Source of the DNA: Vicinamibacteria bacterium
Lineage (GTDB): Bacteria; Acidobacteriota; Vicinamibacteria; Marinacidobacterales; Marinacidobacteraceae
DNA length: 64,000 bases
Direction: 5' to 3'
NCBI GenBank assembly: GCA_963668695.2
Contig: CAXXLQ010000004.1
Location: 2,912,001-2,976,000 of the forward strand
Of the stretch, positions 1-64,000 are shown in pieces. The notes below the pieces were generated by a model. It worked only from the letters and a program-made list of their open reading frames with translations. It had not been told where the DNA came from and did not search any database. Position 1 is the first letter of the stretch. Each line of letters starts with the position of its first letter. A program made the translations under genes and the position numbers.

Positions 1-1
1 G

Positions 2-115
2 GCGCCGCTGGGACGGAGCCGCCGGCTCCTTGCCGGAGTGGGGCTCGCCACCTTCGTCCTGTGCTTCACTCCGGAGCCGGTCGTCATGGATTGGAGCGAG
101 CTGTTCGGCTCCTGA
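2..115 (+). CDS. 3' end of a probable site-2 protease (M50) family membrane protein, truncated by the window edge
   Basis: Frame 2 reads APLGRSRRLLAGVGLATFVLCFTPEPVVMDWSELFGS*; the hydrophobic FxLCFxPxP tail resembles M50 C-termini. Confidence 0.5.
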   Translation, partial: APLGRSRRLLAGVGLATFVLCFTPEPVVMDWSELFGS

Positions 116-172
116 GTGGCGGCGCGCGAAGACTCAGAAAACCGGCGGCGTTCCCCGGACGAAGCGAACGCT

Positions 173-201
173 TTGACAGGGACCCTCCCGGGGTCTACCT
201 T
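173..201 (+). promoter_or_regulatory. sigma70-type promoter for the leu operon
   Basis: TTGACA (173-178), 17-nt spacer, TACCTT (196-201), about 100 nt upstream of the leuA ATG. Confidence 0.6.
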
Positions 202-255
202 TGCGATACCGGTATTCCCCGGCGTCCCACCCGGTCGTCGGATTTCCGCCGCATC

Positions 256-286
256 AGGCCGCTCCCACGTGGCGCCGGCCTTTTCT
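256..286 (+). terminator. Terminator-like hairpin in the leuA leader (possible attenuator)
   Basis: AGGCCG(256-261)...CGGCCT(276-281) stem with an inner CCA/TGG pair, followed by TTTCT, just before the leuA start. Confidence 0.35.
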
Positions 287-301
287 CGGGGACAACCCAA
301 C

Positions 302-1507
302 ATGACATCCACCCCTGCATCGGACCGTGTCTTGATATTCGACACGACGCTCCGGGACGGCGAACAGTCACCGGGCTGCAGCATGGGTCTCGAAGGCAAG
401 CTTCGGATGGCTCGGCAGCTCGCGCGACTTAGGGTGGACATCCTGGAGGCGGGTTTTCCAGCGGTGTCAGAGGGAGACCACGAAGCGGTGCAGGCGATTG
501 CGCGGGAGGTCGAAGGGCCCCGCATCGCGGCTCTCGCCCGCTGCGTGCCGGGTGACATCGAGGCGGCCTGGGACGCGCTCCGCGATGCGCCGCGGTCCCG
601 GCTCCACATTTTCCTCGCGACGAGCGCCCTCCACCGCGAATTCAAGCTCCGGATGGCGAAGCGCGAGATCGTGCGCCGTACCGCCGAGTCGGTCGCGGCC
701 GCGCGGGAACTCACCGAGGATGTGGAGTTCTCCCCGGAGGACGGCTCGCGCACCGAACCGGATTTCCTGGCCGAAGTGGTAGAGACGGCGATCGAGGCCG
801 GCGCTTCGACGGTCAACATCCCGGACACGGTCGGCTACACGATGCCCGCCGAGTTCAGTGCCCTGATCGGTCACCTGCGCCGGACGGTCCCGAATATCGG
901 CAAAGCGGTTATCAGTGTGCACTGCCACAACGACCTCGGGATGGCGGTCGCGAACAGTCTCGCGGCGGTCGGCACCGGCGCCCGCCAGGTCGAGTGCACG
1001 GTGAACGGTATCGGGGAGCGGGCGGGGAACGCCTCCCTGGAGGAAGTGGTGATGAGCCTCCGCACCCGGCGCGACCTCTTCACCGTCACCACCGGGATTG
1101 ACACCCGCGAGATCTTCCCGTCCAGCCGGTTGCTCTCCGAGATCACCGGAATGGTGGTGCAGCGGAACAAGGCCATCGTGGGGCAAAACGCATTCGCCCA
1201 CGAGGCAGGTATCCATCAGCACGGAGTGCTGCGGAATCGCGCCACCTACGAAATCATGCATCCGCACGACGTGGGGGTGGCCGGCAACGTCCTGGTTCTC
1301 GGTAAACACAGCGGCCGGCATGCCCTCCGGGCGCGGCTGGGCGAGCTCGGCTTCGCGCCGCAGGACAGCGAGCTGGACGCGATCTTCCGCGATTTCAAGC
1401 GGCTTGCGGACCGAATCCGGGAAGTTGACGACGCGGATCTCACGGCCCTCATGGGGCAGCGAGCGGTGGGAAGATCGGACCGATCGGCAGCCTCTCGGCC
1501 AAACTGA
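302..1507 (+). CDS. leuA: 2-isopropylmalate synthase, short form without the C-terminal regulatory domain
   Basis: [35 protein letters not shown] and LGKHSGR motifs; ends at about 401 aa; ATG at 302 preferred over the track start at 116. Confidence 0.92.
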
Positions 1508-1583
1508 AACGGGACCTGAAGCCGCCCGCACGGGCAGGAAACGCCTCCCCCGGACGGCCGGAGTCGGTTAGGCTCCCCGCCGC

Positions 1584-2123
1584 TTGTCCGTCAAGACCGC
1601 GGGGCTCCGCGCCACCCTCGAAAAACGTCCGCTGAAAGTACTGTCACGACTCGCTCAACTGGAAGATCCAGGCGAGTTGCCGGCGGTGCTTGGCCCGCTG
1701 GTAGCGAAGCGCCATCCCTTCGCCGCCTACCGGAAGGCCGCCCGCGAACTCGTCGCCGAGCGGGCGGAGGCGCGTGCGCGCCGACTGGGCGAGCCGCAGC
1801 TCTCGGAAACCGAGCAGGCGGCGCTCCGCGGCGCCGGGAGCCGGCTTCTTGGCCTGTCGAGCGGCGCTTCGCCACTTGCCGGCTTCTCCGACGAAGCGCT
1901 CGAAGCGGTGCGCCAGGAGCGTGATCCGGGCCGGGTCGCCGAGCGTCTCGGGGAACTGGATCCGGAGGGCGCCTGGGACCAGGTGCCGCGCATGGGGCTT
2001 CTGAACGGATTGGTCCTGGTGGCGGTATCCTCGGAGCAGGAGCGGCGCTGGCGGCTGAAAGAGGTGGAGAACCGGTCGCGCGTCCGCCGCAATCGCGACA
2101 CCGACGGAGGCGCCGGTCGATGA
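1584..2123 (+). CDS. Hypothetical protein (179 aa) between leuA and leuC
   Basis: Open frame with protein-like helical composition; its stop overlaps the leuC start (ATGA at 2120-2123). Confidence 0.6.
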
Positions 2124-3520
2124 CGAGCCCGCGAACCCTCTTCGACAAGATCTGGGGCACCCACGAGGTCACTCCCGCCGGTCCCGATCATCCGGCGGTG
2201 ATCTACGTGGATACCCATCTGATCCACGAGGTGACGTCGCCGCAGGCGTTCTCCCTGCTCCGGGATCGAGGGCTCGCGGTCCGGCGGCCGGGTCGAACCT
2301 GGGCCACGGTGGATCACTCGATTCCGACCCGTTTCATCGCCGGGGAACCGGCGTTTCTGAATCAGGCCACCCGAAACCAGGTCGCGACGCTCGAGCAGAA
2401 CTGCGAGGAGCACGGGATTCCGCTGTTCCGAATGGGGGATCCGGGTCAGGGAATCGTCCATGTCATCGGCCCCGAACTCGGACTCACGCAGCCGGGACGG
2501 ACGATCGTGTGCGGGGACAGCCACACGAGCACCCACGGCGCCTTCGGCGCCTGGGCCTTCGGCATCGGGACCACCGAGGTGGCGCAGGTTCTCGCCACCC
2601 AGTGCCTGCTGCAGGAGCGTCCCCGCACCCTGGGAATCGAGATTTCCGGCCGGCTCGCCGCCGGCGTCTCGGCCAAGGACCTGATCCTGGGTCTGATCCG
2701 GCGGTTCGGAGTCGCTGCCGGGAGTGGGCACGTGATCGAGTACCGCGGCGCGGCGATCCGGGCGCTCGACATGGAAGGGCGCATGACCGTCTGCAACATG
2801 TCCATCGAGGCGGGCGCGCGCGCCGGCCTGATCGCCCCCGACGAGACCACCTTCGACTACCTCGAGGGGAAGGAGCATGTTCCGGACGGCGAGGCGTTTC
2901 GGGATCTGGTGGCTGACTGGCGGCGGCTGCCGACCGACGACGAGGCCGAGTTCGACCGTTCGCTCTCCTTCGACGCCGGCGCGCTCGAGCCCATGATCAC
3001 CTGGGGTACGAACCCGGGGATGTCCTGCGGGGTCTCCGAAGCCATCCCCGAACCCGAAAGTGCCGAGGAGCGGGCGGCGCTCGAGTACATGGGTATCGAG
3101 GCCGGGCGTCCGCTGCTCGGCCGCCCGGCGGACGTGGTTTTCATCGGCAGTTGTACGAACGCCCGGATCTCCGACCTGCGCGCCGCCGCCCGGGTGCTCA
3201 GCGGTCGTCGCACCAACCCGGCGACTCGGGTCCTGGTCGTCCCCGGTTCCGCCAAGGTGCGGCGCCAGGCGGAGGCGGAAGGACTCGACGAGGTGTTTCG
3301 CAGCGCCGGGGCAGAATGGCGGGCGCCGGGCTGCTCCATGTGCATTGCCATGAACGGGGACCTGCTGTCGCCGCACGAACTCGCGGTCTCCACCTCGAAC
3401 CGCAATTTCGAGGGTCGGCAGGGGCCCGGGGGACGGACGGTCCTCGCGTCGCCGGTGACTGCGGCGGCTTCGGCGCTTGCCGGAGCGGTTGCCGACCCGA
3501 GACCTTTCCTCACCCGCTGA
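2120..3520 (+). CDS. leuC: 3-isopropylmalate dehydratase large subunit
   Basis: [38 protein letters not shown] and [11 protein letters not shown] motifs. Confidence 0.97.
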
Positions 3521-3540
3521 AGAGGAAGAGAGGAATCGGC

Positions 3541-4155
3541 ATGGACCCAGTCGTTCGAATCGCTTCGCGCACCGTGTTGCTCGACGCCGACAACGTGGAT
3601 ACCGATCAGATCATTCCCGCCCGCTTCCTGACCGTGATCTGCCGGGACGGGCTCGGGCCGGGACTGTTCGCCGACTGGCGGCGCGACGCCGGAGGCGCGT
3701 TGCGCCAGGATTTTCCCCTCAACCGTCCCGAGGCTGAAGGTGCCCGCATCCTGGTCGCGGGGGCCAACTTCGGGTGCGGTTCGTCGCGCGAACACGCGCC
3801 CTGGGCGCTCACCGACCACGGATTCGCCGCCGTGGTGAGTCCCTCGATCGCGGACATCTTCAAGGGGAATGCGGTCCGGAACGGGCTCGTGCCGGCGGAA
3901 ATAGGACCGGCGGCGCACGCGGCGCTGGTGGCTCAGCTCCGGGCCGATCCGGGGGCGGACCTCGTGATTGACGTGGCGGCGGGAACCGTGACCCTTCCGG
4001 ACGGTGGAACGGCCGGCTTCCGGCTGTCTCCGTTCGCGCGCCGGTGCCTTTTGACCGGGTTGGGGCCTCTGGACTTCCTGCTCGAACAAGAGCCCGCGAT
4101 CGGGCGCTACGAGGAAGGCACCGAACACCCCGGCGCGCCGGGCCCATCCCGTTGA
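3541..4155 (+). CDS. leuD: 3-isopropylmalate dehydratase small subunit
   Basis: NVDTDQIIPARFL and NFGCGSSREHAPWAL; RBS GAGAGGAA before ATG 3541. Confidence 0.96.
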   Translation: MDPVVRIASRTVLLDADNVDTDQIIPARFLTVICRDGLGPGLFADWRRDAGGALRQDFPLNRPEAEGARILVAGANFGCGSSREHAPWALTDHGFAAVVSPSIADIFKGNAVRNGLVPAEIGPAAHAALVAQLRADPGADLVIDVAAGTVTLPDGGTAGFRLSPFARRCLLTGLGPLDFLLEQEPAIGRYEEGTEHPGAPGPSR

Positions 4156-4721
4156 GCGGCCTGCGACGCTGTGGCTGGGCCGAGGGCACGTTCCCTGCGT
4201 ACGTGCGTTACCACGACGAGGAATGGGGCCTGCCGGTGCGCGAGGACCGCACGCAGTTCGAGTTCCTCGTCCTCGAGTCCGCCCAGGCCGGCCTGAGCTG
4301 GGCCACGATCCTGAAACGCCGCGAGGGCTACCGGAAAGCGTTTGCCGGCTTCGATCCGGACCGGGTTTCCCGTTTCCGGAGGCCGCGCATCGAGGGACTC
4401 GTCCAGAACCCGGCAATCATCCGCAACCGCGCGAAGGTCGAGGCCGCGGTGAACAACGCCAAGCGTTTTCTGGAAGTGCAGCAGGAGTTCGGCAGCTTCA
4501 GCACCTACATCTGGGGTTTCGTCGGGGGTTCTCCCCAGGTCAGCCGCTGGGAGCGGGACGATGAGGTGCCAACGACCTCGGGCGAATCCACGGCTCTCGC
4601 GAAAGACATGAAGGTGCGCGGGTTCCGGTACGTTGGGAGCACGATCCTCTACGCTCACATGCAGGCCACCGGACTCGTGAACGACCACCTGGTCTCGTGT
4701 TTTCGGCACCGGGAGGTTTAG
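4152..4721 (+). CDS. tag: DNA-3-methyladenine glycosylase I
   Basis: RCGW, YHDEEWG, LESAQAGLSW, IIRNRAK and MQATGLVNDHLVSC; TTG start overlaps the leuD stop. Confidence 0.95.
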   Translation: MSGLRRCGWAEGTFPAYVRYHDEEWGLPVREDRTQFEFLVLESAQAGLSWATILKRREGYRKAFAGFDPDRVSRFRRPRIEGLVQNPAIIRNRAKVEAAVNNAKRFLEVQQEFGSFSTYIWGFVGGSPQVSRWERDDEVPTTSGESTALAKDMKVRGFRYVGSTILYAHMQATGLVNDHLVSCFRHREV

Positions 4722-5004
4722 CAGCCGGTGGTGAAACCCAGGCGGCGTTCGGCCAGCGATCCATCCCGGCCAAACAGCCGGTAATGAAACCCGCGCGGCG
4801 TTCGGCGGCGATCCATCCCGGCCAAACAGCCTGTAGTGAAACCCGCGCGGCGTTCGGCGGCGATCCATCCCGGCTGAACCGCGTCGCTGCGCGCCGCTCG
4901 TCGTTGCGTTTCGGTCGAAATACACTCGGTATTCCTCGCTCACGCGCCTTGTCAGCCGGGCGCCTCGCCACTCTCGGCGCTCACGCCACTTTGCCCACAG
5001 GCTG
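4722..5004 (+). mobile_element. MITE-like element copy 1 (three tandem left-end modules plus core; no 18-bp inserts)
   Basis: TTAG|CAGCCGGTGG...CCCACAGGCTG|CTAG; 52-53 bp left modules start at 4722, 4775 and 4827; abuts the tag stop codon. Confidence 0.85.
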
Positions 5005-5121
5005 CTAGGGGCGCCGGTTCTCAGACCGGCATCGCCCCGCCAGGCGGGACGATGCCGGCTAGGGCCGGTCTGCGTGAGTGTGGTTCCCGGGAATGAGAGC
5101 GGTAGGCTTCCGAGCGTGCGA

Positions 5122-6297
5122 ATGCAGCGCATGCCTTCGGAAAAATGGTTTCTTCCGGGGTTCGGACTTCTCGCGGCCGCGGTCCTGTTGACCCTTTCCT
5201 GCGGGGGCGGGGAGAACGGCGGTACGCCGGTTGCTCCCACAACGCCGCGGCCCCCGCCGCGTCAGCTCACCGGCCTTGAAGTCTTCGTCGAACGGACACA
5301 AATCCGGGTGGGGCAGGCGGTTGGACCGCTGGTGGCATACGGACAATACGACGACGGCACCACCGGGAGCGTGAACGCCACCTGGACCTCCTCCGATCCG
5401 GCGGTGGCCGAGGTGGCCGAAGACGGGATCGTGACCGGAGTGAGCGCGGGAGTTGTTGAAATCAACGCCACCTTCGAGAGTTTCACCGAGACGGTCGACT
5501 TCGAGGTGGACGGGCCCAACCCCCGGAATACCCGGGATCAACCGGATGACACCTCCGGTCCGCAGATCCATGTGGTGTACGCCTTGCCGAGCGATGTCGA
5601 GGATGGCAACCTCGACCGCTACGGGGATATCGCGAGGTCCTTTGCAGCGATCCAGAACTGGTTGAGCGAAGACATCGGGTACCGCTTGTTGCTTGACACC
5701 TACGGCGGTGATCTTGACGTGACCTTCCTCCGTCTCCCGTTCACCCATCAGGAGGGAGATGGACGAAGCGGGAGCTTGGTGTTCGATCTCGAACAGGCGA
5801 TCAGGGACAGTATCGGGATCGCTCCGAACAAGATTTACGCGGTGTACTACGGGGGGCGGTCCGCGGGAGTCTGCGGAAGCGCCAACCTCGGAGGCCCCGT
5901 GGGAGCCGTCTATGTGCACCGCGACGGATGCAGCAACAGCTCCCCGGGGATGGATCCGGAGGTGGCTTCCACCTACGAGGGGGTGATGGTGCACGAATTG
6001 CTGCACGTCTACGGCGCGGTCGCCCCCTGCGCACCCCACCAGGGAGGTGGGGCCCACGTGCAAGACGATCCCGCGGACGTGATGTACGCGGGAACCGAAA
6101 GGGAGCCTCGCGCTGAGGCGGTAGTCGACGTCGGACGCGACGACTATTTCGGGCACGGCCGGGCGGACTGCCTCGACACGGCGAACAGCCGCTTCTGGGA
6201 GCGGGTGGAATCCCGGCGGGCCTGGTCGCCTGGCAGAAGAAGCTCGCACGTCGATATTCCGGTCGCCGACTGGCCCCTCCGCTGCGAACTGCACTGA
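5122..6297 (+). CDS. Lipoprotein with an Ig-like (Big_2-type) domain and a zinc metallopeptidase-like domain
   Basis: Signal peptide with lipobox LTLSC-GGG; WTSSDPAVAEV..G.VTGVSAG Ig motif; HELLHVYG and DVMY (Met-turn-like); start could also be 5131. Confidence 0.75.
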   Translation: MQRMPSEKWFLPGFGLLAAAVLLTLSCGGGENGGTPVAPTTPRPPPRQLTGLEVFVERTQIRVGQAVGPLVAYGQYDDGTTGSVNATWTSSDPAVAEVAEDGIVTGVSAGVVEINATFESFTETVDFEVDGPNPRNTRDQPDDTSGPQIHVVYALPSDVEDGNLDRYGDIARSFAAIQNWLSEDIGYRLLLDTYGGDLDVTFLRLPFTHQEGDGRSGSLVFDLEQAIRDSIGIAPNKIYAVYYGGRSAGVCGSANLGGPVGAVYVHRDGCSNSSPGMDPEVASTYEGVMVHELLHVYGAVAPCAPHQGGGAHVQDDPADVMYAGTEREPRAEAVVDVGRDDYFGHGRADCLDTANSRFWERVESRRAWSPGRRSSHVDIPVADWPLRCELH

Positions 6298-6347
6298 CCG
6301 GGGCGCGTCGGTCGCGCTGCCAGCCCGCCGGCGCTTCGGTTTCGGTC

Positions 6348-7467
6348 ATGCCCCGGACTGCGCTCATCGTCGGCGCGGGGATCGGAGGCCTTTCGGCAGC
6401 CATCGCGCTCCGGCAGGCGGGTTGGAATGTCCGGATCCACGAACGGGCAGCGTCGAAGCGGGAACTCGGATTCGGACTCCTCCTGGCTCCGAACGCGATG
6501 GCGGCTCTCGGGCGCCTCGGCGTCGCCGGTGCGGTACTCGAGCAGGGATTCGCTCCGACCCTTGGCGAGGTGCGGCGGATGGACGGGACGCTTCTGAAGC
6601 GAACCGAATTTCCGTCCCCGGAAGTGCTTGGTGGGCCGACAGTGGTGGCGCTACGCCCCGCTCTCTTCGATGTCTTGCTCGATGCGGTTCCGGGTGACGT
6701 GCTCCAGCTCGGGAGTGAGGTCACCGAGTTTCGGGAGACAGCAGGCCGGGTGGTTCTTCGGACAGCCGGGGGCGACGATGAAGGAGACTTGCTCGTGGGC
6801 GCGGACGGCGTCGGATCCGTCGTTCGTCGCCTGCTCCATCCGGCGCAGCCGCCGCCCCAATCGAGCGGCATCATCGCCGTCCGGGGGATTGCGTGGGATG
6901 CAATCGGCCGTCTTGGACCGCTGTCCGGCATCTCCTACCTCGGCCCGGGCGTCGAATCGTTCCTGGCCCGAGCAAGTGACACCCGGATCTACTGGGCGCT
7001 TTCCCTGGCGCGGGAACTGGTTCCGGAGAAACCCGGGATCCCGCCGAAATACTGGCGCTGATGTCTCCCCGATTCGATGCGGACTTTCGCGCCGTGACGT
7101 CCGCAACCGAAGAAATGCGCTGTGACGAACTGGTGGACCGCGAGCCGCTCCCGTTCTGGGGAGAAGGCGCCGTCACGCTGCTCGGCGATGCGGCGCATCC
7201 ACTACTGCCACACACTGGCCAGGGTGCCGCCCAAGCGATCGTCGACGCTGTCTCCCTGGCGCGCGCACTGGGTTGGGACGCAAGACTCGAGGACGCCCTG
7301 AGGTCCTACGAACGGGAGCGGCGAAAGAGGACCGGGGTTCGCGTGGGCCAGGGGCGCCGGACGGCGCGCCTCATGCGGGCGACGAATCCGCTCCTCTGCC
7401 GGATCCGGGAAGAAACGGTGCGGCGGATACCTGCGACCCTGCTGGTGAAGTTGTTTGCGAGGCTTGA
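6348..7467 (+). pseudogene. FAD-dependent monooxygenase split by a frameshift, with its 3' end fused to a MITE
   Basis: GAGIGGL and GADGVGS in 6348-7061; LLGDAAHPLLPHTGQGAAQAI in another frame (7061 onward); frameshift near 7026-7030; no in-frame stop before the MITE at 7468. Confidence 0.75.
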
Positions 7468-7735
7468 CAGCCGGTGGTGGGACCCACGCGACGTTCGGCC
7501 GGCGATCCATCCCGGCGAAACAGCCTGTAATGGAACCCGCGCGGCGTTCGGCCGGCGATCCATCCCGGCTGAACCGCGTCGCTACGCGCCGCGCATCGTT
7601 GCGTTTCGGTCGAAATACACTCGGTATTCCTCCCTCACGCGCCTTGTCAGCCGGGCCCCCACCGGGAGAACTGGCCCCACCGGGAGAACTGGGCCTCGCC
7701 GGCCTCGGCGCTCGCGCGGGTCCCACCACCGGCTG
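7468..7735 (+). mobile_element. MITE-like element copy 2 (two left modules; tandem 18-bp inserts at 7657-7692)
   Basis: TTGA|CAGCCGGTGG...CCACCGGCTG; same core as copy 1. Confidence 0.85.
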
Positions 7736-7779
7736 TGGACCGGCGAGCCGGAACCGATTCCTCGGCCCAGTGACGCGCT

Positions 7780-7841
7780 CTTCGCTTCGAGTTTTCCACA
7801 GAGCCTGCCCTCGGCGGGAATTTCGCAGTCCCTCTTCCGTC
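7780..7841 (+). promoter_or_regulatory. Conserved upstream box plus ECF-sigma-like promoter of pilM
   Basis: CTTCGCTTCGAGTTTTCCACA (7780-7800), then GGAAT-N16-CGTC (7817-7841); near-identical arrangement at 26925-26985. Confidence 0.45.
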
Positions 7842-7850
7842 TGAGGGAGT

Positions 7851-9032
7851 GTGCGCAGTCTTGTCAGATGGAGACGCTCCGTGACCGGGCTCGGGGTGGA
7901 CTTCGGGTCTTCGGGAGTCAAGGCGGTAGCACTTTCCAGCGACGGCAGCGGCCTGACCCTCCTCGGAGCCGGACGCGAGGCGCTCGAACCGGGGGCTGTC
8001 CAGGACGGCGCGATCCGGGACCCCGACCCCGTCGGTGCGGCGCTCGGCCGCCTTCTCGCACGACTGGGGGTCCGTTGTCGTCGGGTGGCTCTTTCGATCG
8101 GCGGCAGTTCGGTCCTCGTCAAGAGGTTCCCGGCGCCGGCCGAAGCGGCCCTGTCCGGCAAGGCAGGGGACGGGTTCCGCGACGCTGTTGCACGGGAAGC
8201 GGCCCGACACGTTCCGTTCCATCTCGAATCCCTCGAGTTCGACTACGAGGGGCCGCTGCCGGCACTGGCGGAGCCGGTGCCCGGAGAGCCTGCTCGAAGG
8301 GAGCGCGGGGCCATCGTGTTTGGCGCCGCGCCGCGCGAGACGGTCGACAACCACTGTCGGGCCGTGACCGCGGCCGGGCGGCAGGTGACCCGGATCGAAC
8401 TCGAACCCTACGCGCTCTATGCAGCGGCGGGCCTTACAACTTCGCTCACCTCTCCGGATCGGGAACCCAGCGCCCTGGCCATCGTGGAGATCGGTGCGTC
8501 GCGGGCCGGGGTGCATGTCTTCGGGGGCTCTCCTCCTCCCCATCGCCTGATCCGGGGTAACCATTCCGCGCCGGACCCCGGGGCCGGTGCGGGCGCGCCT
8601 GGCGACCTCCTGGCCAGCATCCCGGCACCCGGAGCGGGGGCACGGGAGGTGGATCGGCCGCCGTTGGATGCGGCCCCTCAATTCGCACCGGCCGGCCGCG
8701 CCGGTCATTCCGAGCGTCAGGAAACGGGCTGGCCGGGACGCCCTACGGACGACGCGGACGTGTTCTGGAACCGCATTGTGGCGACGGCACGGGAGGCGCT
8801 CCGAGAGGCGGACCCGCGCGGTGGGGTTCGGTTGTGCGTAAGCGGCGGCGGAGCGGGCCTGCCCGGAATGCGCGCCCGGCTGGAGGAACTCGAATTGGGC
8901 AAACCCGTGGTCCTCAATCCGTTGGGGCAACTGGGCTCAGGGGACGGGGAGCCGGCGTTCTCGGTCGCAGCCGGTCTCGCCTATCAACAGATTCTTGATC
9001 TGACGGGACCTGCAAACGGACGTCGCTCATGA
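7851..9032 (+). CDS. pilM: Type IV pilus assembly protein PilM (divergent)
   Basis: GVDFGSSGVKAV, EAARHVPF, VEIGAS, SGGGAGLPG and FSVAAGLA; first gene of an MNOPQ-order cluster. Confidence 0.8.
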   Translation: MRSLVRWRRSVTGLGVDFGSSGVKAVALSSDGSGLTLLGAGREALEPGAVQDGAIRDPDPVGAALGRLLARLGVRCRRVALSIGGSSVLVKRFPAPAEAALSGKAGDGFRDAVAREAARHVPFHLESLEFDYEGPLPALAEPVPGEPARRERGAIVFGAAPRETVDNHCRAVTAAGRQVTRIELEPYALYAAAGLTTSLTSPDREPSALAIVEIGASRAGVHVFGGSPPPHRLIRGNHSAPDPGAGAGAPGDLLASIPAPGAGAREVDRPPLDAAPQFAPAGRAGHSERQETGWPGRPTDDADVFWNRIVATAREALREADPRGGVRLCVSGGGAGLPGMRARLEELELGKPVVLNPLGQLGSGDGEPAFSVAAGLAYQQILDLTGPANGRRS

Positions 9033-9649
9033 ATCTCCTGCCGGCGGAAGCCCGTCAAGGTCGAATGCTCGGAAAGCGCGCCGGTGCCTCTGCCCACGTT
9101 CGGATTTTTTGGGGCACGCTGCCCATCGCCCTGACGCTGGCGATGATTGGGCTCGACGTGAATGTCCTGCGTACGCGCCTTCAAGGCGCCCGCTCCGACC
9201 GGGACCGTCTGGGGACCCTGATCGCCGAACGGGAGGGGCTGGAGGAGCGTCTCGTGGCGGATCGGGAACGGCTTCGGCAACTGCGCGTGGCCGAAGGGCG
9301 CCTGGCGCGCTGGGACGAAGAGCGGTTTCTACTGCCGGAGCTCCTGCGGGGGCTCTCGGTCGCGGTTCCGGATGCGGTCGTTCTCGAAGAGGTCCGTCGG
9401 GAAGGCCCGGATTTCCGGGTGACCGGGCGCGGGGATTCGGCGTCCGTGGTCGCCAAGGCGGTGGACGCCCTTTCCGGGATGGAGCGAGTGCGCGATCTGG
9501 AGTTGCTCTGGGTCGAGCGGGTGGACGGAGCGGCCGGCGTGGAGGAGCAGCGATTCGCGCTCGCGGGCTCGCTTCGCTTCGCGTCGCGGGAACCTCAGCC
9601 GTTCGAGACGGTTGAGGCCGCACCGCGGGACCGGGAGCGTTATCGGTGA
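9029..9649 (+). CDS. pilN: PilN-like protein
   Basis: N-terminal NLLP motif, one TM segment, coiled coil, then ..LSVAVPDAVVL..; position after pilM. Confidence 0.78.
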   Translation: MNLLPAEARQGRMLGKRAGASAHVRIFWGTLPIALTLAMIGLDVNVLRTRLQGARSDRDRLGTLIAEREGLEERLVADRERLRQLRVAEGRLARWDEERFLLPELLRGLSVAVPDAVVLEEVRREGPDFRVTGRGDSASVVAKAVDALSGMERVRDLELLWVERVDGAAGVEEQRFALAGSLRFASREPQPFETVEAAPRDRERYR

Positions 9650-10281
9650 GTTGGATGTCTTCCTGGTGGGCGGTGCTTGGGCCTTTCGTGACGACGGGTC
9701 TCGTCGTTTATGGCGCCTTTCGGTTCGCGGTTCGGCCAGGAATGGTTGCGGAACTCAAACGCGTCGAGGATCAGGTGGCGGAGTTGAGGGTGCGAGTTGC
9801 TACGGACGGGGCGGAGGGTTCGGATCCCGACATCGAGGGATCCGCCGAAGTCGCCGAGGAACTGGTTCGAACCCAGGAGCGGGTCACGGCCCTGGCGGGC
9901 ATCCTGGCGACTCCGAGGGAAGCCGAGGCCGTTCTGGAATCGCTCGGCTTCATGGCCTCGGAGTCGGGAGTCCGATTTCTGCGCTTTGCGCCGGAACCCG
10001 AGTACCGATTGGACGGATATCTTGCCCGCGCCGCTTCGGTGGTGGCCGAAGGGGCGTTCTTCGAAGTCCTGGACTTCTTCGAACGGGTTTCGCTCTCGCC
10101 CCATTTGGTCCTGGTCGAGGACGCTGGGCTCGAGCTGGGCCCGGGCGGCGTCATTCGCTGCCGCTTCGTGGCCGTTACCGTGCGGGTCGCCGGAGTCGGG
10201 CTCGGCTCGCGGCACGAATCAGCCCCGGTCGCGACCGGGGCCGATGCGGCAGGCCTGGGTGGCGGAGAGTCCGGATGCTGA
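9646..10281 (+). CDS. pilO: PilO-like protein
   Basis: TM segment, coiled coil, ..EGAFFEVLDFFERV..; position in the operon. Confidence 0.78.
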   Translation: MSWMSSWWAVLGPFVTTGLVVYGAFRFAVRPGMVAELKRVEDQVAELRVRVATDGAEGSDPDIEGSAEVAEELVRTQERVTALAGILATPREAEAVLESLGFMASESGVRFLRFAPEPEYRLDGYLARAASVVAEGAFFEVLDFFERVSLSPHLVLVEDAGLELGPGGVIRCRFVAVTVRVAGVGLGSRHESAPVATGADAAGLGGGESGC

Positions 10282-10736
10282 ATGGTGCATCGCTCCGGAG
10301 AGGAGCCCTGATCCTCTTGCTTGTCGGACTTCCCGGGTTCGCGGAGGGTCGCGAGGGAGGCCCGGCGCATCGCTCGCAGGTCCGGAGAACGCGCGAGGAG
10401 CGAGTTCGCGATCCATTTCAAAAGCCGGCTGAGGGGCCCGACACGGCGCGCCCTCCCGGACTTGCCGGCATCGGGATCATGGAAGCGGTGGTTCGGGGGA
10501 TCGTGCGCTACCAGGAGCCCTCGGGCGGCGAAGAGGAGACCGGAGCATCCGGCTACGCGATTCTCGAGTCACGATCCGGAGGGGGATTCGTTGCCGCGCC
10601 GGGAGGTCGTCTCCTGGACGGAGTTTTGGGCGAGATCGTGGACGGCGGAGTCATTTTCTGGCTTGAAGGCGATCCGCACCGCCCCGTTCATCGGCCCCTC
10701 GCGGCGCCAGGGGCGGATCCCCCGGAGGTCCGATGA
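10275..10736 (+). CDS. pilP: PilP-like protein
   Basis: Signal peptide, RDPF motif, beta-rich C-terminus; lies between pilO and pilQ. Confidence 0.65.
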   Translation: MLNGASLRRGALILLLVGLPGFAEGREGGPAHRSQVRRTREERVRDPFQKPAEGPDTARPPGLAGIGIMEAVVRGIVRYQEPSGGEEETGASGYAILESRSGGGFVAAPGGRLLDGVLGEIVDGGVIFWLEGDPHRPVHRPLAAPGADPPEVR

Positions 10737-12547
10737 GATATCCGACGAAGCGCTCGGGATCGCTGCTGCGGTCCGGTTTCGCGCTCTGGGTCCTCGTGGG
10801 CCCGGGCGCGCACCCGGCTTCCGCAGCTGGCGCCCGAACGACGCAGGTTCTGGTCGCCGCATCTCAACCGGCGGTAACCGGGTTACAGGTTCATCCGGGG
10901 GAGGGCGAAACCAGTCTCCGGTTCCTCACCAACGGGAAGTTGCATGCGCCTGCCGCAGTGCGGTTGCAGGACCGATTCCAGGTGCTGATGCCGGGGGTGG
11001 ATCTTTCGGCGGTGGTTGGATCCTGGGGCATTGGAACGCCCGAGATCCTTGAGGTGCGGGTATCCGCGGACGAGACGGAGGGCATCACCGTGGAGGCGGC
11101 TCCCGGGGTTGTCTGCGACCCTTCGCTCTTCGAAGGCGGCCTTGAGATTTCGTGCCTTGCGCCGCCCTCGGAGAGTGAGGAGGGCGGCGCCGATGGCGAG
11201 ACCCCCCGCGGGGTGGCGGGCGCCGGGGAACCGCGGGTCAGTCTCGATTTTCGGGACGCGGATCTCCGGGACGTGCTCCGCGTGCTGAGCGAGGTCAGCG
11301 GACTCGATTTCGTCCTGCAACCCGGGGTGTCGGGCCGGGTCTCGGTCCGGCTGACCGAGATTCCGTGGGACCGGGCGCTGGAGCTGATCCTCCGCTCGCA
11401 GCGCCTCGGACACGTCCTTGAAGGGGGCGTTCTGCGCGTGGGCCCGTCAGCCGAACTTGCGGCCGAACATACGGAACGGCGGCGGCAGGAGGAACAGCGC
11501 GAGCTTGCCGGCGAGCTGATGACCTTCACTCGCAACCTGGCGTACGTGCGCCCGGAAGAGGTCAAGGAACTGCTCGAAAGCCGGTTGAGCGAGAGAGGGT
11601 CGCTCATCGCCGACCAGCGCACGGGGACCGTCCTGGTGGCGGACGTGGAGAGTCGGGTTCGCGAGATCGAATCGGTGCTGGACGTGCTCGACATCCCGGT
11701 TCCCGGGGTGGAGATCGAAGCGCGCATCGTCCTGGCGACCCGGACGCTTACCAGAAGACTCGGAATCCAGTGGGGCGGGGGCCTCCTGCGCGAACAGACC
11801 GGCAAGAAACTGCCCCAGTCCTTTCGAATCGGTGCGGACGCGATCGGAGGAGCCACCTCATCGTTCTCCACGGGTAGCCCGGCCGGTGGCGTGTTGCCCG
11901 CCGCGAACGCTGACGGCGGGCGCCCGGGCTACGGCGTGAATCTCCCCATCAGTGGCGCCCCCACCGGAGCGCTGGGCCTGGCGCTGGGTGCGCTCGGGGG
12001 CGCGGCCCATCTCGACCTGGCGCTGACCGCCGCCGAGCGGAAAGGCGAAGTGAGGATCCTTTCGGCGCCGAGGATCGTCGCGCAGAACGGCTGGCCCGCG
12101 ACAATCAAGCAGGGAGTGACTTTTCCGGTTCAGGTGGTGGCCAACAACACAGTTACCGTGCAGTTCCGGGATGCGGTCCTGGAACTCACGGTAACCCCAC
12201 AGGTGAGTCCCGGGGGCACGGTCCTCCTGGATCTCACCGTGAGCAACGACTCGCTCGATTTCGGCCAGTCTGTCGGAGGAATTCCGAGCATCCTGACCCA
12301 GAGCGCCACGACCCGGATACGGGTCGCAGATGGAGAGACGACGGTGCTCGGAGGTGTCTTCGCCACGCAGGAGGCGCAGGCTCGGGGCCGGGTACCGGGG
12401 CTGCACCGAATCCCGCTGCTGGGGCACCTGTTCCGATCGCGGGAGGAGAACCACCGCGATGAAGAACTGCTCATCTTCCTCACACCGAGAATTCGGTTCG
12501 TTGAGCGTGCCCGTTTGCCTGGCGCCGCCCCTCCGTCTCAGGGGTGA
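10733..12547 (+). CDS. pilQ: Type IV pilus secretin
   Basis: SLDFRDADLRDVLR, PWDRALELIL, VEIEARIV, LSAPRI, GETTVLGG, VPGLHRIPLLGHLFRS and ELLIFLTPRI. Confidence 0.93.
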   Translation: MRYPTKRSGSLLRSGFALWVLVGPGAHPASAAGARTTQVLVAASQPAVTGLQVHPGEGETSLRFLTNGKLHAPAAVRLQDRFQVLMPGVDLSAVVGSWGIGTPEILEVRVSADETEGITVEAAPGVVCDPSLFEGGLEISCLAPPSESEEGGADGETPRGVAGAGEPRVSLDFRDADLRDVLRVLSEVSGLDFVLQPGVSGRVSVRLTEIPWDRALELILRSQRLGHVLEGGVLRVGPSAELAAEHTERRRQEEQRELAGELMTFTRNLAYVRPEEVKELLESRLSERGSLIADQRTGTVLVADVESRVREIESVLDVLDIPVPGVEIEARIVLATRTLTRRLGIQWGGGLLREQTGKKLPQSFRIGADAIGGATSSFSTGSPAGGVLPAANADGGRPGYGVNLPISGAPTGALGLALGALGGAAHLDLALTAAERKGEVRILSAPRIVAQNGWPATIKQGVTFPVQVVANNTVTVQFRDAVLELTVTPQVSPGGTVLLDLTVSNDSLDFGQSVGGIPSILTQSATTRIRVADGETTVLGGVFATQEAQARGRVPGLHRIPLLGHLFRSREENHRDEELLIFLTPRIRFVERARLPGAAPPSQG

Positions 12548-12640
12548 ATTGGCGGCCCGCTGACCGGTCGGATTCGGGGAATCGCGCCCGCCCCTTGTGG
12601 TAGCGTTCCGGCCGTTGCGGGCCAAGCCCCGCTGCCACTC

Positions 12641-13108
12641 GTGCCCGCATCTTCGTCCAAAGAGCCGAACCTCGCCGACCTTCTGGAGGCTTTGGATCAG
12701 CTTGCCGGAACGGAATTCCACGAGGTGGATCTCCGCGTCGGAGGCGCCCGCCTGCGCGTCGCGCGGGGGCCGACCACAACCGCCGCCGGAGCGGTACTAC
12801 CGGCTGCGGTTCCCATGGCCCCGGCGGCCGGCGCCGACGACGGAGCGGCGGACGCGGCGGCATCCGGACTCAAGGCGATCATTGCTCCCATGGTCGGGAC
12901 GTTCTACCGTCGTCCCAGGCCCGACGCGGAGCCGTTCGTCAGTGTCGGAGATCGGGTCCGGAAGGGCCAGGTCCTGTGCGTCATCGAAGCCATGAAGCTG
13001 ATGAACAACATCGAGGCTGACGGCAGCGGCGAGGTTGTGGAGATCTTCCCGGAAGATGCCTCACCGGTGCAGTACGGAGACCGGCTCTTTGTGATCCGGC
13101 CCGCCTGA
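12641..13108 (+). CDS. accB: Acetyl-CoA carboxylase biotin carboxyl carrier protein
   Basis: APMVGTFY and EAMKLMN biotinylation motif. Confidence 0.95.
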   Translation: MPASSSKEPNLADLLEALDQLAGTEFHEVDLRVGGARLRVARGPTTTAAGAVLPAAVPMAPAAGADDGAADAAASGLKAIIAPMVGTFYRRPRPDAEPFVSVGDRVRKGQVLCVIEAMKLMNNIEADGSGEVVEIFPEDASPVQYGDRLFVIRPA

Positions 13109-13112
13109 ACGG

Positions 13113-14447
13113 GTGTTCGACAAAGTCCTCGTTGCGAACCGCGGCGAGATCGCGGTCAGGATCCTCGCCGCCTGCCGGGAGCTCGGCCTGCGAACGGTGG
13201 TGGCCTACTCGGACGCGGATCGCCACTCGCTACCGGTGCGACTCGCCGATGAACGGGTGTGCATCGGCCCGGCCGCCCCGAGTGAGAGCTATCTGGATGT
13301 CCCGCGCATCCTGACGGCCGCAGAAATCTCGGGTGCCGACGCCATCCATCCCGGCTACGGATTCCTGGCCGAGAGCCACGCCTTGGCCGAGGTCTGCGAA
13401 GCCTGCCGGGTGACCTTCATCGGTCCGCTACCGGAGAGCATCCGCACCATGGGCGACAAGGCGCTGGCGCGGCGGGTCATGCGGAAGGCCGGGATTCCGA
13501 TTCTTCCCGGGACCGAATCCGGGGTGTCGGGCGCGGAAGAAGCGGCGCGGATTGCCGGCGAGATCGGATATCCGGTCCTGCTGAAGGCCTCCTTTGGCGG
13601 GGGCGGGCGGGGAATGCGGATCGTCACGGCCGAATCCGAGCTGGCGCCGGCGCTGGCGTCCGCCGCCAGCGAGGCCCAGGCGGCGTTTGGGGACGCCGAG
13701 GTGTACGTCGAGCGGTACCTGCCGAGCGTGCGCCACGTCGAGGTCCAGGTCTTCGCTGACGCACACGGCGCCACCGTGCATCTGGGCGAGCGTGACTGTT
13801 CCGTGCAGCGTCGGCATCAGAAGCTCCTAGAGGAAGCTCCGGCGCCGGGCCTGACCGAAACCACCCGGAAGAAGCTCGGGGAAGCCGCGGTAAAGGCGGC
13901 GGAAGCGGTGCGTTATCGAAACGCGGGAACGGTCGAGTTCCTGATGGATCCTGACGGGAACTTCTTTTTCAGCGAAATGAATGTGCGCATTCAGGTAGAG
14001 CACCCGGTAACCGAAATGGTGACCGGACTGGACTTGGTGCGAGAGCAAATTCGGGTGGCTGCCGGCGAACCGCTTTCCTTCTCGCAGGAGTCCGTCCAGG
14101 TTGCGGGGGCCTCGATCGAATGCCGCATCAACGCCGAGGATTCGGAGCGGTTCATCCCGAGCCCGGGGACCATCACTTCCTTCCATAGTCCCGGCGGACC
14201 CGGGGTACGGGTGGACACGGCAGCGTACGCCGGGGCCGTCATCCCGCCCTACTACGATTCCCTGGTAGCCAAACTCATCGTGCACGGCGACGATCGGCCG
14301 CATGCCGTGGCGAGGATGCGGCGGGCTCTCGCGGAGATGGAGGTGGAGGGAATCCACACGACCCTGCCACTCCATCGTCGCATCATGGAGAGCGAGGAGT
14401 TTCTCGTCGGTGGCTTCGACACCGGGTTCATCGGACGTCTCCGCTGA
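13113..14447 (+). CDS. accC: Biotin carboxylase
   Basis: ANRGEIA, HPGYGFLAE, GGGGRGM, ERDCSVQRRHQK, RIQVEHPVTE and YYDSLVAK. Confidence 0.97.
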   Translation: MFDKVLVANRGEIAVRILAACRELGLRTVVAYSDADRHSLPVRLADERVCIGPAAPSESYLDVPRILTAAEISGADAIHPGYGFLAESHALAEVCEACRVTFIGPLPESIRTMGDKALARRVMRKAGIPILPGTESGVSGAEEAARIAGEIGYPVLLKASFGGGGRGMRIVTAESELAPALASAASEAQAAFGDAEVYVERYLPSVRHVEVQVFADAHGATVHLGERDCSVQRRHQKLLEEAPAPGLTETTRKKLGEAAVKAAEAVRYRNAGTVEFLMDPDGNFFFSEMNVRIQVEHPVTEMVTGLDLVREQIRVAAGEPLSFSQESVQVAGASIECRINAEDSERFIPSPGTITSFHSPGGPGVRVDTAAYAGAVIPPYYDSLVAKLIVHGDDRPHAVARMRRALAEMEVEGIHTTLPLHRRIMESEEFLVGGFDTGFIGRLR

Positions 14448-15189
14448 TCGGGGCGCGAGCGGGACCTACCCAAGGGCGGGGTCCTGGTGTTCCCGGGCTT
14501 TCTTCGCGGCAAGCCCCGTCTATCCCATCGTGGACGCGAGCCTCTTCGGTGACGGAGATCCTGGCCCGGTTCTCCGGGCGCTCGGGGCCGCCGGGATCAG
14601 ACTGGTTCAACTTCGGGGCAAGGGGATGCCGAGCGGAGCCTTCGTGTCCTGGGTATCAGCCGGAGTTCGCGCTGCTTCCGCGCGTGGGGTCCGGGTGCTG
14701 GTGAACGACCGTGCCGACGTCGCTCTGTTGACCGGTGCCGACGGAGTCCACCTCGGGCAGCACGATCTCTCCGCGAGGGCGGCCCGGAGGCTGCTGGGAG
14801 CCCGTGCCGTCATAGGCCTTTCCACCCACAATCGGGAGGAAATGCGCGCCGCCCGGCGCGAACCCGTCGACTATCTTGCCGTGGGACCGGTGTTCGAAAC
14901 CCCGACGAAAGCTGATTCCGCTCCCGTGGTTTCGCTGAAGGGCGTTCGGCAGGCACGGCGCCGCTACGAGGGACCGCTGGTTGCGATCGGCGGGATCAGT
15001 CAGTCCCGGATACGCGCGGTGCTTGCCGCGGGAGCCGACGCGGCCGCGGTGATCTCGGCAGTGTCCGGTTCCTCGCCCCGGGAAATCGCCGCTAGGGCGC
15101 GAGCGCTGCTGGCCGCGGCCGCAGGCGAGCCTCCGCGAGCGGGACCGGGCCGCGTGACTTTGTCCACAGGCTGCCAAGGAGAGTATTGA
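14410..15189 (+). CDS. thiE: Thiamine-phosphate synthase (start uncertain; C-terminus runs through a MITE remnant)
   Basis: VQLRGK, VNDRADVA, GVHLGQHD, GLSTHN, GPVFETPTK and AIGGI; the nearest in-frame start upstream of YPIVD is GTG 14410 inside accC. Confidence 0.85.
   Translation: MASTPGSSDVSADRGASGTYPRAGSWCSRAFFAASPVYPIVDASLFGDGDPGPVLRALGAAGIRLVQLRGKGMPSGAFVSWVSAGVRAASARGVRVLVNDRADVALLTGADGVHLGQHDLSARAARRLLGARAVIGLSTHNREEMRAARREPVDYLAVGPVFETPTKADSAPVVSLKGVRQARRRYEGPLVAIGGISQSRIRAVLAAGADAAAVISAVSGSSPREIAARARALLAAAAGEPPRAGPGRVTLSTGCQGEY
15141..15173 (-). mobile_element. Solo inverted MITE left-end remnant inside the thiE 3' end
   Basis: GGGCCGCGTGACTTTGTCCACAGGCTG is the reverse complement of the left end seen at 33905 and 23546. 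Confidence 0.65.
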
Positions 15190-16115
15190 TGTCGGGAAGA
15201 ATCCTGGATGGGAAGAGAATCGGTGCCGCGATTCGCGCCGATGCCGCCGAGGCGGCTCGGGAGTTTGCGCGTGGCGGTCGCCTCCCCGGGCTGGCGGTGG
15301 TGCTCGTGGGAGACGATCCTGCCTCCGCGATCTATGTGCGGGGAAAGATCAAGGCGTCGCGGGAGGTGGGGATCATCTCGGAGACTCATCGTCTGCCGGC
15401 GACGACGAAGGCGCCGGAACTGGCCGGACTGCTGGAGCGGCTGAACCAGGACGAATCGGTGGACGCGATCCTGCTTCAGCTCCCTTTGCCGGGGGGGCTC
15501 GATGCGTCGGAGTTCCTGGCCCGGATTCGTCCGGACAAGGATGTCGACGGTTTTCATCCCGAAAACGTGGGCCGGCTGGTGGCCAACCTCCCCGGCCCGA
15601 GCCCCTGTACCCCCGCGGGAATCATGGAGATGTTCCGCCGCGAAGGGATCGAGGTGCGTGGCTCCCGGGCGGTAGTGGTCGGGCGGAGCGACATCGTGGG
15701 CAAGCCCCTGGCGCTCCTGCTGCTGCATCAACACGCCACCGTTACGGTTTGCCACTCGCGGACGCGGGACCTCCCCGCGGTGTGCCGGGAGGCGGACATC
15801 CTCTGCACGGCGATCGGCCGGCCGGCGATGATTGGGGCGGACGCCATCCGCGAAGGTGCGGTCGTGGTGGACGTGGGGATGAACCGCGCCACTACCGAGG
15901 ATGAGGTGCGCGATTTCTTTGGAGACGATGACAAGCGGCTGGCCCGCTTCCGGAGGAACGGGTACACCCTGGTCGGTGATGTCCATCCGGTGGCGATGCG
16001 GGAACGGTCTTCCGCCTACACCCCGGTTCCCGGTGGAGTCGGACCACTCACCATCGCAATGCTGCTGGCAAACACCGTCGCTCTTGCCGCCGCCCGCCGG
16101 GCATCTTGCCCTTAA
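15189..16115 (+). CDS. folD: Methylenetetrahydrofolate dehydrogenase/cyclohydrolase
   Basis: VGDDPASAIYV, KDVDGFHP, PCTPAG, GRSDIVGKP and TPVPGGVGPLT. Confidence 0.97.
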   Translation: MSGRILDGKRIGAAIRADAAEAAREFARGGRLPGLAVVLVGDDPASAIYVRGKIKASREVGIISETHRLPATTKAPELAGLLERLNQDESVDAILLQLPLPGGLDASEFLARIRPDKDVDGFHPENVGRLVANLPGPSPCTPAGIMEMFRREGIEVRGSRAVVVGRSDIVGKPLALLLLHQHATVTVCHSRTRDLPAVCREADILCTAIGRPAMIGADAIREGAVVVDVGMNRATTEDEVRDFFGDDDKRLARFRRNGYTLVGDVHPVAMRERSSAYTPVPGGVGPLTIAMLLANTVALAAARRASCP

Positions 16116-16121
16116 CAGCCT

Positions 16122-16730
16122 GTGCTTCGGATCGGTCTCACTGGCGGGATCGCCTCCGGGAAAACGACGGTACGCCGGGTTTTCGAGCGCACCGGCATCC
16201 CCATGCTCGATGCGGACGCGCTGACGCACGAGTTCTTTCTTCCTGGCGGCGAACTGGTGGAAGCGATTGCGAGCCACTTTGGTCCCGACGTGATCGCCCC
16301 GGGGGGCGGCATCGAAAGAAAGATTCTGGGGGCTCGAGTCTTTGCCAACCCCGCGGAGCGGGGATGGCTGAACAACGTGGTGCATCCGCGGATCTGGGAG
16401 CGGATCGGCGCTTTTCTGGATGAGTGCGAACGGCGGGGAAGAGGGGTCGCCGGCATCGAGGCCGCGCTCATGGTGGAGACCGGTAGCGCGGCGAACTACG
16501 ACCGGATCGTCGTTGTCGTCTGCCGTCCGGAACAGCAGTTCGAGCGCCTCACGGCCCGCTCCGGGATGAGCCCGGAAGAGGCTCGTCTGCGTCTCGCCGC
16601 CCAGATGGATCCCGTAGAGAAAGCAGGGCAGGCCGATGACCTGGTGGATGCGTCCGGAACCCTGGAGGAGACCGAAGCAGCGGCCGGAGCGCTCGCCCAC
16701 GCACTCCTCGCGCGCGCTGCGGGGGCGTGA
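16122..16730 (+). CDS. coaE: Dephospho-CoA kinase
   Basis: GLTGGIASGKT, DAD, VHPRI and RLAAQM. Confidence 0.95.
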   Translation: MLRIGLTGGIASGKTTVRRVFERTGIPMLDADALTHEFFLPGGELVEAIASHFGPDVIAPGGGIERKILGARVFANPAERGWLNNVVHPRIWERIGAFLDECERRGRGVAGIEAALMVETGSAANYDRIVVVVCRPEQQFERLTARSGMSPEEARLRLAAQMDPVEKAGQADDLVDASGTLEETEAAAGALAHALLARAAGA

Positions 16731-16750
16731 CCGCCCGCGGGGCCAGCTAG

Positions 16751-17257
16751 CAGCCGGTGGTGAAACCCACGCGGCCCAGTTCTCCCGGTGGGGGCTCGGC
16801 CGGCGATCCATCCCGGCCAAACAGCCGGTGGTGGAACCCACGCGGCGTTCGGCCGGCGATCCATCCCAGCCAAACAGCCGGTGGTGGAACCCACGCGGCG
16901 TTCGGCCGGCGATCCATCCCAGCTGAACCGCGTCGCTTCGCGCCGCTCATCGTTGCGTTTCGGTCGGAAAACACCCGGGCCAGTTCTCCCGGTGGGGGCT
17001 CCTCCCTCACGCGCCTTGTCAGCCGGGCGCCTCGCCCCCACCGGGAGGACTGGCCAACCTCGGCGCTCACGTGGGTTCCACCACCGGCTGTTCACCACTC
17101 CGCTTCGCTGCGTTTTGCGTTGCGTTTCGGCCGGAAAACACCCGGGCCAGTTCTCCCGGTGGGGGCTCCTCCCTCACGCGCCTTGTCAGCCGGGCGCCTC
17201 GCCCCCACCGGGAGAACTGGCCGCTCTCGGCGCTCACCCGGGTTCCACCACCGGCTG
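16751..17257 (+). mobile_element. Compound MITE copy (three left modules, two cores and two right ends; five 18-bp inserts)
   Basis: CTAG|CAGCC...GGCTG|CTAA; internal left ends at 16822 and 16875, internal right end at 17090; the right flank is the kdsC stop codon. Confidence 0.88.
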
Positions 17258-17860
17258 CTAACCCCAGAAGCGGAACAGGGCGTCGTCGAGCAGTCCCCGA
17301 GCGTCGAGGATCCGTTCGATGATCTGCCGAACGGCGCCCCGGCCACCCGGAGCGTCAGCGACGAAGTGGACGCATTCCAGCACCGCCGGGTGGGCGTCGG
17401 CCGGTGCGGCGGCAAACCCTGCCCTCCGGAGGGCAGGTAAGTCCTGAACGTCATCACCCACAAAGGCAACCTGCTCCGGCGTCAGGCCGAAAGCGACGCA
17501 CGCTTCCTCAAAGGCCCGGCCCTTGTCGAAGCAGCCTTCCCGGAGGAAATCCAGAGACAGCTCGGCGGCGCGCCCCCTGACGACACCGGAGCGGCGCCCG
17601 GTCACGAAACCGAGACGTAGTCCGCTCTTCTTGGCCATCACGAGCCCCAGCCCGTCGCGGGAATGGAATCGCTTGCGCTCCGGAACCCCGGCGTCCTCGT
17701 CGCCCGGCTCGAAGGTCCCGTCGGTCAGCACGCCGTCCACGTCAAGCAGCACCGCTTTGATGGCCGCCGCCCGCCGCGCCACCGGATCGTTTCCAGGAGG
17801 CGCGTTGGCCGTGGCGACGGGCTGAGAGGGGTCGGTTCGGCCGGAGTGCGTCCTGGGCAC
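17258..17860 (-). CDS. kdsC: KdsC-family HAD phosphatase (KDO 8-P phosphatase)
   Basis: LDVDGVLTDG, RDGLG, VGDDVQD and GGRGAVRQ. Confidence 0.88.
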   Translation of the reverse strand: MPRTHSGRTDPSQPVATANAPPGNDPVARRAAAIKAVLLDVDGVLTDGTFEPGDEDAGVPERKRFHSRDGLGLVMAKKSGLRLGFVTGRRSGVVRGRAAELSLDFLREGCFDKGRAFEEACVAFGLTPEQVAFVGDDVQDLPALRRAGFAAAPADAHPAVLECVHFVADAPGGRGAVRQIIERILDARGLLDDALFRFWG

Positions 17861-17874
17861 CGAAGCTCGGCCGG

Positions 17875-19542
17875 TCAGCCGATGGCGGCGGCGGCCGCGA
17901 CTACCGGCAGGTCTTTCGCTACCCGCTGTTCCCGGTTCCGCAGGGCGGCTCCGATGAAATCGCTGAAAAGCGGATGCGGACGGAGCGGGTTCGACTGGAA
18001 CTCCGGATGGAACTGAACCGCGAGGAACCAGGGATGGTCGGGAATTTCGGCGATTTCGTAGAACCCGTCCTCCGTGAGGCCGGTGAACTTCATCCCTCGG
18101 GATTCGACGAGGTCCGTGTAGCCGCGCTCGAATTCGTAACGGTGCCGGTGGCGCTCACTGATGCGGGTTGCGCCATAGGCTCGCGCCGCCAGCGAACCCT
18201 CCCGCAGGATGCAGGTTGCCGCGCCCACCCGCATCGTCCCGCCCATCTGCTCGACGCCTTCGAGACCGCGCAACAACTGGAAGACCTGATGCTCCGCGTC
18301 CGGATCGAGTTCCTGGGTGCTCGCCCCGGCGAGTCCGCATTCGGAGCGCGCGAACTCCACCACCGCCCACTGGAACCCGTAACAGATTCCGAAAAACGGA
18401 ACCCCCTCGATTCGGGCTCTGCCGGCGGCCGCCGCCATCCCCTCGGTTCCTCGAGAGCCGAATCCCCCGGGCACGAGGACGCCGTCGCAGTTATCCAGCG
18501 AGGAAAGATCGCCGTTCTGGAGGCTCTCGGCTTCCACCCAGCGGATTTCCACCCGGGCGGCATGCGGGACTCCTCCGTGCACCAGGGCTTCGCTGAGGCT
18601 CTTGTACGAGTCCGCGAGTTCGACGTACTTGCCCACCACCCCGATCCGGACATCTCGCGTCCCCGCCCCGAGACGCTCCACCAGATCTTTCCAATCGGTC
18701 AGCTCCCGTGCCCGCGAAGGGAGGCGGAAATGTTCGAGGACGCGGCTGTCCACCCCCTCGGCCGCCAGGTTCAGGGGGACTTCGTACACGGAGCCTGCGT
18801 CCACGGCGGTAAAGACGGCGTCGCGCGCGACCGAGGTGTGCAAAGCGATCTTGGCCTTTACGTCGGCGGGCAGCCTCTCTGCGGCGCGGCACAGGAGTAC
18901 ATCGGGTTGGATCCCGATCGCCCGTAGTTCGCGGACACTGTGCTGGGTGGGCTTGGTCTTGTACTCGCCGGCCGTCGCGATCATCGGGACGAGAGTCAGA
19001 TGCAGAAAGCAGACCCGAGTCGGACCCGCGTCCAGCCGGAACTGGCGGGCCGCTTCCAGAAAGGGTTGTCCCTCGATGTCACCCACCGTGCCGCCGATCT
19101 CGATGATGACAACGTCGGCCCCGTCGTCGGCGACCGCAATCACCCGGCGCTTGATTTCGTCGGTGACGTGGGGAATTACCTGCACGGTGGCTCCCAAATA
19201 GCCGCCTTGCCGCTCGCGCTCGATAACGGTCTCGTAGATCTGGCCGCTCGTGACGTTCGAAAGCGCCGAGAAGGCGCTGCCGGTGAATCGCTCGTAGTGG
19301 CCTACGTCAAGATCCGTTTCGGCGCCGTCGTGGGTCACGAAGACCTCGCCGTGCTGGTACGGGCTCATGGTGCCCGGGTCCACGTTCAGGTACGGGTCGA
19401 ACTTGAGGAAAGTGACCGAGTACCCCTGAGATTTCAGCAGCCGTCCGATGGACGCGGATGCGATTCCCTTGCCGAGCGAAGAGATCACCCCACCCGTAAC
19501 GAAGAGAAAGCGCGTCTTGTCGGGGAAGGAGGGGAGACTCAA
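17875..19542 (-). CDS. pyrG: CTP synthase
   Basis: TGGVISSLGKG, DPYLNVDPGTMSPYQHGEV, KTKPTQHSV, GICYG and QFHPE; TTG start at 19542 has an RBS (ATG 19575 is the alternative). Confidence 0.97.
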   Translation of the reverse strand: MSLPSFPDKTRFLFVTGGVISSLGKGIASASIGRLLKSQGYSVTFLKFDPYLNVDPGTMSPYQHGEVFVTHDGAETDLDVGHYERFTGSAFSALSNVTSGQIYETVIERERQGGYLGATVQVIPHVTDEIKRRVIAVADDGADVVIIEIGGTVGDIEGQPFLEAARQFRLDAGPTRVCFLHLTLVPMIATAGEYKTKPTQHSVRELRAIGIQPDVLLCRAAERLPADVKAKIALHTSVARDAVFTAVDAGSVYEVPLNLAAEGVDSRVLEHFRLPSRARELTDWKDLVERLGAGTRDVRIGVVGKYVELADSYKSLSEALVHGGVPHAARVEIRWVEAESLQNGDLSSLDNCDGVLVPGGFGSRGTEGMAAAAGRARIEGVPFFGICYGFQWAVVEFARSECGLAGASTQELDPDAEHQVFQLLRGLEGVEQMGGTMRVGAATCILREGSLAARAYGATRISERHRHRYEFERGYTDLVESRGMKFTGLTEDGFYEIAEIPDHPWFLAVQFHPEFQSNPLRPHPLFSDFIGAALRNREQRVAKDLPVVAAAAAIG

Positions 19543-19807
19543 GGGGTATGACTCCCTTTCCCGAACGCCCGCCATGCGGGACGTGATTCTACCAGAACAC
19601 GCCTTTCCGGCGGATGGCGCCCGGAGGGACCGTCCCAATGGGAGGGCGCGGGGGAGCGTCGGGTGCGGAGCCGTCCCGCTGTACTCCGTTGTTCGGTAGT
19701 GGTCCCGTCGGCGCGCCCAAAGCAATCGGTGGACCAGAACCCGACCCCTATTCGTCCGGCCAGAACTTTGAGAAGAAATCGCTCGCAATCTCGTCTGATG
19801 TCTTGGG

Positions 19808-20935
19808 ATGCCCGACCGACTGCCAGTATCGCCGCCCTCAGATCCATCCGGCCCCCCGGTGGGACTCGCCCGGCTCCTGAAGCACCTCGTGAGTGTCGGC
19901 GGGAGCGATCTTCACCTCAGGCCCGGAGCCGTTCCTCGCCTGCGGATCGATGGTCGGCTCATCCAGGCCGAGGGGGAACCGCTTCCCGCAGGCATGGTGG
20001 AGTCGATGGTCGCCGCCGGAATCCCGGAGCGCCACCGCGCGCTGCTCGAGCAGGGTGGTGAGGCTGACTACTCCTTCACCCTGACCGGGGTCGCCCGCTT
20101 TCGCGGCAGTGTCTTTCGCTGCCGAGGGGCGCTTGCCGCGGTCTATCGGGTGGTTGCTGACGAAGTTCCATCGCTGGATGCGCTTGGGTTGCCGGCAAGC
20201 GCGGCGAAGCTCGCCGCCCTCGGCTCCGGTCTGGTCCTCACTTCCGGTCCGGTCGGGTCGGGGAAGTCCACCACCATGGCGGCCATCCTGGACCGGATCA
20301 ACCGCACGCGCGCGGTCCATATTGTCACCGTCGAGGATCCGGTGGAAGTCATCCACCAGAATCGACGCGCCCTGGTAACGCAGCGGCAGGTCGGAAGCGA
20401 CACCAACTCCTTTCACGCCGCTTTGAGGTCCGTTCTGCGCTCCGACCCGGACGTGGTGATGATTGGAGAGGTTCGCGATCGGGAGACGGTAGACGCGGCG
20501 CTCCGGGTGAGTGAAACCGGACACCTGGCGCTCGCCACGATTCACGCCCGGTCGGCGCTCCACGCGCTGACCAGCGTCGTGGAAATGTTCCCGGCGTCTC
20601 AACATCGCCAGGCCCGTATCCGGCTCTCCGCCTCGCTCGAGACGATCTACTGCCAGCGTCTTGTTCCACGCGCCGATGGACGCGGACGCGTGCTTGCCGT
20701 CGAGCAACTCGCGCCCACGGCTGCGGCGCGCAACCTGATCCGCGAGGACAAGCTGCACCAGCTCTTTGCCGTCATGGATGCGGGCGCGGGGCAGGGAGCG
20801 GTGGTCTCTCTCAACGAGGCGCTGGCTTCGTTGTGCCGCCGGGGCATCGTTACCCGGAGCGACGCCCTCGCCGCATCGAACGAACCGGTGAAATTGACCG
20901 CCGCGCTCCGGTCCGCAACCAACGACCGAGGTTAG
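19808..20935 (+). CDS. pilT: Type IV pilus retraction ATPase
   Basis: GSDLHL, Walker A GPVGSGKST, EDPVE, DPDVVMIGEVRD, ETGHL..ATIH and AARNLIRE. Confidence 0.93.
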   Translation: MPDRLPVSPPSDPSGPPVGLARLLKHLVSVGGSDLHLRPGAVPRLRIDGRLIQAEGEPLPAGMVESMVAAGIPERHRALLEQGGEADYSFTLTGVARFRGSVFRCRGALAAVYRVVADEVPSLDALGLPASAAKLAALGSGLVLTSGPVGSGKSTTMAAILDRINRTRAVHIVTVEDPVEVIHQNRRALVTQRQVGSDTNSFHAALRSVLRSDPDVVMIGEVRDRETVDAALRVSETGHLALATIHARSALHALTSVVEMFPASQHRQARIRLSASLETIYCQRLVPRADGRGRVLAVEQLAPTAAARNLIREDKLHQLFAVMDAGAGQGAVVSLNEALASLCRRGIVTRSDALAASNEPVKLTAALRSATNDRG

Positions 20936-21168
20936 CAGCCTGTGGCAAAACCCACGCGGCCCAGTTCTCCCGGTGGGGGCTCGACCGGCGATCCATCCCG
21001 GCTGAACCACTCCGCTTCGCTGCGTTCTGCGTTGCGTTTCGGTCGAAATACACCCGGTATTCCTCCCTCACGCGCCTTGTCAGCCGGGCCCCCACCGGGA
21101 GAACTGGCCCCACCGGGAGAACTGGGCCTCACCGGCCTCGGCGCTCACCCGGGTTTCACCACAGGCTG
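20936..21168 (+). mobile_element. MITE copy at the pilT stop codon (three 18-bp inserts)
   Basis: TTAG|CAGCCTGTGG...CCACAGGCTG|CCAG. Confidence 0.85.
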
Positions 21169-21172
21169 CCAG

Positions 21173-21309
21173 GAGCCGGTGGACAAGGTCGCGCGGTCCG
21201 GTTCTCCCGGCGGGGGCTCGAGCGGCGATGCATCCCGACGCAAACACCCCCCACCGGGAGAACCGGACCGCACCATTCTCGGCGCTCACGCCACGTTGTC
21301 CACAGAGTC
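21173..21309 (+). mobile_element. Degenerate, core-deleted MITE copy adjacent to the previous one
   Basis: GAGCCGGTGGACAA...GTTGTCCACAG with two variant 18-mers. Confidence 0.65.
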
Positions 21310-21342
21310 CGGGTACCGCATGCGGCCGTTGGAGAGACTTCG

Positions 21343-22455
21343 GTGATCTTCCGATCGGCAGGGCGCGCGAGAACGTCGTCCGGGGTCATTCGCGGGGTTT
21401 CGGGTTGGATTTCCCTGAAGTCCGTCAGCCGCAGGAAGATCGCGGTCACGGTGCGGCAACTGGGAGTCATGGTGGGCGCGGGGCTGCCACTTGCCGAGAG
21501 TCTGTCCGTCCTCCAGCATCAGGAGGAGAACCGGCGGCTGCGGACCACGGTGGAGATGATCGCCCGCGACGTCGAATCGGGTAGTTCGCTTGCCATGGCG
21601 ATGAGCCGCCATCCACGGATTTTCGGCCGGCTCGCGGTGGCTATGACTTCCATCGGAGAGGCAAGCGGGCGCCTTGATCAGAGCCTTCTTCGTCTGGCAA
21701 CGGAACTCGAAAAGGCAGCGGCAGTGACGCAGCATGTCCGTGGAGCGTTCGCCTATCCCCTGGTCGTGGGCGCCATCGGAGCGCTCGTGGTTTCGGTAAT
21801 CCTGTGGCGCGTGGTACCTGTCTTCAACGAGCTCTACGAGGGCCTCGATGCCGAGTTGCCTCTCCTGACCCGTATCGTGGTTGACGCATCCCGATCGTTC
21901 GGGTCGTGGGCGCTCGGAGCGTCGACTGCCGTCGTCGGCATTGCGTTGGGAGTCACCCGAATTCGGCGGACTGAGCGCGGAGGCGCCTTGTGCGACCGCC
22001 TCGCCCTTCGCATCCCGATGCTCGGAGGCCTGCTGCGGCGTGCGGGAATCTCGCGGTTTTGCCGAACCCTGTCGGTACTGACGGGGGCCGGGGTTCCGGT
22101 ACTGGAGGGACTGGACATCGCCCGCCGCGCCGTGGGAAACCGGCATCTCGAAGGAGCGATATCGAGCGTTCGTTCGAGAGTGGAGGCGGGAGCCTCCCTC
22201 GCGATCCCGCTTCGGCAGACCGGACTGTTCCCACCCATGGTGGTGCAGATGGTTGCGGTGGGGGAGCGTACCGGGGAACTCGAAATGTCGCTGGAAAAAG
22301 TTGCGGAGTTCTACGAGGAGGAGGTGCGGCGGACGACCGCAACCATCCTGCCTCTCATCGAGCCCCTGTTGATCCTCGTTCTGGGCCTGGTGGTCGGGGC
22401 GATCGTGATCGCGATGTATCTCCCGATCTGGACGCTCGTCGGCCGTTTGGGGTAA
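21343..22455 (+). CDS. pilC: Type IV pilus platform protein (GspF family)
   Basis: RQLGVMVGAGLPL, GEASGRL, AFAYP, FPPMVVQMVAVGERTGEL and IAMYLPIW; GTG at 21343 after GGAGAG. Confidence 0.92.
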   Translation: MIFRSAGRARTSSGVIRGVSGWISLKSVSRRKIAVTVRQLGVMVGAGLPLAESLSVLQHQEENRRLRTTVEMIARDVESGSSLAMAMSRHPRIFGRLAVAMTSIGEASGRLDQSLLRLATELEKAAAVTQHVRGAFAYPLVVGAIGALVVSVILWRVVPVFNELYEGLDAELPLLTRIVVDASRSFGSWALGASTAVVGIALGVTRIRRTERGGALCDRLALRIPMLGGLLRRAGISRFCRTLSVLTGAGVPVLEGLDIARRAVGNRHLEGAISSVRSRVEAGASLAIPLRQTGLFPPMVVQMVAVGERTGELEMSLEKVAEFYEEEVRRTTATILPLIEPLLILVLGLVVGAIVIAMYLPIWTLVGRLG

Positions 22456-22483
22456 CAACCGGTGGACAAAGTCGCACGGCGCG
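22456..22483 (+). mobile_element. Solo MITE left end at the pilC stop codon
   Basis: GTAA|CAACCGGTGGACAAAGTCGCACGGC. Confidence 0.6.
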
Positions 22484-22509
22484 GTTGCTGTGCAAATGCA
22501 GTAGCGCCC

Positions 22510-22537
22510 GGACGCCGACAGCCGGACGCCGACAGCC
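22510..22537. repeat. Perfect 14-bp tandem direct repeat upstream of pilA
   Basis: GGACGCCGACAGCC at 22510-22523 and 22524-22537. Confidence 0.7.
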
Positions 22538-22883
22538 TGGATGGCGCGCTGGCAAGGGAACGCCGACCTCTGGCCTCCATCGCGCGGGAGCGCGAAACGA
22601 GCGCCGATGACGTTGCGCCATGCCAAGGTGAGGGCCGCGTCTTTTTGCCGCGTCTTTTTCATGACGGGCGAGGGTGTGCAGGAGGACCCGATCATGGGGG
22701 TTTCTTCCGGTCGGGCCTCGGCGTCCATCCTCTCGGCTACCGGCGGCCGGGGGCAACCACGAAATCCTGCGCTGTCTCTCAGCCTCGCCGTCCCGCCTGG
22801 ACGGGTGCGAGTGGGGCGCCGTTCGCCTGCGGCCTCGTCTCCGCCGGCGCGATCCACGAATCGTCCAAGGAGGACGTATCCTT

Positions 22884-23534
22884 ATGAAACACACCGACTC
22901 CGTCTTTCCGGTCCGGGACTTCCACATGAAAGAGCCACATTCGGGGCCCATCGTCCAGGGGACGAAGAGGCTCGAGGCGTGCTCCCGCCATTCGCCTCCG
23001 TCTGCCGGCTTCACTCTTATCGAATTGCTGATCGTCATTGCGATCATCGGGGTGATTGCCGGAATTGCCATTCCGCAGTTGTTGCGCGCGCGTTTGTCCG
23101 CGAACGAGGCGCAGGCGATCGGAGACTCGCGGGCGGTAATTGCGGCGCAGCAGACCTATGCGGCCTCCAACTGCGGATTCTTCGCCGACCTTACAAACCT
23201 CTGCCGTAACGGCGCCGATTGCGGCGGGGCGATCGGAATTCCCGACTATCCGGACGCCGCCCCGGAATTCGTTGGTGGGGATCTGGGGCGGACGAGTCCG
23301 TACGTGAAAGGTGGATACACCCGGACGCTGACTCCAAACGGGACACCGACTTCCATCCCGGATCACTGTGACCCCGACAGCCTGCTCGACTACTGCTACC
23401 ACGCGGAGCCCGCCGACGTCGGACGCACCGGGGTCCGGTCCTTCTCGGCGACGAGTTCCGGAGCGATTTACAACGATCCGTCCGGAACGGCGATCGCATG
23501 CCCCGTTCCCGCCGCAACCGCGTTCCTCGAATGA
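22884..23534 (+). CDS. pilA: Probable major type IV pilin with a long leader
   Basis: G|FTLIELLIVIAIIGVIAGIAIP, ARLSANEAQA and ..RTGVRSF..; strong RBS AAGGAGG before ATG 22884. Confidence 0.85.
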   Translation: MKHTDSVFPVRDFHMKEPHSGPIVQGTKRLEACSRHSPPSAGFTLIELLIVIAIIGVIAGIAIPQLLRARLSANEAQAIGDSRAVIAAQQTYAASNCGFFADLTNLCRNGADCGGAIGIPDYPDAAPEFVGGDLGRTSPYVKGGYTRTLTPNGTPTSIPDHCDPDSLLDYCYHAEPADVGRTGVRSFSATSSGAIYNDPSGTAIACPVPAATAFLE

Positions 23535-23545
23535 GTCGGGGCGAG

Positions 23546-23622
23546 CAGCCGGTGGACAAAGTCGCGCGGCCCAGTTCTCCCGGTGGGGCCCTTGGCGCTC
23601 ACGCCTCTCGGTCCACGGACTG
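23546..23622 (+). mobile_element. Minimal 77-bp MITE (two ends plus one 18-mer)
   Basis: CAGCCGGTGGACAAAGTCGCGCGGC[18-mer]...GTCCACGGACTG|CTAG. Confidence 0.75.
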
Positions 23623-23627
23623 CTAGC

Positions 23628-24397
23628 TTGGAGATTCGAGCCCGTTCGCTGACCTGTTCCTATCCGGCCCCAGGGCGTTTCGGATTGTCGCTTCGGCGGT
23701 GGGCTGCCGTCCGGGATCTGAGTTTGGTGGTGGCGCCAGGAGAGGTGGTGGCGCTTTGTGGGAAGAACGGATCGGGGAAGTCCACGACGCTGCGACTCCT
23801 CGCGGGACTCCTGATTCCCGACGCGGGCGAAGCGCTTCTCGGTGGAATCCCGGCGGCCAGGAGCGACGCCCGTCGCCGCTTGGGCTACGTTGCTGAAGAA
23901 GATGAATTCCCGCCAAGTCTGCGGGTGTGGGAGATTCTGCGCTACGCCGCGGTGCTCGCCGGACATAGCGGCGCGCGGGCGCGCCGCGAAGCCGAAGTCG
24001 CCGCGGAGGCGGCCGAACTGGGCGGTTGGACTTCCCCGGGATGCGTTGCTCGCGCGGGGTCCGGCGTCTGGTTTCGCTCGCGCAGGCGCTTGTCGGCCAG
24101 CCTCTGGCGCTCGTGCTCGACGAGCCGTTCACCGGTCTCGATCCGGAGGCGCGGGCCCGGTCCATCGCGGCCGTCCGCCGAGCGGCTGGACGGGGAGCCG
24201 CCGTGATCCTGAGCCTCCACGAGGCTGCCGCCATCGAGTCCCTGGCGGACCGACTGATCGTGCTTGCGGCCGGTAGCGTCGCGTCCTGCGGACCGCCCGG
24301 GGACTTCATCGGAAATGGGTGCGGTTCCACTGCTGCTCCCGGTGGTGGCGGCGACTGGCTTCTCGCCGCGTTGGGCGGCGAGAAGCAGATTTCCTGA
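23628..24397 (+). pseudogene. ABC transporter ATPase (PilH-like), frameshifted
   Basis: Walker A GKNGSGKST in frame 23583-24206; Walker B VLDEPFTGLD and H-loop SLH in frame 24026-24397; shift near 24026-24035. Confidence 0.75.
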
Positions 24398-24400
24398 CTG

Positions 24401-25183
24401 GTGATGTCCGTCGTCCGCCTGGCGGCGACCGCGGTCGTGGCCCTGCGCGGTTTTGTCTCCGAGCGGAGCCTGGTGGCCAGTTTGGCTTTGGTAGTGGTGT
24501 CGCTCGGCATCGGGGTAGCTCTCGCCGATGCGTCGCTTGGTCACGAGGGACGGTTCGAGGCCGACATCGCCTGGGCTTCGGCGGAAGCACTGGGTTGGTT
24601 CCTGGCTCTTACCCAGGGAGCCGGACTTGCCGGCTACCGGGGTGTGCTCGGTGCCTTCGCCCTCGCCAGGCCTGTCCCCGCGAATCTCCTGCTGGCGGGA
24701 CGGTTTCTCGGCCTGGCGGCGGGTCTCTTCCTCTATGCGGCGGCGGTGAGTGTGATCCTGCTCGCGTGGCTGTCCGGCTGGTCGGGAACTGCATCGGTCC
24801 CGGTGCTCGGGTTGGGTTGGTTGTTGTGGTTACGGCTGCTCGTGGTCCTCGCCGTCGCCACGTTCCTGCTGGCGCTTGCACGGCCTTCGGTTGCGGCGCC
24901 CCTGGCGGCCGCGTCTTGCGTCGCGGGCTGGTTCTTCGGGAGTGTCTCGCCGGCTCCGAGCCCCCTCGCTCTGAGACCGTTGTCGGTGTTCGCGACCTTC
25001 GTTCTTCCGGACTTTCCGGTCCTTGACGCTCCGCTCGGAGGCTTGCCGGATGCGCTTGCCGCGGTATCGGTGCTGCTTGCCGGACCTACGCTCTACGCAG
25101 CGCTCTACGCGGCCGCGATGGTTGCAGCAGCGATCGCCATTTTCCCGCGGCGCGCGCGCCGGTTGTTGGCGAGAGTTCCCTGA
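24401..25183 (+). CDS. ABC transporter permease (PilI-like)
   Basis: About 6 TM segments; LARPV...LLAGRFLG and VLPDF; follows pilA and the ATPase. Confidence 0.7.
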   Translation: MMSVVRLAATAVVALRGFVSERSLVASLALVVVSLGIGVALADASLGHEGRFEADIAWASAEALGWFLALTQGAGLAGYRGVLGAFALARPVPANLLLAGRFLGLAAGLFLYAAAVSVILLAWLSGWSGTASVPVLGLGWLLWLRLLVVLAVATFLLALARPSVAAPLAAASCVAGWFFGSVSPAPSPLALRPLSVFATFVLPDFPVLDAPLGGLPDALAAVSVLLAGPTLYAALYAAAMVAAAIAIFPRRARRLLARVP

Positions 25184-25190
25184 ACATCGG

Positions 25191-26090
25191 ATGCGTCTCC
25201 GTCCCAAGGTTGCTTTCCTCCGGCGCTACGCGGGACGCATCGCTGGCGTCGGGCTGTCGATCGCGTGCCTCGGGGCATCCGAATTCGTGTCGCCGGCGGT
25301 GCAGTCTGCGTCCGGGTCGGCCCGTTGGTGGTCGGGCGCTCACCTCAGCGATGATGGGATCGCCGTCCTCCCGACGGCGATCCGGCGAGTGCTGGCCGAC
25401 ACCTCGTGGCTGCTCGCGATCCAGCACTATGGAAGCCGGAGACTTGAAGGCTCCTCCCATTTCCCGAGCCTCGGCGCACTCATCGACCGGACGCTGCGCC
25501 TGGATCCGGGATTTCGTCCCGCGGCGGTGGTGGGGGCCTTACTCCTGGGGGAGTCCCCGCCATTTGGCGCCGGCGAGCCGCAGCGCGCCGATCGGATCCT
25601 TGCGGAATGGCTGGCTCGGCACCCAGGGGATTTCGATGCGGTGCTGGTTCGGGGACTACTGCATTCCTGGTATCTGAGAGACCTGGACGCGGCCGCCCGC
25701 ATCCTCGAAGCTGCGAGCGCGCGGGACGGCGCCCCCCCGTGGTTCACGGCCCTCACCGCCCGATCCCTGACCGAGACGGGAGATCGCGAAACGGCGCGCA
25801 GGCTGTGGCGCGCCTTGTTGGAGAGAGCAGACGACGGTCGCACGAGGTCCAACGCTTCGACGCATCTGCTGCAGCTGGACGCTTTGGACCAGCGTGATCG
25901 ACTCGTCGCGGCGGTAGGGGAGTACGAGCGCCGCTCGGGACGAAGCCCGGTTGACTGGAACCAGTTGATCGCGAAGGGATTGTTGCCGGGCCGGCCGGTG
26001 GACCCGGCAGGCGCTCCCTTCGTTCTGGACCGCGACGGAATGCCCCGAATAGCCCGTACCTCTCCGCTGGCCGGTTTCCCCGGCCGCTGA
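25191..26090 (+). CDS. TPR-like pilus accessory protein (PilG-like)
   Basis: LADTSWLLAIQHYG, TLRLDPGF, helical repeats, C-terminal PVDPAGAPF. Confidence 0.65.
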   Translation: MRLRPKVAFLRRYAGRIAGVGLSIACLGASEFVSPAVQSASGSARWWSGAHLSDDGIAVLPTAIRRVLADTSWLLAIQHYGSRRLEGSSHFPSLGALIDRTLRLDPGFRPAAVVGALLLGESPPFGAGEPQRADRILAEWLARHPGDFDAVLVRGLLHSWYLRDLDAAARILEAASARDGAPPWFTALTARSLTETGDRETARRLWRALLERADDGRTRSNASTHLLQLDALDQRDRLVAAVGEYERRSGRSPVDWNQLIAKGLLPGRPVDPAGAPFVLDRDGMPRIARTSPLAGFPGR

Positions 26091-26093
26091 CCG

Positions 26094-26858
26094 GTGGCAG
26101 GACCTGAAGCCGGTTTTCCCGGCGCCTTCAGCCTTGTGTTGCTGTTCGTCATGGGACTCATCCTCGGGAGTTTCTTCAACGTGGTGATCCACCGCCTCCC
26201 CATTGGGGAGTCCCTGCTGTTTCCCGGATCGAGGTGCCCTTCGTGCACCGCGCCGATTCGGGTCCGGGACAACCTGCCGGTGATCTCCTGGCTCTGGCTG
26301 CGCGGCCGGTGCCGGGATTGCCGGATCCCGATCTCCATCCGGTACCCGGTGGTCGAACTCCTGACCGGGCTCCTGGTCGTCTTCGCCCTGGGAACGGGCG
26401 ACCCGGCGATGGCCGCGTCCCGGTTCGTTTTCGGGAGTTTGCTGCTCATCCTGGCGCTGACCGATTGGGAGCGCATGGTGCTGCCGGACATTCTCACCCT
26501 TCCCGGTGCTGCGCTCGGCCTGCTGCTCGCGGGACCCCGGGCCGACCTGGACCTCGTGACCTCCTGCATCGGGGCCGCCCTAGGCGGTGGGCTGCTCTTC
26601 TTGTTGCGCGCTCTCTGGTTGAGGTTTCGGGGCGTTGAAGCGGTTGGCCTCGGGGACGTCAAGTTTCTCCTGATGATCGGGACGTTTCTGGGCCCGGTCC
26701 CGACGCTGGGCGCGATCGCCCTCGCGGCGGCAACCGGCGTGGCGGCGGCGGGGCCGCTTCTGCTGCTCGGGAAGATCCGGCGCGACACCCCACTTCCGTT
26801 CGGCACGCTCCTGGCTCTTGGTGCGGCCGTAGCCTTCGGCGTCTCGACCGGCGGCTGA
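26094..26858 (+). CDS. pilD: Prepilin peptidase
   Basis: GSFFNVVIHRLP, CPSC/CRDC zinc pairs, ISIRYPVVE, GLGDVK and PFGTLL. Confidence 0.95.
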   Translation: MAGPEAGFPGAFSLVLLFVMGLILGSFFNVVIHRLPIGESLLFPGSRCPSCTAPIRVRDNLPVISWLWLRGRCRDCRIPISIRYPVVELLTGLLVVFALGTGDPAMAASRFVFGSLLLILALTDWERMVLPDILTLPGAALGLLLAGPRADLDLVTSCIGAALGGGLLFLLRALWLRFRGVEAVGLGDVKFLLMIGTFLGPVPTLGAIALAAATGVAAAGPLLLLGKIRRDTPLPFGTLLALGAAVAFGVSTGG

Positions 26859-26924
26859 CGCCCGGCCCGGCACGAGCCGCCGGCGGGAAGGGAAGCCGGA
26901 CGGGCTCCGTCAGGGTTCTTCGGC

Positions 26925-26985
26925 CTTCGCTTCGACTTTTCCACATTCGGCCCTTTCGCGGGAAAAAAGCGAAGCGATTCCCGTC
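26925..26985 (+). promoter_or_regulatory. Conserved upstream box plus ECF-sigma-like promoter of the minor pilin operon
   Basis: CTTCGCTTCGACTTTTCCACA (26925-26945), then GGAAA-N16-CGTC (26961-26985). Confidence 0.45.
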
Positions 26986-27008
26986 CTTTCTCTTCATAGG
27001 GAAGAGAC

Positions 27009-27518
27009 ATGGGCAGACCCGATGAACCTCGCCGGACCGTTTGCCGGGCAGGCGAGGAGGGCTTTTCCCTCGTCGAGACGCTGTTTGCCGTCCTCCTCCT
27101 CGTTGTCGCGGGCGGCGGACTCGTCCGGGCGCTCGCCCAGCTGTCCCTGGCCCGGCAGACCGCCGCCTACAGCGGCCTCGCGACCCGGATCGCCCGGGGC
27201 AAGATGGAAGAATTCCGCGCAGCGCCCTTTTCACGCGGGTGGCCGTGGTCCGGATATCACCCGGCCGTTGCTCCGGGCGGGAGCGTCGGGATCGGCGGCG
27301 GGGGCTCTCCGGGGTATTCCGAATACTTCGGCGAGGACGGTCAACCGAGCGATCAGCACTCCGCACTCTATGAGGTGCGGTGGAGGATCGGGGAGTTGAC
27401 CCCGCCGGGCCAGGGCCAACTCGCCAGTCTCCGCTTCGAAGTGGTGGCAATGCCGGCCTCCGGCGGGCGCGGTCCGGTTGTTCGGTTGGAATCTGTTCGG
27501 GTGGCAAACCGTGAATAG
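27009..27518 (+). CDS. Minor pilin (PilV-like)
   Basis: EEG|FSLVETLFAVLLL prepilin cleavage motif; ATRIARGKMEE. Confidence 0.78.
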   Translation: MGRPDEPRRTVCRAGEEGFSLVETLFAVLLLVVAGGGLVRALAQLSLARQTAAYSGLATRIARGKMEEFRAAPFSRGWPWSGYHPAVAPGGSVGIGGGGSPGYSEYFGEDGQPSDQHSALYEVRWRIGELTPPGQGQLASLRFEVVAMPASGGRGPVVRLESVRVANRE

Positions 27519-28308
27519 GCTCGGGCCCGAGAGGGGGGCGGCTCTGCCGCGCTCCGGTCAACGGGGCATGGCGCTGGTGATCGCGCTACTGCTTGTGCTC
27601 GCCCTGGCCGGCATCGGGGCGGTGGTGCTGGTATCCGTCGGATCCGACGGCGCGGTGGCGCGCAACGAAGCCTGGACGGAGGCTGCTGCGGCTCAGGCCG
27701 AAGCAGGGCTCGAGTTCGCCAAGGCGGTGCTGGCAGCGCACGTTGAGGAGCACGACAGCTTCGAAATGGCCCTGCCACCGGTCCGTGCCTCGATTCGGGC
27801 CCGGCAGGGGGACCGGTGGGGTGTGGCGCTCCCGCTCGACAGCGCCGCCTGTGACGCTCCGGAGGTTGCTGGTTGCCGCGACTATGAGGTCTTCCGGGAT
27901 GGGCCGATGGCCGGAGCGGACGCGCGCGTCTATGTAGGCCGGGTCTTGCGGGATGTTCGGGGTCGGGCGCTTCAGTTTGATCCGCGAGCCCCGAATGCCG
28001 GTTGGGCTCCGGATCTGGACGGCGACGGGGCACCGGATCTCGCCGGGGTCACGGTCTGGATCCGCCGTCCCGTGGTGGGCGCCTCCGATGCCGGCGCCCC
28101 GCACGACCGGGCGGTGCTCACGGCCGAAGCGCGTCATCCGCCGCCGCAGAGCCCGGAGGAGCCACACGCCGTGAGTCGACTGGAACTGACCGTGCGGCTC
28201 GCCCGGCGCCCGGAGCGGCAAGAAGCCGGAGACGGCGACTACAGCGACGGATTGACGAACTGGGCCAGTCGACAGATTCCGGCACGCGGTGGCGCAACGT
28301 CTCGCTGA
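27511..28308 (+). CDS. Minor pilin (PilX-like)
   Basis: QRG|MALVIALLLVLAL without Glu5; AEAGLEFA. Confidence 0.78.
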   Translation: MNRLGPERGAALPRSGQRGMALVIALLLVLALAGIGAVVLVSVGSDGAVARNEAWTEAAAAQAEAGLEFAKAVLAAHVEEHDSFEMALPPVRASIRARQGDRWGVALPLDSAACDAPEVAGCRDYEVFRDGPMAGADARVYVGRVLRDVRGRALQFDPRAPNAGWAPDLDGDGAPDLAGVTVWIRRPVVGASDAGAPHDRAVLTAEARHPPPQSPEEPHAVSRLELTVRLARRPERQEAGDGDYSDGLTNWASRQIPARGGATSR

Positions 28309-28344
28309 CCAGGAGTCGGGAATGTTCTCGAAAGGAGGAGATCC

Positions 28345-31300
28345 ATGAAGGAATCGAAGAAGGAATCGAAACTCCGGCCACGCCGCCTCTTTCGGCTGGG
28401 GCTCGCGTTCGGCCTGATGCTTGCCGCAATCCCGTCCGCCGGCGCCGAACAGCCCGCCGTCACGGGAGCCGGGTTTTCGCGTGACGGGGCCCTCGACTCG
28501 CTGGATGAAGCGGGCCGGGATCCGCTGGGGACCCTTCGCACGAGCACCCGCCCCCGGGTCTGGATTCTGTTCGACACCTCCGAGTCCATGGACCTGTCGA
28601 TGGGCGACGGAACCCGGTTTGACACTGCTCGGGAAGTAGTGCGGTGGGCGGTCCGCAATCTTGAGTCGGAATCGGGTGAACCGCTGGTTCAGTGGCGGCT
28701 TGCGGCGTTCCAGCGATTCCGGCAATCGGAAGACGGCAGTTCCCGGCGGGAGATCTGTGCCGACCCCGCGATGGGCGCCGGACTGCCGAGCGGATCGGGG
28801 CTCGGACCGCCGATCAGTCCGGTCCGCTGCGGTGGAGTCCGGATCCTGAGCGACCCCTCCGGATGCGACAGCGAAGCGGCACGTCGAGAGCTGTTGCGGG
28901 AGCTTCCCGATGACGTCAACACGAATCGGACGCCCAATGGGATCGCCCTGTACCAACTCGCAACCCATATTGCCGCGACCGCGATGCACGATCTGGAGGC
29001 CGGCCAACAGAACGTCATCGTGCTGATCACCGACGGACTCGATACCTGCGAGTGCATATTTCATCCCTGGCTCGATTTCAACGAGGGGCCGGCCGGTCGT
29101 GGCGGGGACGACGCGGTGTGGCTCCGAACCGGCCACGCGACTTCCCAGGCGCGCCGCTACCCGGATCCCACCGCGAAGGCGTTTGTCGCCTGGAACGCCG
29201 GGCTCAAGGCCAAGGCTGCGTACCTGGCGCTGAACGGCGGAAATCCGAATGCGGGCCTTGGAGACATCCACGTCGTCGGAGTCGCGATGTCGGACGAAGA
29301 GACGCGCGGCTATACGAATCATCTGGCCTGGATGGCTTCGTACGGTCGGCGCCCGGCAATCCATGCCGACCGGCCCGAGAGTCTTCGGCAAGCCCTCGCT
29401 CAGGTGCTCGGCGAGATCACGCTCCCTCTGGGCGAGGTGAAGCTCTCGGCGCCGCGACTCGCGACGGTCAAGGAACTCGTCGCAGGCTCTCCGACCGCCG
29501 CGTTTCCTGGCAGCGATCCGGCGCTCCGATGGGACGCCCTGGTGGCTCCCACCACCCGTGGGGAGCGTCTCGAAGAAGTGATCCGGCTTCGCGGCGCCTA
29601 CCCGGACAACATCCTGCTGTCGACGAGCGCGGACCTCTCGTCGTTCAAAGGGGGGCTCCGGGCGCTTCCCATTCAGCCAGGGAGCGGAGGAGTTCTGGAT
29701 ACGACACCGGTCTGGGACGCCGGATCGCGCTTGGCCCACCGGGACCCGGACGATCGTCTGGTGCTCTTCAACCGGCCAGGTAGCCGCGAGTTACTGCCCT
29801 TCCGGATCGGCGAGGTGACTCCGCGGGATCTCGGCGTGCACGCGGGCTATCTGAACGAACTGGACGGGGTCGGGGCTCGCACCGCGGAGGACGCCGCTCG
29901 CATCGTGGTCCGGCTGGTTCGCGGTGAGGAACTTGCGGTCCACCCTGAGACGGGGACGATCTACGGCGCGGACGGGGACCTTCACTTCATCGGAGGGCGC
30001 GGTACCTGGAAACTCCGCGAGGGTCTGGCTTCCCCGGTGGTGGTAACGAGTCCGCCCCGTCACCCCGATCGGGTTTCACGGCAAGGCGAGGGCTACCGGG
30101 ACTTCTTTGTGAGGCACGTCAACCGGCGCACCATGGTGTATCTCCCGACCAGCGGGGGCATGGTCCACGCATTCGCCGGCGACAGCGGAGAGGAGGTCTT
30201 CGCGTACATCCCGGATGACATCCTGGGGCCCGCGTCCCCTGTCGGAGACACCGCCGCGCGCGCCTTCCTCCGGGATCTGGCCCTGGCGGGAGTCCGGGGC
30301 GCGGCCGGCCTGCAACGGGGACTCGTCCGCCGCTTCGCGCTTGCAGGTTCGCCGGTCGTCCGCGACGTTTTCCTTGAAGGCTCCCAGGAGTGGCGTACGG
30401 TGTTGGCCCTCGGCCGTTCTGCCGGCGGTCGGTTCGTGACGGCAATCGATGTCTCGAATGTGGGAGACGGTTGGGCGGGCGGCCACCATCCTCCGAGGCC
30501 TTCGATCGGTGGTCCGGGGCTGCCCCGGTTGCTCTTCAACATCGGGAGCCGGGCGGGGAACCCTGGCGGGATCGTTGACGAGCTCGGCGAGACTCCGGAA
30601 CCCCTGATGGCCGAAGTGGCCGCGACTTCCGGGAGCACTTGGCTCACGTTCCTTCCTGCCGGAAGGGGGAGCCCGGACAGCGACTCCGGGGAGTGGTTGC
30701 TGGTGCTCGCGACCGAGGACGGCCGGGTCCGTTCGCGCCATCGTATCGAGCCCGCGCCCTCTCCGCGGATCCGAAAGAACGGCGCCGTCACCTCGGCGGC
30801 GGCCTGGCAACCGGCGTGGGCGGTTTCCGGCGCTCTCGACCTGGTTACCCAGGTGTATCTCGCCGACCTTCACGGTCAGATCCACCGCCTGCGGCTTCTG
30901 GAGCCCAATAACTGGCAATGGGGGGTGGCGCACCGTTTGGGAGGGGAATACCCGATCCTGACCCCACCGGTGGCGTTCCCGTTTCCGGGCCGGGTGGAGC
31001 CGCATTTGCTGGTCGTGACCGGCGGAGATCGTCGCGTTCGGGATATTCCGTCCGACATCGTTCTCCTCCGGGATACGGGGACCAACCTCCAGGAGGTGTG
31101 GCGCACGACGCTCTCCGACGGGGAACTGCCTCAGGGAAAACCAGCGGTCCTGAGGAACGGCTCGGAGATCGAAGTCGTGCTGGCCACCCGTTCGGTTCAA
31201 CGTGAGGAGCTTTCCTGCAACGTAACCACCACCGGGGACGGGGTAGCGCGGCTTCGTGCGTTCAACGGTCTGACAGGCGCAGAGATGGTGGGTGTGGTGG

Positions 31301-31515
31301 ACGCGGCGTCATCCCTGGCGGCGTTTGGCCGAGGCCGCATTCTGGGGATCAGCCTGTCGTCCTCCGGAAACATGGCTTTCAGTGTGAGCGGCGTGGGCGG
31401 CAAGATCGTGGATACCGTCATTGGTGATTTCAAGTTCCGGGTACGCGACAGCGCGCTCGAAAACGTGACCCTCTTCGTCGAGGGTTTCCGCCGTTCCCCG
31501 TTCTGGATCCGCTAG
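28345..31515 (+). CDS. PilY1-like adhesin (vWA domain plus beta-propeller)
   Basis: MIDAS DTSESM..TP..ITDG; WDAG, GMVHAF..SGEEVFAYIP, GSPVVRDV..WRTVL and YLADLHGQIHR; 1056 aa. Confidence 0.8.
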   Translation: MKESKKESKLRPRRLFRLGLAFGLMLAAIPSAGAEQPAVTGAGFSRDGALDSLDEAGRDPLGTLRTSTRPRVWILFDTSESMDLSMGDGTRFDTAREVVRWAVRNLESESGEPLVQWRLAAFQRFRQSEDGSSRREICADPAMGAGLPSGSGLGPPISPVRCGGVRILSDPSGCDSEAARRELLRELPDDVNTNRTPNGIALYQLATHIAATAMHDLEAGQQNVIVLITDGLDTCECIFHPWLDFNEGPAGRGGDDAVWLRTGHATSQARRYPDPTAKAFVAWNAGLKAKAAYLALNGGNPNAGLGDIHVVGVAMSDEETRGYTNHLAWMASYGRRPAIHADRPESLRQALAQVLGEITLPLGEVKLSAPRLATVKELVAGSPTAAFPGSDPALRWDALVAPTTRGERLEEVIRLRGAYPDNILLSTSADLSSFKGGLRALPIQPGSGGVLDTTPVWDAGSRLAHRDPDDRLVLFNRPGSRELLPFRIGEVTPRDLGVHAGYLNELDGVGARTAEDAARIVVRLVRGEELAVHPETGTIYGADGDLHFIGGRGTWKLREGLASPVVVTSPPRHPDRVSRQGEGYRDFFVRHVNRRTMVYLPTSGGMVHAFAGDSGEEVFAYIPDDILGPASPVGDTAARAFLRDLALAGVRGAAGLQRGLVRRFALAGSPVVRDVFLEGSQEWRTVLALGRSAGGRFVTAIDVSNVGDGWAGGHHPPRPSIGGPGLPRLLFNIGSRAGNPGGIVDELGETPEPLMAEVAATSGSTWLTFLPAGRGSPDSDSGEWLLVLATEDGRVRSRHRIEPAPSPRIRKNGAVTSAAAWQPAWAVSGALDLVTQVYLADLHGQIHRLRLLEPNNWQWGVAHRLGGEYPILTPPVAFPFPGRVEPHLLVVTGGDRRVRDIPSDIVLLRDTGTNLQEVWRTTLSDGELPQGKPAVLRNGSEIEVVLATRSVQREELSCNVTTTGDGVARLRAFNGLTGAEMVGVVDAASSLAAFGRGRILGISLSSSGNMAFSVSGVGGKIVDTVIGDFKFRVRDSALENVTLFVEGFRRSPFWIR

Positions 31516-31528
31516 GAGGGCAGAGACG

Positions 31529-33001
31529 ATGGTGTCCGCTTCCGTACGGTACGGCGCCGGTACCGGGAACCCGCGGAGAGATCGACGCCGGTTGGTCGTG
31601 GGGGTCTCCGCGGACGTGGTACTTGGACGGCGCCTGAGGAAAGGGGACGCGGGTTCTCGGGGGTTCACCATCACCGAAGCCGTGGTGGCGCTCGGTCTCA
31701 CGCTGATGGTCAGTGCGAGCTTCGCGATGCTTTTCCGCCAGGCGCGCATGTCGTTCGACCTGCAGCCGGAACTCGCTGCCATGCGCCAGGACGGCAGCGC
31801 GGTTCTGGATCGTATCGGCGCGGACCTGATGCGGGCAGGGTCCGGGCTTCCGGCAGAAATCCCGGTGTTTGCCGATCTTGACCGGGCCGGTGACCAGAAT
31901 CCGGACGGACTGGACTTCCTGACGGCTCCGGAACGTTTCGCCGATGCCTCGTTCGAACCCGTGGTCGGATTCGATGGGGTCGAAGTGACGCTGGGCCAAT
32001 CGGAGTCCCGACTGGACCGGGGTGGGGGAGCTTCGGACCGGTCCTTCGCGTTGGTGTTCAACGACGACGAAATGACACCCCGCTGGGCCTTCGGGAGGGT
32101 AGTCTCGGTCCGTAGCGGACCGGGTGCGGGTGCTGGAAGCCTCGGCGGAGCGCTGCGAGCGGCGGGCTCGCGGCTCGCGGAGATGCCGGAAGGCGCGGCG
32201 CCTCCCGCGGGCGCCGCGATGCGAATCGCGCCCCTGGAGGATCCTTGGCACTGGCACTTCAGGGCCAGCGTGGATGCGGACACCTTCCAGCCGGGAAGCG
32301 GGGGCGGTCTCCTCGAGCGCGGTTTGCAGAGTGTGCTTGGCGGCGTGATCGAAGCGGTGGCTCCCGGCATTGGTCGAGGCGCAGTCGCGAGCCTGACCGA
32401 ACAGGTGGTGGGAACGATGCTCCAGCAGTTGCTGAAGAAGCGAGGCTTGCCGCCAGGAACCCCCAGCGGCGGCGAGGAAAGCGAGGGGTATGGACTCTTC
32501 GGCCTCGGACAACCCGGGCTCGTGCCGGTTACGCGGATTCGCTACTGGGTTCGGACGCCGGAGACGAACGCGGCCGATAGGCGGCGGGTGCTGATGCGGC
32601 GAGTGGATGAGAACGCGCCGCAGCCCGTCGGGTTCGTCGAGGACCTGCAGGTCCGTTACGTCACGGGCCAAAACGGTGACGTACCGCTCGACACGCCGCC
32701 GCGCTTTGTAGGAGATATGGCGTCGGCTGCCCGCCTTCGCGATCACGTCGTGCGTGCGGTGGATATTTCGGTCCGGGTTCGATCCATCGGGAGTCGTCCC
32801 GCGGCCCGATTGGCCAATCAGGGTGCGGGAGAGGAGGCTGAGGCTGGCGGTCTGAGCCGGACGTACCGGCGCCGGGTAGCGCTGCGGGCGACGGCCGCGG
32901 GCGTGGAGCGTCGCGCCTGGGAGGAACTCATGCAGTTGAACTCGCTGCCCACCGAGATTCCGAGGATCGGTCCGCTGCGTTTTCTTCCGTTACCGTGGTG
33001 A
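31529..33001 (+). CDS. Large minor pilin (PilW-like)
   Basis: RG|FTITEAVVAL, IGADLMRAG and VEDLQVRY; start uncertain. Confidence 0.72.
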   Translation: MVSASVRYGAGTGNPRRDRRRLVVGVSADVVLGRRLRKGDAGSRGFTITEAVVALGLTLMVSASFAMLFRQARMSFDLQPELAAMRQDGSAVLDRIGADLMRAGSGLPAEIPVFADLDRAGDQNPDGLDFLTAPERFADASFEPVVGFDGVEVTLGQSESRLDRGGGASDRSFALVFNDDEMTPRWAFGRVVSVRSGPGAGAGSLGGALRAAGSRLAEMPEGAAPPAGAAMRIAPLEDPWHWHFRASVDADTFQPGSGGGLLERGLQSVLGGVIEAVAPGIGRGAVASLTEQVVGTMLQQLLKKRGLPPGTPSGGEESEGYGLFGLGQPGLVPVTRIRYWVRTPETNAADRRRVLMRRVDENAPQPVGFVEDLQVRYVTGQNGDVPLDTPPRFVGDMASAARLRDHVVRAVDISVRVRSIGSRPAARLANQGAGEEAEAGGLSRTYRRRVALRATAAGVERRAWEELMQLNSLPTEIPRIGPLRFLPLPW

Positions 33002-33026
33002 CGGGAACGGCCTTGGGCAGCGCCCC

Positions 33027-33770
33027 CTACGTCACCTCCCCGCGACGCGGGACACCTCGCCGCCCGGAATGAATCGCAACCGTCCCGAGCGCCAGGTGAC
33101 GGTAGGAAACGCCCGTGAAGCCGGCCTCCCGTAGGCTCGCAGCCAGGCCTCCCGCGTCCGGAAAGCTCAGGATCGAATCGCGAAGGTAGCCGTAGGGTTC
33201 CGCTCCCGCAACCGCCAGGCGAGCCAGGCCGGGTACCGCGAGCCGGAGCCACGCCGCGTGCCCGAGCCGAACCAGGCTTCCTTCGGGCCGGGAAAATTCC
33301 AGAATGACGAGCTTCGCGTCCGGCGCCAGCACCCGGTGAATCTCGGCGAGCCCTGTCTTCAGGTTCGGGAGATTGCGGATCCCGAACCCGACGACGGCTG
33401 CCTCGAAAACCCCGGACGCGAAGGGCAGTCTCATGGCGTCTCCGGCAGCCATCGGGAGAGTGGTTCCCGAGCGGGCAGCCTTGGCGTCCGCGATCTCCAG
33501 CATGGCGGGTGTCAGGTCACAGCCCACCGGGCGTAGTTCCCGCGGCAGCAGCAACGCGAGATCACCGGTTCCGCAGCAGAGATCGAGAATCCGCGACCCG
33601 GGTTCACAATCGAGTTCCCTGAGAGCGGCTCGCCGCCAACCCTGGTCCAGTCCCACGCTGAGGATCCGGTTCATCCGGTCGTACCCGGGCGCAACGGATT
33701 CAAACATCCGCCGAATTGCCCCGGGAGTCTCTCTCCGGACCTCGGGGCTCTGGTTACGCTGCGCCATCAC
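33027..33770 (-). CDS. menG: UbiE/MenG family methyltransferase
   Basis: MFESVAPGYDRMNRILSVGLDQGWR, LDLCCGTGD, FGIRN and ILEFS. Confidence 0.9.
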   Translation of the reverse strand: MMAQRNQSPEVRRETPGAIRRMFESVAPGYDRMNRILSVGLDQGWRRAALRELDCEPGSRILDLCCGTGDLALLLPRELRPVGCDLTPAMLEIADAKAARSGTTLPMAAGDAMRLPFASGVFEAAVVGFGIRNLPNLKTGLAEIHRVLAPDAKLVILEFSRPEGSLVRLGHAAWLRLAVPGLARLAVAGAEPYGYLRDSILSFPDAGGLAASLREAGFTGVSYRHLALGTVAIHSGRRGVPRRGEVT

Positions 33771-33904
33771 TGAAAAGTGAGCCTGGCGATGCCGGCCAGC
33801 TTCTCACCGGAGGTCTGAACCGGCGTTCCCGCGCTCCGGATCGCGCTGGGCGGCGGGCGTCTGGCCGCGGGGGAGCGTTCGCTTGGACCCATGATGCAGT
33901 CGAG

Positions 33905-34101
33905 CAGCCTGTGCACAAAGTCACGCGGCCCAGTTCTCCCGGTGGGGGCTCGGCTGGCGATGCATCCCGGCTGAACCGCGCCTCTGCCAGGCGCTCTTCG
34001 TTGCGTTTCGGTCCAAATACACTCGGCATTCCTCCCTCACGCGCCTTGTCAGCCGGGCGCCTCACCAACCTCGGCGCTCACGTCACTTTATCCACAGGCC
34101 G
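33905..34101 (+). mobile_element. MITE copy between the divergent menG and tatA/B genes
   Basis: CGAG|CAGCCTGTGC...TTATCCACAGGCCG|CTAG; one 18-mer at 33930-33947. Confidence 0.82.
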
Positions 34102-34175
34102 CTAGCCCCCGATTGCTTGTCGGCCCGCAGACGATAATGTTCGCCTTGGTGCCCCCGCTCTTTTTTCTCCCGCTC

Positions 34176-34853
34176 ATGATCGGCCCGCTCGGCATGCAGG
34201 AGATGCTGATCATCCTGGTGGTGGCGCTGATCGTCTTCGGTCCCCGGAAACTGCCACAGATCGGCAAGACGCTGGGAAAGAGCATTGCCGAGTTTCGGCG
34301 AACGAGCACCGAGCTGCGCAGCACCCTGGAGCGGGAAGTGCAGATGGAAGAGTTCCGGACGGCGCGCAGCGAGGTCTCCGGTCTCGGAAAGGAGGTGGCG
34401 GAGCTCGGGCGCGGGCTCGACCCGGACGCCGGCTCCGGTCCGTCCGCCGCAAAGCCGCCGTCCGCCGCAAAGCCGCCGTCCGCCGCAAAGCCGCCGTCCG
34501 CCGCAAAGCCGCCGTCCGCCGCAAAGCCGCCGTCCGCCGCAAAGCCGCCGTCCGCCGCAAAGCCGCCGTCCGCCGCAAAGCCGCCGTCCGCCGCAAAGCC
34601 GCCGTCCGCCGCAAAGCCGCCGTCCGCCGCAAAGCCGCCGTCCGCCGCAAAGCCGCCGGAAAGCGATGGAGGTGGCGCCGGTGATTCCGGAGAACCCTCT
34701 GCCACCCGGGAGAGGGAAACGCAAAACGGAACGGGCGACTCCTCAGCCTCCGGCCCCGAGACGGGAGTTGAGGAGGGTCCCGAAGGCGTCGCGGAAGGGG
34801 CGAGCGAAGCCGGAAGTGCGGAACGGGAGTCGGCAGACGACTCTGGCAAGTGA
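34176..34853 (+). CDS. tatB: TatA/TatB family translocase subunit with a long repeat-containing tail
   Basis: MIGPLGMQEMLIILVVALIVFGPRKLPQIGKTLG; directly upstream of tatC; TatA versus TatB not resolvable by eye. Confidence 0.82.
   Translation: MIGPLGMQEMLIILVVALIVFGPRKLPQIGKTLGKSIAEFRRTSTELRSTLEREVQMEEFRTARSEVSGLGKEVAELGRGLDPDAGSGPSAAKPPSAAKPPSAAKPPSAAKPPSAAKPPSAAKPPSAAKPPSAAKPPSAAKPPSAAKPPSAAKPPSAAKPPESDGGGAGDSGEPSATRERETQNGTGDSSASGPETGVEEGPEGVAEGASEAGSAERESADDSGK
34440..34655 (+). repeat. Perfect in-frame tandem repeat, 12 x 18 bp (PSAAKP)
   Basis: CCGTCCGCCGCAAAGCCG x12, 216 bp. Confidence 0.95.
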
Positions 34854-34889
34854 CGAGACGGGGCTGTTTCCTCGGCCCGGCGGAAGTTC

Positions 34890-35672
34890 GTGAGCGACTC
34901 TGACCGGACGGACCGCCCCGATGGGCCGGCCGACCGGATGACCTTCCTTGAACACCTGGACGAACTGCGGCGCCGTCTGATTCGGGCCGCGATCGCGATC
35001 CTGGTCGCGTTCGTGGGATGTTTCTTCTTCTACGAGGAGATTTTCGATTTCCTGATGCGGCCGCTGCGACGAGTCATCGAGCCGCTGGGGGGAGAGCTCA
35101 TCGCCACCACTCCGCCCGAGATCTTCCTCCTCGGGATCAAGATGAGCTTCCTGGTCGCCATCGTGGTTTCAACCCCGGCGTGGCTCGGGCAGGTCTGGGG
35201 TTTCGTCGCTCCTGGCCTCTACCGCCACGAACGCCATATCGCCTTCCCCTTCATCCTGGTGGGTTCCGCTTTCTTCATTTCCGGGGCGGCTTTTTGCCAC
35301 TATGTGCTCTTCCCCGCCGCTACCCAGTTCCTCGGGACGTTCGGAGGTGGCGGAGAGGACATCCAGATCCGGTATCGGGTCTCCGAGGTGTTCAGTTTCT
35401 ACGCGCGCCTCGTGCTGGCAACCGCGGTGGTGTTCCAGATTCCTACGCTGGCGCTGCTGCTCTCCCGTCTCGGGCTGATTTCGCCGAGCTTCTTGTGGCG
35501 GTACTTCAAGTACGCGGTGTTGATGAGTTTCGTGCTGGCGGCGCTTCTCACCCCGCCCGATCCCACCACGCAGATCATCCTGGCCGGGCCCATGATCGTG
35601 CTCTACACGCTGTCTATCGGGATCGCCTGGATCGGAAATCGCATGCACCGCCGAAAGAAGCCCGAGGAGTAG
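34890..35672 (+). CDS. tatC: Twin-arginine translocase TatC
   Basis: MTFLEHLDELRRRL, WGFVAPGLY, FQIP and LTPPDP. Confidence 0.96.
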   Translation: MSDSDRTDRPDGPADRMTFLEHLDELRRRLIRAAIAILVAFVGCFFFYEEIFDFLMRPLRRVIEPLGGELIATTPPEIFLLGIKMSFLVAIVVSTPAWLGQVWGFVAPGLYRHERHIAFPFILVGSAFFISGAAFCHYVLFPAATQFLGTFGGGGEDIQIRYRVSEVFSFYARLVLATAVVFQIPTLALLLSRLGLISPSFLWRYFKYAVLMSFVLAALLTPPDPTTQIILAGPMIVLYTLSIGIAWIGNRMHRRKKPEE

Positions 35673-35728
35673 GCCGGATTCCGGCGAGACCCGTGTGTCA
35701 CCATCCACCAGGCTGCTAGGATGACGCC

Positions 35729-37405
35729 ATGAGGCTCCGGGCGCGGGTCATCCCCCTGTTGATGCCGCTCCTCGTGGGCGCGGCGATCTCGGCCACCATT
35801 CTGGGTGTCCAGCCGGCGCGTGGAGTCCCGCCGTCGGACGGGCTGCGGATACTGCTCCAACGCCACGCGAACGTCATCCGGGAAATTGAAACGAAGTACG
35901 TCCGCGAGTTGGATCCCGAAACTCTTACCCGGGCGACGGTTTCGGGGATGCTTGTCCGGCTCGACCCCCACTCCAACCTGTTTGTCCCCCGCAACTACCG
36001 CCAGATGCGGGAGCGGCAACAGGGGGGTTATGTGGGACTCGGGATTCGGGTGCAGCACCAGAATGGGTTACTGACGGTCGTTTCCCCCTTTGAGGGGACT
36101 CCCGCATACCGGTTGGGGATTCGCGCCGGAGACGTGATCTCCCGAATCGAGGGCGTGGATGCAACGCAATACACGATGGACGAGGCGGTGACCCTGCTCC
36201 GGGGCCCCCGAGGGACGCCGGTCAGCATCACCATTACCCGTCCGGGTTACGACGCCCCGCTCGACTTCACCGTGATTCGGGACCGGATCCCGCTCAAGAG
36301 CGTGCCCTACTACTTCGTCCTCGATGAGCCCACCGGCTCCGAGAAGACGGGATATGTCCGGATCTCGGATTTCAACGAGAACACCGACAGCGAGTTGCGG
36401 GACGCCATCGTGGAGCTGCGCCTCGGCGGAGCGACCCGGCTGCTCGTGGACCTTCGTCACAACCCGGGCGGGCTCCTCAACCAGGCGGTCGCGGTCTCCA
36501 ACGTTTTCTTGAAACAGCACCAGGAAGTTGTTGCCATCCGGGGCCGTCATTCCGAGAACGACCAGGTTTTCTACGCGGAGGATCCCAGTCCCTACAGTGA
36601 TCTGCCGGTGATCGTGCTGGTTTCGCGAGAGAGCGCGTCGGCTTCTGAAATCGTGGCGGGTGCGGTCCAGGACCACGACCGCGGCCTCATCCTCGGCGAG
36701 AACACCTACGGCAAGGGGCTTGTCCAGTCGGTGTTTCAGTTGAAGTACGGCTACGCGCTCGGACTTACCTCTGCGGAGTACTTCACGCCAAGCGGCCGGC
36801 GTCTCCAGCGAGACTACGAATCGGGAGATTTCCTCGAGTACTTCCAGGGACGGGGAGAGCACGACTCCAACGACGAGGCGGGGACGATCGTGCTGACGGA
36901 GCTCGGTCGGGAGATCCGGGGCGGGGGTGGCGTCGCACCGGACATTGAAGTGCCCGCCCCGGAACTTCCGGAGGTGGTGGTGGAAGTCGAGCAACATGGA
37001 GCCTTCTTCCGGTTCGCCACCCGCTTCGTTCCGGCCGATGGCCGGGGCGCCGTGGACGGCGCGGGCACGCGGCCGGACGAGTTGGAAGCGCGGGGCGACC
37101 TGATCCGGGCGGTGGATCAGAGCTTCCGTGTCGACGAGACAACTGTTGAGGAGTTTTTCCTTTTCCTGTCTGAGGAGCGGATTCCGCACGACCGGGAGGG
37201 CCTTGACGAGCACCGCGATGCGGTGGCGCTGCGAATAGAAGGAGCGATTTTCAGTCTCCTTTGGGGCCCGGCGGCCTCGCGCGAGGCGACCATGGATCGC
37301 GACCCACAAATCGCGGCGGCACTTCAAGCGATGTCGCAGGCGGCTCTGCTTCTGAATGACCCCGAGGCCTACCTCGCCGGCGCCACCGGCGGGGAGGGCC
37401 GCTGA
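35729..37405 (+). CDS. S41 carboxyl-terminal processing protease with PDZ domain
   Basis: LDPHS, GIRAGD, DLRHNPGG, SASASEIVAGAVQDHDR and TYGKGLVQ. Confidence 0.92.
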   Translation: MRLRARVIPLLMPLLVGAAISATILGVQPARGVPPSDGLRILLQRHANVIREIETKYVRELDPETLTRATVSGMLVRLDPHSNLFVPRNYRQMRERQQGGYVGLGIRVQHQNGLLTVVSPFEGTPAYRLGIRAGDVISRIEGVDATQYTMDEAVTLLRGPRGTPVSITITRPGYDAPLDFTVIRDRIPLKSVPYYFVLDEPTGSEKTGYVRISDFNENTDSELRDAIVELRLGGATRLLVDLRHNPGGLLNQAVAVSNVFLKQHQEVVAIRGRHSENDQVFYAEDPSPYSDLPVIVLVSRESASASEIVAGAVQDHDRGLILGENTYGKGLVQSVFQLKYGYALGLTSAEYFTPSGRRLQRDYESGDFLEYFQGRGEHDSNDEAGTIVLTELGREIRGGGGVAPDIEVPAPELPEVVVEVEQHGAFFRFATRFVPADGRGAVDGAGTRPDELEARGDLIRAVDQSFRVDETTVEEFFLFLSEERIPHDREGLDEHRDAVALRIEGAIFSLLWGPAASREATMDRDPQIAAALQAMSQAALLLNDPEAYLAGATGGEGR

Positions 37406-38701
37406 GTGATTCCTCGGCGCCCCTGGGGGGCTGGAGTCGGCCTGTGGCTCTTCGTCGGCGCGGCGACGTTGGGATTCGCGCAGTCGAGCGTCGAGGAACT
37501 GGCGGCTCGACTGGAGAGCAGTGATGCGAGGACTCGACGCGATGCGGCGCGAGAGCTCGGAGAAGATGGATCGTCAGAAGCGATCTCCGTTCTGAACGAG
37601 GCAGTCCGCGACATCGACCGCAACGTTCGACGCACGGTGCTCGATGCCCTGTTGTCCGTGAGGCGCCCCGATGCGGCGCCGGGACTGATCGCGTTCCTGG
37701 AGGACGAGCTTTCGGAAAATCGCCGGGACGCGATCGGTGGCCTCGTGGACATTCACAACCGGGAGGCGCCGCCCGGCCGGAGAGAACGGGCGATGGATTG
37801 GTTGCTCCGTCGGGAGCAGGCGTTCGTTCTCGATCCGCTGCGACCGGTGGAACCGCGTATCGTCGAGGCCTTGAGTGGACGGCTCACCGACGACGAGGAA
37901 GACAACCGCGAACTGGCCGCCGAGGCCCTGGGCGCCCTGAGGGCGGCTACCGCGGTGGGAGCTCTGGCCGCCGCCGCGTCGGAAGACCTCGAGGATGACG
38001 TGCGACGAGAAGCGATTCGCGCTCTCGGTGCGATCGGCACCGACGAAGCGGGGGAACGACTGCTCTCCATGGTGGAAGAACCGGAGCTTCGCGAGCAGGT
38101 GGTGCGCGCGCTGGGCCGCTTTGCCTACCGGCCGTCAGTCACCGCCCTGATCGGGGTGTACGACGCGGATCCCGAAAGCGATGTGGCCCGGGACGCCCTC
38201 GAAGCGTTGGCGCGGATCGGCGCCGAAGAGGCGCGCGGCACCTTCTACCATGAGCTGGGGAGCGATGACGCCCGGCGGCGCGAGTTCGCTGCCGAGGGTA
38301 TTGGGCGGATCGGAGATCCGGCGCTGGTGGACGGAATGATCCGGGACTTCCTGCGAGAAGAGGACCGGCGGGTGCAGCTTGCGTTCTGTTTCGCGCTCGT
38401 CCGGATGGGGCAGCCGCCGTTCGTGGACCGCATCATCCTTTCGCTTTCTGATTCGAGAGTGGGAGAAGTGGCCAGCCAGTACGCGCTGGAACTCGGCCGG
38501 GATTTCCTGCCCGACATGCTCCGTTATCTGGAGGATCCTGATCGGCAGGTACGGCTGGAACTCATTTCTCTGTTGGAACAACTCGGGGACGACAGCGCCA
38601 TTCCGTCGCTGCGGGCGACCACTCAGGATCCGGATTCGGAGGTGGCGGACCGCGCGCGTCTCGCCGTGAGGCGCCTGTCCGAGTCCGGAAACGGTCGGTA
38701 G
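37406..38701 (+). CDS. Exported HEAT-repeat protein
   Basis: Signal peptide (..GFA|Q); repeated RRDAARELG, RELAAEALG, RREAIRALG units. Confidence 0.85.
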   Translation: MIPRRPWGAGVGLWLFVGAATLGFAQSSVEELAARLESSDARTRRDAARELGEDGSSEAISVLNEAVRDIDRNVRRTVLDALLSVRRPDAAPGLIAFLEDELSENRRDAIGGLVDIHNREAPPGRRERAMDWLLRREQAFVLDPLRPVEPRIVEALSGRLTDDEEDNRELAAEALGALRAATAVGALAAAASEDLEDDVRREAIRALGAIGTDEAGERLLSMVEEPELREQVVRALGRFAYRPSVTALIGVYDADPESDVARDALEALARIGAEEARGTFYHELGSDDARRREFAAEGIGRIGDPALVDGMIRDFLREEDRRVQLAFCFALVRMGQPPFVDRIILSLSDSRVGEVASQYALELGRDFLPDMLRYLEDPDRQVRLELISLLEQLGDDSAIPSLRATTQDPDSEVADRARLAVRRLSESGNGR

Positions 38702-38806
38702 AGCGGAGTGATGCCAAGCGCAAGCGGAGGCGCCAGCGACCGAACACCGCGCACCACGGTCTTCACCCGCTTGAACAACGGGTGGAAGGGTGAGACGATC
38801 CCGAAC

Positions 38807-40237
38807 GTGCGTAGCGGCTTCCTTTCCCGCTGTGCGCCGGATTCCCGGATCCGGCGCTCCTTTCTGACCGGCCTGCTGCTTGTTGGCGCGAGCGGCGCGG
38901 GGCCGTTCCTCCAGCTTGCCGGAGCGGAACTCCCGTCGCGGAGATCCGTTTGGCCGGAGGTCCAGCGCGACGGCAAGTCTCTCGTGATTGGCCGTTTCAT
39001 CGGAAAGTTCGAGAGTCCCGACTTCCGTTCGCGCCGGATCGTTCTGCGGCATCGCGACACCGGACGGAACGAAACCCTGTCGGTGGACGATGGACTTGGC
39101 CTGATCAGTGAACTCGTGCCGCCGGGGGTCTATGACGTGGAGGCCATCGAGGCCGTCTACTTCCCCAACATCCGTCCGCTGAACGTCCGGAAGTTCCGCC
39201 CGATCCGGCAACGTTTCACGGTGTCCCCCAGAGAGCACGAGCGCGGGGAGACCTTGATCTCGGTACCGGCGGACCGCCCGGTCTATATCGGGACCATCCG
39301 CGCCGGCGCCGAGCGCCAGGGGATGGTCTACGAGGGGCAAAAGCTCCGGGTTCTGGACGACTTCGATGTGGCAATGGAGCGGCTCGCGGTTGCCTATCCG
39401 GCGCTCGCGATAAGCCTGAGCGAGCGAGCGGTGGTTCCCCAGCGGCACTTCATGCTTCGCCCCACCGAGCCGGAACCTCCACTCGAAATGATCGTGGGGA
39501 TGGAGGATCCCATCCGGCAGGCGCGCCGCTACATCGAGGACGGCAAGTTCGGACAGGCGATCAACTGGCTCTCGACCTTCATGCCGGTTTCCGACGCGCA
39601 GCGGAACGATGTTCGGCTGTTGATCGGAGAATCCCACCTGGGAGCCAGGAATATGGACCTCGCCATCGAGGAGTTCGGCGCGGTATTGCTGCAGGATCCA
39701 ACGAACCGCAGGGCGCTGCGGTTGCTCGCCCGTTCGCACTCGCTCAACGGGGACCTCGAAGACACCGAGAGCCTCTATCGGGCTCTACTCGATATTCGGC
39801 CGCGGGATGCGGAAGCCCACCTGCAGCTCGGTTACCTCTACGCCTTGCGTGCCGACGATGTGGGCGCCGAAGCGGCGTTCGAGGTCGCGTTCGAGACGGA
39901 TTTCGACTACCTGATGCACGATCTCGCGCCGTTCCTGATGGCGGTTCGGGAGCGTTCCAACAATCCGGAGATCCTCTATGAGCCTCCGCTACTGCGCAGC
40001 ACTCCGGTACCCTTGGCCGGTTCCGGTGGTTCGCGGCGCTCCGCGGAAAGAGACGGCATCATGGTGCTTATCGATCATCGCGGCCGGGTCAAGTCCGCGC
40101 ACTTCGCTCCCGAGAGTTCGAGTCGGGTCCACCAGATGATGATGTCCCTGGTCCGGGGGCGCTACAGCCCCGCCACGCTGAACGGCGTGGCCGTCCCGTC
40201 CATCATGGCCCTCGGCAACTTCGGCGCGGAACGCTAG
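38807..40237 (+). CDS. Exported TPR protein with a TonB-C-like C-terminus
   Basis: RRSFL plus hydrophobic segment; TPRs (DPTNRRALRLLA, PRDAEAHLQLGYLY); VLIDHRGRV...YSPATLNGVAVP; start uncertain (38708, 38710 or 38807). Confidence 0.65.
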   Translation: MRSGFLSRCAPDSRIRRSFLTGLLLVGASGAGPFLQLAGAELPSRRSVWPEVQRDGKSLVIGRFIGKFESPDFRSRRIVLRHRDTGRNETLSVDDGLGLISELVPPGVYDVEAIEAVYFPNIRPLNVRKFRPIRQRFTVSPREHERGETLISVPADRPVYIGTIRAGAERQGMVYEGQKLRVLDDFDVAMERLAVAYPALAISLSERAVVPQRHFMLRPTEPEPPLEMIVGMEDPIRQARRYIEDGKFGQAINWLSTFMPVSDAQRNDVRLLIGESHLGARNMDLAIEEFGAVLLQDPTNRRALRLLARSHSLNGDLEDTESLYRALLDIRPRDAEAHLQLGYLYALRADDVGAEAAFEVAFETDFDYLMHDLAPFLMAVRERSNNPEILYEPPLLRSTPVPLAGSGGSRRSAERDGIMVLIDHRGRVKSAHFAPESSSRVHQMMMSLVRGRYSPATLNGVAVPSIMALGNFGAER

Positions 40238-40389
40238 CCGGACCTGACAACCTGCTGGCGGTGCTGTCGCTGAGCGCCGCGAAATTCGCGGTGGCCGCGG
40301 AACTGTAGGCGCCAGACACCCTCTGGGTTGCTTGGCGTCCGCAGCACCCATCCCTCGGGGCCAGCCCGAACGCCGATGAGGGATTCGCT

Positions 40390-41912
40390 GATCCGCTGCG
40401 GCCGTGCGCAAGCCCTTCCAGGTGCTGTAGCACATGGCTACCAGCACCAGCGCGATCGGGAAGCCGGTGGCGAGTGCCGCGGCCTGCAGCGCCACGAGCC
40501 CGCCGCCGAGCAGCAGGGTGATGGCCACGATCCCTTCGAACGCGCACCAGAAGACGCGCTGGGCGATCGGCGCATCGAGCTTTCCGCCGGCGGTGATGGT
40601 GTCGATGACGAGCGAGCCGGAATCGGAAGAGGTAACGAAGAAGACGATCACCAACACGATGCCGATGACCGACGTCAGGCCGGCGAGCGGCAGCATCTCC
40701 AACATCCTGAACAGGGCCATTTCCGGCTGCTGCGCCTGCACCGCCGCGACCTCGCCCGCCTCGAGATGGTGCGATAGCGCCGTTGCTCCGAAGGCGTTCA
40801 TCCAGAGCGCGGAGAGCAGCACCGGGGCGACCAGCATGCAGCCGAATGAACGCGCGCACGGTACGCCCGCGCGAGACGCGGGCGATGAACATGCCGACGA
40901 AGGGCGACCACGAGAGCCACCACGCCCAGAAGAAGGTGGTCCACCCGTGCAGGAAATCGGAGTCGCCGCGCCCCAGCCAGTTGCTGAGCGGTCCGATCGC
41001 CGCGACATAGTGACCGAGGCTGGCAACGAACCCAAGGAACAGGTGGAGGGTGGGCCCGACCGCCAGGACGAACACGAGCAGCAGCAGGGCCAGGAGCAGG
41101 TTGGCCTGACTCAGGCGCTTGACGCCCCGGTCCATGCCCGCGACCACCGACGCCAGTGCCATCCCCGTAGTGCCCGCGATCAACAGCACCTTGGTCGTGT
41201 CGGTGGCCGGAACCCCGAACGGATGAGCCAGCCCTGCCGCCGTCTGCTCGGCTCCCAGCCCCAGCGACGTCGCCACAACCCGAAGAGGGTGGCGAACACC
41301 GCGAGGATGTCGATGACGTGGCCGAACCGGCCCCACACTGCTTCACCGAGGACCGGGTAGAAGGCAGACCGCAGCGTCAGCGGCAGCCCGAGGTTGTAGG
41401 CGGCGAACGCCAGCGCGAGGCGACGACCGCGAACATCGCCCACGGATGCACGCCCCAGTGGAAGATGGCGGAGGCGACGGCGAGCTGATACGCGGCGGCG
41501 GTATCGGCCGGATCGACGCCGAGCGGCGGATTCCGGAAGTGGTCGACCGGCTCGGCAACTCCGAAGAACATCAGGCCGATACCGATGCCGGCCGCGAACA
41601 GCATGGCGAACCACGACCAGGCGGAGTAGTCGGGTCTGGCGTTCGGACCGCCGAGGCGGACGCGGCCGAGCGGCGTCACCCGCAGCAGCAGCAGAAGCGG
41701 ACGAAGATGTTGCCGGCACCCAGGAACACCCAGTCGAACGTCGAGGTGAGCCAGGCGTAGAGCGAGTCGAAGATGCCGGCGGTGGCGTCCCGGAACGCCA
41801 GCACCCCGGCGACGAACGCGATGATGGTGAGGCTGGAGACGACGAAGACCGGGTTGTGGACGTCGAGGCCGAGGAACTGGACGTTGTCCTGCCCGAGCTG
41901 GTAGTCGGTCAC
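40390..41912 (-). pseudogene. BCCT (betaine/choline/carnitine) transporter pseudogene
   Basis: SWFAMLFAAGIGIGLMFFGVAEP, FHWGVHPW, WAWWLSWSPFVGMFIARVSRGRT and FFVTSSDSG lie in five ORF segments; at least 4 frameshifts (about 41700, 41420, 41280, 40845). Confidence 0.85.
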
Positions 41913-42043
41913 GGCCGCCCGTTACCTGAGGGGTGAGGTGTGCGGGCCGGACCGCTCACGGGGCGTTTCTCCCGGTTGCGGCCTCGGCTCTCACCTCATT
42001 TCATCCAGACGAGGCCAACCTCGGTGGGGCCCGCCGACGCGGT

Positions 42044-42811
42044 CTAGGGCGTCCCGGCAGGCAAGGACAGGACCCGGTCCACTTCGGCCTCGAGCACCGC
42101 GAAAGGCTGATCCGTGCTGGGCGCCGGGTGCAGGAGTCCGTCCCGGTCGATGAGGAAGTTCGCGGGATATCGCGCCGTCTGCGTGAAGATGTCCGGCACT
42201 ACGCCGTCCTCGAGTGCCTCCGGCACCAGCAACGGGTAGTCCACCGACAGTACGTCGCTGCGAAAGCCCTGCTGGATGGCTTCTTCCTCGGTCGAAATTC
42301 CGTACACCAGGAGGCCGTCGTTCGCGCGTTCGCGGGCCAACCGGTCCAGCTCGGGCATTTCGGCGCGGCAGGGCGGGCACCAGGTCGCCCAGATGTTCAC
42401 GAGCACCACCGATCCGCGATGATCCAAGAGCCGGTGGACCCGGCCGTCGAGATCCTGCGCCACGAACTCGGGCGCGGGCACCCCTGAGAGCGCCAGGTTG
42501 GCGGCCTGCCGGGCGCGCCGAACGGCCCCTCCGATCGGTGCACTGACGAGGCCAAGCGAAAGGAGGGCTACCGACGCTCCTACCCATCCGCTCCCACGGA
42601 GTCCACCGGCCCGGTAGCTGTGAAGCGCGCGCCGGAGCGCGAACGCGGGGGGAAGCAGCATGACGAGCGCCACCGCTCCGAGGCGAAACAGGTAGTCCTC
42701 ATCCGGATTCGAACTCAGCCGGGTGAGCCCGAGGTACGCGCCGGCGCCAAAGGCCGCCGAGAGGAGGGGCGAGAGGACGCCGGGCCAGAAGGGAGAACGG
42801 GAGGCGGTCAT
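42044..42811 (-). CDS. Membrane-anchored TlpA-type thiol-disulfide oxidoreductase
   Basis: Three TM segments, then NIWATWCPPCRAEMP and YPANFLIDRDG. Confidence 0.88.
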   Translation of the reverse strand: MTASRSPFWPGVLSPLLSAAFGAGAYLGLTRLSSNPDEDYLFRLGAVALVMLLPPAFALRRALHSYRAGGLRGSGWVGASVALLSLGLVSAPIGGAVRRARQAANLALSGVPAPEFVAQDLDGRVHRLLDHRGSVVLVNIWATWCPPCRAEMPELDRLARERANDGLLVYGISTEEEAIQQGFRSDVLSVDYPLLVPEALEDGVVPDIFTQTARYPANFLIDRDGLLHPAPSTDQPFAVLEAEVDRVLSLPAGTP

Positions 42812-42824
42812 CGAAGAAGCCTAG

Positions 42825-43081
42825 CCCGGACTTTTCCTACCGACGATTTCACGAGAGACGCTGGTTGCCGTAACTTGTTGACAATCTCATTGGTTGCGCA
42901 TGAGACTCAGACCCCGGCCGAGCTGACGGCGCGCACGTCCGGGAACGCCGGCCAGTTCTCCCGGTGGGGGCCTTCAGACCGGCAGCGCCCGCCGAGAGGC
43001 GGGCGAAAGGCGCGACGCGGGCGGTGTGGTTGCGACGCCCGACTTGCCGCCGTGCGGCATGCGGAGTATGAGAAATGCGGC
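42825..43081. mobile_element. 257-bp non-autonomous element of a second family (IS1380-like ends by recollection)
   Basis: CTAG direct repeats at 42821-42824 and 43082-43085; imperfect 16-bp TIR (CCCGGACTTTTCCTAC vs GCCGCATTTCTCATAC, 11/16); contains one 18-mer at 42952-42969. Confidence 0.55.
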
Positions 43082-43088
43082 CTAGCCC

Positions 43089-44544
43089 CGATACTGTTCA
43101 CTTAGTGTATTTGGTTCGTTATGCTTGCCCCCGGCTCGGCCGGGAGGTTGCCTATGGCGAGAACGGTTGCGGAGCTTCCGAAAGGGAGCCGGATCACCGA
43201 CTACATCAGCCTCGGGGTGCTGAACGAGCGGATCCCGCGGGCGGCAGTGGACGAGGCGCTGCGGGCTACGGGGCGGCAGAGTGCCCGTCAGCGGGACCTG
43301 CCGGCGCACGTGGTGGTGTATTACGTGATCGCCTTGGCGCTGTACATGCAGTCGTCGTATCGAGAGGTTCTGCGGTGCCTGGTGGAAGGGCTGCGGTGGC
43401 TGGGCGATCCGTCAGCACGCCCACGGGTGGCGGGGAAGTCGGGGATTTCGCAGGCGCGCAAGAGGCTGGGCGCCGAACCGCTGCAAGCCCTGCATGACGC
43501 CGTGGTGCGGCCGGTGGGGCAGCCATCGGAACCGGGATGCGGCTATCGGCAGTGGCACGTGGTCAGCGTGGACGGCAGCACTTTGGATGTCGCGGACGAG
43601 TCTCCCAACGCGGCGGCCTTCGGACGCCCCGGCGCGAGTCGCGGCGCCAGTGCCTTCCCCCAGATCCGATTCGTGTCGTTGGTCGAGAACGGAACCCATG
43701 TTCTGTTTGCGAGCCGGATGGCGGGTTGCAACGTGAGCGAACAGCGCCTGGTCGAGGACGTGATGCCTTCCTTGAAGGCGGGCATGTTGTGTCTGGCGGA
43801 CCGCAACTTCTTCAGCTACGGCCGGTGGAATCAGGCCCGCACCGCGGGGGCGGATCTGTTGTGGCGCATCAAGAAGAACCTGCGCCTGCCACGGGAAACC
43901 CCGTTGGGCGACGGCTCCTATGTGAGCCGGATCTACGCCTCCGACAAAGACCGACGCCACGGGCGAGACGCGGTTCGGGTGCGGGTGATCGACTATCAAC
44001 TGTCCGGCGTGGGCGACGCCGAACCGCTGTACCGGCTGCTGACCACGGTGCTGGATGCGGATCGCGCCCCGGCCCCGGAACTCGCCACCCTCTACCACGA
44101 GCGCTGGGAGATCGAAACCGCGCTGGACGAACTCAAGACCCACCTCCGAGGCCCCCGGATCGTCCTCCGCAGCAAAACTCCCGAACTCGTCCGCCAGGAG
44201 TTCTGGGGCCTGATGTTGGCCCACTTCGCCATCCGCTCCCTCATGCACGACGCCGCCCGGCAGAGCGGAGACGACCCAGACCGACTCTCCTACCTCCATG
44301 CGGTTCGTGCGATCCGTCGCAACATCATCACCCACAGCGCCATTCCCCCCTCAGCGTCAGGACAGCCGCCGCCAACATCTCCTTGACGAACTCCTCGACG
44401 AACGGGTGGTGTCCCGTCGCAACCGGTGCACGCCCCGCGGTGGCAAGCGCAAGATGAGCGGTTATCCGCTGCGCCCCAGGCACGCTCCCTCCTGCCGCAT
44501 GGACGGCCCGCCAACCGTCCGAATCGTCTAAGTGAACAGTATTG
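43089..44544 (+). mobile_element. IS4-family insertion sequence
   Basis: 17-bp TIR C(G/A)ATACTGTTCACTTAG at 43089-43105 and 44528-44544; flanks CTAGCCC / GGGCTAG. Confidence 0.92.
43154..44386 (+). CDS. IS4-family DDE transposase (possible +1 extension to 44531)
   Basis: VDGSTL, LADRNFF and YHERWEIETALDELK (YREK motif); RBS GGGAGG before ATG 43154. Confidence 0.92.
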   Translation: MARTVAELPKGSRITDYISLGVLNERIPRAAVDEALRATGRQSARQRDLPAHVVVYYVIALALYMQSSYREVLRCLVEGLRWLGDPSARPRVAGKSGISQARKRLGAEPLQALHDAVVRPVGQPSEPGCGYRQWHVVSVDGSTLDVADESPNAAAFGRPGASRGASAFPQIRFVSLVENGTHVLFASRMAGCNVSEQRLVEDVMPSLKAGMLCLADRNFFSYGRWNQARTAGADLLWRIKKNLRLPRETPLGDGSYVSRIYASDKDRRHGRDAVRVRVIDYQLSGVGDAEPLYRLLTTVLDADRAPAPELATLYHERWEIETALDELKTHLRGPRIVLRSKTPELVRQEFWGLMLAHFAIRSLMHDAARQSGDDPDRLSYLHAVRAIRRNIITHSAIPPSASGQPPPTSP

Positions 44545-44547
44545 GGG

Positions 44548-45582
44548 CTAGCCGCCGGCGGCGAGACGTTGAGTGAGGCCCTCGTCAACGTAGCGGCGCC
44601 GGATGCCGGGGATGAGATAGCGGGAAAAGAGTGTCTCCGCGTCGTGTGCCGGATTGAAGTGGAAATCCCGGCGGGCGGCTGAATCGTCCACGGCGGCTGG
44701 CCAACTCGCGACGATGCGGGCGCGAGTTGCGTCGAGTTCGAACAGGACCTCGAGTTCCGGAAAATCCTGGGCGACCCGCGCGATGATTTCCGTCGCCGAG
44801 AGGCTCGCGCCCCCGAGGTTATAGGCGGTTCTGGTCAGCGCCCCCTTCTCCCGGCCGGCGAGGCGCAAGACTCCTTCCACCGCGTCGGGCATGGCGCAAA
44901 AGGGCAGGCGGGCCTCGGGCTCGACGAAGCACGCGTACGGCTCGCCCCGCGCGGCGGCGTGGATGAGTTCCGGAGCCCAGTCGCTCGTCCCACCTTGGGG
45001 CAGGGTGTTCGCAGAAATGAGCCCGGGGAGCCGAACCGCTCGAAAGTCCAGACCGCTGCCCAGATGTTCCACGGTAGCCCCCAGCCGCTCGACATAGAGT
45101 TTCTGGGCCCCGTAGAGGGTGCTCGGGTCGAGGTGGTCGTCTTCGCGGACAGGCGCGGCGGCGTCCTTGGCTTCCTGGGATGCGAGTCCGTAGACCGCGA
45201 TCGAGCTGGGGAACACGAACCGGACCGGGTTCTCCGGAGTCGCAACGTCCGAGGCCATGGCAATGAGGCGGGCGGTTCCGTCGGCGTTGACCACGTGCGC
45301 GAGCAGCGGGACCGATTCAGCGCGGGTCGAGAGGATCGCCGCGAGATGGAAGATCAAGGTGGGGCGGTAGCGCGCCAGCAACGCTTTCCAGAGCGCCGGA
45401 TCGAGGATATCTCCCTGGAAATGCTCCTGGGGGCAGTCGCCGGCGCCCATGTCAGGCAGCGGCTGGAGATCCACCGTTACCACGCGCTCGGGGTGGCCCG
45501 CGAGCAGACGGGAGAGGAGGGCGTTGCCGATCTCTCCCGCCGCCCCGGTGATCAGGGTGACCGGAACCCGCCCGTCGCTCAC
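44548..45582 (-). CDS. NAD-dependent extended SDR, L-threonine 3-dehydrogenase-like
   Basis: TGAAGEIG, HLAAILS, PSSIAVYG, YGAQK and GGTSDW. Confidence 0.78.
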   Translation of the reverse strand: MSDGRVPVTLITGAAGEIGNALLSRLLAGHPERVVTVDLQPLPDMGAGDCPQEHFQGDILDPALWKALLARYRPTLIFHLAAILSTRAESVPLLAHVVNADGTARLIAMASDVATPENPVRFVFPSSIAVYGLASQEAKDAAAPVREDDHLDPSTLYGAQKLYVERLGATVEHLGSGLDFRAVRLPGLISANTLPQGGTSDWAPELIHAAARGEPYACFVEPEARLPFCAMPDAVEGVLRLAGREKGALTRTAYNLGGASLSATEIIARVAQDFPELEVLFELDATRARIVASWPAAVDDSAARRDFHFNPAHDAETLFSRYLIPGIRRRYVDEGLTQRLAAGG

Positions 45583-46286
45583 TTTGCAGAATCTCCGGCG
45601 CCGGGTTGGTCCTCAAGCACCCGTCGCAGAAAGAACCCGAGGTCGTGAATCTCCGCCTCTGACACGTGGTGCGCCATCGGATAGTCGTGGAACTCCACCG
45701 GCCAACCGGCGTTCGTCAACACCCGGCGGCTCACCGCGGCGAAATGGAGCGGGATCATCGGATCGAAAGAGCCGTGGGCCTGAAAGATGGGGACGGGTGG
45801 GTCCCGCGGCGCGACCACCGCTTCGAAGTCCGGGACGTAGGTGGAAAGCGCCACCACCCCGGCCACTTCGACGGGCGGTTCACCTCCGGGGCCGGGGCAG
45901 ACCGTCGCGTGGAGCACCACCGCCCCGCCCTGCGAGAAACCTGCCAGCAGGAGGCGTTCCGGCGGGATCCCCCGCTCGCGCTCCCGTTCGAGGAGCGCTC
46001 TGACTCCGGCCACGGATTCAGCGAGGTGCTGCCGGTTCGCGCTGCCCTCCCGCGTCAACGATGCGATGTCGAACCAGGCCCGCATCGAGGCGCCGCCGTT
46101 GATGGTTACCGGACGGAAGGGAGCTTCGGGAAACAGGAAGCGGACCCCGAGCGACTCCGGGAGGCGAAGGGCCGGAACGATGGGCTCGAAATCGTGCCCG
46201 TCGGCGCCGAGCCCGTGCAGCCAGATGATGGTGGTCCGATGCGCGCCCGCGGGCGCTACCTCCACGACGTTCCATGACGGTTCCAC
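45579..46286 (-). CDS. Carboxylesterase / acyl-protein thioesterase family alpha/beta hydrolase
   Basis: WLHGLGADG, MRAWFDI, GFSQGG, HGSFDPMI and YPMAH. Confidence 0.92.
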   Translation of the reverse strand: MEPSWNVVEVAPAGAHRTTIIWLHGLGADGHDFEPIVPALRLPESLGVRFLFPEAPFRPVTINGGASMRAWFDIASLTREGSANRQHLAESVAGVRALLERERERGIPPERLLLAGFSQGGAVVLHATVCPGPGGEPPVEVAGVVALSTYVPDFEAVVAPRDPPVPIFQAHGSFDPMIPLHFAAVSRRVLTNAGWPVEFHDYPMAHHVSEAEIHDLGFFLRRVLEDQPGAGDSAK

Positions 46287-46342
46287 CGTTCTCGGGGGGC
46301 CGGCGCCGGTCTCCTGGCCGGGTCGGCTTCCCGGGACAGGGG

Positions 46343-49300
46343 TCAGAACTGTTCCTCCAGCACGGTTTCAAGCGTGTCCAGATAGTGGGCGGTGTCATCC
46401 GAAGAGAAGGCGAGCGGTGGCTTGAGCTTGACGACGTTGGCATCCGGGCCGTCGGTACTGTTCAGGATTCGGAACTCGCGGAGGCGGTTCACGAGCCGTC
46501 GCGCCTCCCGCGGGGCGGGTTCGCGACTCGCCGGATCCCGCACCATTTCAAATCCCAGAAACAGCCCGCGCCCCCGAACCTGACCGAGAATAGGGTAGCG
46601 GTTCTGGAGCGCTTTCAGCCCTTCAAGAAGTTGTCCGCCGACCGTGTCGGCGTGCTCGGCCAGTCGTTCATCCCGGATCACGTCGAGCACTGCGAGACCC
46701 GCGGCGCGGGAGACCGGATTTCCGCCAAAGGTGTTGAAGTACTCCATCCCGTTCTCGAAGGAACGGGCGAGTTCGCGAGTGGTGACCACCGCCCCGAGGG
46801 GATGTCCGTTCCCGGCCGGTTTTCCGAGAGTGACGATGTCCGGGCAAACGGATTCCTCTCCGTCCTGAACCGCGATAAACGCCCAAAAGGCCGGTCCCAC
46901 CCGCCCGAACCCGGTCTGGACCTCGTCCGCCACGATGACTCCGCCGGTGTTGCGCACCGCCCGGTAGAGGGCCTTGAGGTAGCCGGGCGGCGGCACGATC
47001 TGGCCGCCACAACTCAGGATGGCCTCCCCGATCAGGGTGGCGGGTCCTGCCTGCCGGACCCGAGATTCGGCATCGGCGATCAGTGACGCAGCGAATTGTG
47101 GCTCTTGGTCCCGGAAACGGCCTCGGAAGCCGTCGGGCATGGGCAACCGGTGCAGCCAGGAGGGTCCGGGCCGCCCTCCCCTGCCATCGAGTTTGTAGGG
47201 GCTCACCTCGATGAGGGAGGTGAGGTTGCCGTGGTATCCACCGTCGAAGACGAGGGTTTCCTGCCGTCCCAGGTGGGTCCGGGCAATGCGGAGCGCCAGG
47301 TCGTTCGCCTCGCTTCCTGAATTCGTGAGGAATACCACCTCGAGAGGTGCGGGCAGGGTGGCGGCGAGGCGTTCCGCGTAGTCCGTGAGTTGGCGATAGA
47401 GATAGCGGGTGTTCGTGTTCAGGAGCTGTGCCTGAGCACGGATTGCCTCGACTACCCGGGGGTGCGCGTGTCCCACGTGACAGACGTTGTTGACCATGTC
47501 GAGGAAATCCCGGCCCGCCTGGTCGTAGAGCTTGGCGCCGCGGCCGCGCACCACCTGGATCGGCGTGTCGTAGGCGATGCTGAGCGCGTGGCTGAACCGC
47601 CTGGTGCGCGCTTCCAGGAGACGACCTTCGGTGTTTTCGAGCGTCCCCGCGGCAACGGCCGCGGAGGGATCCAGGCCCAGGAAGGGCGATGGATCGGGGC
47701 TGAGGGCGGAGAGCACCGCAAGATCGCGGCCGTTGCTCATCCTGGGCGGATCGCCACCGAGGTCGGAGAGGAGTACCTGGAAATGCAGATGGGGCGGCCA
47801 GCCCTCGTTTGGTGCATTCGCCAGCGCGCCCAACATCGCTCCTCGGCGGACGCAGTCTCCCGGACCGAGGTGCGAAAGCGAGCCCCGGTCGAGGTGCCGG
47901 TATGAGGTCCAGAAGGTTTCTTTCCCGGCTTCGTGTTTCAGACCGAGCGTGAGCCCCCCTCCGAACGAGCCGCAGTTGTCCGTGGTCCAGGCGACTTCTC
48001 CATCCAGCACGGCTCTGACGGGCGTTCCCGGGTCGGCGAACACCTCGATTCCGAGCGAAAGCGTGGCCGGTTCGTCCTTCCGGCACCCGGGACGTTCGGC
48101 GGGCGCGATCTCGGGGAATCGTGGTTCGAGATGGCGACCAATCGCCCTCTTTCCCCCATCGGTCGCGGCCGTGACCGTCTGATGCAGGATCTCGAGCGCG
48201 GCGGCTGGATCAAGCGTCGGGCATTCGGGGGAGAGGTCCAGAATGCAGACGTGGGGTGCCGGAGCAATTGGGGGTGCGGCGCGCTCGGCGGCGCGTCGAA
48301 CGGCAGCGGCTTTTGTCGCCGCGCGGGGCAGGGGGGCGTGACCGGCGGCCATCCGGAAGCGTCCATCGGTGACGTCCGGCGCCTCGTCGTCGAGTGCCTG
48401 GAGGAACGCCCAGACACCGGTCTCGCTGACCAGGAGATACTCCTCGGCGGCGGCCTCCGGCACGTGCGCGCGGCGGAGCGCCGCCACTCCGGCGCTCACC
48501 AGCGCCCGCGTCGCGATGGCGGTGCGGAAGAGGTCGGCTTCCTCCTCACTCACCGCAAGTTCCCTGGCGAATCCGGCCAGGACCCGGGCGGCGGCCGGGA
48601 GCGGCTCGGCCGTGGCGGCTGCCACATACAGCGCGCCGGTCGCTGCCTCGATGATGGACGGTCCGCGGAGGGCGTCCCCGAAGTCGAGCAGCGCGAAGTG
48701 CTCCGGCTCGGCCGACTCGGCCTCGCCCGCGACCAGGAGCAAGTTGTCATCGTTTGCGTCGTTGTGGAGCGCCGCGGCTGGAAGGGCCAGGAGCCGGGGC
48801 AGGTCTCCCAGCACCGAGTCGGCGACTCGCCGGTAGAGTCGGCCCGGGCCGCGTTCACCCAGTACTTCCGAAGCTGACGCGATGACGCTCGCGGCGTGGA
48901 CCGGCGCCCAGGGAATGTCCTGGAGGTCGAGCCCGGGGTGATCGAAGCCATTCAGGGCGGATTGCAGGCGGCCCAGTAGCCGGCCGACGGACTCGAGGAG
49001 GGCGTGGGGACGGCGACGGAAAGTCGAGAGAGGTACGCCCTCGGCGTACCGAAAGAGGCGAACGTGGTGATCGCCGCTTTCGAAGGGGTACGTCGCCAGG
49101 GTGCGGCCGGCGGGGTCGGCGAGCGCCTCCGGCAGGCGCAGGTTCGCATCGCGCTCGCGGGCATACCCGATAAGGCGTTCTTGCAGCTCGAGCCGGCGTC
49201 GATCCTCGGCCCCGCCGGAAATCTTGAGAACGAACCGCGCGCCGCGGTTGTCCTGCAACAGGAAATTACGGTCCCGCTCTCCGGGAAGCGGGGTGGCCCG

Positions 49301-49420
49301 GGTCTTGATTCCCCACAGTTCGCTCGCGACTGCCGCGGCCTGCTCGGCGTTTGCCTGAGGGCGCGCGGCCAGCGGATCGATGGCGAAGGGCACCTGGCCG
49401 TCGGGCACGGTTTTCGGCAT
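46343..49420 (-). CDS. Phosphotransferase - M23-like - class III PLP aminotransferase/phospho-lyase fusion
   Basis: [15 protein letters not shown] and DFGD (kinase); PPHLHFQ (M23-like); [28 protein letters not shown] and TLGKP; its ATG overlaps the upstream ALDH stop. Confidence 0.88.
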
Positions 49421-50793
49421 CAGCGGAGCAGGAGCCGTAGCAGTCCCAACTTGCCCCGGTAGGGCGGATAACGCACCGGCGGATCCAGCCACGTCGCGGC
49501 GTTCAGCACCGCCCGCGGCTGGGATAGGAGTTCGAAGCCGTGGCGGCCGTGATACCGGCCGTGCCCGCTTCTTCCAACGCCTCCGAAGGGCAGAGCGGGG
49601 TTAGCACAATGGACCACTGCGTCGTTGGTGACGAGGGCCCCCGAGCGAAGCGCGGCGGCGGCGCGCCGAATCGGCTCTTGCCGGCGGGAAAAGACATAGA
49701 GCGCCAGCGGGTCGGGGTGCGCCTTGATCTCGCGGAGCGCCTCTTCGAGATCCTTGTAGGGCAGAAGCGGCAGGATTGGCCCGAAGATTTCCTCCCGCTG
49801 GGCCGCGTGGCCCTCGGGCCATGGACCGGTAACCGTGGGGCCGAAATAGAGTCGCTCGGCGTCCCGGTCCCCACCCTTCAGGAGGGGAAGTCCGGTCAGC
49901 AACTCCTCAAGGCGCCGGAAGTGATCCCGGTGCACGATCCGGCCGTAGTCGGGACTCTCGGCAGGCGCCCCGCCGTAGAAGCGGTCCAGGTTTTCGCCGA
50001 GCATCCGGACAAAGGCGTCGAAGCGCTCTTCCGGAACGAGAACGAAGTCAGGCGCTACGCAGGTTTGTCCCGCGTTCAGAAACTTCGCCCACGCGAGGCG
50101 CCGCGCCGCGAGGCGGAGGTTGGCGCTGCGGTCGACGAGTGCCGGACACTTCCCGCCCAGTTCGAGGGTGACGGGAGTGAGCGACCGCCCCGCCGCTTCG
50201 GCGACCTGCGCCCCGGCCCGGCGGCTCCCGGTGAACAGGATGTGGTCGAAATCGTGGCTGAGGAGAGCCTGGGCAGTTTCCGGCCCTCCCTCGACCACTT
50301 CCACGAGCCCGCGCGGCAGTGCGGCAGGCACCAGCTCGGCCAGCTTCCGGGCAGTCGCCGGGGCGTGCTCGGACGGCTTGATCACCACCGCATTCCCGGC
50401 CGCGATGGCCGCCACCGCGGGCGCCAGGGTCAGTTGCAGCGGGTAGTTCCAGGGCGCAATGACGAGGACGACGCCGAGCGGAGTCGGTTCAATCCGGCTG
50501 AGTGCCGGCATGACCGCGAGCGGCGTCGCTACCCGGCGCGGGCGCATCCAGCGCCGCAAATGACGCCTTGCGTAGCGGATTTCCGCGAGCACCAGACCGG
50601 TCTGCGTGGCCCAGGTCTCAAACGCCGGCGCCCCGAGATCGTCCCGGAGCGCGTCTTCCCAGACGTGCTGGTGCTCCCGCAGGACCGCTGCCAGCTTCCC
50701 GAGCGCGGCGCGTCGGAACGTCCCGGGTCTGGTCTCACCCGACTCCACGAGCCGTCGGGCCCGCTCCAGGGGCTCTCGCACGTCTTGGTTCAC
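49420..50793 (-). CDS. Aldehyde dehydrogenase (ALDH3/CalB-like)
   Basis: [38 protein letters not shown] and PFGGVG. Confidence 0.92.
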
Positions 50794-50917
50794 ACGCCGC
50801 GAGTATACGGAGCCGAGGCGCTTGGAAGGCGTGGAGCTTCGGGCGCGATCGGCGCCTGCCAAATCCTCCTCATGCCCCGCGCCGGGTAGACTTCCGGACG
50901 CCGTATTCCCCCCCGCC

Positions 50918-51559
50918 ATGCGCTTCCTGGAACCCTCGCTTCCGTCTCCGGACAACGCGCGCTCGGGTCGGGTCGAGCCGATACCGGTTCTTGAGAAGCA
51001 CTTCGTACTGAAGACCCCACTCACGCCGCCCTGGCCGGAAGGAATGGAAGAGGCCTTCTTCGGGATGGGGTGTTTCTGGGGTGCCGAGCGACTCTTCTGG
51101 ACGGCCGCCGGGGTCTACACGACCGCCGTCGGCTACTCCGGCGGGCTGACGCCCAATCCCAACTACCGCGAGGTCTGCACCGGTCGAACCGGACATGCGG
51201 AAGTCGTCCGCGTGGTCTTCGACCCCGAGCAAGTGTCGTACGGCGCGCTCCTGCAGATCTTCTGGCAAAACCATGACCCGACGCAGGGAATGCGGCAGGG
51301 GAACGACGTCGGGACGCAGTACCGGTCGGCGATCTACGCGGCTCGAGGCAATCAGCGTGGCGCGGCGCTCGAGACCCGGGACGGCTATGCCGAGCGGCTG
51401 CAAGCGGCGGGATACGGTTCCGTCACCACGGAGATCTCGGGCGCCCCGGTTTTCTACTACGCCGAGGACTACCACCAGCAGTATCTGGCGAAGAACCCGA
51501 GCGGCTATTGCGGCATCGGCGGCACCGGAGTGCCCTGTCCGACCGGCCTCTCAAGCTGA
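50918..51559 (+). CDS. msrA: Peptide methionine sulfoxide reductase A
   Basis: [25 protein letters not shown] and [11 protein letters not shown]. Confidence 0.96.
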
Positions 51560-51566
51560 GACCAAG

Positions 51567-51938
51567 GTGGCCGATAACGGTCCCAAATCCGCAGCCGAAA
51601 AAGCGGCGACGCTCGGTCTGCGGCAGGTGGAACGCCATATCTTCTTGTGCGCCGACGCGGACAAGCCCAAGTGCTGTGAGCTGCCGGTCGGCTGTGCAAG
51701 CTGGCTCTACCTCAAGCGTCGTCTCGATGAACTCGGCCTCGCCAATGGTCCGACGGGGGGCCGAATCGCGCGCAGCAAGGCCAACTGCCTCCGCGTGTGC
51801 GCCGAGGGCCCTATCGCCGTCGTCTATCCGGAGGGTGTGTGGTACTCCGGGATGACTCCCGAAGCACTCGAAGAGGTCATCCAGGGGCACCTGATCGGGG
51901 GAACCCCGGTGGAGAAATACCGCATCCCGAACAGTTGA
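51567..51938 (+). CDS. Thioredoxin-like [2Fe-2S] ferredoxin
   Basis: HIFLC...KCC, CLRVCAEGPIAVVYPEGVWY and HLIGG. Confidence 0.88.
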   Translation: MADNGPKSAAEKAATLGLRQVERHIFLCADADKPKCCELPVGCASWLYLKRRLDELGLANGPTGGRIARSKANCLRVCAEGPIAVVYPEGVWYSGMTPEALEEVIQGHLIGGTPVEKYRIPNS

Positions 51939-51959
51939 GTACCGCTGGCGCTCCGGCGC

Positions 51960-52358
51960 TCAGGAGGCCGTCGCGCCGAAGAGTTGGAAGCCGGCGGCCA
52001 CGAAATCCGGTTCGAGCGTCAGCGCCTCGGTGATTCCGCGGTGCCGCATGACGGCGAAGCTCACCTGATCCACGAAGCTGGTCGTGGCGCCGTCCGAGAG
52101 CGCCGCTAGCGCCTCTCGATGGAGATTTGCCCCCACCCATTCGATTTCAAGTTCCGCCGCATCCCGGGAGAACTCGAGAGCCGCCTGGAGGCTAAGCCGC
52201 CGTTGCAACAGTGCCATCGTTTCCACCAGTACGTAGCTGTGGGTAACGAGCGGACGGCGGCTCCGGAGGGCTAGATCGAACCGGTGGCGGGCGACGCCAT
52301 GGAATTCGTCATGACGGTCGGCGAGCGCGTAGATGAGAGAGGTGTCCAGGAAGATCAT
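51960..52358 (-). CDS. vapC: PIN-domain toxin (VapC family)
   Basis: IFLDTS, LVET, SFVDQVSF and DFVAAGF; its start overlaps the antitoxin stop. Confidence 0.88.
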   Translation of the reverse strand: MIFLDTSLIYALADRHDEFHGVARHRFDLALRSRRPLVTHSYVLVETMALLQRRLSLQAALEFSRDAAELEIEWVGANLHREALAALSDGATTSFVDQVSFAVMRHRGITEALTLEPDFVAAGFQLFGATAS

Positions 52359-52618
52359 GGCCTCCGGAACCGCGCGGGGATCGCTTCGTCCAGAAACTCA
52401 TCGTGCCGCACGGACACCGGGCCCTCGAGGGGCGGTTCGCTGCTTCCCGCACCGATGAATCCGAAGTCATCGAGGGTGCGCGGAGGAGGTTGGGGTGTCC
52501 CAAAAGACCCTGCAAGGGCATCGCGGACAACGGATGCCATGGAAGCTTGCTCCGCGAAGGCACGCCGCCGCAGGGCATCGTAGAGAGCTTCGTCCAACTG
52601 AATCTGCAGCCGCTTCAT
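52355..52618 (-). CDS. vapB: Ribbon-helix-helix antitoxin
   Basis: MKRLQIQLDEALYDALRRRA..SMASVVRDAL; C-terminal SVRHDEFL. Confidence 0.82.
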   Translation of the reverse strand: MKRLQIQLDEALYDALRRRAFAEQASMASVVRDALAGSFGTPQPPPRTLDDFGFIGAGSSEPPLEGPVSVRHDEFLDEAIPARFRRP

Positions 52619-52623
52619 GACTG

Positions 52624-52644
52624 AAGATAGCATGACGTCATGCT
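52624..52644 (-). promoter_or_regulatory. TA operator palindrome overlapping an extended -10 promoter
   Basis: Perfect 16-bp palindrome AGCATGACGTCATGCT (52629-52644); minus-strand TGnTATCTT ends 5 nt before the antitoxin ATG. Confidence 0.7.
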
Positions 52645-52686
52645 GTAACAGGGTTGATTTTCCGGGCTCGCGGCGTGCCGGGGCGC

Positions 52687-55600
52687 TTACCCAAGATGGC
52701 GGCGGAGCAGGCGTTCCGCCTCAGTGATGGATATTCCCCGTCTGCGGGCATAGTCCTCGAGTTGATCCCGGCCGATCGTGCCGACCGAGAAGTAGCGGGA
52801 CTCCGGGCTCCCGAAATAGAGGCCAGCCACCGAGGCGCCGGGCCGGATGGCGAAGTTCTCGGTGAGTCCGACGCCGATGGCGTCTTCGGCACGCAGCAGG
52901 CGGAAGATCTCGCCCAAAATGCCGAGATCCGGGGTGGCCGGGTATCCGGGGGCAGGGCGGATTCCGCGGTAGCGCCCCCGGATCAGGTCCTGGGGCGTCA
53001 GGTCTTCGGATTGTCCGTATCCCAGATCGCAGCGGGCACGCTGGTGAAGCCACTCCGCGAGAGCCTCGGCGAGACGGTCGCCGAGCGATCGCAGCAGGAG
53101 TGCGTCGTAGTCGTCGCCACGCCGTTCGGCCTCCGCCACCAGTTCCTCGAGACCGCCACCGGCGGTGACGGCAAAGGCTCCGAGTACGTCCGGACCGGCG
53201 GCGGGAGGCCGGCCGGCTACCGCGGGGTCGAGAAAGTCGGCGGCCGCGAGCCGCGCCCCGGGACGATCCTCCTGCTGGCGCAGGGTCGGTATCCGGGCCA
53301 CCGGCGGTTCGTCCAGCCGTCCGGGACGCCAGATCAGGATGTCGTCGCCCTCACTCCCCGCGGGGAAGAACCCATAGACGGCCTCACCCCTCAGTGCTTG
53401 CTGTCTGGCCAACTCCTCCAGCCGGCGGAGGGCGTTTTCGTGGAGCTCGCGAGCTTCGACGCTGCTGTTTCCACGCTCCACGATCGCGGGAAACGTGCCG
53501 CGGAACTCCCAGGCGTGGAAGAACGGCGTCCAGTCCACATACGGAATCAGGTCGGCGATCGGAACGTCGGGAAGGACCCGCCGGCCCCAGAACACCGGTT
53601 CGACCGGTTCCGTCCGGCGAGAGTCGGGAGCGCGGCGGCGGGCGACGGCGAGCTTGAGGAGCCCCGGCCCACGGCGCATGGGACGGCTCCGTTCGTACTC
53701 CTGCTGCCGGCGGTTTTCGTCCACGAAGGCGGCCGACTCCGCCCCGAGCAGAGCCCGAACCACCCCCGAGGTGCGCGAGGCGTCGGCCACGTGAATGACG
53801 GGGCCCGAACGCGCGGGGGCGATCCGGAGGGCGGTGTGGCGAGGCGAAGTGGTGGCGCCCCCGATCAGCAGGGGCAGAGAAACCCCCTGCCGTTCCATCT
53901 CGGCGGCGAAGCGTTCCATCTCATCCAGGGATGGGGTGATGAGGCCGGACAGGCCGATCAGATCGGCGCTCTGTTCCCGGGCCGTGTCGAGAATCCGGTC
54001 GGCGGGCACCATGACCCCCAGGTCCTCCACCCGGTAGCCGTTGCAGGCGAGGACGATGCCGACGATGCTCTTGCCGATGTCGTGGACGTCCCCCTTCACC
54101 GTGGCCAGCACAATGCTCTCCCGTGGTCGGCTGGTCTCCTCTGAATCCATGTACGGCTCAAGGACAGAAACGGCTCTTTTCATTACCCGCGCGCTCTTGA
54201 CGACCTGCGGCAGGAACATCCTTCCGTCGCCGAAGCGGTCGCCCACCACCCGCATCCCGTCCATGAGGGGCCCTTCGATTACCGCAAGCGCCGAGGACAG
54301 GTGGCGGCGGGCCTCGTCGGCGTCCCGTTCGATGAAGTCGAGAACGCCGTTCACCACCGCGTGGGCGAGCCGCTCCCCGACGGGCTTTTCGCGCCAGGAG
54401 TCATCGGCGGCGGAGGTCCTTCGTCCCGCCCGGGCTTCGTCGGCAATCGCGAGGAGCCTCTCGGTCGCATCCTCCCGGCGCGCCAGGACTACGTCTTCAA
54501 CCCGCTCGCGGAGCGTCTCCTCGATCTCGTCATAGACCGGCAGCCGGCCGGCATTCACGATCCCCATGTCGAGCCCGGCGGCGATGGCGTGGTGCAGGAA
54601 GACGGCGTTCATCGCCTGCCGCACGCCTTCGTTGCCGCGAAAGGCGAACGACAGATTGGAGATGCCCCCGGAGACGAGGGATCCCGGGCAGGCCGCCCGG
54701 ATGCGTGGAATCGCCTCGATGAACTCGACGGCGTAGCGATCGTGTTCGGCCATCCCCGTCGCCACGGCGAGGACGTTCGGGTCGAAGATGATGTCTTCTG
54801 GAGGGACGCCGGCCTTGTCCTTCAGCAGCCGATAGGCTCGGCCGCAGATGGCGGTCTTGCGCTCCGCATCCACCGCCTGACCCTCCTCGTCGAAGGCCAT
54901 CACGATGATGGCGGCTCCGAAGCGGCGGATCCGTCGGGCCGCGGCCAGGAAGGCCTCTTCCCCGTCCTTGAGTGACAACGAGTTGACCACGCCCTTCCCG
55001 GGAAGGCAGCGCAGCCCGGCTTCGATCACCTCGATGCGGGAACTGTCCACGATGATGGGGAGTCGGGCAATGTCGGGTTCCATGGCGATCAGCCGCACGA
55101 ACCGGCTCATCGCTGCCTCCGAATCGAGGAGGCCCTCATCCATGTTGACGTCCAGCAGGTTCGCGCCGCCCTCGACCTGGTCGCGGGCGACGGACACCGC
55201 GGCCTCGAACCGATCCTCGCGGATCAGGCGTGCGAAGCGACGGGAGCCGGTCACGTTCGTACGCTCACCCACCACCAGGAACGCCGACTCCGGGCGGACC
55301 AGCGGCTCGGTGCCGGCCAAACGGATTCTCGGGGGAGCGTCCGGGAGCTCTCGGGGCCGGGCGCCCCTGACGGTCCGGCGGACCGAGCGGATGTGCTCCG
55401 GAGTGGTGCCGCAGCACCCGCCGACGAAGTTGACGAGGCCGTCCGCGGCAAGGGCGCCAAGGGCCGCGGCGGTGATTTCCGGCGCCTCGTCGTAGCCTCC
55501 GAGTTCGTTCGGAAGGCCGGCGTTCGGAACGGCGCCCACCGGAACCGGAGCCAGGCGGGAAAGTGTTTCGACGATGGGACGCATCGCTTCGGCGCCGATC

Positions 55601-56349
55601 GAGCAGTTCACCCCGGCGGCGGTCACCTCGGCGTGGGCAACGGACACCCAGAAGGCTTCGGAATCCTGACCCGTCAGGTTACGTCCTCCCCGGTCCACCG
55701 AAGTGAAGGAAACGAGGAGCCCCGGCTCTCCGGGCGCCTCGGCAATGGCCTCCCGGGCGGCGTCGAGGGCCGCCTTGGCGTTCAGGGTGTCGAAGCAGGT
55801 TTCGACGAGGAGGAGGTCGGCGCCTCCCGCCAGCAGTCCGGCCGCCTGTTCGCGGTACGCCGCCCTGAGTTCGTCCCAGGAGATTGCGCGGAAGGCCGGG
55901 TCCGAGACGTTGGGAGAAACGCTCAGGGTCCGGTTGGTCGGTCCCATGGAGCCGAGCACGAAACATGGCCGTCCGGCGCCGTCAGCGGAGCGGCGCGCCG
56001 CTTCAGCGCCCGCGCGGTTGATCTCGAAGGCGCGGCCTTCAAGTCCGTAGTCCAGGAGCGAAACGGCGTTTGCGTTGAAGGTGTTCGTGGTGAGGGCGTC
56101 CGCTCCGGCGTCGAGGTACTGCTGGTGCACCTTCTCCACCAGCGCGGGCCGGGTCAGGGAGAGCACGTCGTGGAGCCCCTGGAGCGGTTTCGGATGGTCG
56201 CGGAGCAAATCGCCTCGAAAGCCGGATTCGTCCAACCTTTCGGCCTGGAGCATCGTCCCGATAGCGCCATCGAACACCAGGATGCGCTCGGAAATCGCCC
56301 GCAGAAACCCGGCCCGGCCCAGCCACGATGCCGGCGTCGACGCGTGCAT
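52687..56349 (-). CDS. metH: Cobalamin-dependent methionine synthase
   Basis: DGAIGTMLQ, GGCCGTTP, GERTNVTGS, TVKGDVHDIGK, SGLITPS and RPAPGYPA. Confidence 0.97.
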   Translation of the reverse strand: MHASTPASWLGRAGFLRAISERILVFDGAIGTMLQAERLDESGFRGDLLRDHPKPLQGLHDVLSLTRPALVEKVHQQYLDAGADALTTNTFNANAVSLLDYGLEGRAFEINRAGAEAARRSADGAGRPCFVLGSMGPTNRTLSVSPNVSDPAFRAISWDELRAAYREQAAGLLAGGADLLLVETCFDTLNAKAALDAAREAIAEAPGEPGLLVSFTSVDRGGRNLTGQDSEAFWVSVAHAEVTAAGVNCSIGAEAMRPIVETLSRLAPVPVGAVPNAGLPNELGGYDEAPEITAAALGALAADGLVNFVGGCCGTTPEHIRSVRRTVRGARPRELPDAPPRIRLAGTEPLVRPESAFLVVGERTNVTGSRRFARLIREDRFEAAVSVARDQVEGGANLLDVNMDEGLLDSEAAMSRFVRLIAMEPDIARLPIIVDSSRIEVIEAGLRCLPGKGVVNSLSLKDGEEAFLAAARRIRRFGAAIIVMAFDEEGQAVDAERKTAICGRAYRLLKDKAGVPPEDIIFDPNVLAVATGMAEHDRYAVEFIEAIPRIRAACPGSLVSGGISNLSFAFRGNEGVRQAMNAVFLHHAIAAGLDMGIVNAGRLPVYDEIEETLRERVEDVVLARREDATERLLAIADEARAGRRTSAADDSWREKPVGERLAHAVVNGVLDFIERDADEARRHLSSALAVIEGPLMDGMRVVGDRFGDGRMFLPQVVKSARVMKRAVSVLEPYMDSEETSRPRESIVLATVKGDVHDIGKSIVGIVLACNGYRVEDLGVMVPADRILDTAREQSADLIGLSGLITPSLDEMERFAAEMERQGVSLPLLIGGATTSPRHTALRIAPARSGPVIHVADASRTSGVVRALLGAESAAFVDENRRQQEYERSRPMRRGPGLLKLAVARRRAPDSRRTEPVEPVFWGRRVLPDVPIADLIPYVDWTPFFHAWEFRGTFPAIVERGNSSVEARELHENALRRLEELARQQALRGEAVYGFFPAGSEGDDILIWRPGRLDEPPVARIPTLRQQEDRPGARLAAADFLDPAVAGRPPAAGPDVLGAFAVTAGGGLEELVAEAERRGDDYDALLLRSLGDRLAEALAEWLHQRARCDLGYGQSEDLTPQDLIRGRYRGIRPAPGYPATPDLGILGEIFRLLRAEDAIGVGLTENFAIRPGASVAGLYFGSPESRYFSVGTIGRDQLEDYARRRGISITEAERLLRRHLG

Positions 56350-56367
56350 GACGAAGCGGAAGTCTAG

Positions 56368-56443
56368 GAGCCCGTGGACAAGTCACGCGGCCCGGTTCTC
56401 CCGGTGGGGCTCTCGCCGCTCACTTGACTTCATCCACCGGCTC
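56368..56443 (+). mobile_element. Minimal 76-bp MITE between metH and the symporter
   Basis: CTAG|GAGCCCGTGGACAAGTCACGCGGC[18-mer variant]...TCCACCGGCTC. Confidence 0.7.
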
Positions 56444-56546
56444 CTGGGCGCGGCACGGGTGGATTGCCGATGTGCGGACGGGCATCTCCTGCGGCCATCG
56501 TCTCCCGGGTACCATCACGCGCCCAGATCAATCGGGGGGTCCGCAG

Positions 56547-57767
56547 ATGCCGCTTCATGTCCAGGTCGCCATAGGGGCCGCGGCCGGAGTCCTCGTCGGG
56601 ATCCTGTTCGGAGAGCAGGCCGCGGTCCTCCAACCGCTTGCGGACCTGTTCGTGCGGCTCCTGCGGATGATCATCGCTCCGCTGATCTTCGTCACCCTGG
56701 CGCTCGCGCTGACGCGGACCGGAGGCCGGGGCACGGGCAGGATCGGCGTCCGGGCGATCGCCTACAACCTGAGCACGCTGGCCGTCGCGCTGGCGATCGG
56801 CATCGGCATCGCCGTCTGGCTCGGGCCGGGACGGGGGGTGGACATTTCGGCCCTCGGAGGCGCCGACCAGGCCACGGGCCCAACTGCCGGAGAGGCCCGG
56901 TCCATCGTGGACATTCTGGTCGGCATCGTTCCGACGAACGTCGTGGGAGCTTTCGCCGAAGCCGAGGTCCTGCAGGTCCTCTTCCTGGCGATCTTGTTCG
57001 GGGTAGCCGTAAACGCGCTCGGCAGCGAACGCGTGAAGCCGCTCATCGACGTGCTGCAGGCAGTGAACGATGTCCTCTACCGGGTCGTCCACTGGGTCGT
57101 CCTGCTGGCGCCGGCCGGGGTGTTTGCGATTCTGGCCGCAGTGGTGGGCCAGTCCGGGCTCGACATTCTGGGGACGCTCGCCTGGTATGTCACCGTCTGC
57201 CTCATCGCCACGCTCGTGCACGTGGGCGGAGTGCACGCCATGCTGCTCCGGCTTTGGGCTCGCCAGCCGCTCCGGAAGCTCTTGCGAGCGTTGCGCGAGC
57301 CGCTGCCCATTGCCTTCGCGTCCGTCTCGACCGCTGCGGCGCTTCCGGTCTCCATGGCGGCGGTGCCCCGCGAGACGGGAATCTCCGAGAAGGTGGCGGG
57401 GTTTGTGCTGCCTTTCGGCGCCGCGGCCGGCAGGGATTCCAGCGGGATCTATCAGGTGGTGTCGGTCGTCGCGATAGCCCAACTCGTGGGCCGTCCGCTC
57501 GACGCGGGCGAGCTGGGAATCCTTTGGGTAACGGCGATTCTGAGTTCGCTCGCGACCTCCGCGGTTCCCGCCGCCAGCTTCGTGAATCTCACCATCCTGC
57601 TGGGAGCGCTGGGCCTTCCGGTGACGCTGGCGGCGCTGGTGCTGGCGGTCGAGCGTCCGCTCGACCATCTCAGAACGAGTGGCAACCTGATCGGCCAGAT
57701 CTCGAACGCGATCTTCACGGGCGCCACCAGCGGGGAAATCGCCGTCCGGGGGGCGAAGCAGGATTAA
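56547..57767 (+). CDS. Dicarboxylate/amino acid:cation symporter (DAACS)
   Basis: FVRLLRMIIAPLIF, IVPTN, AFASVSTAAALP, FVLPFGA and LDHLRTSGN. Confidence 0.9.
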   Translation: MPLHVQVAIGAAAGVLVGILFGEQAAVLQPLADLFVRLLRMIIAPLIFVTLALALTRTGGRGTGRIGVRAIAYNLSTLAVALAIGIGIAVWLGPGRGVDISALGGADQATGPTAGEARSIVDILVGIVPTNVVGAFAEAEVLQVLFLAILFGVAVNALGSERVKPLIDVLQAVNDVLYRVVHWVVLLAPAGVFAILAAVVGQSGLDILGTLAWYVTVCLIATLVHVGGVHAMLLRLWARQPLRKLLRALREPLPIAFASVSTAAALPVSMAAVPRETGISEKVAGFVLPFGAAAGRDSSGIYQVVSVVAIAQLVGRPLDAGELGILWVTAILSSLATSAVPAASFVNLTILLGALGLPVTLAALVLAVERPLDHLRTSGNLIGQISNAIFTGATSGEIAVRGAKQD

Positions 57768-58183
57768 CAGCCTGTGGTGAAACCCAGGCGGCGTTCGGCC
57801 GGCGATCCATCCCGGCCAAACAACCGGTAGTGAAACCCACGCGGCGTTCGGCCGGCGATCCATCCCGGCTGAACCGCGCCGCTTCGCGCCGCTCATCGTT
57901 GCGTTTCGGTCGCAAAACACCCGGGCCAGTTCTCCCGGTGGGGGCTCCTCCCTCACGCGCCTTGTCAGCCGGGCGCCTGACCGGCCTCGGCGCTCACGTG
58001 GGTTCCACCACCGGCTGTTCACCGCGCCGCTTCGCGCCGCTCATCGTTGCGTTTCGGTCGCAATACACCCGGGCCAGTTCTCCCGGTGGGGGCTCCTCCC
58101 TCACGCGCCTTGTCAGCCGGACCCCCACCGGGAGAACTGGGCCTCACCGGCCTCGGCGCTCACCCGGGTTCCACCACAGGCTG
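57768..58183 (+). mobile_element. Nested MITE (two left ends, two cores and right ends) with an exact TTAA duplication
   Basis: TTAA|CAGCCTGTGG...CCACAGGCTG|TTAA; inner copy at 57821-58017. Confidence 0.9.
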
Positions 58184-58186
58184 TTA

Positions 58187-59191
58187 ATGAAGGTCGGCTG
58201 GCTGGCTGCCTCCGGTCTGGTTCTCGGTTCCTGCGGTGGGAGCGGCGGCCCCCCGACCGCCCCGCCCACGGTGCCCTCCACGCCTCCGGCTTCCGCCAGC
58301 GTACGGGGGGTCCTTACGAAGACCGTGGAAGGCGGCCCCGTCGTCGGCGCCACGCTGAGCGCCAGCGGGATCACAGCGCGTTCGGGACCCGACGGATCGT
58401 TTGCTCTTGACCTGCCCGATGGGACGCATCGCCTTACGGTGTCCGGCCCCGGCATGGTCGAGCGCACCACCACAATCCGGGCGCCCTCGTCGGCCGTCGC
58501 GCTCGACGTGGTCCCCGACCCCGAAAACGGACCGTGGAACCTCGACTTCTACCGGGAGATCGCCCGCAACGGATCCGGGGGCGGAAAGCTTGAACCGCTC
58601 ACCCGTTGGGATTCCGAGCCGACCTTCTTCATCGATACCCGACCCGAGCCCACCACCAACGCGGAGATCCCGGAAGAGACGATCGAGTTCGTAAGGGAAG
58701 CGATCCGGGTCACCGTTCCCTTGCTCAGCGGAGGCCGGTACACGGCGGAACGCATCGTCGCAACGCGGGAGCCGCCCGAGGACATGACGCCCGGGACCGT
58801 CATCCTGCGTTGGAACGCCGCCGACGTCGCCAGGTTTGCGGACAATGCGGACGCATTCGCCAAACAGGTAGGAGGTTCGGAAAACGTGGTCGTATTCCGG
58901 CACATTCCCGAGACTTGGGCGGTCCACCACGAGATTGGCCACGTGATGGGCCTCTACCACCCACTGGACGGTCTGCGGCCGTCTCATATGTGGTATTCGG
59001 GCCACCTCGAGCCGCCGCACTTCACCAAGTGGGACATCTTCCACGCCCAGGTGCTCTACTCGCGCCCGGCGGGCAACGTGGACGTGGACGTGGATCCGGC
59101 CGGATTCGTCGTCGGCGGGCAGGCCGCTATGGTCAAACCGGCAGCCGGACCGGTGGTGTGTTCCTTTCCGGACCCAAAACCTCGACGCTGA
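58187..59191 (+). CDS. Lipoprotein with a carboxypeptidase-regulatory-like domain and a metzincin-like peptidase domain
   Basis: MKVGWLAASGLVLGSC lipobox; Pro-rich linker; HEIGHVMGLYH (HExxHxxGxxH) and SHMWY Met-turn. Confidence 0.8.
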   Translation: MKVGWLAASGLVLGSCGGSGGPPTAPPTVPSTPPASASVRGVLTKTVEGGPVVGATLSASGITARSGPDGSFALDLPDGTHRLTVSGPGMVERTTTIRAPSSAVALDVVPDPENGPWNLDFYREIARNGSGGGKLEPLTRWDSEPTFFIDTRPEPTTNAEIPEETIEFVREAIRVTVPLLSGGRYTAERIVATREPPEDMTPGTVILRWNAADVARFADNADAFAKQVGGSENVVVFRHIPETWAVHHEIGHVMGLYHPLDGLRPSHMWYSGHLEPPHFTKWDIFHAQVLYSRPAGNVDVDVDPAGFVVGGQAAMVKPAAGPVVCSFPDPKPRR

Positions 59192-59209
59192 CCGAACTTT
59201 GCGCTCGGC

Positions 59210-60844
59210 TCAGCGCACGAGCAGGTTCCGGGCGCGGCGGTCCGCCGCCGGACTCTCGAGAGCGGACAGGAGCCACCCGCCGAAGTCCGGCCCGTAGCGG
59301 TTCGCGAATACGAGCGGGCTGAGCCTTCGCTCCTGCGGCGTGCCCCCGGGGAAGAGAACGTTTCGGGCGCGCAGGAAGCGCTGCCGGCGTTCTTCGTCCC
59401 GGCGCTTTGCGGCACGGACGCTCTTGGCTTCCAGATCCGTGACGATCGCGAGCACCTTCCCCCGGGCACGCCGGGCCGCCGCGGTCAGACTCTGGTCCAC
59501 CGCCCCGACGGTCCGCTCGATGTCTTCGAACGACGAGTTGAGAGCGTCCTTGGTGTCGGCGAAGGCCGCGACCGCAGCCGGGTCGGCAGCGCGCCGGTTG
59601 AGCGCGGCTTCGTCGCTGGCCGAAAGCTCATCGAAATCGATGCCGTCCCGATCCAGCACCCGCAGTTGCGACTGCGTCAGGATCGCAACCTGATGACGAG
59701 GGATGATCAGGGGTCGCGGGATCCGGTGGAGGTCGTAGAGGTCGCCCATCTGCGCGTGATAGGCGATTTCTGAGGGTCCGCCCACATACATCGCTGTCGG
59801 CAGCAGGAAATCCTGGACCAGCGGCCGCAGTAACACGGCCGCGCTCAGACGTTCCACGCAGCCTCCGAGAACCGCTTCTGGACGGCCCCCGGCGGAGTCC
59901 GTGCGGACCCGGGTCCGCACCCCGGTAGCCCCGGTGCAAAAGACCCCGTAGCCCTCCGCCGCGGCCTGTCCGTGAAACCCGATCTCCTCGATCTCGCGGG
60001 TTCGGGCCTCGATCTGGCGGCGGCCCTCGGCTTCGTGCCGGACCGCGGCCTCGAACACCGGAAAGGCGAGCCGCTTCAGGTCCGGCGCCGTCGGGTCCAT
60101 CACGACGAGCCCCGATCCCCGGGAGAGATGCAGCAGCAGGCGCCCGAACGCTTCGAGGAGGGAGCGGCCCGGCGCGTAGCTATCCTCGACCGCGGCGTAG
60201 AGGTCGGCCGAGTATTCCGTTTCGGGCAGGATCTGCCGGAGTTCTCGGTGCAGGTCGAGAACGGAGCCGTCGAGGATGCGGCGGAAGGCGGGTAAGCCGA
60301 GGTGTTCGTCTTCGGGCTGGTAGCGGAAACTGTGCGGGACCCCGGCGGCGTCCAGTACCCAGGCGCCCCGAATCTCTTCGAAGTTGTGATCGTCGCCCTC
60401 GATCCAGAAGACGGCGACGGCCGGCTGCCCGGTCTGAGCTTCCAGTTCACGCGCGGCCGCGACCGTGGACATGGCCTTGATGAGCGAATAGAGGGGACCG
60501 CCGAACAGTCCGGGTTGCTGGCCGGTGACGACTGCGAGGGTTTCGGGCCTGGCGAGCCGTTCCGCGGAAGCGAGTGCGCCGGCGTCGGCGCCCCAGGCCC
60601 GGTTGGTGGCGCCGATTACCTCAGCGGCGCGGGTCCGGGTGGGGTCGGCAGGTCGCGCGGTTCCGGCCCGCGCGAACGCGCCTGGCGTGAAGGGATCGGG
60701 AAGAAGCTCCCCAAAACGCCGCGGGTCGCGGGTCCAGGCGTCGAAGAAGGTGCCGGGGCGGACCCGAAGCGTGCGCAGCGGGCCGGCGGCGTCACCGGGA
60801 ACGGTCGGCGTGCTCCCCTTGAAAAGAGTTCCCGTAGCGTTCAT
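59210..60844 (-). CDS. bshC: Bacillithiol biosynthesis cysteine-adding enzyme
   Basis: VVTGQQPGLFGGPLY, FWIEGDDHNFEE, LLRPLVQD, YVGGPSEIAY and PQER. Confidence 0.9.
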   Translation of the reverse strand: MNATGTLFKGSTPTVPGDAAGPLRTLRVRPGTFFDAWTRDPRRFGELLPDPFTPGAFARAGTARPADPTRTRAAEVIGATNRAWGADAGALASAERLARPETLAVVTGQQPGLFGGPLYSLIKAMSTVAAARELEAQTGQPAVAVFWIEGDDHNFEEIRGAWVLDAAGVPHSFRYQPEDEHLGLPAFRRILDGSVLDLHRELRQILPETEYSADLYAAVEDSYAPGRSLLEAFGRLLLHLSRGSGLVVMDPTAPDLKRLAFPVFEAAVRHEAEGRRQIEARTREIEEIGFHGQAAAEGYGVFCTGATGVRTRVRTDSAGGRPEAVLGGCVERLSAAVLLRPLVQDFLLPTAMYVGGPSEIAYHAQMGDLYDLHRIPRPLIIPRHQVAILTQSQLRVLDRDGIDFDELSASDEAALNRRAADPAAVAAFADTKDALNSSFEDIERTVGAVDQSLTAAARRARGKVLAIVTDLEAKSVRAAKRRDEERRQRFLRARNVLFPGGTPQERRLSPLVFANRYGPDFGGWLLSALESPAADRRARNLLVR

Positions 60845-61440
60845 GGAGTTACCCGCCCGATCCGGCGCCAGGGGAAGACCCGGAAAACGGCTTCGCCGAT
60901 GATGGCGTCCCTGGACACCGTTCCCCAATGGCGGCTGTCGCTGCTCCCGCTCCGGTTGTCGCCGAGCACGAAGTAATCCCCGGCTTCGAGTGCCACCGAT
61001 ACCGCTCCCGGGCCATCCACCGCACGCGGGGCCTCGGCCCCGGAGGCGTTCGCCACCGGGGTCATGGCCTCCCGGAGCGCGCTCGCCGCGTCGGATCCCG
61101 GAAACACCTGAACATGATTGCCCGAAAACCGCACCGTATCTCCCGGCACCCCGATCACCCGCTTCACCATCACGGTGTCTTCGTCGGATGGATCATGAAA
61201 GAGGACGACATCGTCACGGGCGATGGAAGAGAGGCGGACGCCCAGCTTGTTCACCAGCACCCGCTCCCCGGAGCGGAGCGTAGGCGCCATGCTCGACCCC
61301 TGGATGCGGTACACCTGCGCACCGTACGCCAGCAAGACCCAGGCCGTGGCGCCGGCGATCGCCGCGGTACGGAGAAACCGCCACCGCGGCCGGAGGTTGC
61401 CCTTCGGCGCGATTCCGGAAGCCTCTGACATCCCGGTCAC
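60841..61440 (-). CDS. lepB: Signal peptidase I
   Basis: SSMAPTL, VKRVIGVPGD and GDNRSGSSDSRHWG. Confidence 0.92.
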   Translation of the reverse strand: MTGMSEASGIAPKGNLRPRWRFLRTAAIAGATAWVLLAYGAQVYRIQGSSMAPTLRSGERVLVNKLGVRLSSIARDDVVLFHDPSDEDTVMVKRVIGVPGDTVRFSGNHVQVFPGSDAASALREAMTPVANASGAEAPRAVDGPGAVSVALEAGDYFVLGDNRSGSSDSRHWGTVSRDAIIGEAVFRVFPWRRIGRVTP

Positions 61441-63347
61441 ATCCGTTCGGGAACGGGAATGCCAAGGAGCGCGAGCCCCTGTCGATGCTGGGTCAGAAAT
61501 GTCTCCACTGCGTAGGTTCGCAGCAACCGTTTGGTGGGATCCGGCTCACCGGCGATGCGGTAGCGCTCGTAGAAGCCATTGAAACGCTGCGCTCCTTCGA
61601 AGGCCCAGCGGGCGAGGACCTGCGGGTCTTCGCCGGCGGCGGCCGCCGCGGCCGTTTCCCGGAGTTCGAGCGCCCCCCGGAGAAGGATCCAGAGGTCGGC
61701 TGCTTCTTCGGGGTCCAGTTCGGCGAGGCGTTCGTTGAACCCCTCCGGCGGCAGGGGACACACGTCCGGCGCGGCACGCTCGAGCCGCGCGAGGATTTTC
61801 GCGGCCCGCACCGCCGCGTACTGCAGGTACGGCCCGGTGGCCCCTTCGAGGCTGAGGGCCTCCTTGAGATCAAAGACGATGAGCTGATTCTTGGTCACCC
61901 GCACCATCCGGTAGCGCAGCGCGCCGACCGCGATCGCCAGCGCCACGGACCTTTGCTCTTTCGCAGGAACGTCAGGATTCCGCGCTGCGACTTCTTCGGT
62001 CGCCCGTTCGAGGAGCGCGTCGAGGAAGTCATCGGCCTTGACTCCGACCCCCTTGCGGCCGGAAACCTCCACTGCACCGGCTCCCGGGGCGGCCACCAGA
62101 CCGAGCGCCTCCACCGTGGCCGGCGTCAGCGCCACTATTTCGTACGACAAATGGCGGGTTCGGGCCCGGTCGACTTCGGAGGTCAGCCGGGCCACGGCTT
62201 CCTGGACGACCTGTTGGGGGTAGGACTGCCGGGCGTCGATCACGTGATGGACGAGCGCCGCCGACCCGAAGCTCGGAGCGTCGGCATCGCCGGGCTCGGT
62301 GGTGCTGATCCAGGCGCGCCGGCCGTCGGGATACTCGTAGAACCGGCGCCAGCGGAAGTCGCGATCCAGGAGACCGAGCTGCCACAGCTGGTAGGCGATG
62401 TCCTTGCCCACGTACGTCACGGTGGCGTTGGAGCGAACGATGACCTTTTCGCCGTCCTGGGCCAGATCGGTATCCATCACCCAGCAGCCGCGGTTCTTGC
62501 CGGACTCGCTCAGGCGGATGGCGCCCCGGTCCCGCAGCAACTCGAAGGCGCGTTCCCAGAAGTGGAGGTGAAGGATCGACTTCTCACACGGCAAGAGGTC
62601 GTAGCGGACCCCGATCCGTTCCATGGTTTCGAGGTGCCGGTGCGCGATGGCGTCTGCCACGATGGCGCCCATCTCCGCCCAGGGCTCTTCGCCGTGCTCG
62701 AGGCCGTGGAGCGCCTCCTGGCGAGCGGCGCGCCCTTTCGGATCCTCCTCGACCCAGCGGGACACCTGGGTGTAGAGATCCCAGCACAGATAGTCGAAGC
62801 GTGGTTTTGCTACGAGGCGTCGCACCTCCTGCGCATCCAACCCCCGAAGTCGAAGGAATCCGAGGACTACATCCGCGACCTGTACTCCAGTGTCGTCGAT
62901 GTAGGTCTGAACCTCGATCCGGTGCCCCAGATACCTGAGGATGCGGGCAAAGGCGTCACCGAGGGTGGCGTTTCTCAGATGGCCGATGTGGGCCGCCTTG
63001 TTCGGGTTGATGCTGGTGTGTTCGACGACGTGGACCCCTGGGGGGGCCTGGGCGCCTGCTCCGGCAAGGGTGTGCCGGATCCACATTTCCCGGTTCAGAA
63101 AGACATTGACGTACCCGGGACCGGCCACTTCCACCCTCCGGACCTCGGGCCGCTCCGAGAGCGCCTCCGCGAGGGTCTCCGCGATCTCTCGGGGGGGACG
63201 CCGCAGGTGGCGCGCCAATCCGAACGCAGCGGGGAACGCGAGGTCCCCCTGATCCGGTGACGGGGGAATCTCGGACACCACCGGGAAGTCCGGCGCTCCC
63301 GCGTTGGCGGCGATTTCGCGGATGACTTCCTCAAGCGCGGCGAACAT
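61437..63347 (-). CDS. argS: Arginine--tRNA ligase
   Basis: EHTSINPNKAAHIGHLRN, KDIAY, SGRKG and GPYLQYA. Confidence 0.95.
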   Translation of the reverse strand: MFAALEEVIREIAANAGAPDFPVVSEIPPSPDQGDLAFPAAFGLARHLRRPPREIAETLAEALSERPEVRRVEVAGPGYVNVFLNREMWIRHTLAGAGAQAPPGVHVVEHTSINPNKAAHIGHLRNATLGDAFARILRYLGHRIEVQTYIDDTGVQVADVVLGFLRLRGLDAQEVRRLVAKPRFDYLCWDLYTQVSRWVEEDPKGRAARQEALHGLEHGEEPWAEMGAIVADAIAHRHLETMERIGVRYDLLPCEKSILHLHFWERAFELLRDRGAIRLSESGKNRGCWVMDTDLAQDGEKVIVRSNATVTYVGKDIAYQLWQLGLLDRDFRWRRFYEYPDGRRAWISTTEPGDADAPSFGSAALVHHVIDARQSYPQQVVQEAVARLTSEVDRARTRHLSYEIVALTPATVEALGLVAAPGAGAVEVSGRKGVGVKADDFLDALLERATEEVAARNPDVPAKEQRSVALAIAVGALRYRMVRVTKNQLIVFDLKEALSLEGATGPYLQYAAVRAAKILARLERAAPDVCPLPPEGFNERLAELDPEEAADLWILLRGALELRETAAAAAAGEDPQVLARWAFEGAQRFNGFYERYRIAGEPDPTKRLLRTYAVETFLTQHRQGLALLGIPVPERM

Positions 63348-63390
63348 CGGCGCGGAGTCTAGTGGCTGGACCGGGCCGGCCCCGATCTAA

Positions 63391-63660
63391 CAACCTATGG
63401 TGAAACCCAGGCGGCCCAGTTCTCCCGGTGGGGGCTCGCCCGGCGATGCATCCCGGCTGAACCACTCCGCTTTGCTCCATTCTGCGTTGCGTTTCGGTCG
63501 AAATACACCCGGGCCAGTTCTCCCGGTGGGGGCTCCTCCCTCACGCGCCTTGTCAGCCGGGCCCCCACCGGGAGGACTGGCCCCACCGGGAGAACTGGGC
63601 CTCGCCCCCACCGGGAGGACTGGCCGGGCTCGGCGCTCACCCGGGTTCCACCACAGGCTG
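63391..63660 (+). mobile_element. MITE copy upstream of argS with five 18-bp inserts
   Basis: CTAA|CAACCTATGG...CCACAGGCTG|TTAG. Confidence 0.87.
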
Positions 63661-63688
63661 TTAGTGCCTGGTGTCGCGCCGGCGGAAG

Positions 63689-64000
63689 CTACTTGCGGCC
63701 TTCCGGACCGTTCGATGGTTCGTAAGGTCCGTAATAGCCTCGTCGGGCTCGGACTTCGACCTCGTCATGCCCCGGTGCGGTTACTTCCACCTCGATGCGC
63801 CGGTAGCGGCCCTCTCGCCGGGTATTCGAGGAGACATAACCGATCGTGTACTGGCTGTAGAGCTCGTTCAGGATGCGGTCGTAGAGTTCGTCGAGCTTCT
63901 CGAGAGAGGACGCGAACGCGTAGGAACCGCCGCTGGCCTCGGCGATCGCACGCAGGAAGCGGGCGTTTTGGAATACCTCGGCTTGCCTCGCGCGATCTCC
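63689..64000 (-). CDS. C-terminus of an acidobacterial VWFA-related domain protein (partial; absent from the ORF track)
   Basis: Manual translation: ...LRAIAEASGG...ILNELYSQYTIGYVSSN..REGRYRRIEVEV...VRARRGYY...K*. Confidence 0.8.
   Translation of the reverse strand, partial: GDRARQAEVFQNARFLRAIAEASGGSYAFASSLEKLDELYDRILNELYSQYTIGYVSSNTRREGRYRRIEVEVTAPGHDEVEVRARRGYYGPYEPSNGPEGRK

Follow-up and report, generated by a model that had tools for sequence, protein, structure and literature searches.

A 16-bp core with exchangeable 2-nt tails occupies many repeat sites in Marinacidobacteraceae genomes and serves as a landing site for IS110 elements

Introduction

The means by which bacterial genomes acquire dispersed repeats of some 20 bases has been an open question since the small dispersed repeats (SDRs) of cyanobacteria. 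The question is raised again by an 18-bp sequence (the 18-mer) that recurs within other mobile elements in a 64,000-nt stretch of DNA (the window) from Vicinamibacteria bacterium GCA_963668695.2, contig CAXXLQ010000004.1 (Marinacidobacteraceae, a marine family). The case offers matched empty and filled sites together with new insertions whose orthologous sites are empty, and with them a lead on the movement of the smallest mobile repeats. A literature search that covered few subscription journals returned no prior description of this repeat or of the lineage.

Results

Abundance and distribution of the 18-mer

Within the window, 24 matches were found at up to three mismatches (18 exact, five with one mismatch, one with two; Table 1), against a chance expectation of 0.16; none of 100 shuffles reached 24. 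A preliminary description of the window had reported about 24 near-identical copies, falling into four site classes and including exact tandem pairs, and one MITE with all sites empty. Count, classes, pairs and empty MITE were all confirmed, as were the copies listed and their positions, save that a start given as 63415 should read 63416 and that the three variants at 21198, 21249 and 56392 had been missed. The "unrelated element" said to carry the copy at 42952 proved to be a REP hairpin; in relatives, REPs of its family are found on either side of Y1/RAYT-like genes.

Genome-wide, 1,288 exact copies were counted, plus 278, 65 and 48 with one, two and three mismatches, totals that are slightly inflated by strain-haplotype contigs (C1/C3) and by a duplicated overlap at the ends of C4. 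Replichore bias is absent overall (761:804), site class F2 alone being skewed (48:86, p 0.001, uncorrected). The 18-mer is present in 21 of 27 family genomes, spanning five genera, and stands at chance level in 400 other genomes of the phylum. Searching genome contigs yielded at least 112 stretches; among the 80 stretches listed, nearly all belonged to Acidobacteriota of the same lineage and a few single matches fell in other phyla. Viral contigs gave one match, about the chance level. Read-level support takes the form of assembled contigs: short-read contigs from three DNA studies contain the 18-mer. Its presence in these contigs and in 21 genomes excludes the assembly or adapter artefact that the preliminary description had considered. 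An RNA run (X17) also covers 18-mer repeats.

Table 1. Copies of the 18-mer and associated features in the window. Slots are lettered recurrent positions in the host MITEs; PD, preliminary description.
Feature	Position	Strand
Empty foldback host MITE, left arm triplicated; shows unfilled slots	4722..5004	+
Host MITE bearing tandem pair at slot F	7468..7735	+
Tandem pair, slot F; two 16-bp cores sharing one CC joint, tail GC	7657..7692	-
Insert, slot A; target GT replaced	16776..16793	+
Insert, slot B; target TAT replaced by G + 20-mer	16980..16997	+
Insert, slot C; T6C variant, net +19	17036..17053	-
Insert, slot B	17147..17164	+
Insert, slot C	17203..17220	-
Insert, slot A, within MITE 20936-21168	20961..20978	+
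Tandem pair, slot F	21090..21125	-
Variant insert, 2 mismatches, in old MITE copy; absent from PD	21198..21215	+
Variant insert A3G, GG tail; absent from PD	21249..21266	-
Degenerate 18-mer split at TT by non-autonomous IS110-A derivative (~22487-22703) with REP cargo; autonomous relative L175	22481..22715	+
Insert with slot-A left flank; MITE without centre	23571..23588	+
Insert, slot A	33930..33947	+
Insert at site D in REP hairpin (starts 42941), net +19	42952..42969	+
Variant insert A3G; spanned by short-read contigs; absent from PD	56392..56409	+
Insert, slot B	57926..57943	+
Insert, slot B	58074..58091	+
Single insert, slot F, GT tail; target had GC	58123..58140	-
Insert, slot A	63416..63433	+
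Insert, slot B	63514..63531	+
Tandem pair, slot F; one copy T6C	63563..63598	-
Insert, slot C, T6C variant	63606..63623	-

The unit carries 2-nt tails and replaces target bases

The inserted unit consists of an invariant 16-bp core and two 2-nt tails, CC on the left and GC on the right. Divergence of the core is 0.14%, 7-fold below that of conserved host columns (1.0%). It replaces target bases, usually 2 (range 1-3), so that no duplication arises and the net gain is 18 bp, sometimes 19-20. The right junction is fixed and the left one shifts by a base or two. One site had been described as filled cleanly and with no target duplication; the second part stands, and filling looks clean only where the lost target bases match the GC tail. 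The unit is indeed too short for a MITE and devoid of terminal inverted repeats, its terminal stem measuring at most 3 bp and target bases being lost instead of duplicated.

On C4, with tandem joints left out, the tail combinations are CC/GC (1126 copies), CC/GT (95), CC/GG (70) and GC/CC (31). CC stands on the right in 31 of 40 GC-left copies, as opposed to 15 of 1326 CC-left copies (p 9e-44, the copies not being independent). In this genome (G000) the swapped form is found at two REP site types, and G018, a member of another genus, has it as well; swapped tails further surround MITEs of the IS110-A family (see below) in G000 and G010. All 31 swapped copies on C4 sit at REP sites and may stem from few founders. 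Since the swapped form keeps the 3-bp terminal stem, structural selection offers an alternative reading. In tandem copies (139 arrays of 2-5), a single 2-nt joint, one CC, lies between cores. Judged from the sequences, these features suggest that the tails swap as cores would in a recombination reaction and that the junctions are the work of a recombinase; their geometry points to one with a 2-nt core.

Slot filling scarcely follows the host-MITE tree

A tree was derived from 171 of 288 pattern-matched MITE copies, those with other inserts, odd lengths or doubled centres having been dropped. Slots fill almost independently of this tree: 28 of the 32 possible slot combinations are present, and slot-state changes amount to 0.86-0.93 of those in shuffled data, whereas ordinary SNPs in the same MITEs are far more tree-like (ratio 0.04-0.87 in 12 controls). 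Descent from one ancestral MITE subfamily followed by deletion, a possibility raised in the preliminary description, is refuted by these figures; its proposal that many sites have each gained the fixed oligomer independently is upheld by them and by the new insertions described below. Both the standard form and a T6C variant are present at seven site classes, T6C being nearly absent at A, B, F1 and E, which indicates that sites were filled repeatedly from different donors.

Part of this pattern is what host recombination would produce. If it acted alone, the 18-mer would be copied from filled to empty slots by short-patch conversion or microhomology-primed repair, and new sites would be rare illegitimate events; mismatch repair would reset flanking SNPs and not the 18-nt loop, so that only the insert and the nearest bases would move. 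MutS is present, and slot B behaves in this manner: one position reads G in all 68 filled copies and T in all 103 empty copies, position -4 is C in 68/68 filled vs 74/103 empty copies, and a SNP at -5 is unlinked to filling (p 0.42). In samples of 400 kb each from G001 and G004 (20 and 15 clusters being unusable), 14 and 21 slots differed between filled and empty, a few of these being misaligned tandems or partial deletions, and the empty alleles carry the original bases exactly, an outcome impossible by excision. Strain haplotypes likewise show 4 filled/empty differences beside 62 shared states, although the genome has a single intact IS110 and this one is directed at a REP. Host recombination as the sole mechanism is nevertheless unlikely: it leaves the tail swap and the single-core joint without account, new sites without homology have the same tight boundaries, and the SNPs of the same MITEs follow the tree far more closely than the slots. 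It probably accounts for much of the slot toggling under any model.

New insertions have empty orthologs

The preliminary description had noted no copy inside intact coding sequences. This is true of the window, where 0 of 24 copies fall in crude gene models; genome-wide, 27 of 1,631 copies lie in crude ORFs, at least one of them in a conserved gene. An in-frame insertion in a 1040-aa gene, filled in G000 and G001 and empty in 14 of 16 genus genomes, replaced the central 2 nt of a 10-bp palindrome. Two further non-repeat sites with empty orthologs were identified among 50 tested. Template switching across the host hairpin, another early suggestion, is unlikely because the arms of the host do not contain the 18-mer and because a coding gene, too, has received it.

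Target sequences are diverse and have little in common; many lie at hairpin mismatches, bulges or the palindrome centre. Such positions would suit end-joining capture, whereby a nuclease frees the 16-bp duplex, leaving 2-nt 3' overhangs, and breaks trimmed by 1-3 nt are closed around it by Ku/LigD. The loss of 1-3 nt and the extra G at the left junction fit this scheme, and Ku is found in 27 of 28 family genomes. However, these include genomes without the 18-mer, no site was seen filled in both orientations at the same bases, and no nuclease that would release the duplex was found. We regard end joining as distinctly unlikely.

Two IS110 families land on the 18-mer

Two unrelated IS110 families, IS110-A and IS110-B, insert into the 18-mer. 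A domain check of L175, L151 and L147 showed DEDD_Tnp_IS110 and Transposase_20 (PF01548 + PF02371) both to be present. IS110-A repeats a TT core at both ends and forms tandem joints in L115, L174 and L175; IS110-B repeats a CC core at both ends. No third split position of the 18-mer was found. The bridge-RNA guides of IS110-B clearly match the 18-mer: in homologous RNA columns the target guides covary with the target, those of clusters B, C, F and D each fitting their own. Single guides taken alone reach p 0.015-0.095. The match is weaker for IS110-A, where the donor guide gives p 0.002-0.003, the target guide matches the 18-mer over 6-7 nt only (p about 0.12), and a homolog with another target (L166) differs at the target-guide position. 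The 18-mer had also been suggested to be a selected protein-binding tag; IS110 guide RNAs are the only readers of it found so far.

Elements of 146-436 bp end in the two halves of the 18-mer, at the same sites and with the same tails, swapped ones included. The 18-mer could then be the footprint of a larger element, a composite with IS110-A that moves and whose inner part later excises, which would also dispose of the difficulty of moving so small a unit. Yet what lies inside is an entire IS110 with guides that fit the 18-mer as target, if more weakly than those of IS110-B, and IS110-A end patterns are restricted to genus g1 (12 and 13 of 15 genomes, none of 12 others), whereas the 18-mer spans five genera. 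Moreover, IS110 excision did not regenerate the target in the passages of the published report that deal with it (10.1101/2025.10.25.684509). We consider such a footprint extremely improbable. The idea that the 18-mer represents the fused ends of a longer element was dropped, the inner part being IS110 and its MITEs.

Search for the writer

No cognate writer of the unit was found. Ends or donor guides fitting the outer joint were found neither in 32 family IS110 ORFs and six more loci (flanks read) nor in 80 of 355 metagenome relatives. A search for serine resolvases (PF00239) in this genome was negative. Six tyrosine recombinases and a weak partial NucS-like match were noted.

A reverse transcriptase or a HUH/RAYT enzyme had been proposed as the writer, possibly with a source copy beside its gene or beside an ncRNA. 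In R2 elements, target-primed reverse transcription leaves one junction precise and the other variable, and 2 bp of the target are lost; such a reaction, templated here by a 20-22-nt RNA, would be consistent with the fixed right end, the variable left end and the very high constancy of the unit. The RVT_1 profile (PF00078), however, was matched in 4 of 28 family genomes, two of them without the 18-mer, and not in this one; a divergent RT escaping the profile is conceivable. No RNA template or conserved source locus was found, tRNA and tmRNA having been listed, and Rfam gave no match for eight loci at E 0.5. Several variants each occur at many sites, suggesting copying from copies. RNA-templated writing thus appears very unlikely. 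Two candidates were rejected: a 6S RNA/pRNA template, suggested by a resemblance, gave one match (E 0.41) that lacks the 18-mer, and a near-match shared by three genomes that do not carry the 18-mer reflects coincidence in a coding sequence.

In 15 of 28 genomes, Y1 genes have arrays of the same REPs on their flanks, and these REPs make up many of the targets, as would be expected if a REP-associated HUH nuclease (RAYT-like Y1) moved the oligomer by single-strand cleavage and transfer. HUH transfer should entail no target loss, whereas target bases are lost here. Furthermore, Y1 is absent from G000, G004, G018 and G019, all rich carriers, and from G025, genomes that together hold most copies. 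Nor do the unit junctions lie between C and T or C and A, where TnpA-REP cleaves according to the relevant passages of the published account (PMC8266576). The involvement of Y1 is doubtful, and we consider it highly improbable as the writer.

Discussion

We tentatively favour a model in which a minimal element is mobilised in trans by an IS110-type recombinase, while host conversion switches slots between filled and empty. The unit would be a non-autonomous micro-element, a 16-bp core whose two 2-nt tails act as recombination cores. In a rare step that creates new sites, the recombinase would cut the target across about 2 nt and join the unit's two 3' ends, tails included, to it; the target's own 2 nt (sometimes 1 or 3) would be lost or repaired away. 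The richness of the lineage in REP-targeting IS110s with 2-nt cores makes a bridge recombinase of the IS110 family the likeliest enzyme. In a frequent second step, host repeat copies would exchange filled and empty states with a few flanking bases, and multiplying MITEs and REPs would carry filled slots along. Finally, two unrelated IS110 families would have come to use the abundant 18-mer as a programmed landing site. Inferred here are the chemistry, the identity of the enzyme and the exit of the 16-bp unit from its donor site.

Published passages on IS110 describe a 5'-phosphoserine intermediate, cleavage beside a 2-nt core, tolerance of core mismatches and sequential top-strand transfer without a circle (PMC11208158; 10.1101/2025.10.25.684509). 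Several observations speak against an IS110 writer. The targets of the unit share little sequence, whereas IS621 targeting tolerates few mismatches in the portion of the study that addresses it (PMC11208160); the unit's tails differ, whereas known IS110s have identical cores. IS110 was detected in no more than 11 of 28 family genomes, and G019, with its 70 copies, is not among them. If the top strand alone were transferred, one side should retain the target core, which is seen in a minority (e.g. 6/303 at slot A). Lastly, 16 bp is too small for a double-stranded circle. A more specific version of the model, possible in our view and held with less confidence than the general one, takes the unit to be the least that an RNA-guided IS110-type recombinase can use as substrate. 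It would consist of two donor half-sites and nothing else, would move into laxly chosen targets by sequential strand transfer with no circle formed, and would also seed landing sites to which two other IS110 families retargeted their guides.

The junction signature, 2-nt target loss with carried, swappable tails, names a chemistry that can be tested in vitro. Were the writer of IS110 type, bridge recombinases would move cargo far below circle size and write over cores that do not match, a point of relevance to off-target activity in genome editing. Were the unit such a minimal substrate, no smaller enzyme-mobilised DNA element would have been described, and SDR-type repeats would have their first mechanism. 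Whatever the writer, IS110 families reprogram their target guides to a micro-repeat, clearly so in one family and less so in the other.

Comparison with known systems

With IS110 elements, as far as the accounts of IS621 (PMC11208160, PMC11208158), ISPpu9/MITEPpu9 (PMC12288879) and CazIS110-1 describe them, the unit shares the use of repeats as targets and the absence of target duplication. It also shows a 2-nt core, with one core at tandem joints. It differs in being 16 bp long without gene or RNA, in its unequal flanks (CC left and GC right, or swapped) where IS110s have the same core on both sides, and in its diverse targets in place of a guide-specified one of about 11 nt. IS110-A and IS110-B, with PF01548 + PF02371, are true IS110 members. 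Tn916-type elements carry donor flanking bases to a new site as coupling sequences, through a mismatched overlap. The unit also brings flanking bases from its donor site, but it is small and has 2-nt tails, whereas Tn916 is a large circular element with a tyrosine recombinase and a 6-bp overlap that normally keeps one target side. The REP hosts are of the TnpA-REP kind and flank Y1 genes in relatives; the unit, by contrast, lacks the form of a hairpin with a GTAG/GGAG foot, and the junctions it makes misfit the cleavage sites given for TnpA-REP in the passages cited above (PMC8266576).

A close likeness is to the small dispersed repeats SDR1-8 of Nostocaceae, which passages citing them describe as about 20 nt long, dispersed and tandem, apparently mobile and precisely inserted into other short repeats, as SDR5 is into HIP1 (PMC4390886, PMC2884548). 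The unit is similarly very short, dispersed and tandem, and sits in other repeats with filled and empty sites. Its phylum and probably its sequence differ, it has no single fixed target and, on the comparison that such passages allow, it may stand apart in replacing target bases, swapping tails and hosting IS110 landings. The unit resembles the cyanobacterial SDRs in behaviour but is probably not a member of them.

Abundance and distribution of the 18-mer

Allowing up to three mismatches, 24 copies of the 18-mer (part of a unit read as a 16-bp core with 2-nt tails, usually CC on the left and GC on the right) were found in the window versus 0.16 expected. The preliminary description held up for the positions, the classes of site, the tandem pairs and the empty MITE, with small corrections (e.g. 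63416 for 63415). The source genome as a whole contains 1,288 exact copies. Genome-wide counts are slightly inflated because contigs C1 and C3 are 97.5-99.6% haplotypes of regions of contig C4, whose own start and end overlap. A genome-wide test revealed no overall replichore bias.

The 18-mer is present in 21 of 27 genomes of the same family, spread over five genera, and in 0 of 33 other genomes; among 400 further genomes of the phylum, four have one match each, with one mismatch (control matches, 8). An assembly artefact had been named as a possible refutation. Short-read contigs from three DNA studies span the 18-mer and the unique flanks joined to it; thus, the repeat is not such an artefact. 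Literature searches listed no paper describing it.

Features of the window
Feature	Window coordinates	Basis
Longer element with parts of the 18-mer as ends	22481-22715	
Intact IS4-family transposase ORF	43121-44386	Nterm_IS4 + DDE_Tnp_1
FAD-monooxygenase-like gene in two reading frames, split near 7061	6348-7466	motifs by eye
Short BCCT transporter fragment	41377-41679	profile positions 59-143 of 485

Junctions of the inserted unit

Comparison of filled and empty sites showed that the 18-mer, with its 2-nt right tail, stands in place of target bases. At sites A (GT), F (GC), E, G, H, I, J and N it replaces two of them, at C, D and K a single one, and at B three, where a G is also added. Divergence is 0.14% in the core versus 1.0% in conserved host columns, and mismatches within the 18-mer cluster at positions 1, 3 and 6. 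On C4, the tails around the core are CC/GC (1126 copies), CC/GT (95), CC/GG (70) or GC/CC (31), a right CC accompanying 31 of 40 GC-left copies versus 15 of 1326 CC-left copies. The tail swap was seen again in a second genome (G018) and flanking longer elements in the source genome (G000) and in G010. A single dinucleotide separates adjacent cores in 139 tandem arrays. In a subset of events, the base to the left of the unit is not that of the empty ortholog: slot B has G there, and loci L335 and L542 have A, accompanied by a GG tail; therefore, the right junction is fixed and the left one slightly variable.

At slots C, D and K throughout the genome, filled alleles more often have a T at the third base to the left of the insert (19 of 56 versus 6 of 115 at slot C), and this T turns the junction into a perfect palindrome. 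Candidate causes are quasi-palindrome correction, methylation damage and carry-over.

Independent filling and new sites

The claim that the 18-mer is gained independently at many sites was borne out in 171 of the 288 MITE copies, where 28 of the 32 possible slot combinations are found and the four-gamete test fails for each of the 10 slot pairs. Across four distance bins, r2 was 0.047, 0.030, 0.019 and 0.015 between slots and SNPs, and 0.248, 0.072, 0.077 and 0.095 between SNPs. The MITE phylogeny, proposed earlier as a check, agreed: slot changes amounted to 0.86-0.93 of the shuffled number (12 SNP controls, 0.04-0.87, three of them at 0.85-0.87). Slot E is linked to MITE subfamily.

Filled or empty state differs at 4 orthologous loci between strain haplotypes (62 shared), at 14 between the source genome and G001 (38 shared) and at 21 between the source genome and G004 (43 shared). 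Since empty alleles carry the original bases, loss of the 18-mer reflects conversion as opposed to excision. At slots A, B, C and F, host alleles are mostly kept beyond about 4 nt from the insert. Spread by host recombination alone is an unlikely account. New sites also arise outside repeats. In G000 and G001, a 1040-aa gene, presumably RND/AcrB-type by its motifs, carries the 18-mer in frame, and 14 other genomes of the genus lack this insert, which stands where the closest empty ortholog has the 2 nt at the centre of a 10-bp palindrome. Two further non-repeat sites were found among 50 contexts tested.

Filled REP units also lie within predicted reading frames at C4 positions 1820432, 2242075 and 1610725, the predicted product being a short Gly/Ser/Pro-rich insert.

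IS110 elements within the 18-mer

About 29 longer elements in the source genome end with the right part of the 18-mer, and many start with its left part. The inner portion of these elements occurs in tandems with a TT joint (L115), and its ends are those of an autonomous IS110, family A (L175, L174, L151, L180). Of 64 distinct IS110-A left ends, 41 directly follow an exact CCAGTT, most of the rest come after a close variant of it, and 4 represent tandem joints; among 77 right ends, 50 run exactly into the 18-mer. A second family, IS110-B, with broken copies in the source genome, is inserted between the G's near the right end of the 18-mer in 13 of 13 distinct contexts found. When bridge (guide) RNAs of four related IS110 clusters were aligned, left and right target-guide columns fitted each cluster's own target, namely three REP sites and, for IS110-B, the right junction of the 18-mer. 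Single guides taken alone match weakly, and the apparent match of the IS110-A target guide to the 18-mer is at most suggestive. IS110-A end patterns are confined to one genus (g1); therefore, the 18-mer predates these elements and is more widely distributed. That it is the footprint of a larger element is highly improbable.

Clusters C, F and D (L011, L146, L153) share one RNA scaffold, with guides each set to a different REP hairpin position; judged from sequence, they form a natural retargeting series. Copies of cluster C from G008 and G004 (L148, L170, L184) lack the L011 left end, differ upstream and are possibly an expanded element. An IS110-A homolog in G001 (L166) has identical donor ends and a different target and target-guide columns. 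Five head-to-tail IS110-A MITE units lie within one split 18-mer (L115:1330-2720), and a 383-bp triplication includes host REP DNA (L031:1230-2290). The right end of IS110-B (L147:2744-2764) resembles the core minus three bases, whose reverse strand is in turn similar to the conserved scaffold of the bridge RNA. These likenesses may be due to chance; they would be of consequence if the unit originated as the stub of an IS110 end.

Possible mechanisms and comparison with known systems

No writer of the 18-mer was found among the RT, Y1 and IS110 genes of the family genomes. RVT_1 occurs in 4 of 28 and Ku in 27 of 28; Y1 is found in 15 of 28 and is absent from the richest carriers (G000, G004, G018). 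Capture by end joining is rather improbable, RNA templating of the 18-mer quite improbable and movement by a RAYT very improbable.

The Y1 genes of relatives are RAYT-like (partial match to PF01797; L128, L134, L140, L142) and are bordered by long tandem arrays of REP units with GGAG/GGAA feet. This arrangement occurs in 15 of 28 family genomes; in the source genome no Y1 was found and the REPs are kept. A 397-aa frame there (L512, G000:C4:3254065-3254271) has a weak partial match to NucS_C, and the genome also has MutS.

We tentatively favor IS110-type writing plus host conversion as the process that makes the pattern, at slightly less than even probability. The observed loss of two target bases, with both donor tails retained, would result if a 16-bp duplex bearing 3′ overhangs of 2 nt were joined by its 3′ ends to a target with an equally staggered cut and the target flaps were then repaired. 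According to the respective papers, IS621 cleaves beside a 2-nt core via a 5′-phosphoserine and tolerates some core mismatch, and mismatches may remain for host repair (PMC11208158); CazIS110-1 junctions can be transferred sequentially, with no circle needed (10.1101/2025.10.25.684509); guides matched only by half suffice for some reactions (10.64898/2026.08.31.748434; 10.64898/2026.08.14.744561); and non-autonomous IS110 passengers are known (PMC12288879). Against IS110-type writing, targets are diverse, the two tails are unequal, some carriers have no IS110 and a top-strand-only model fits poorly. IS110 genes occur in 11 of 28 family genomes, and in none of the IS110 loci read do the ends or the donor guides match the outer joint. 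The junction data make the insertion mechanism testable.

Classification of the 18-mer as a MITE or as a REP was rejected, and derivation from an IS110 is at most a candidate reading. The 18-mer works like the small dispersed repeats of Nostocaceae cyanobacteria, as portrayed in papers citing the work on them (PMC4390886; PMC2884548), but it falls outside their size range and its host belongs to another phylum.
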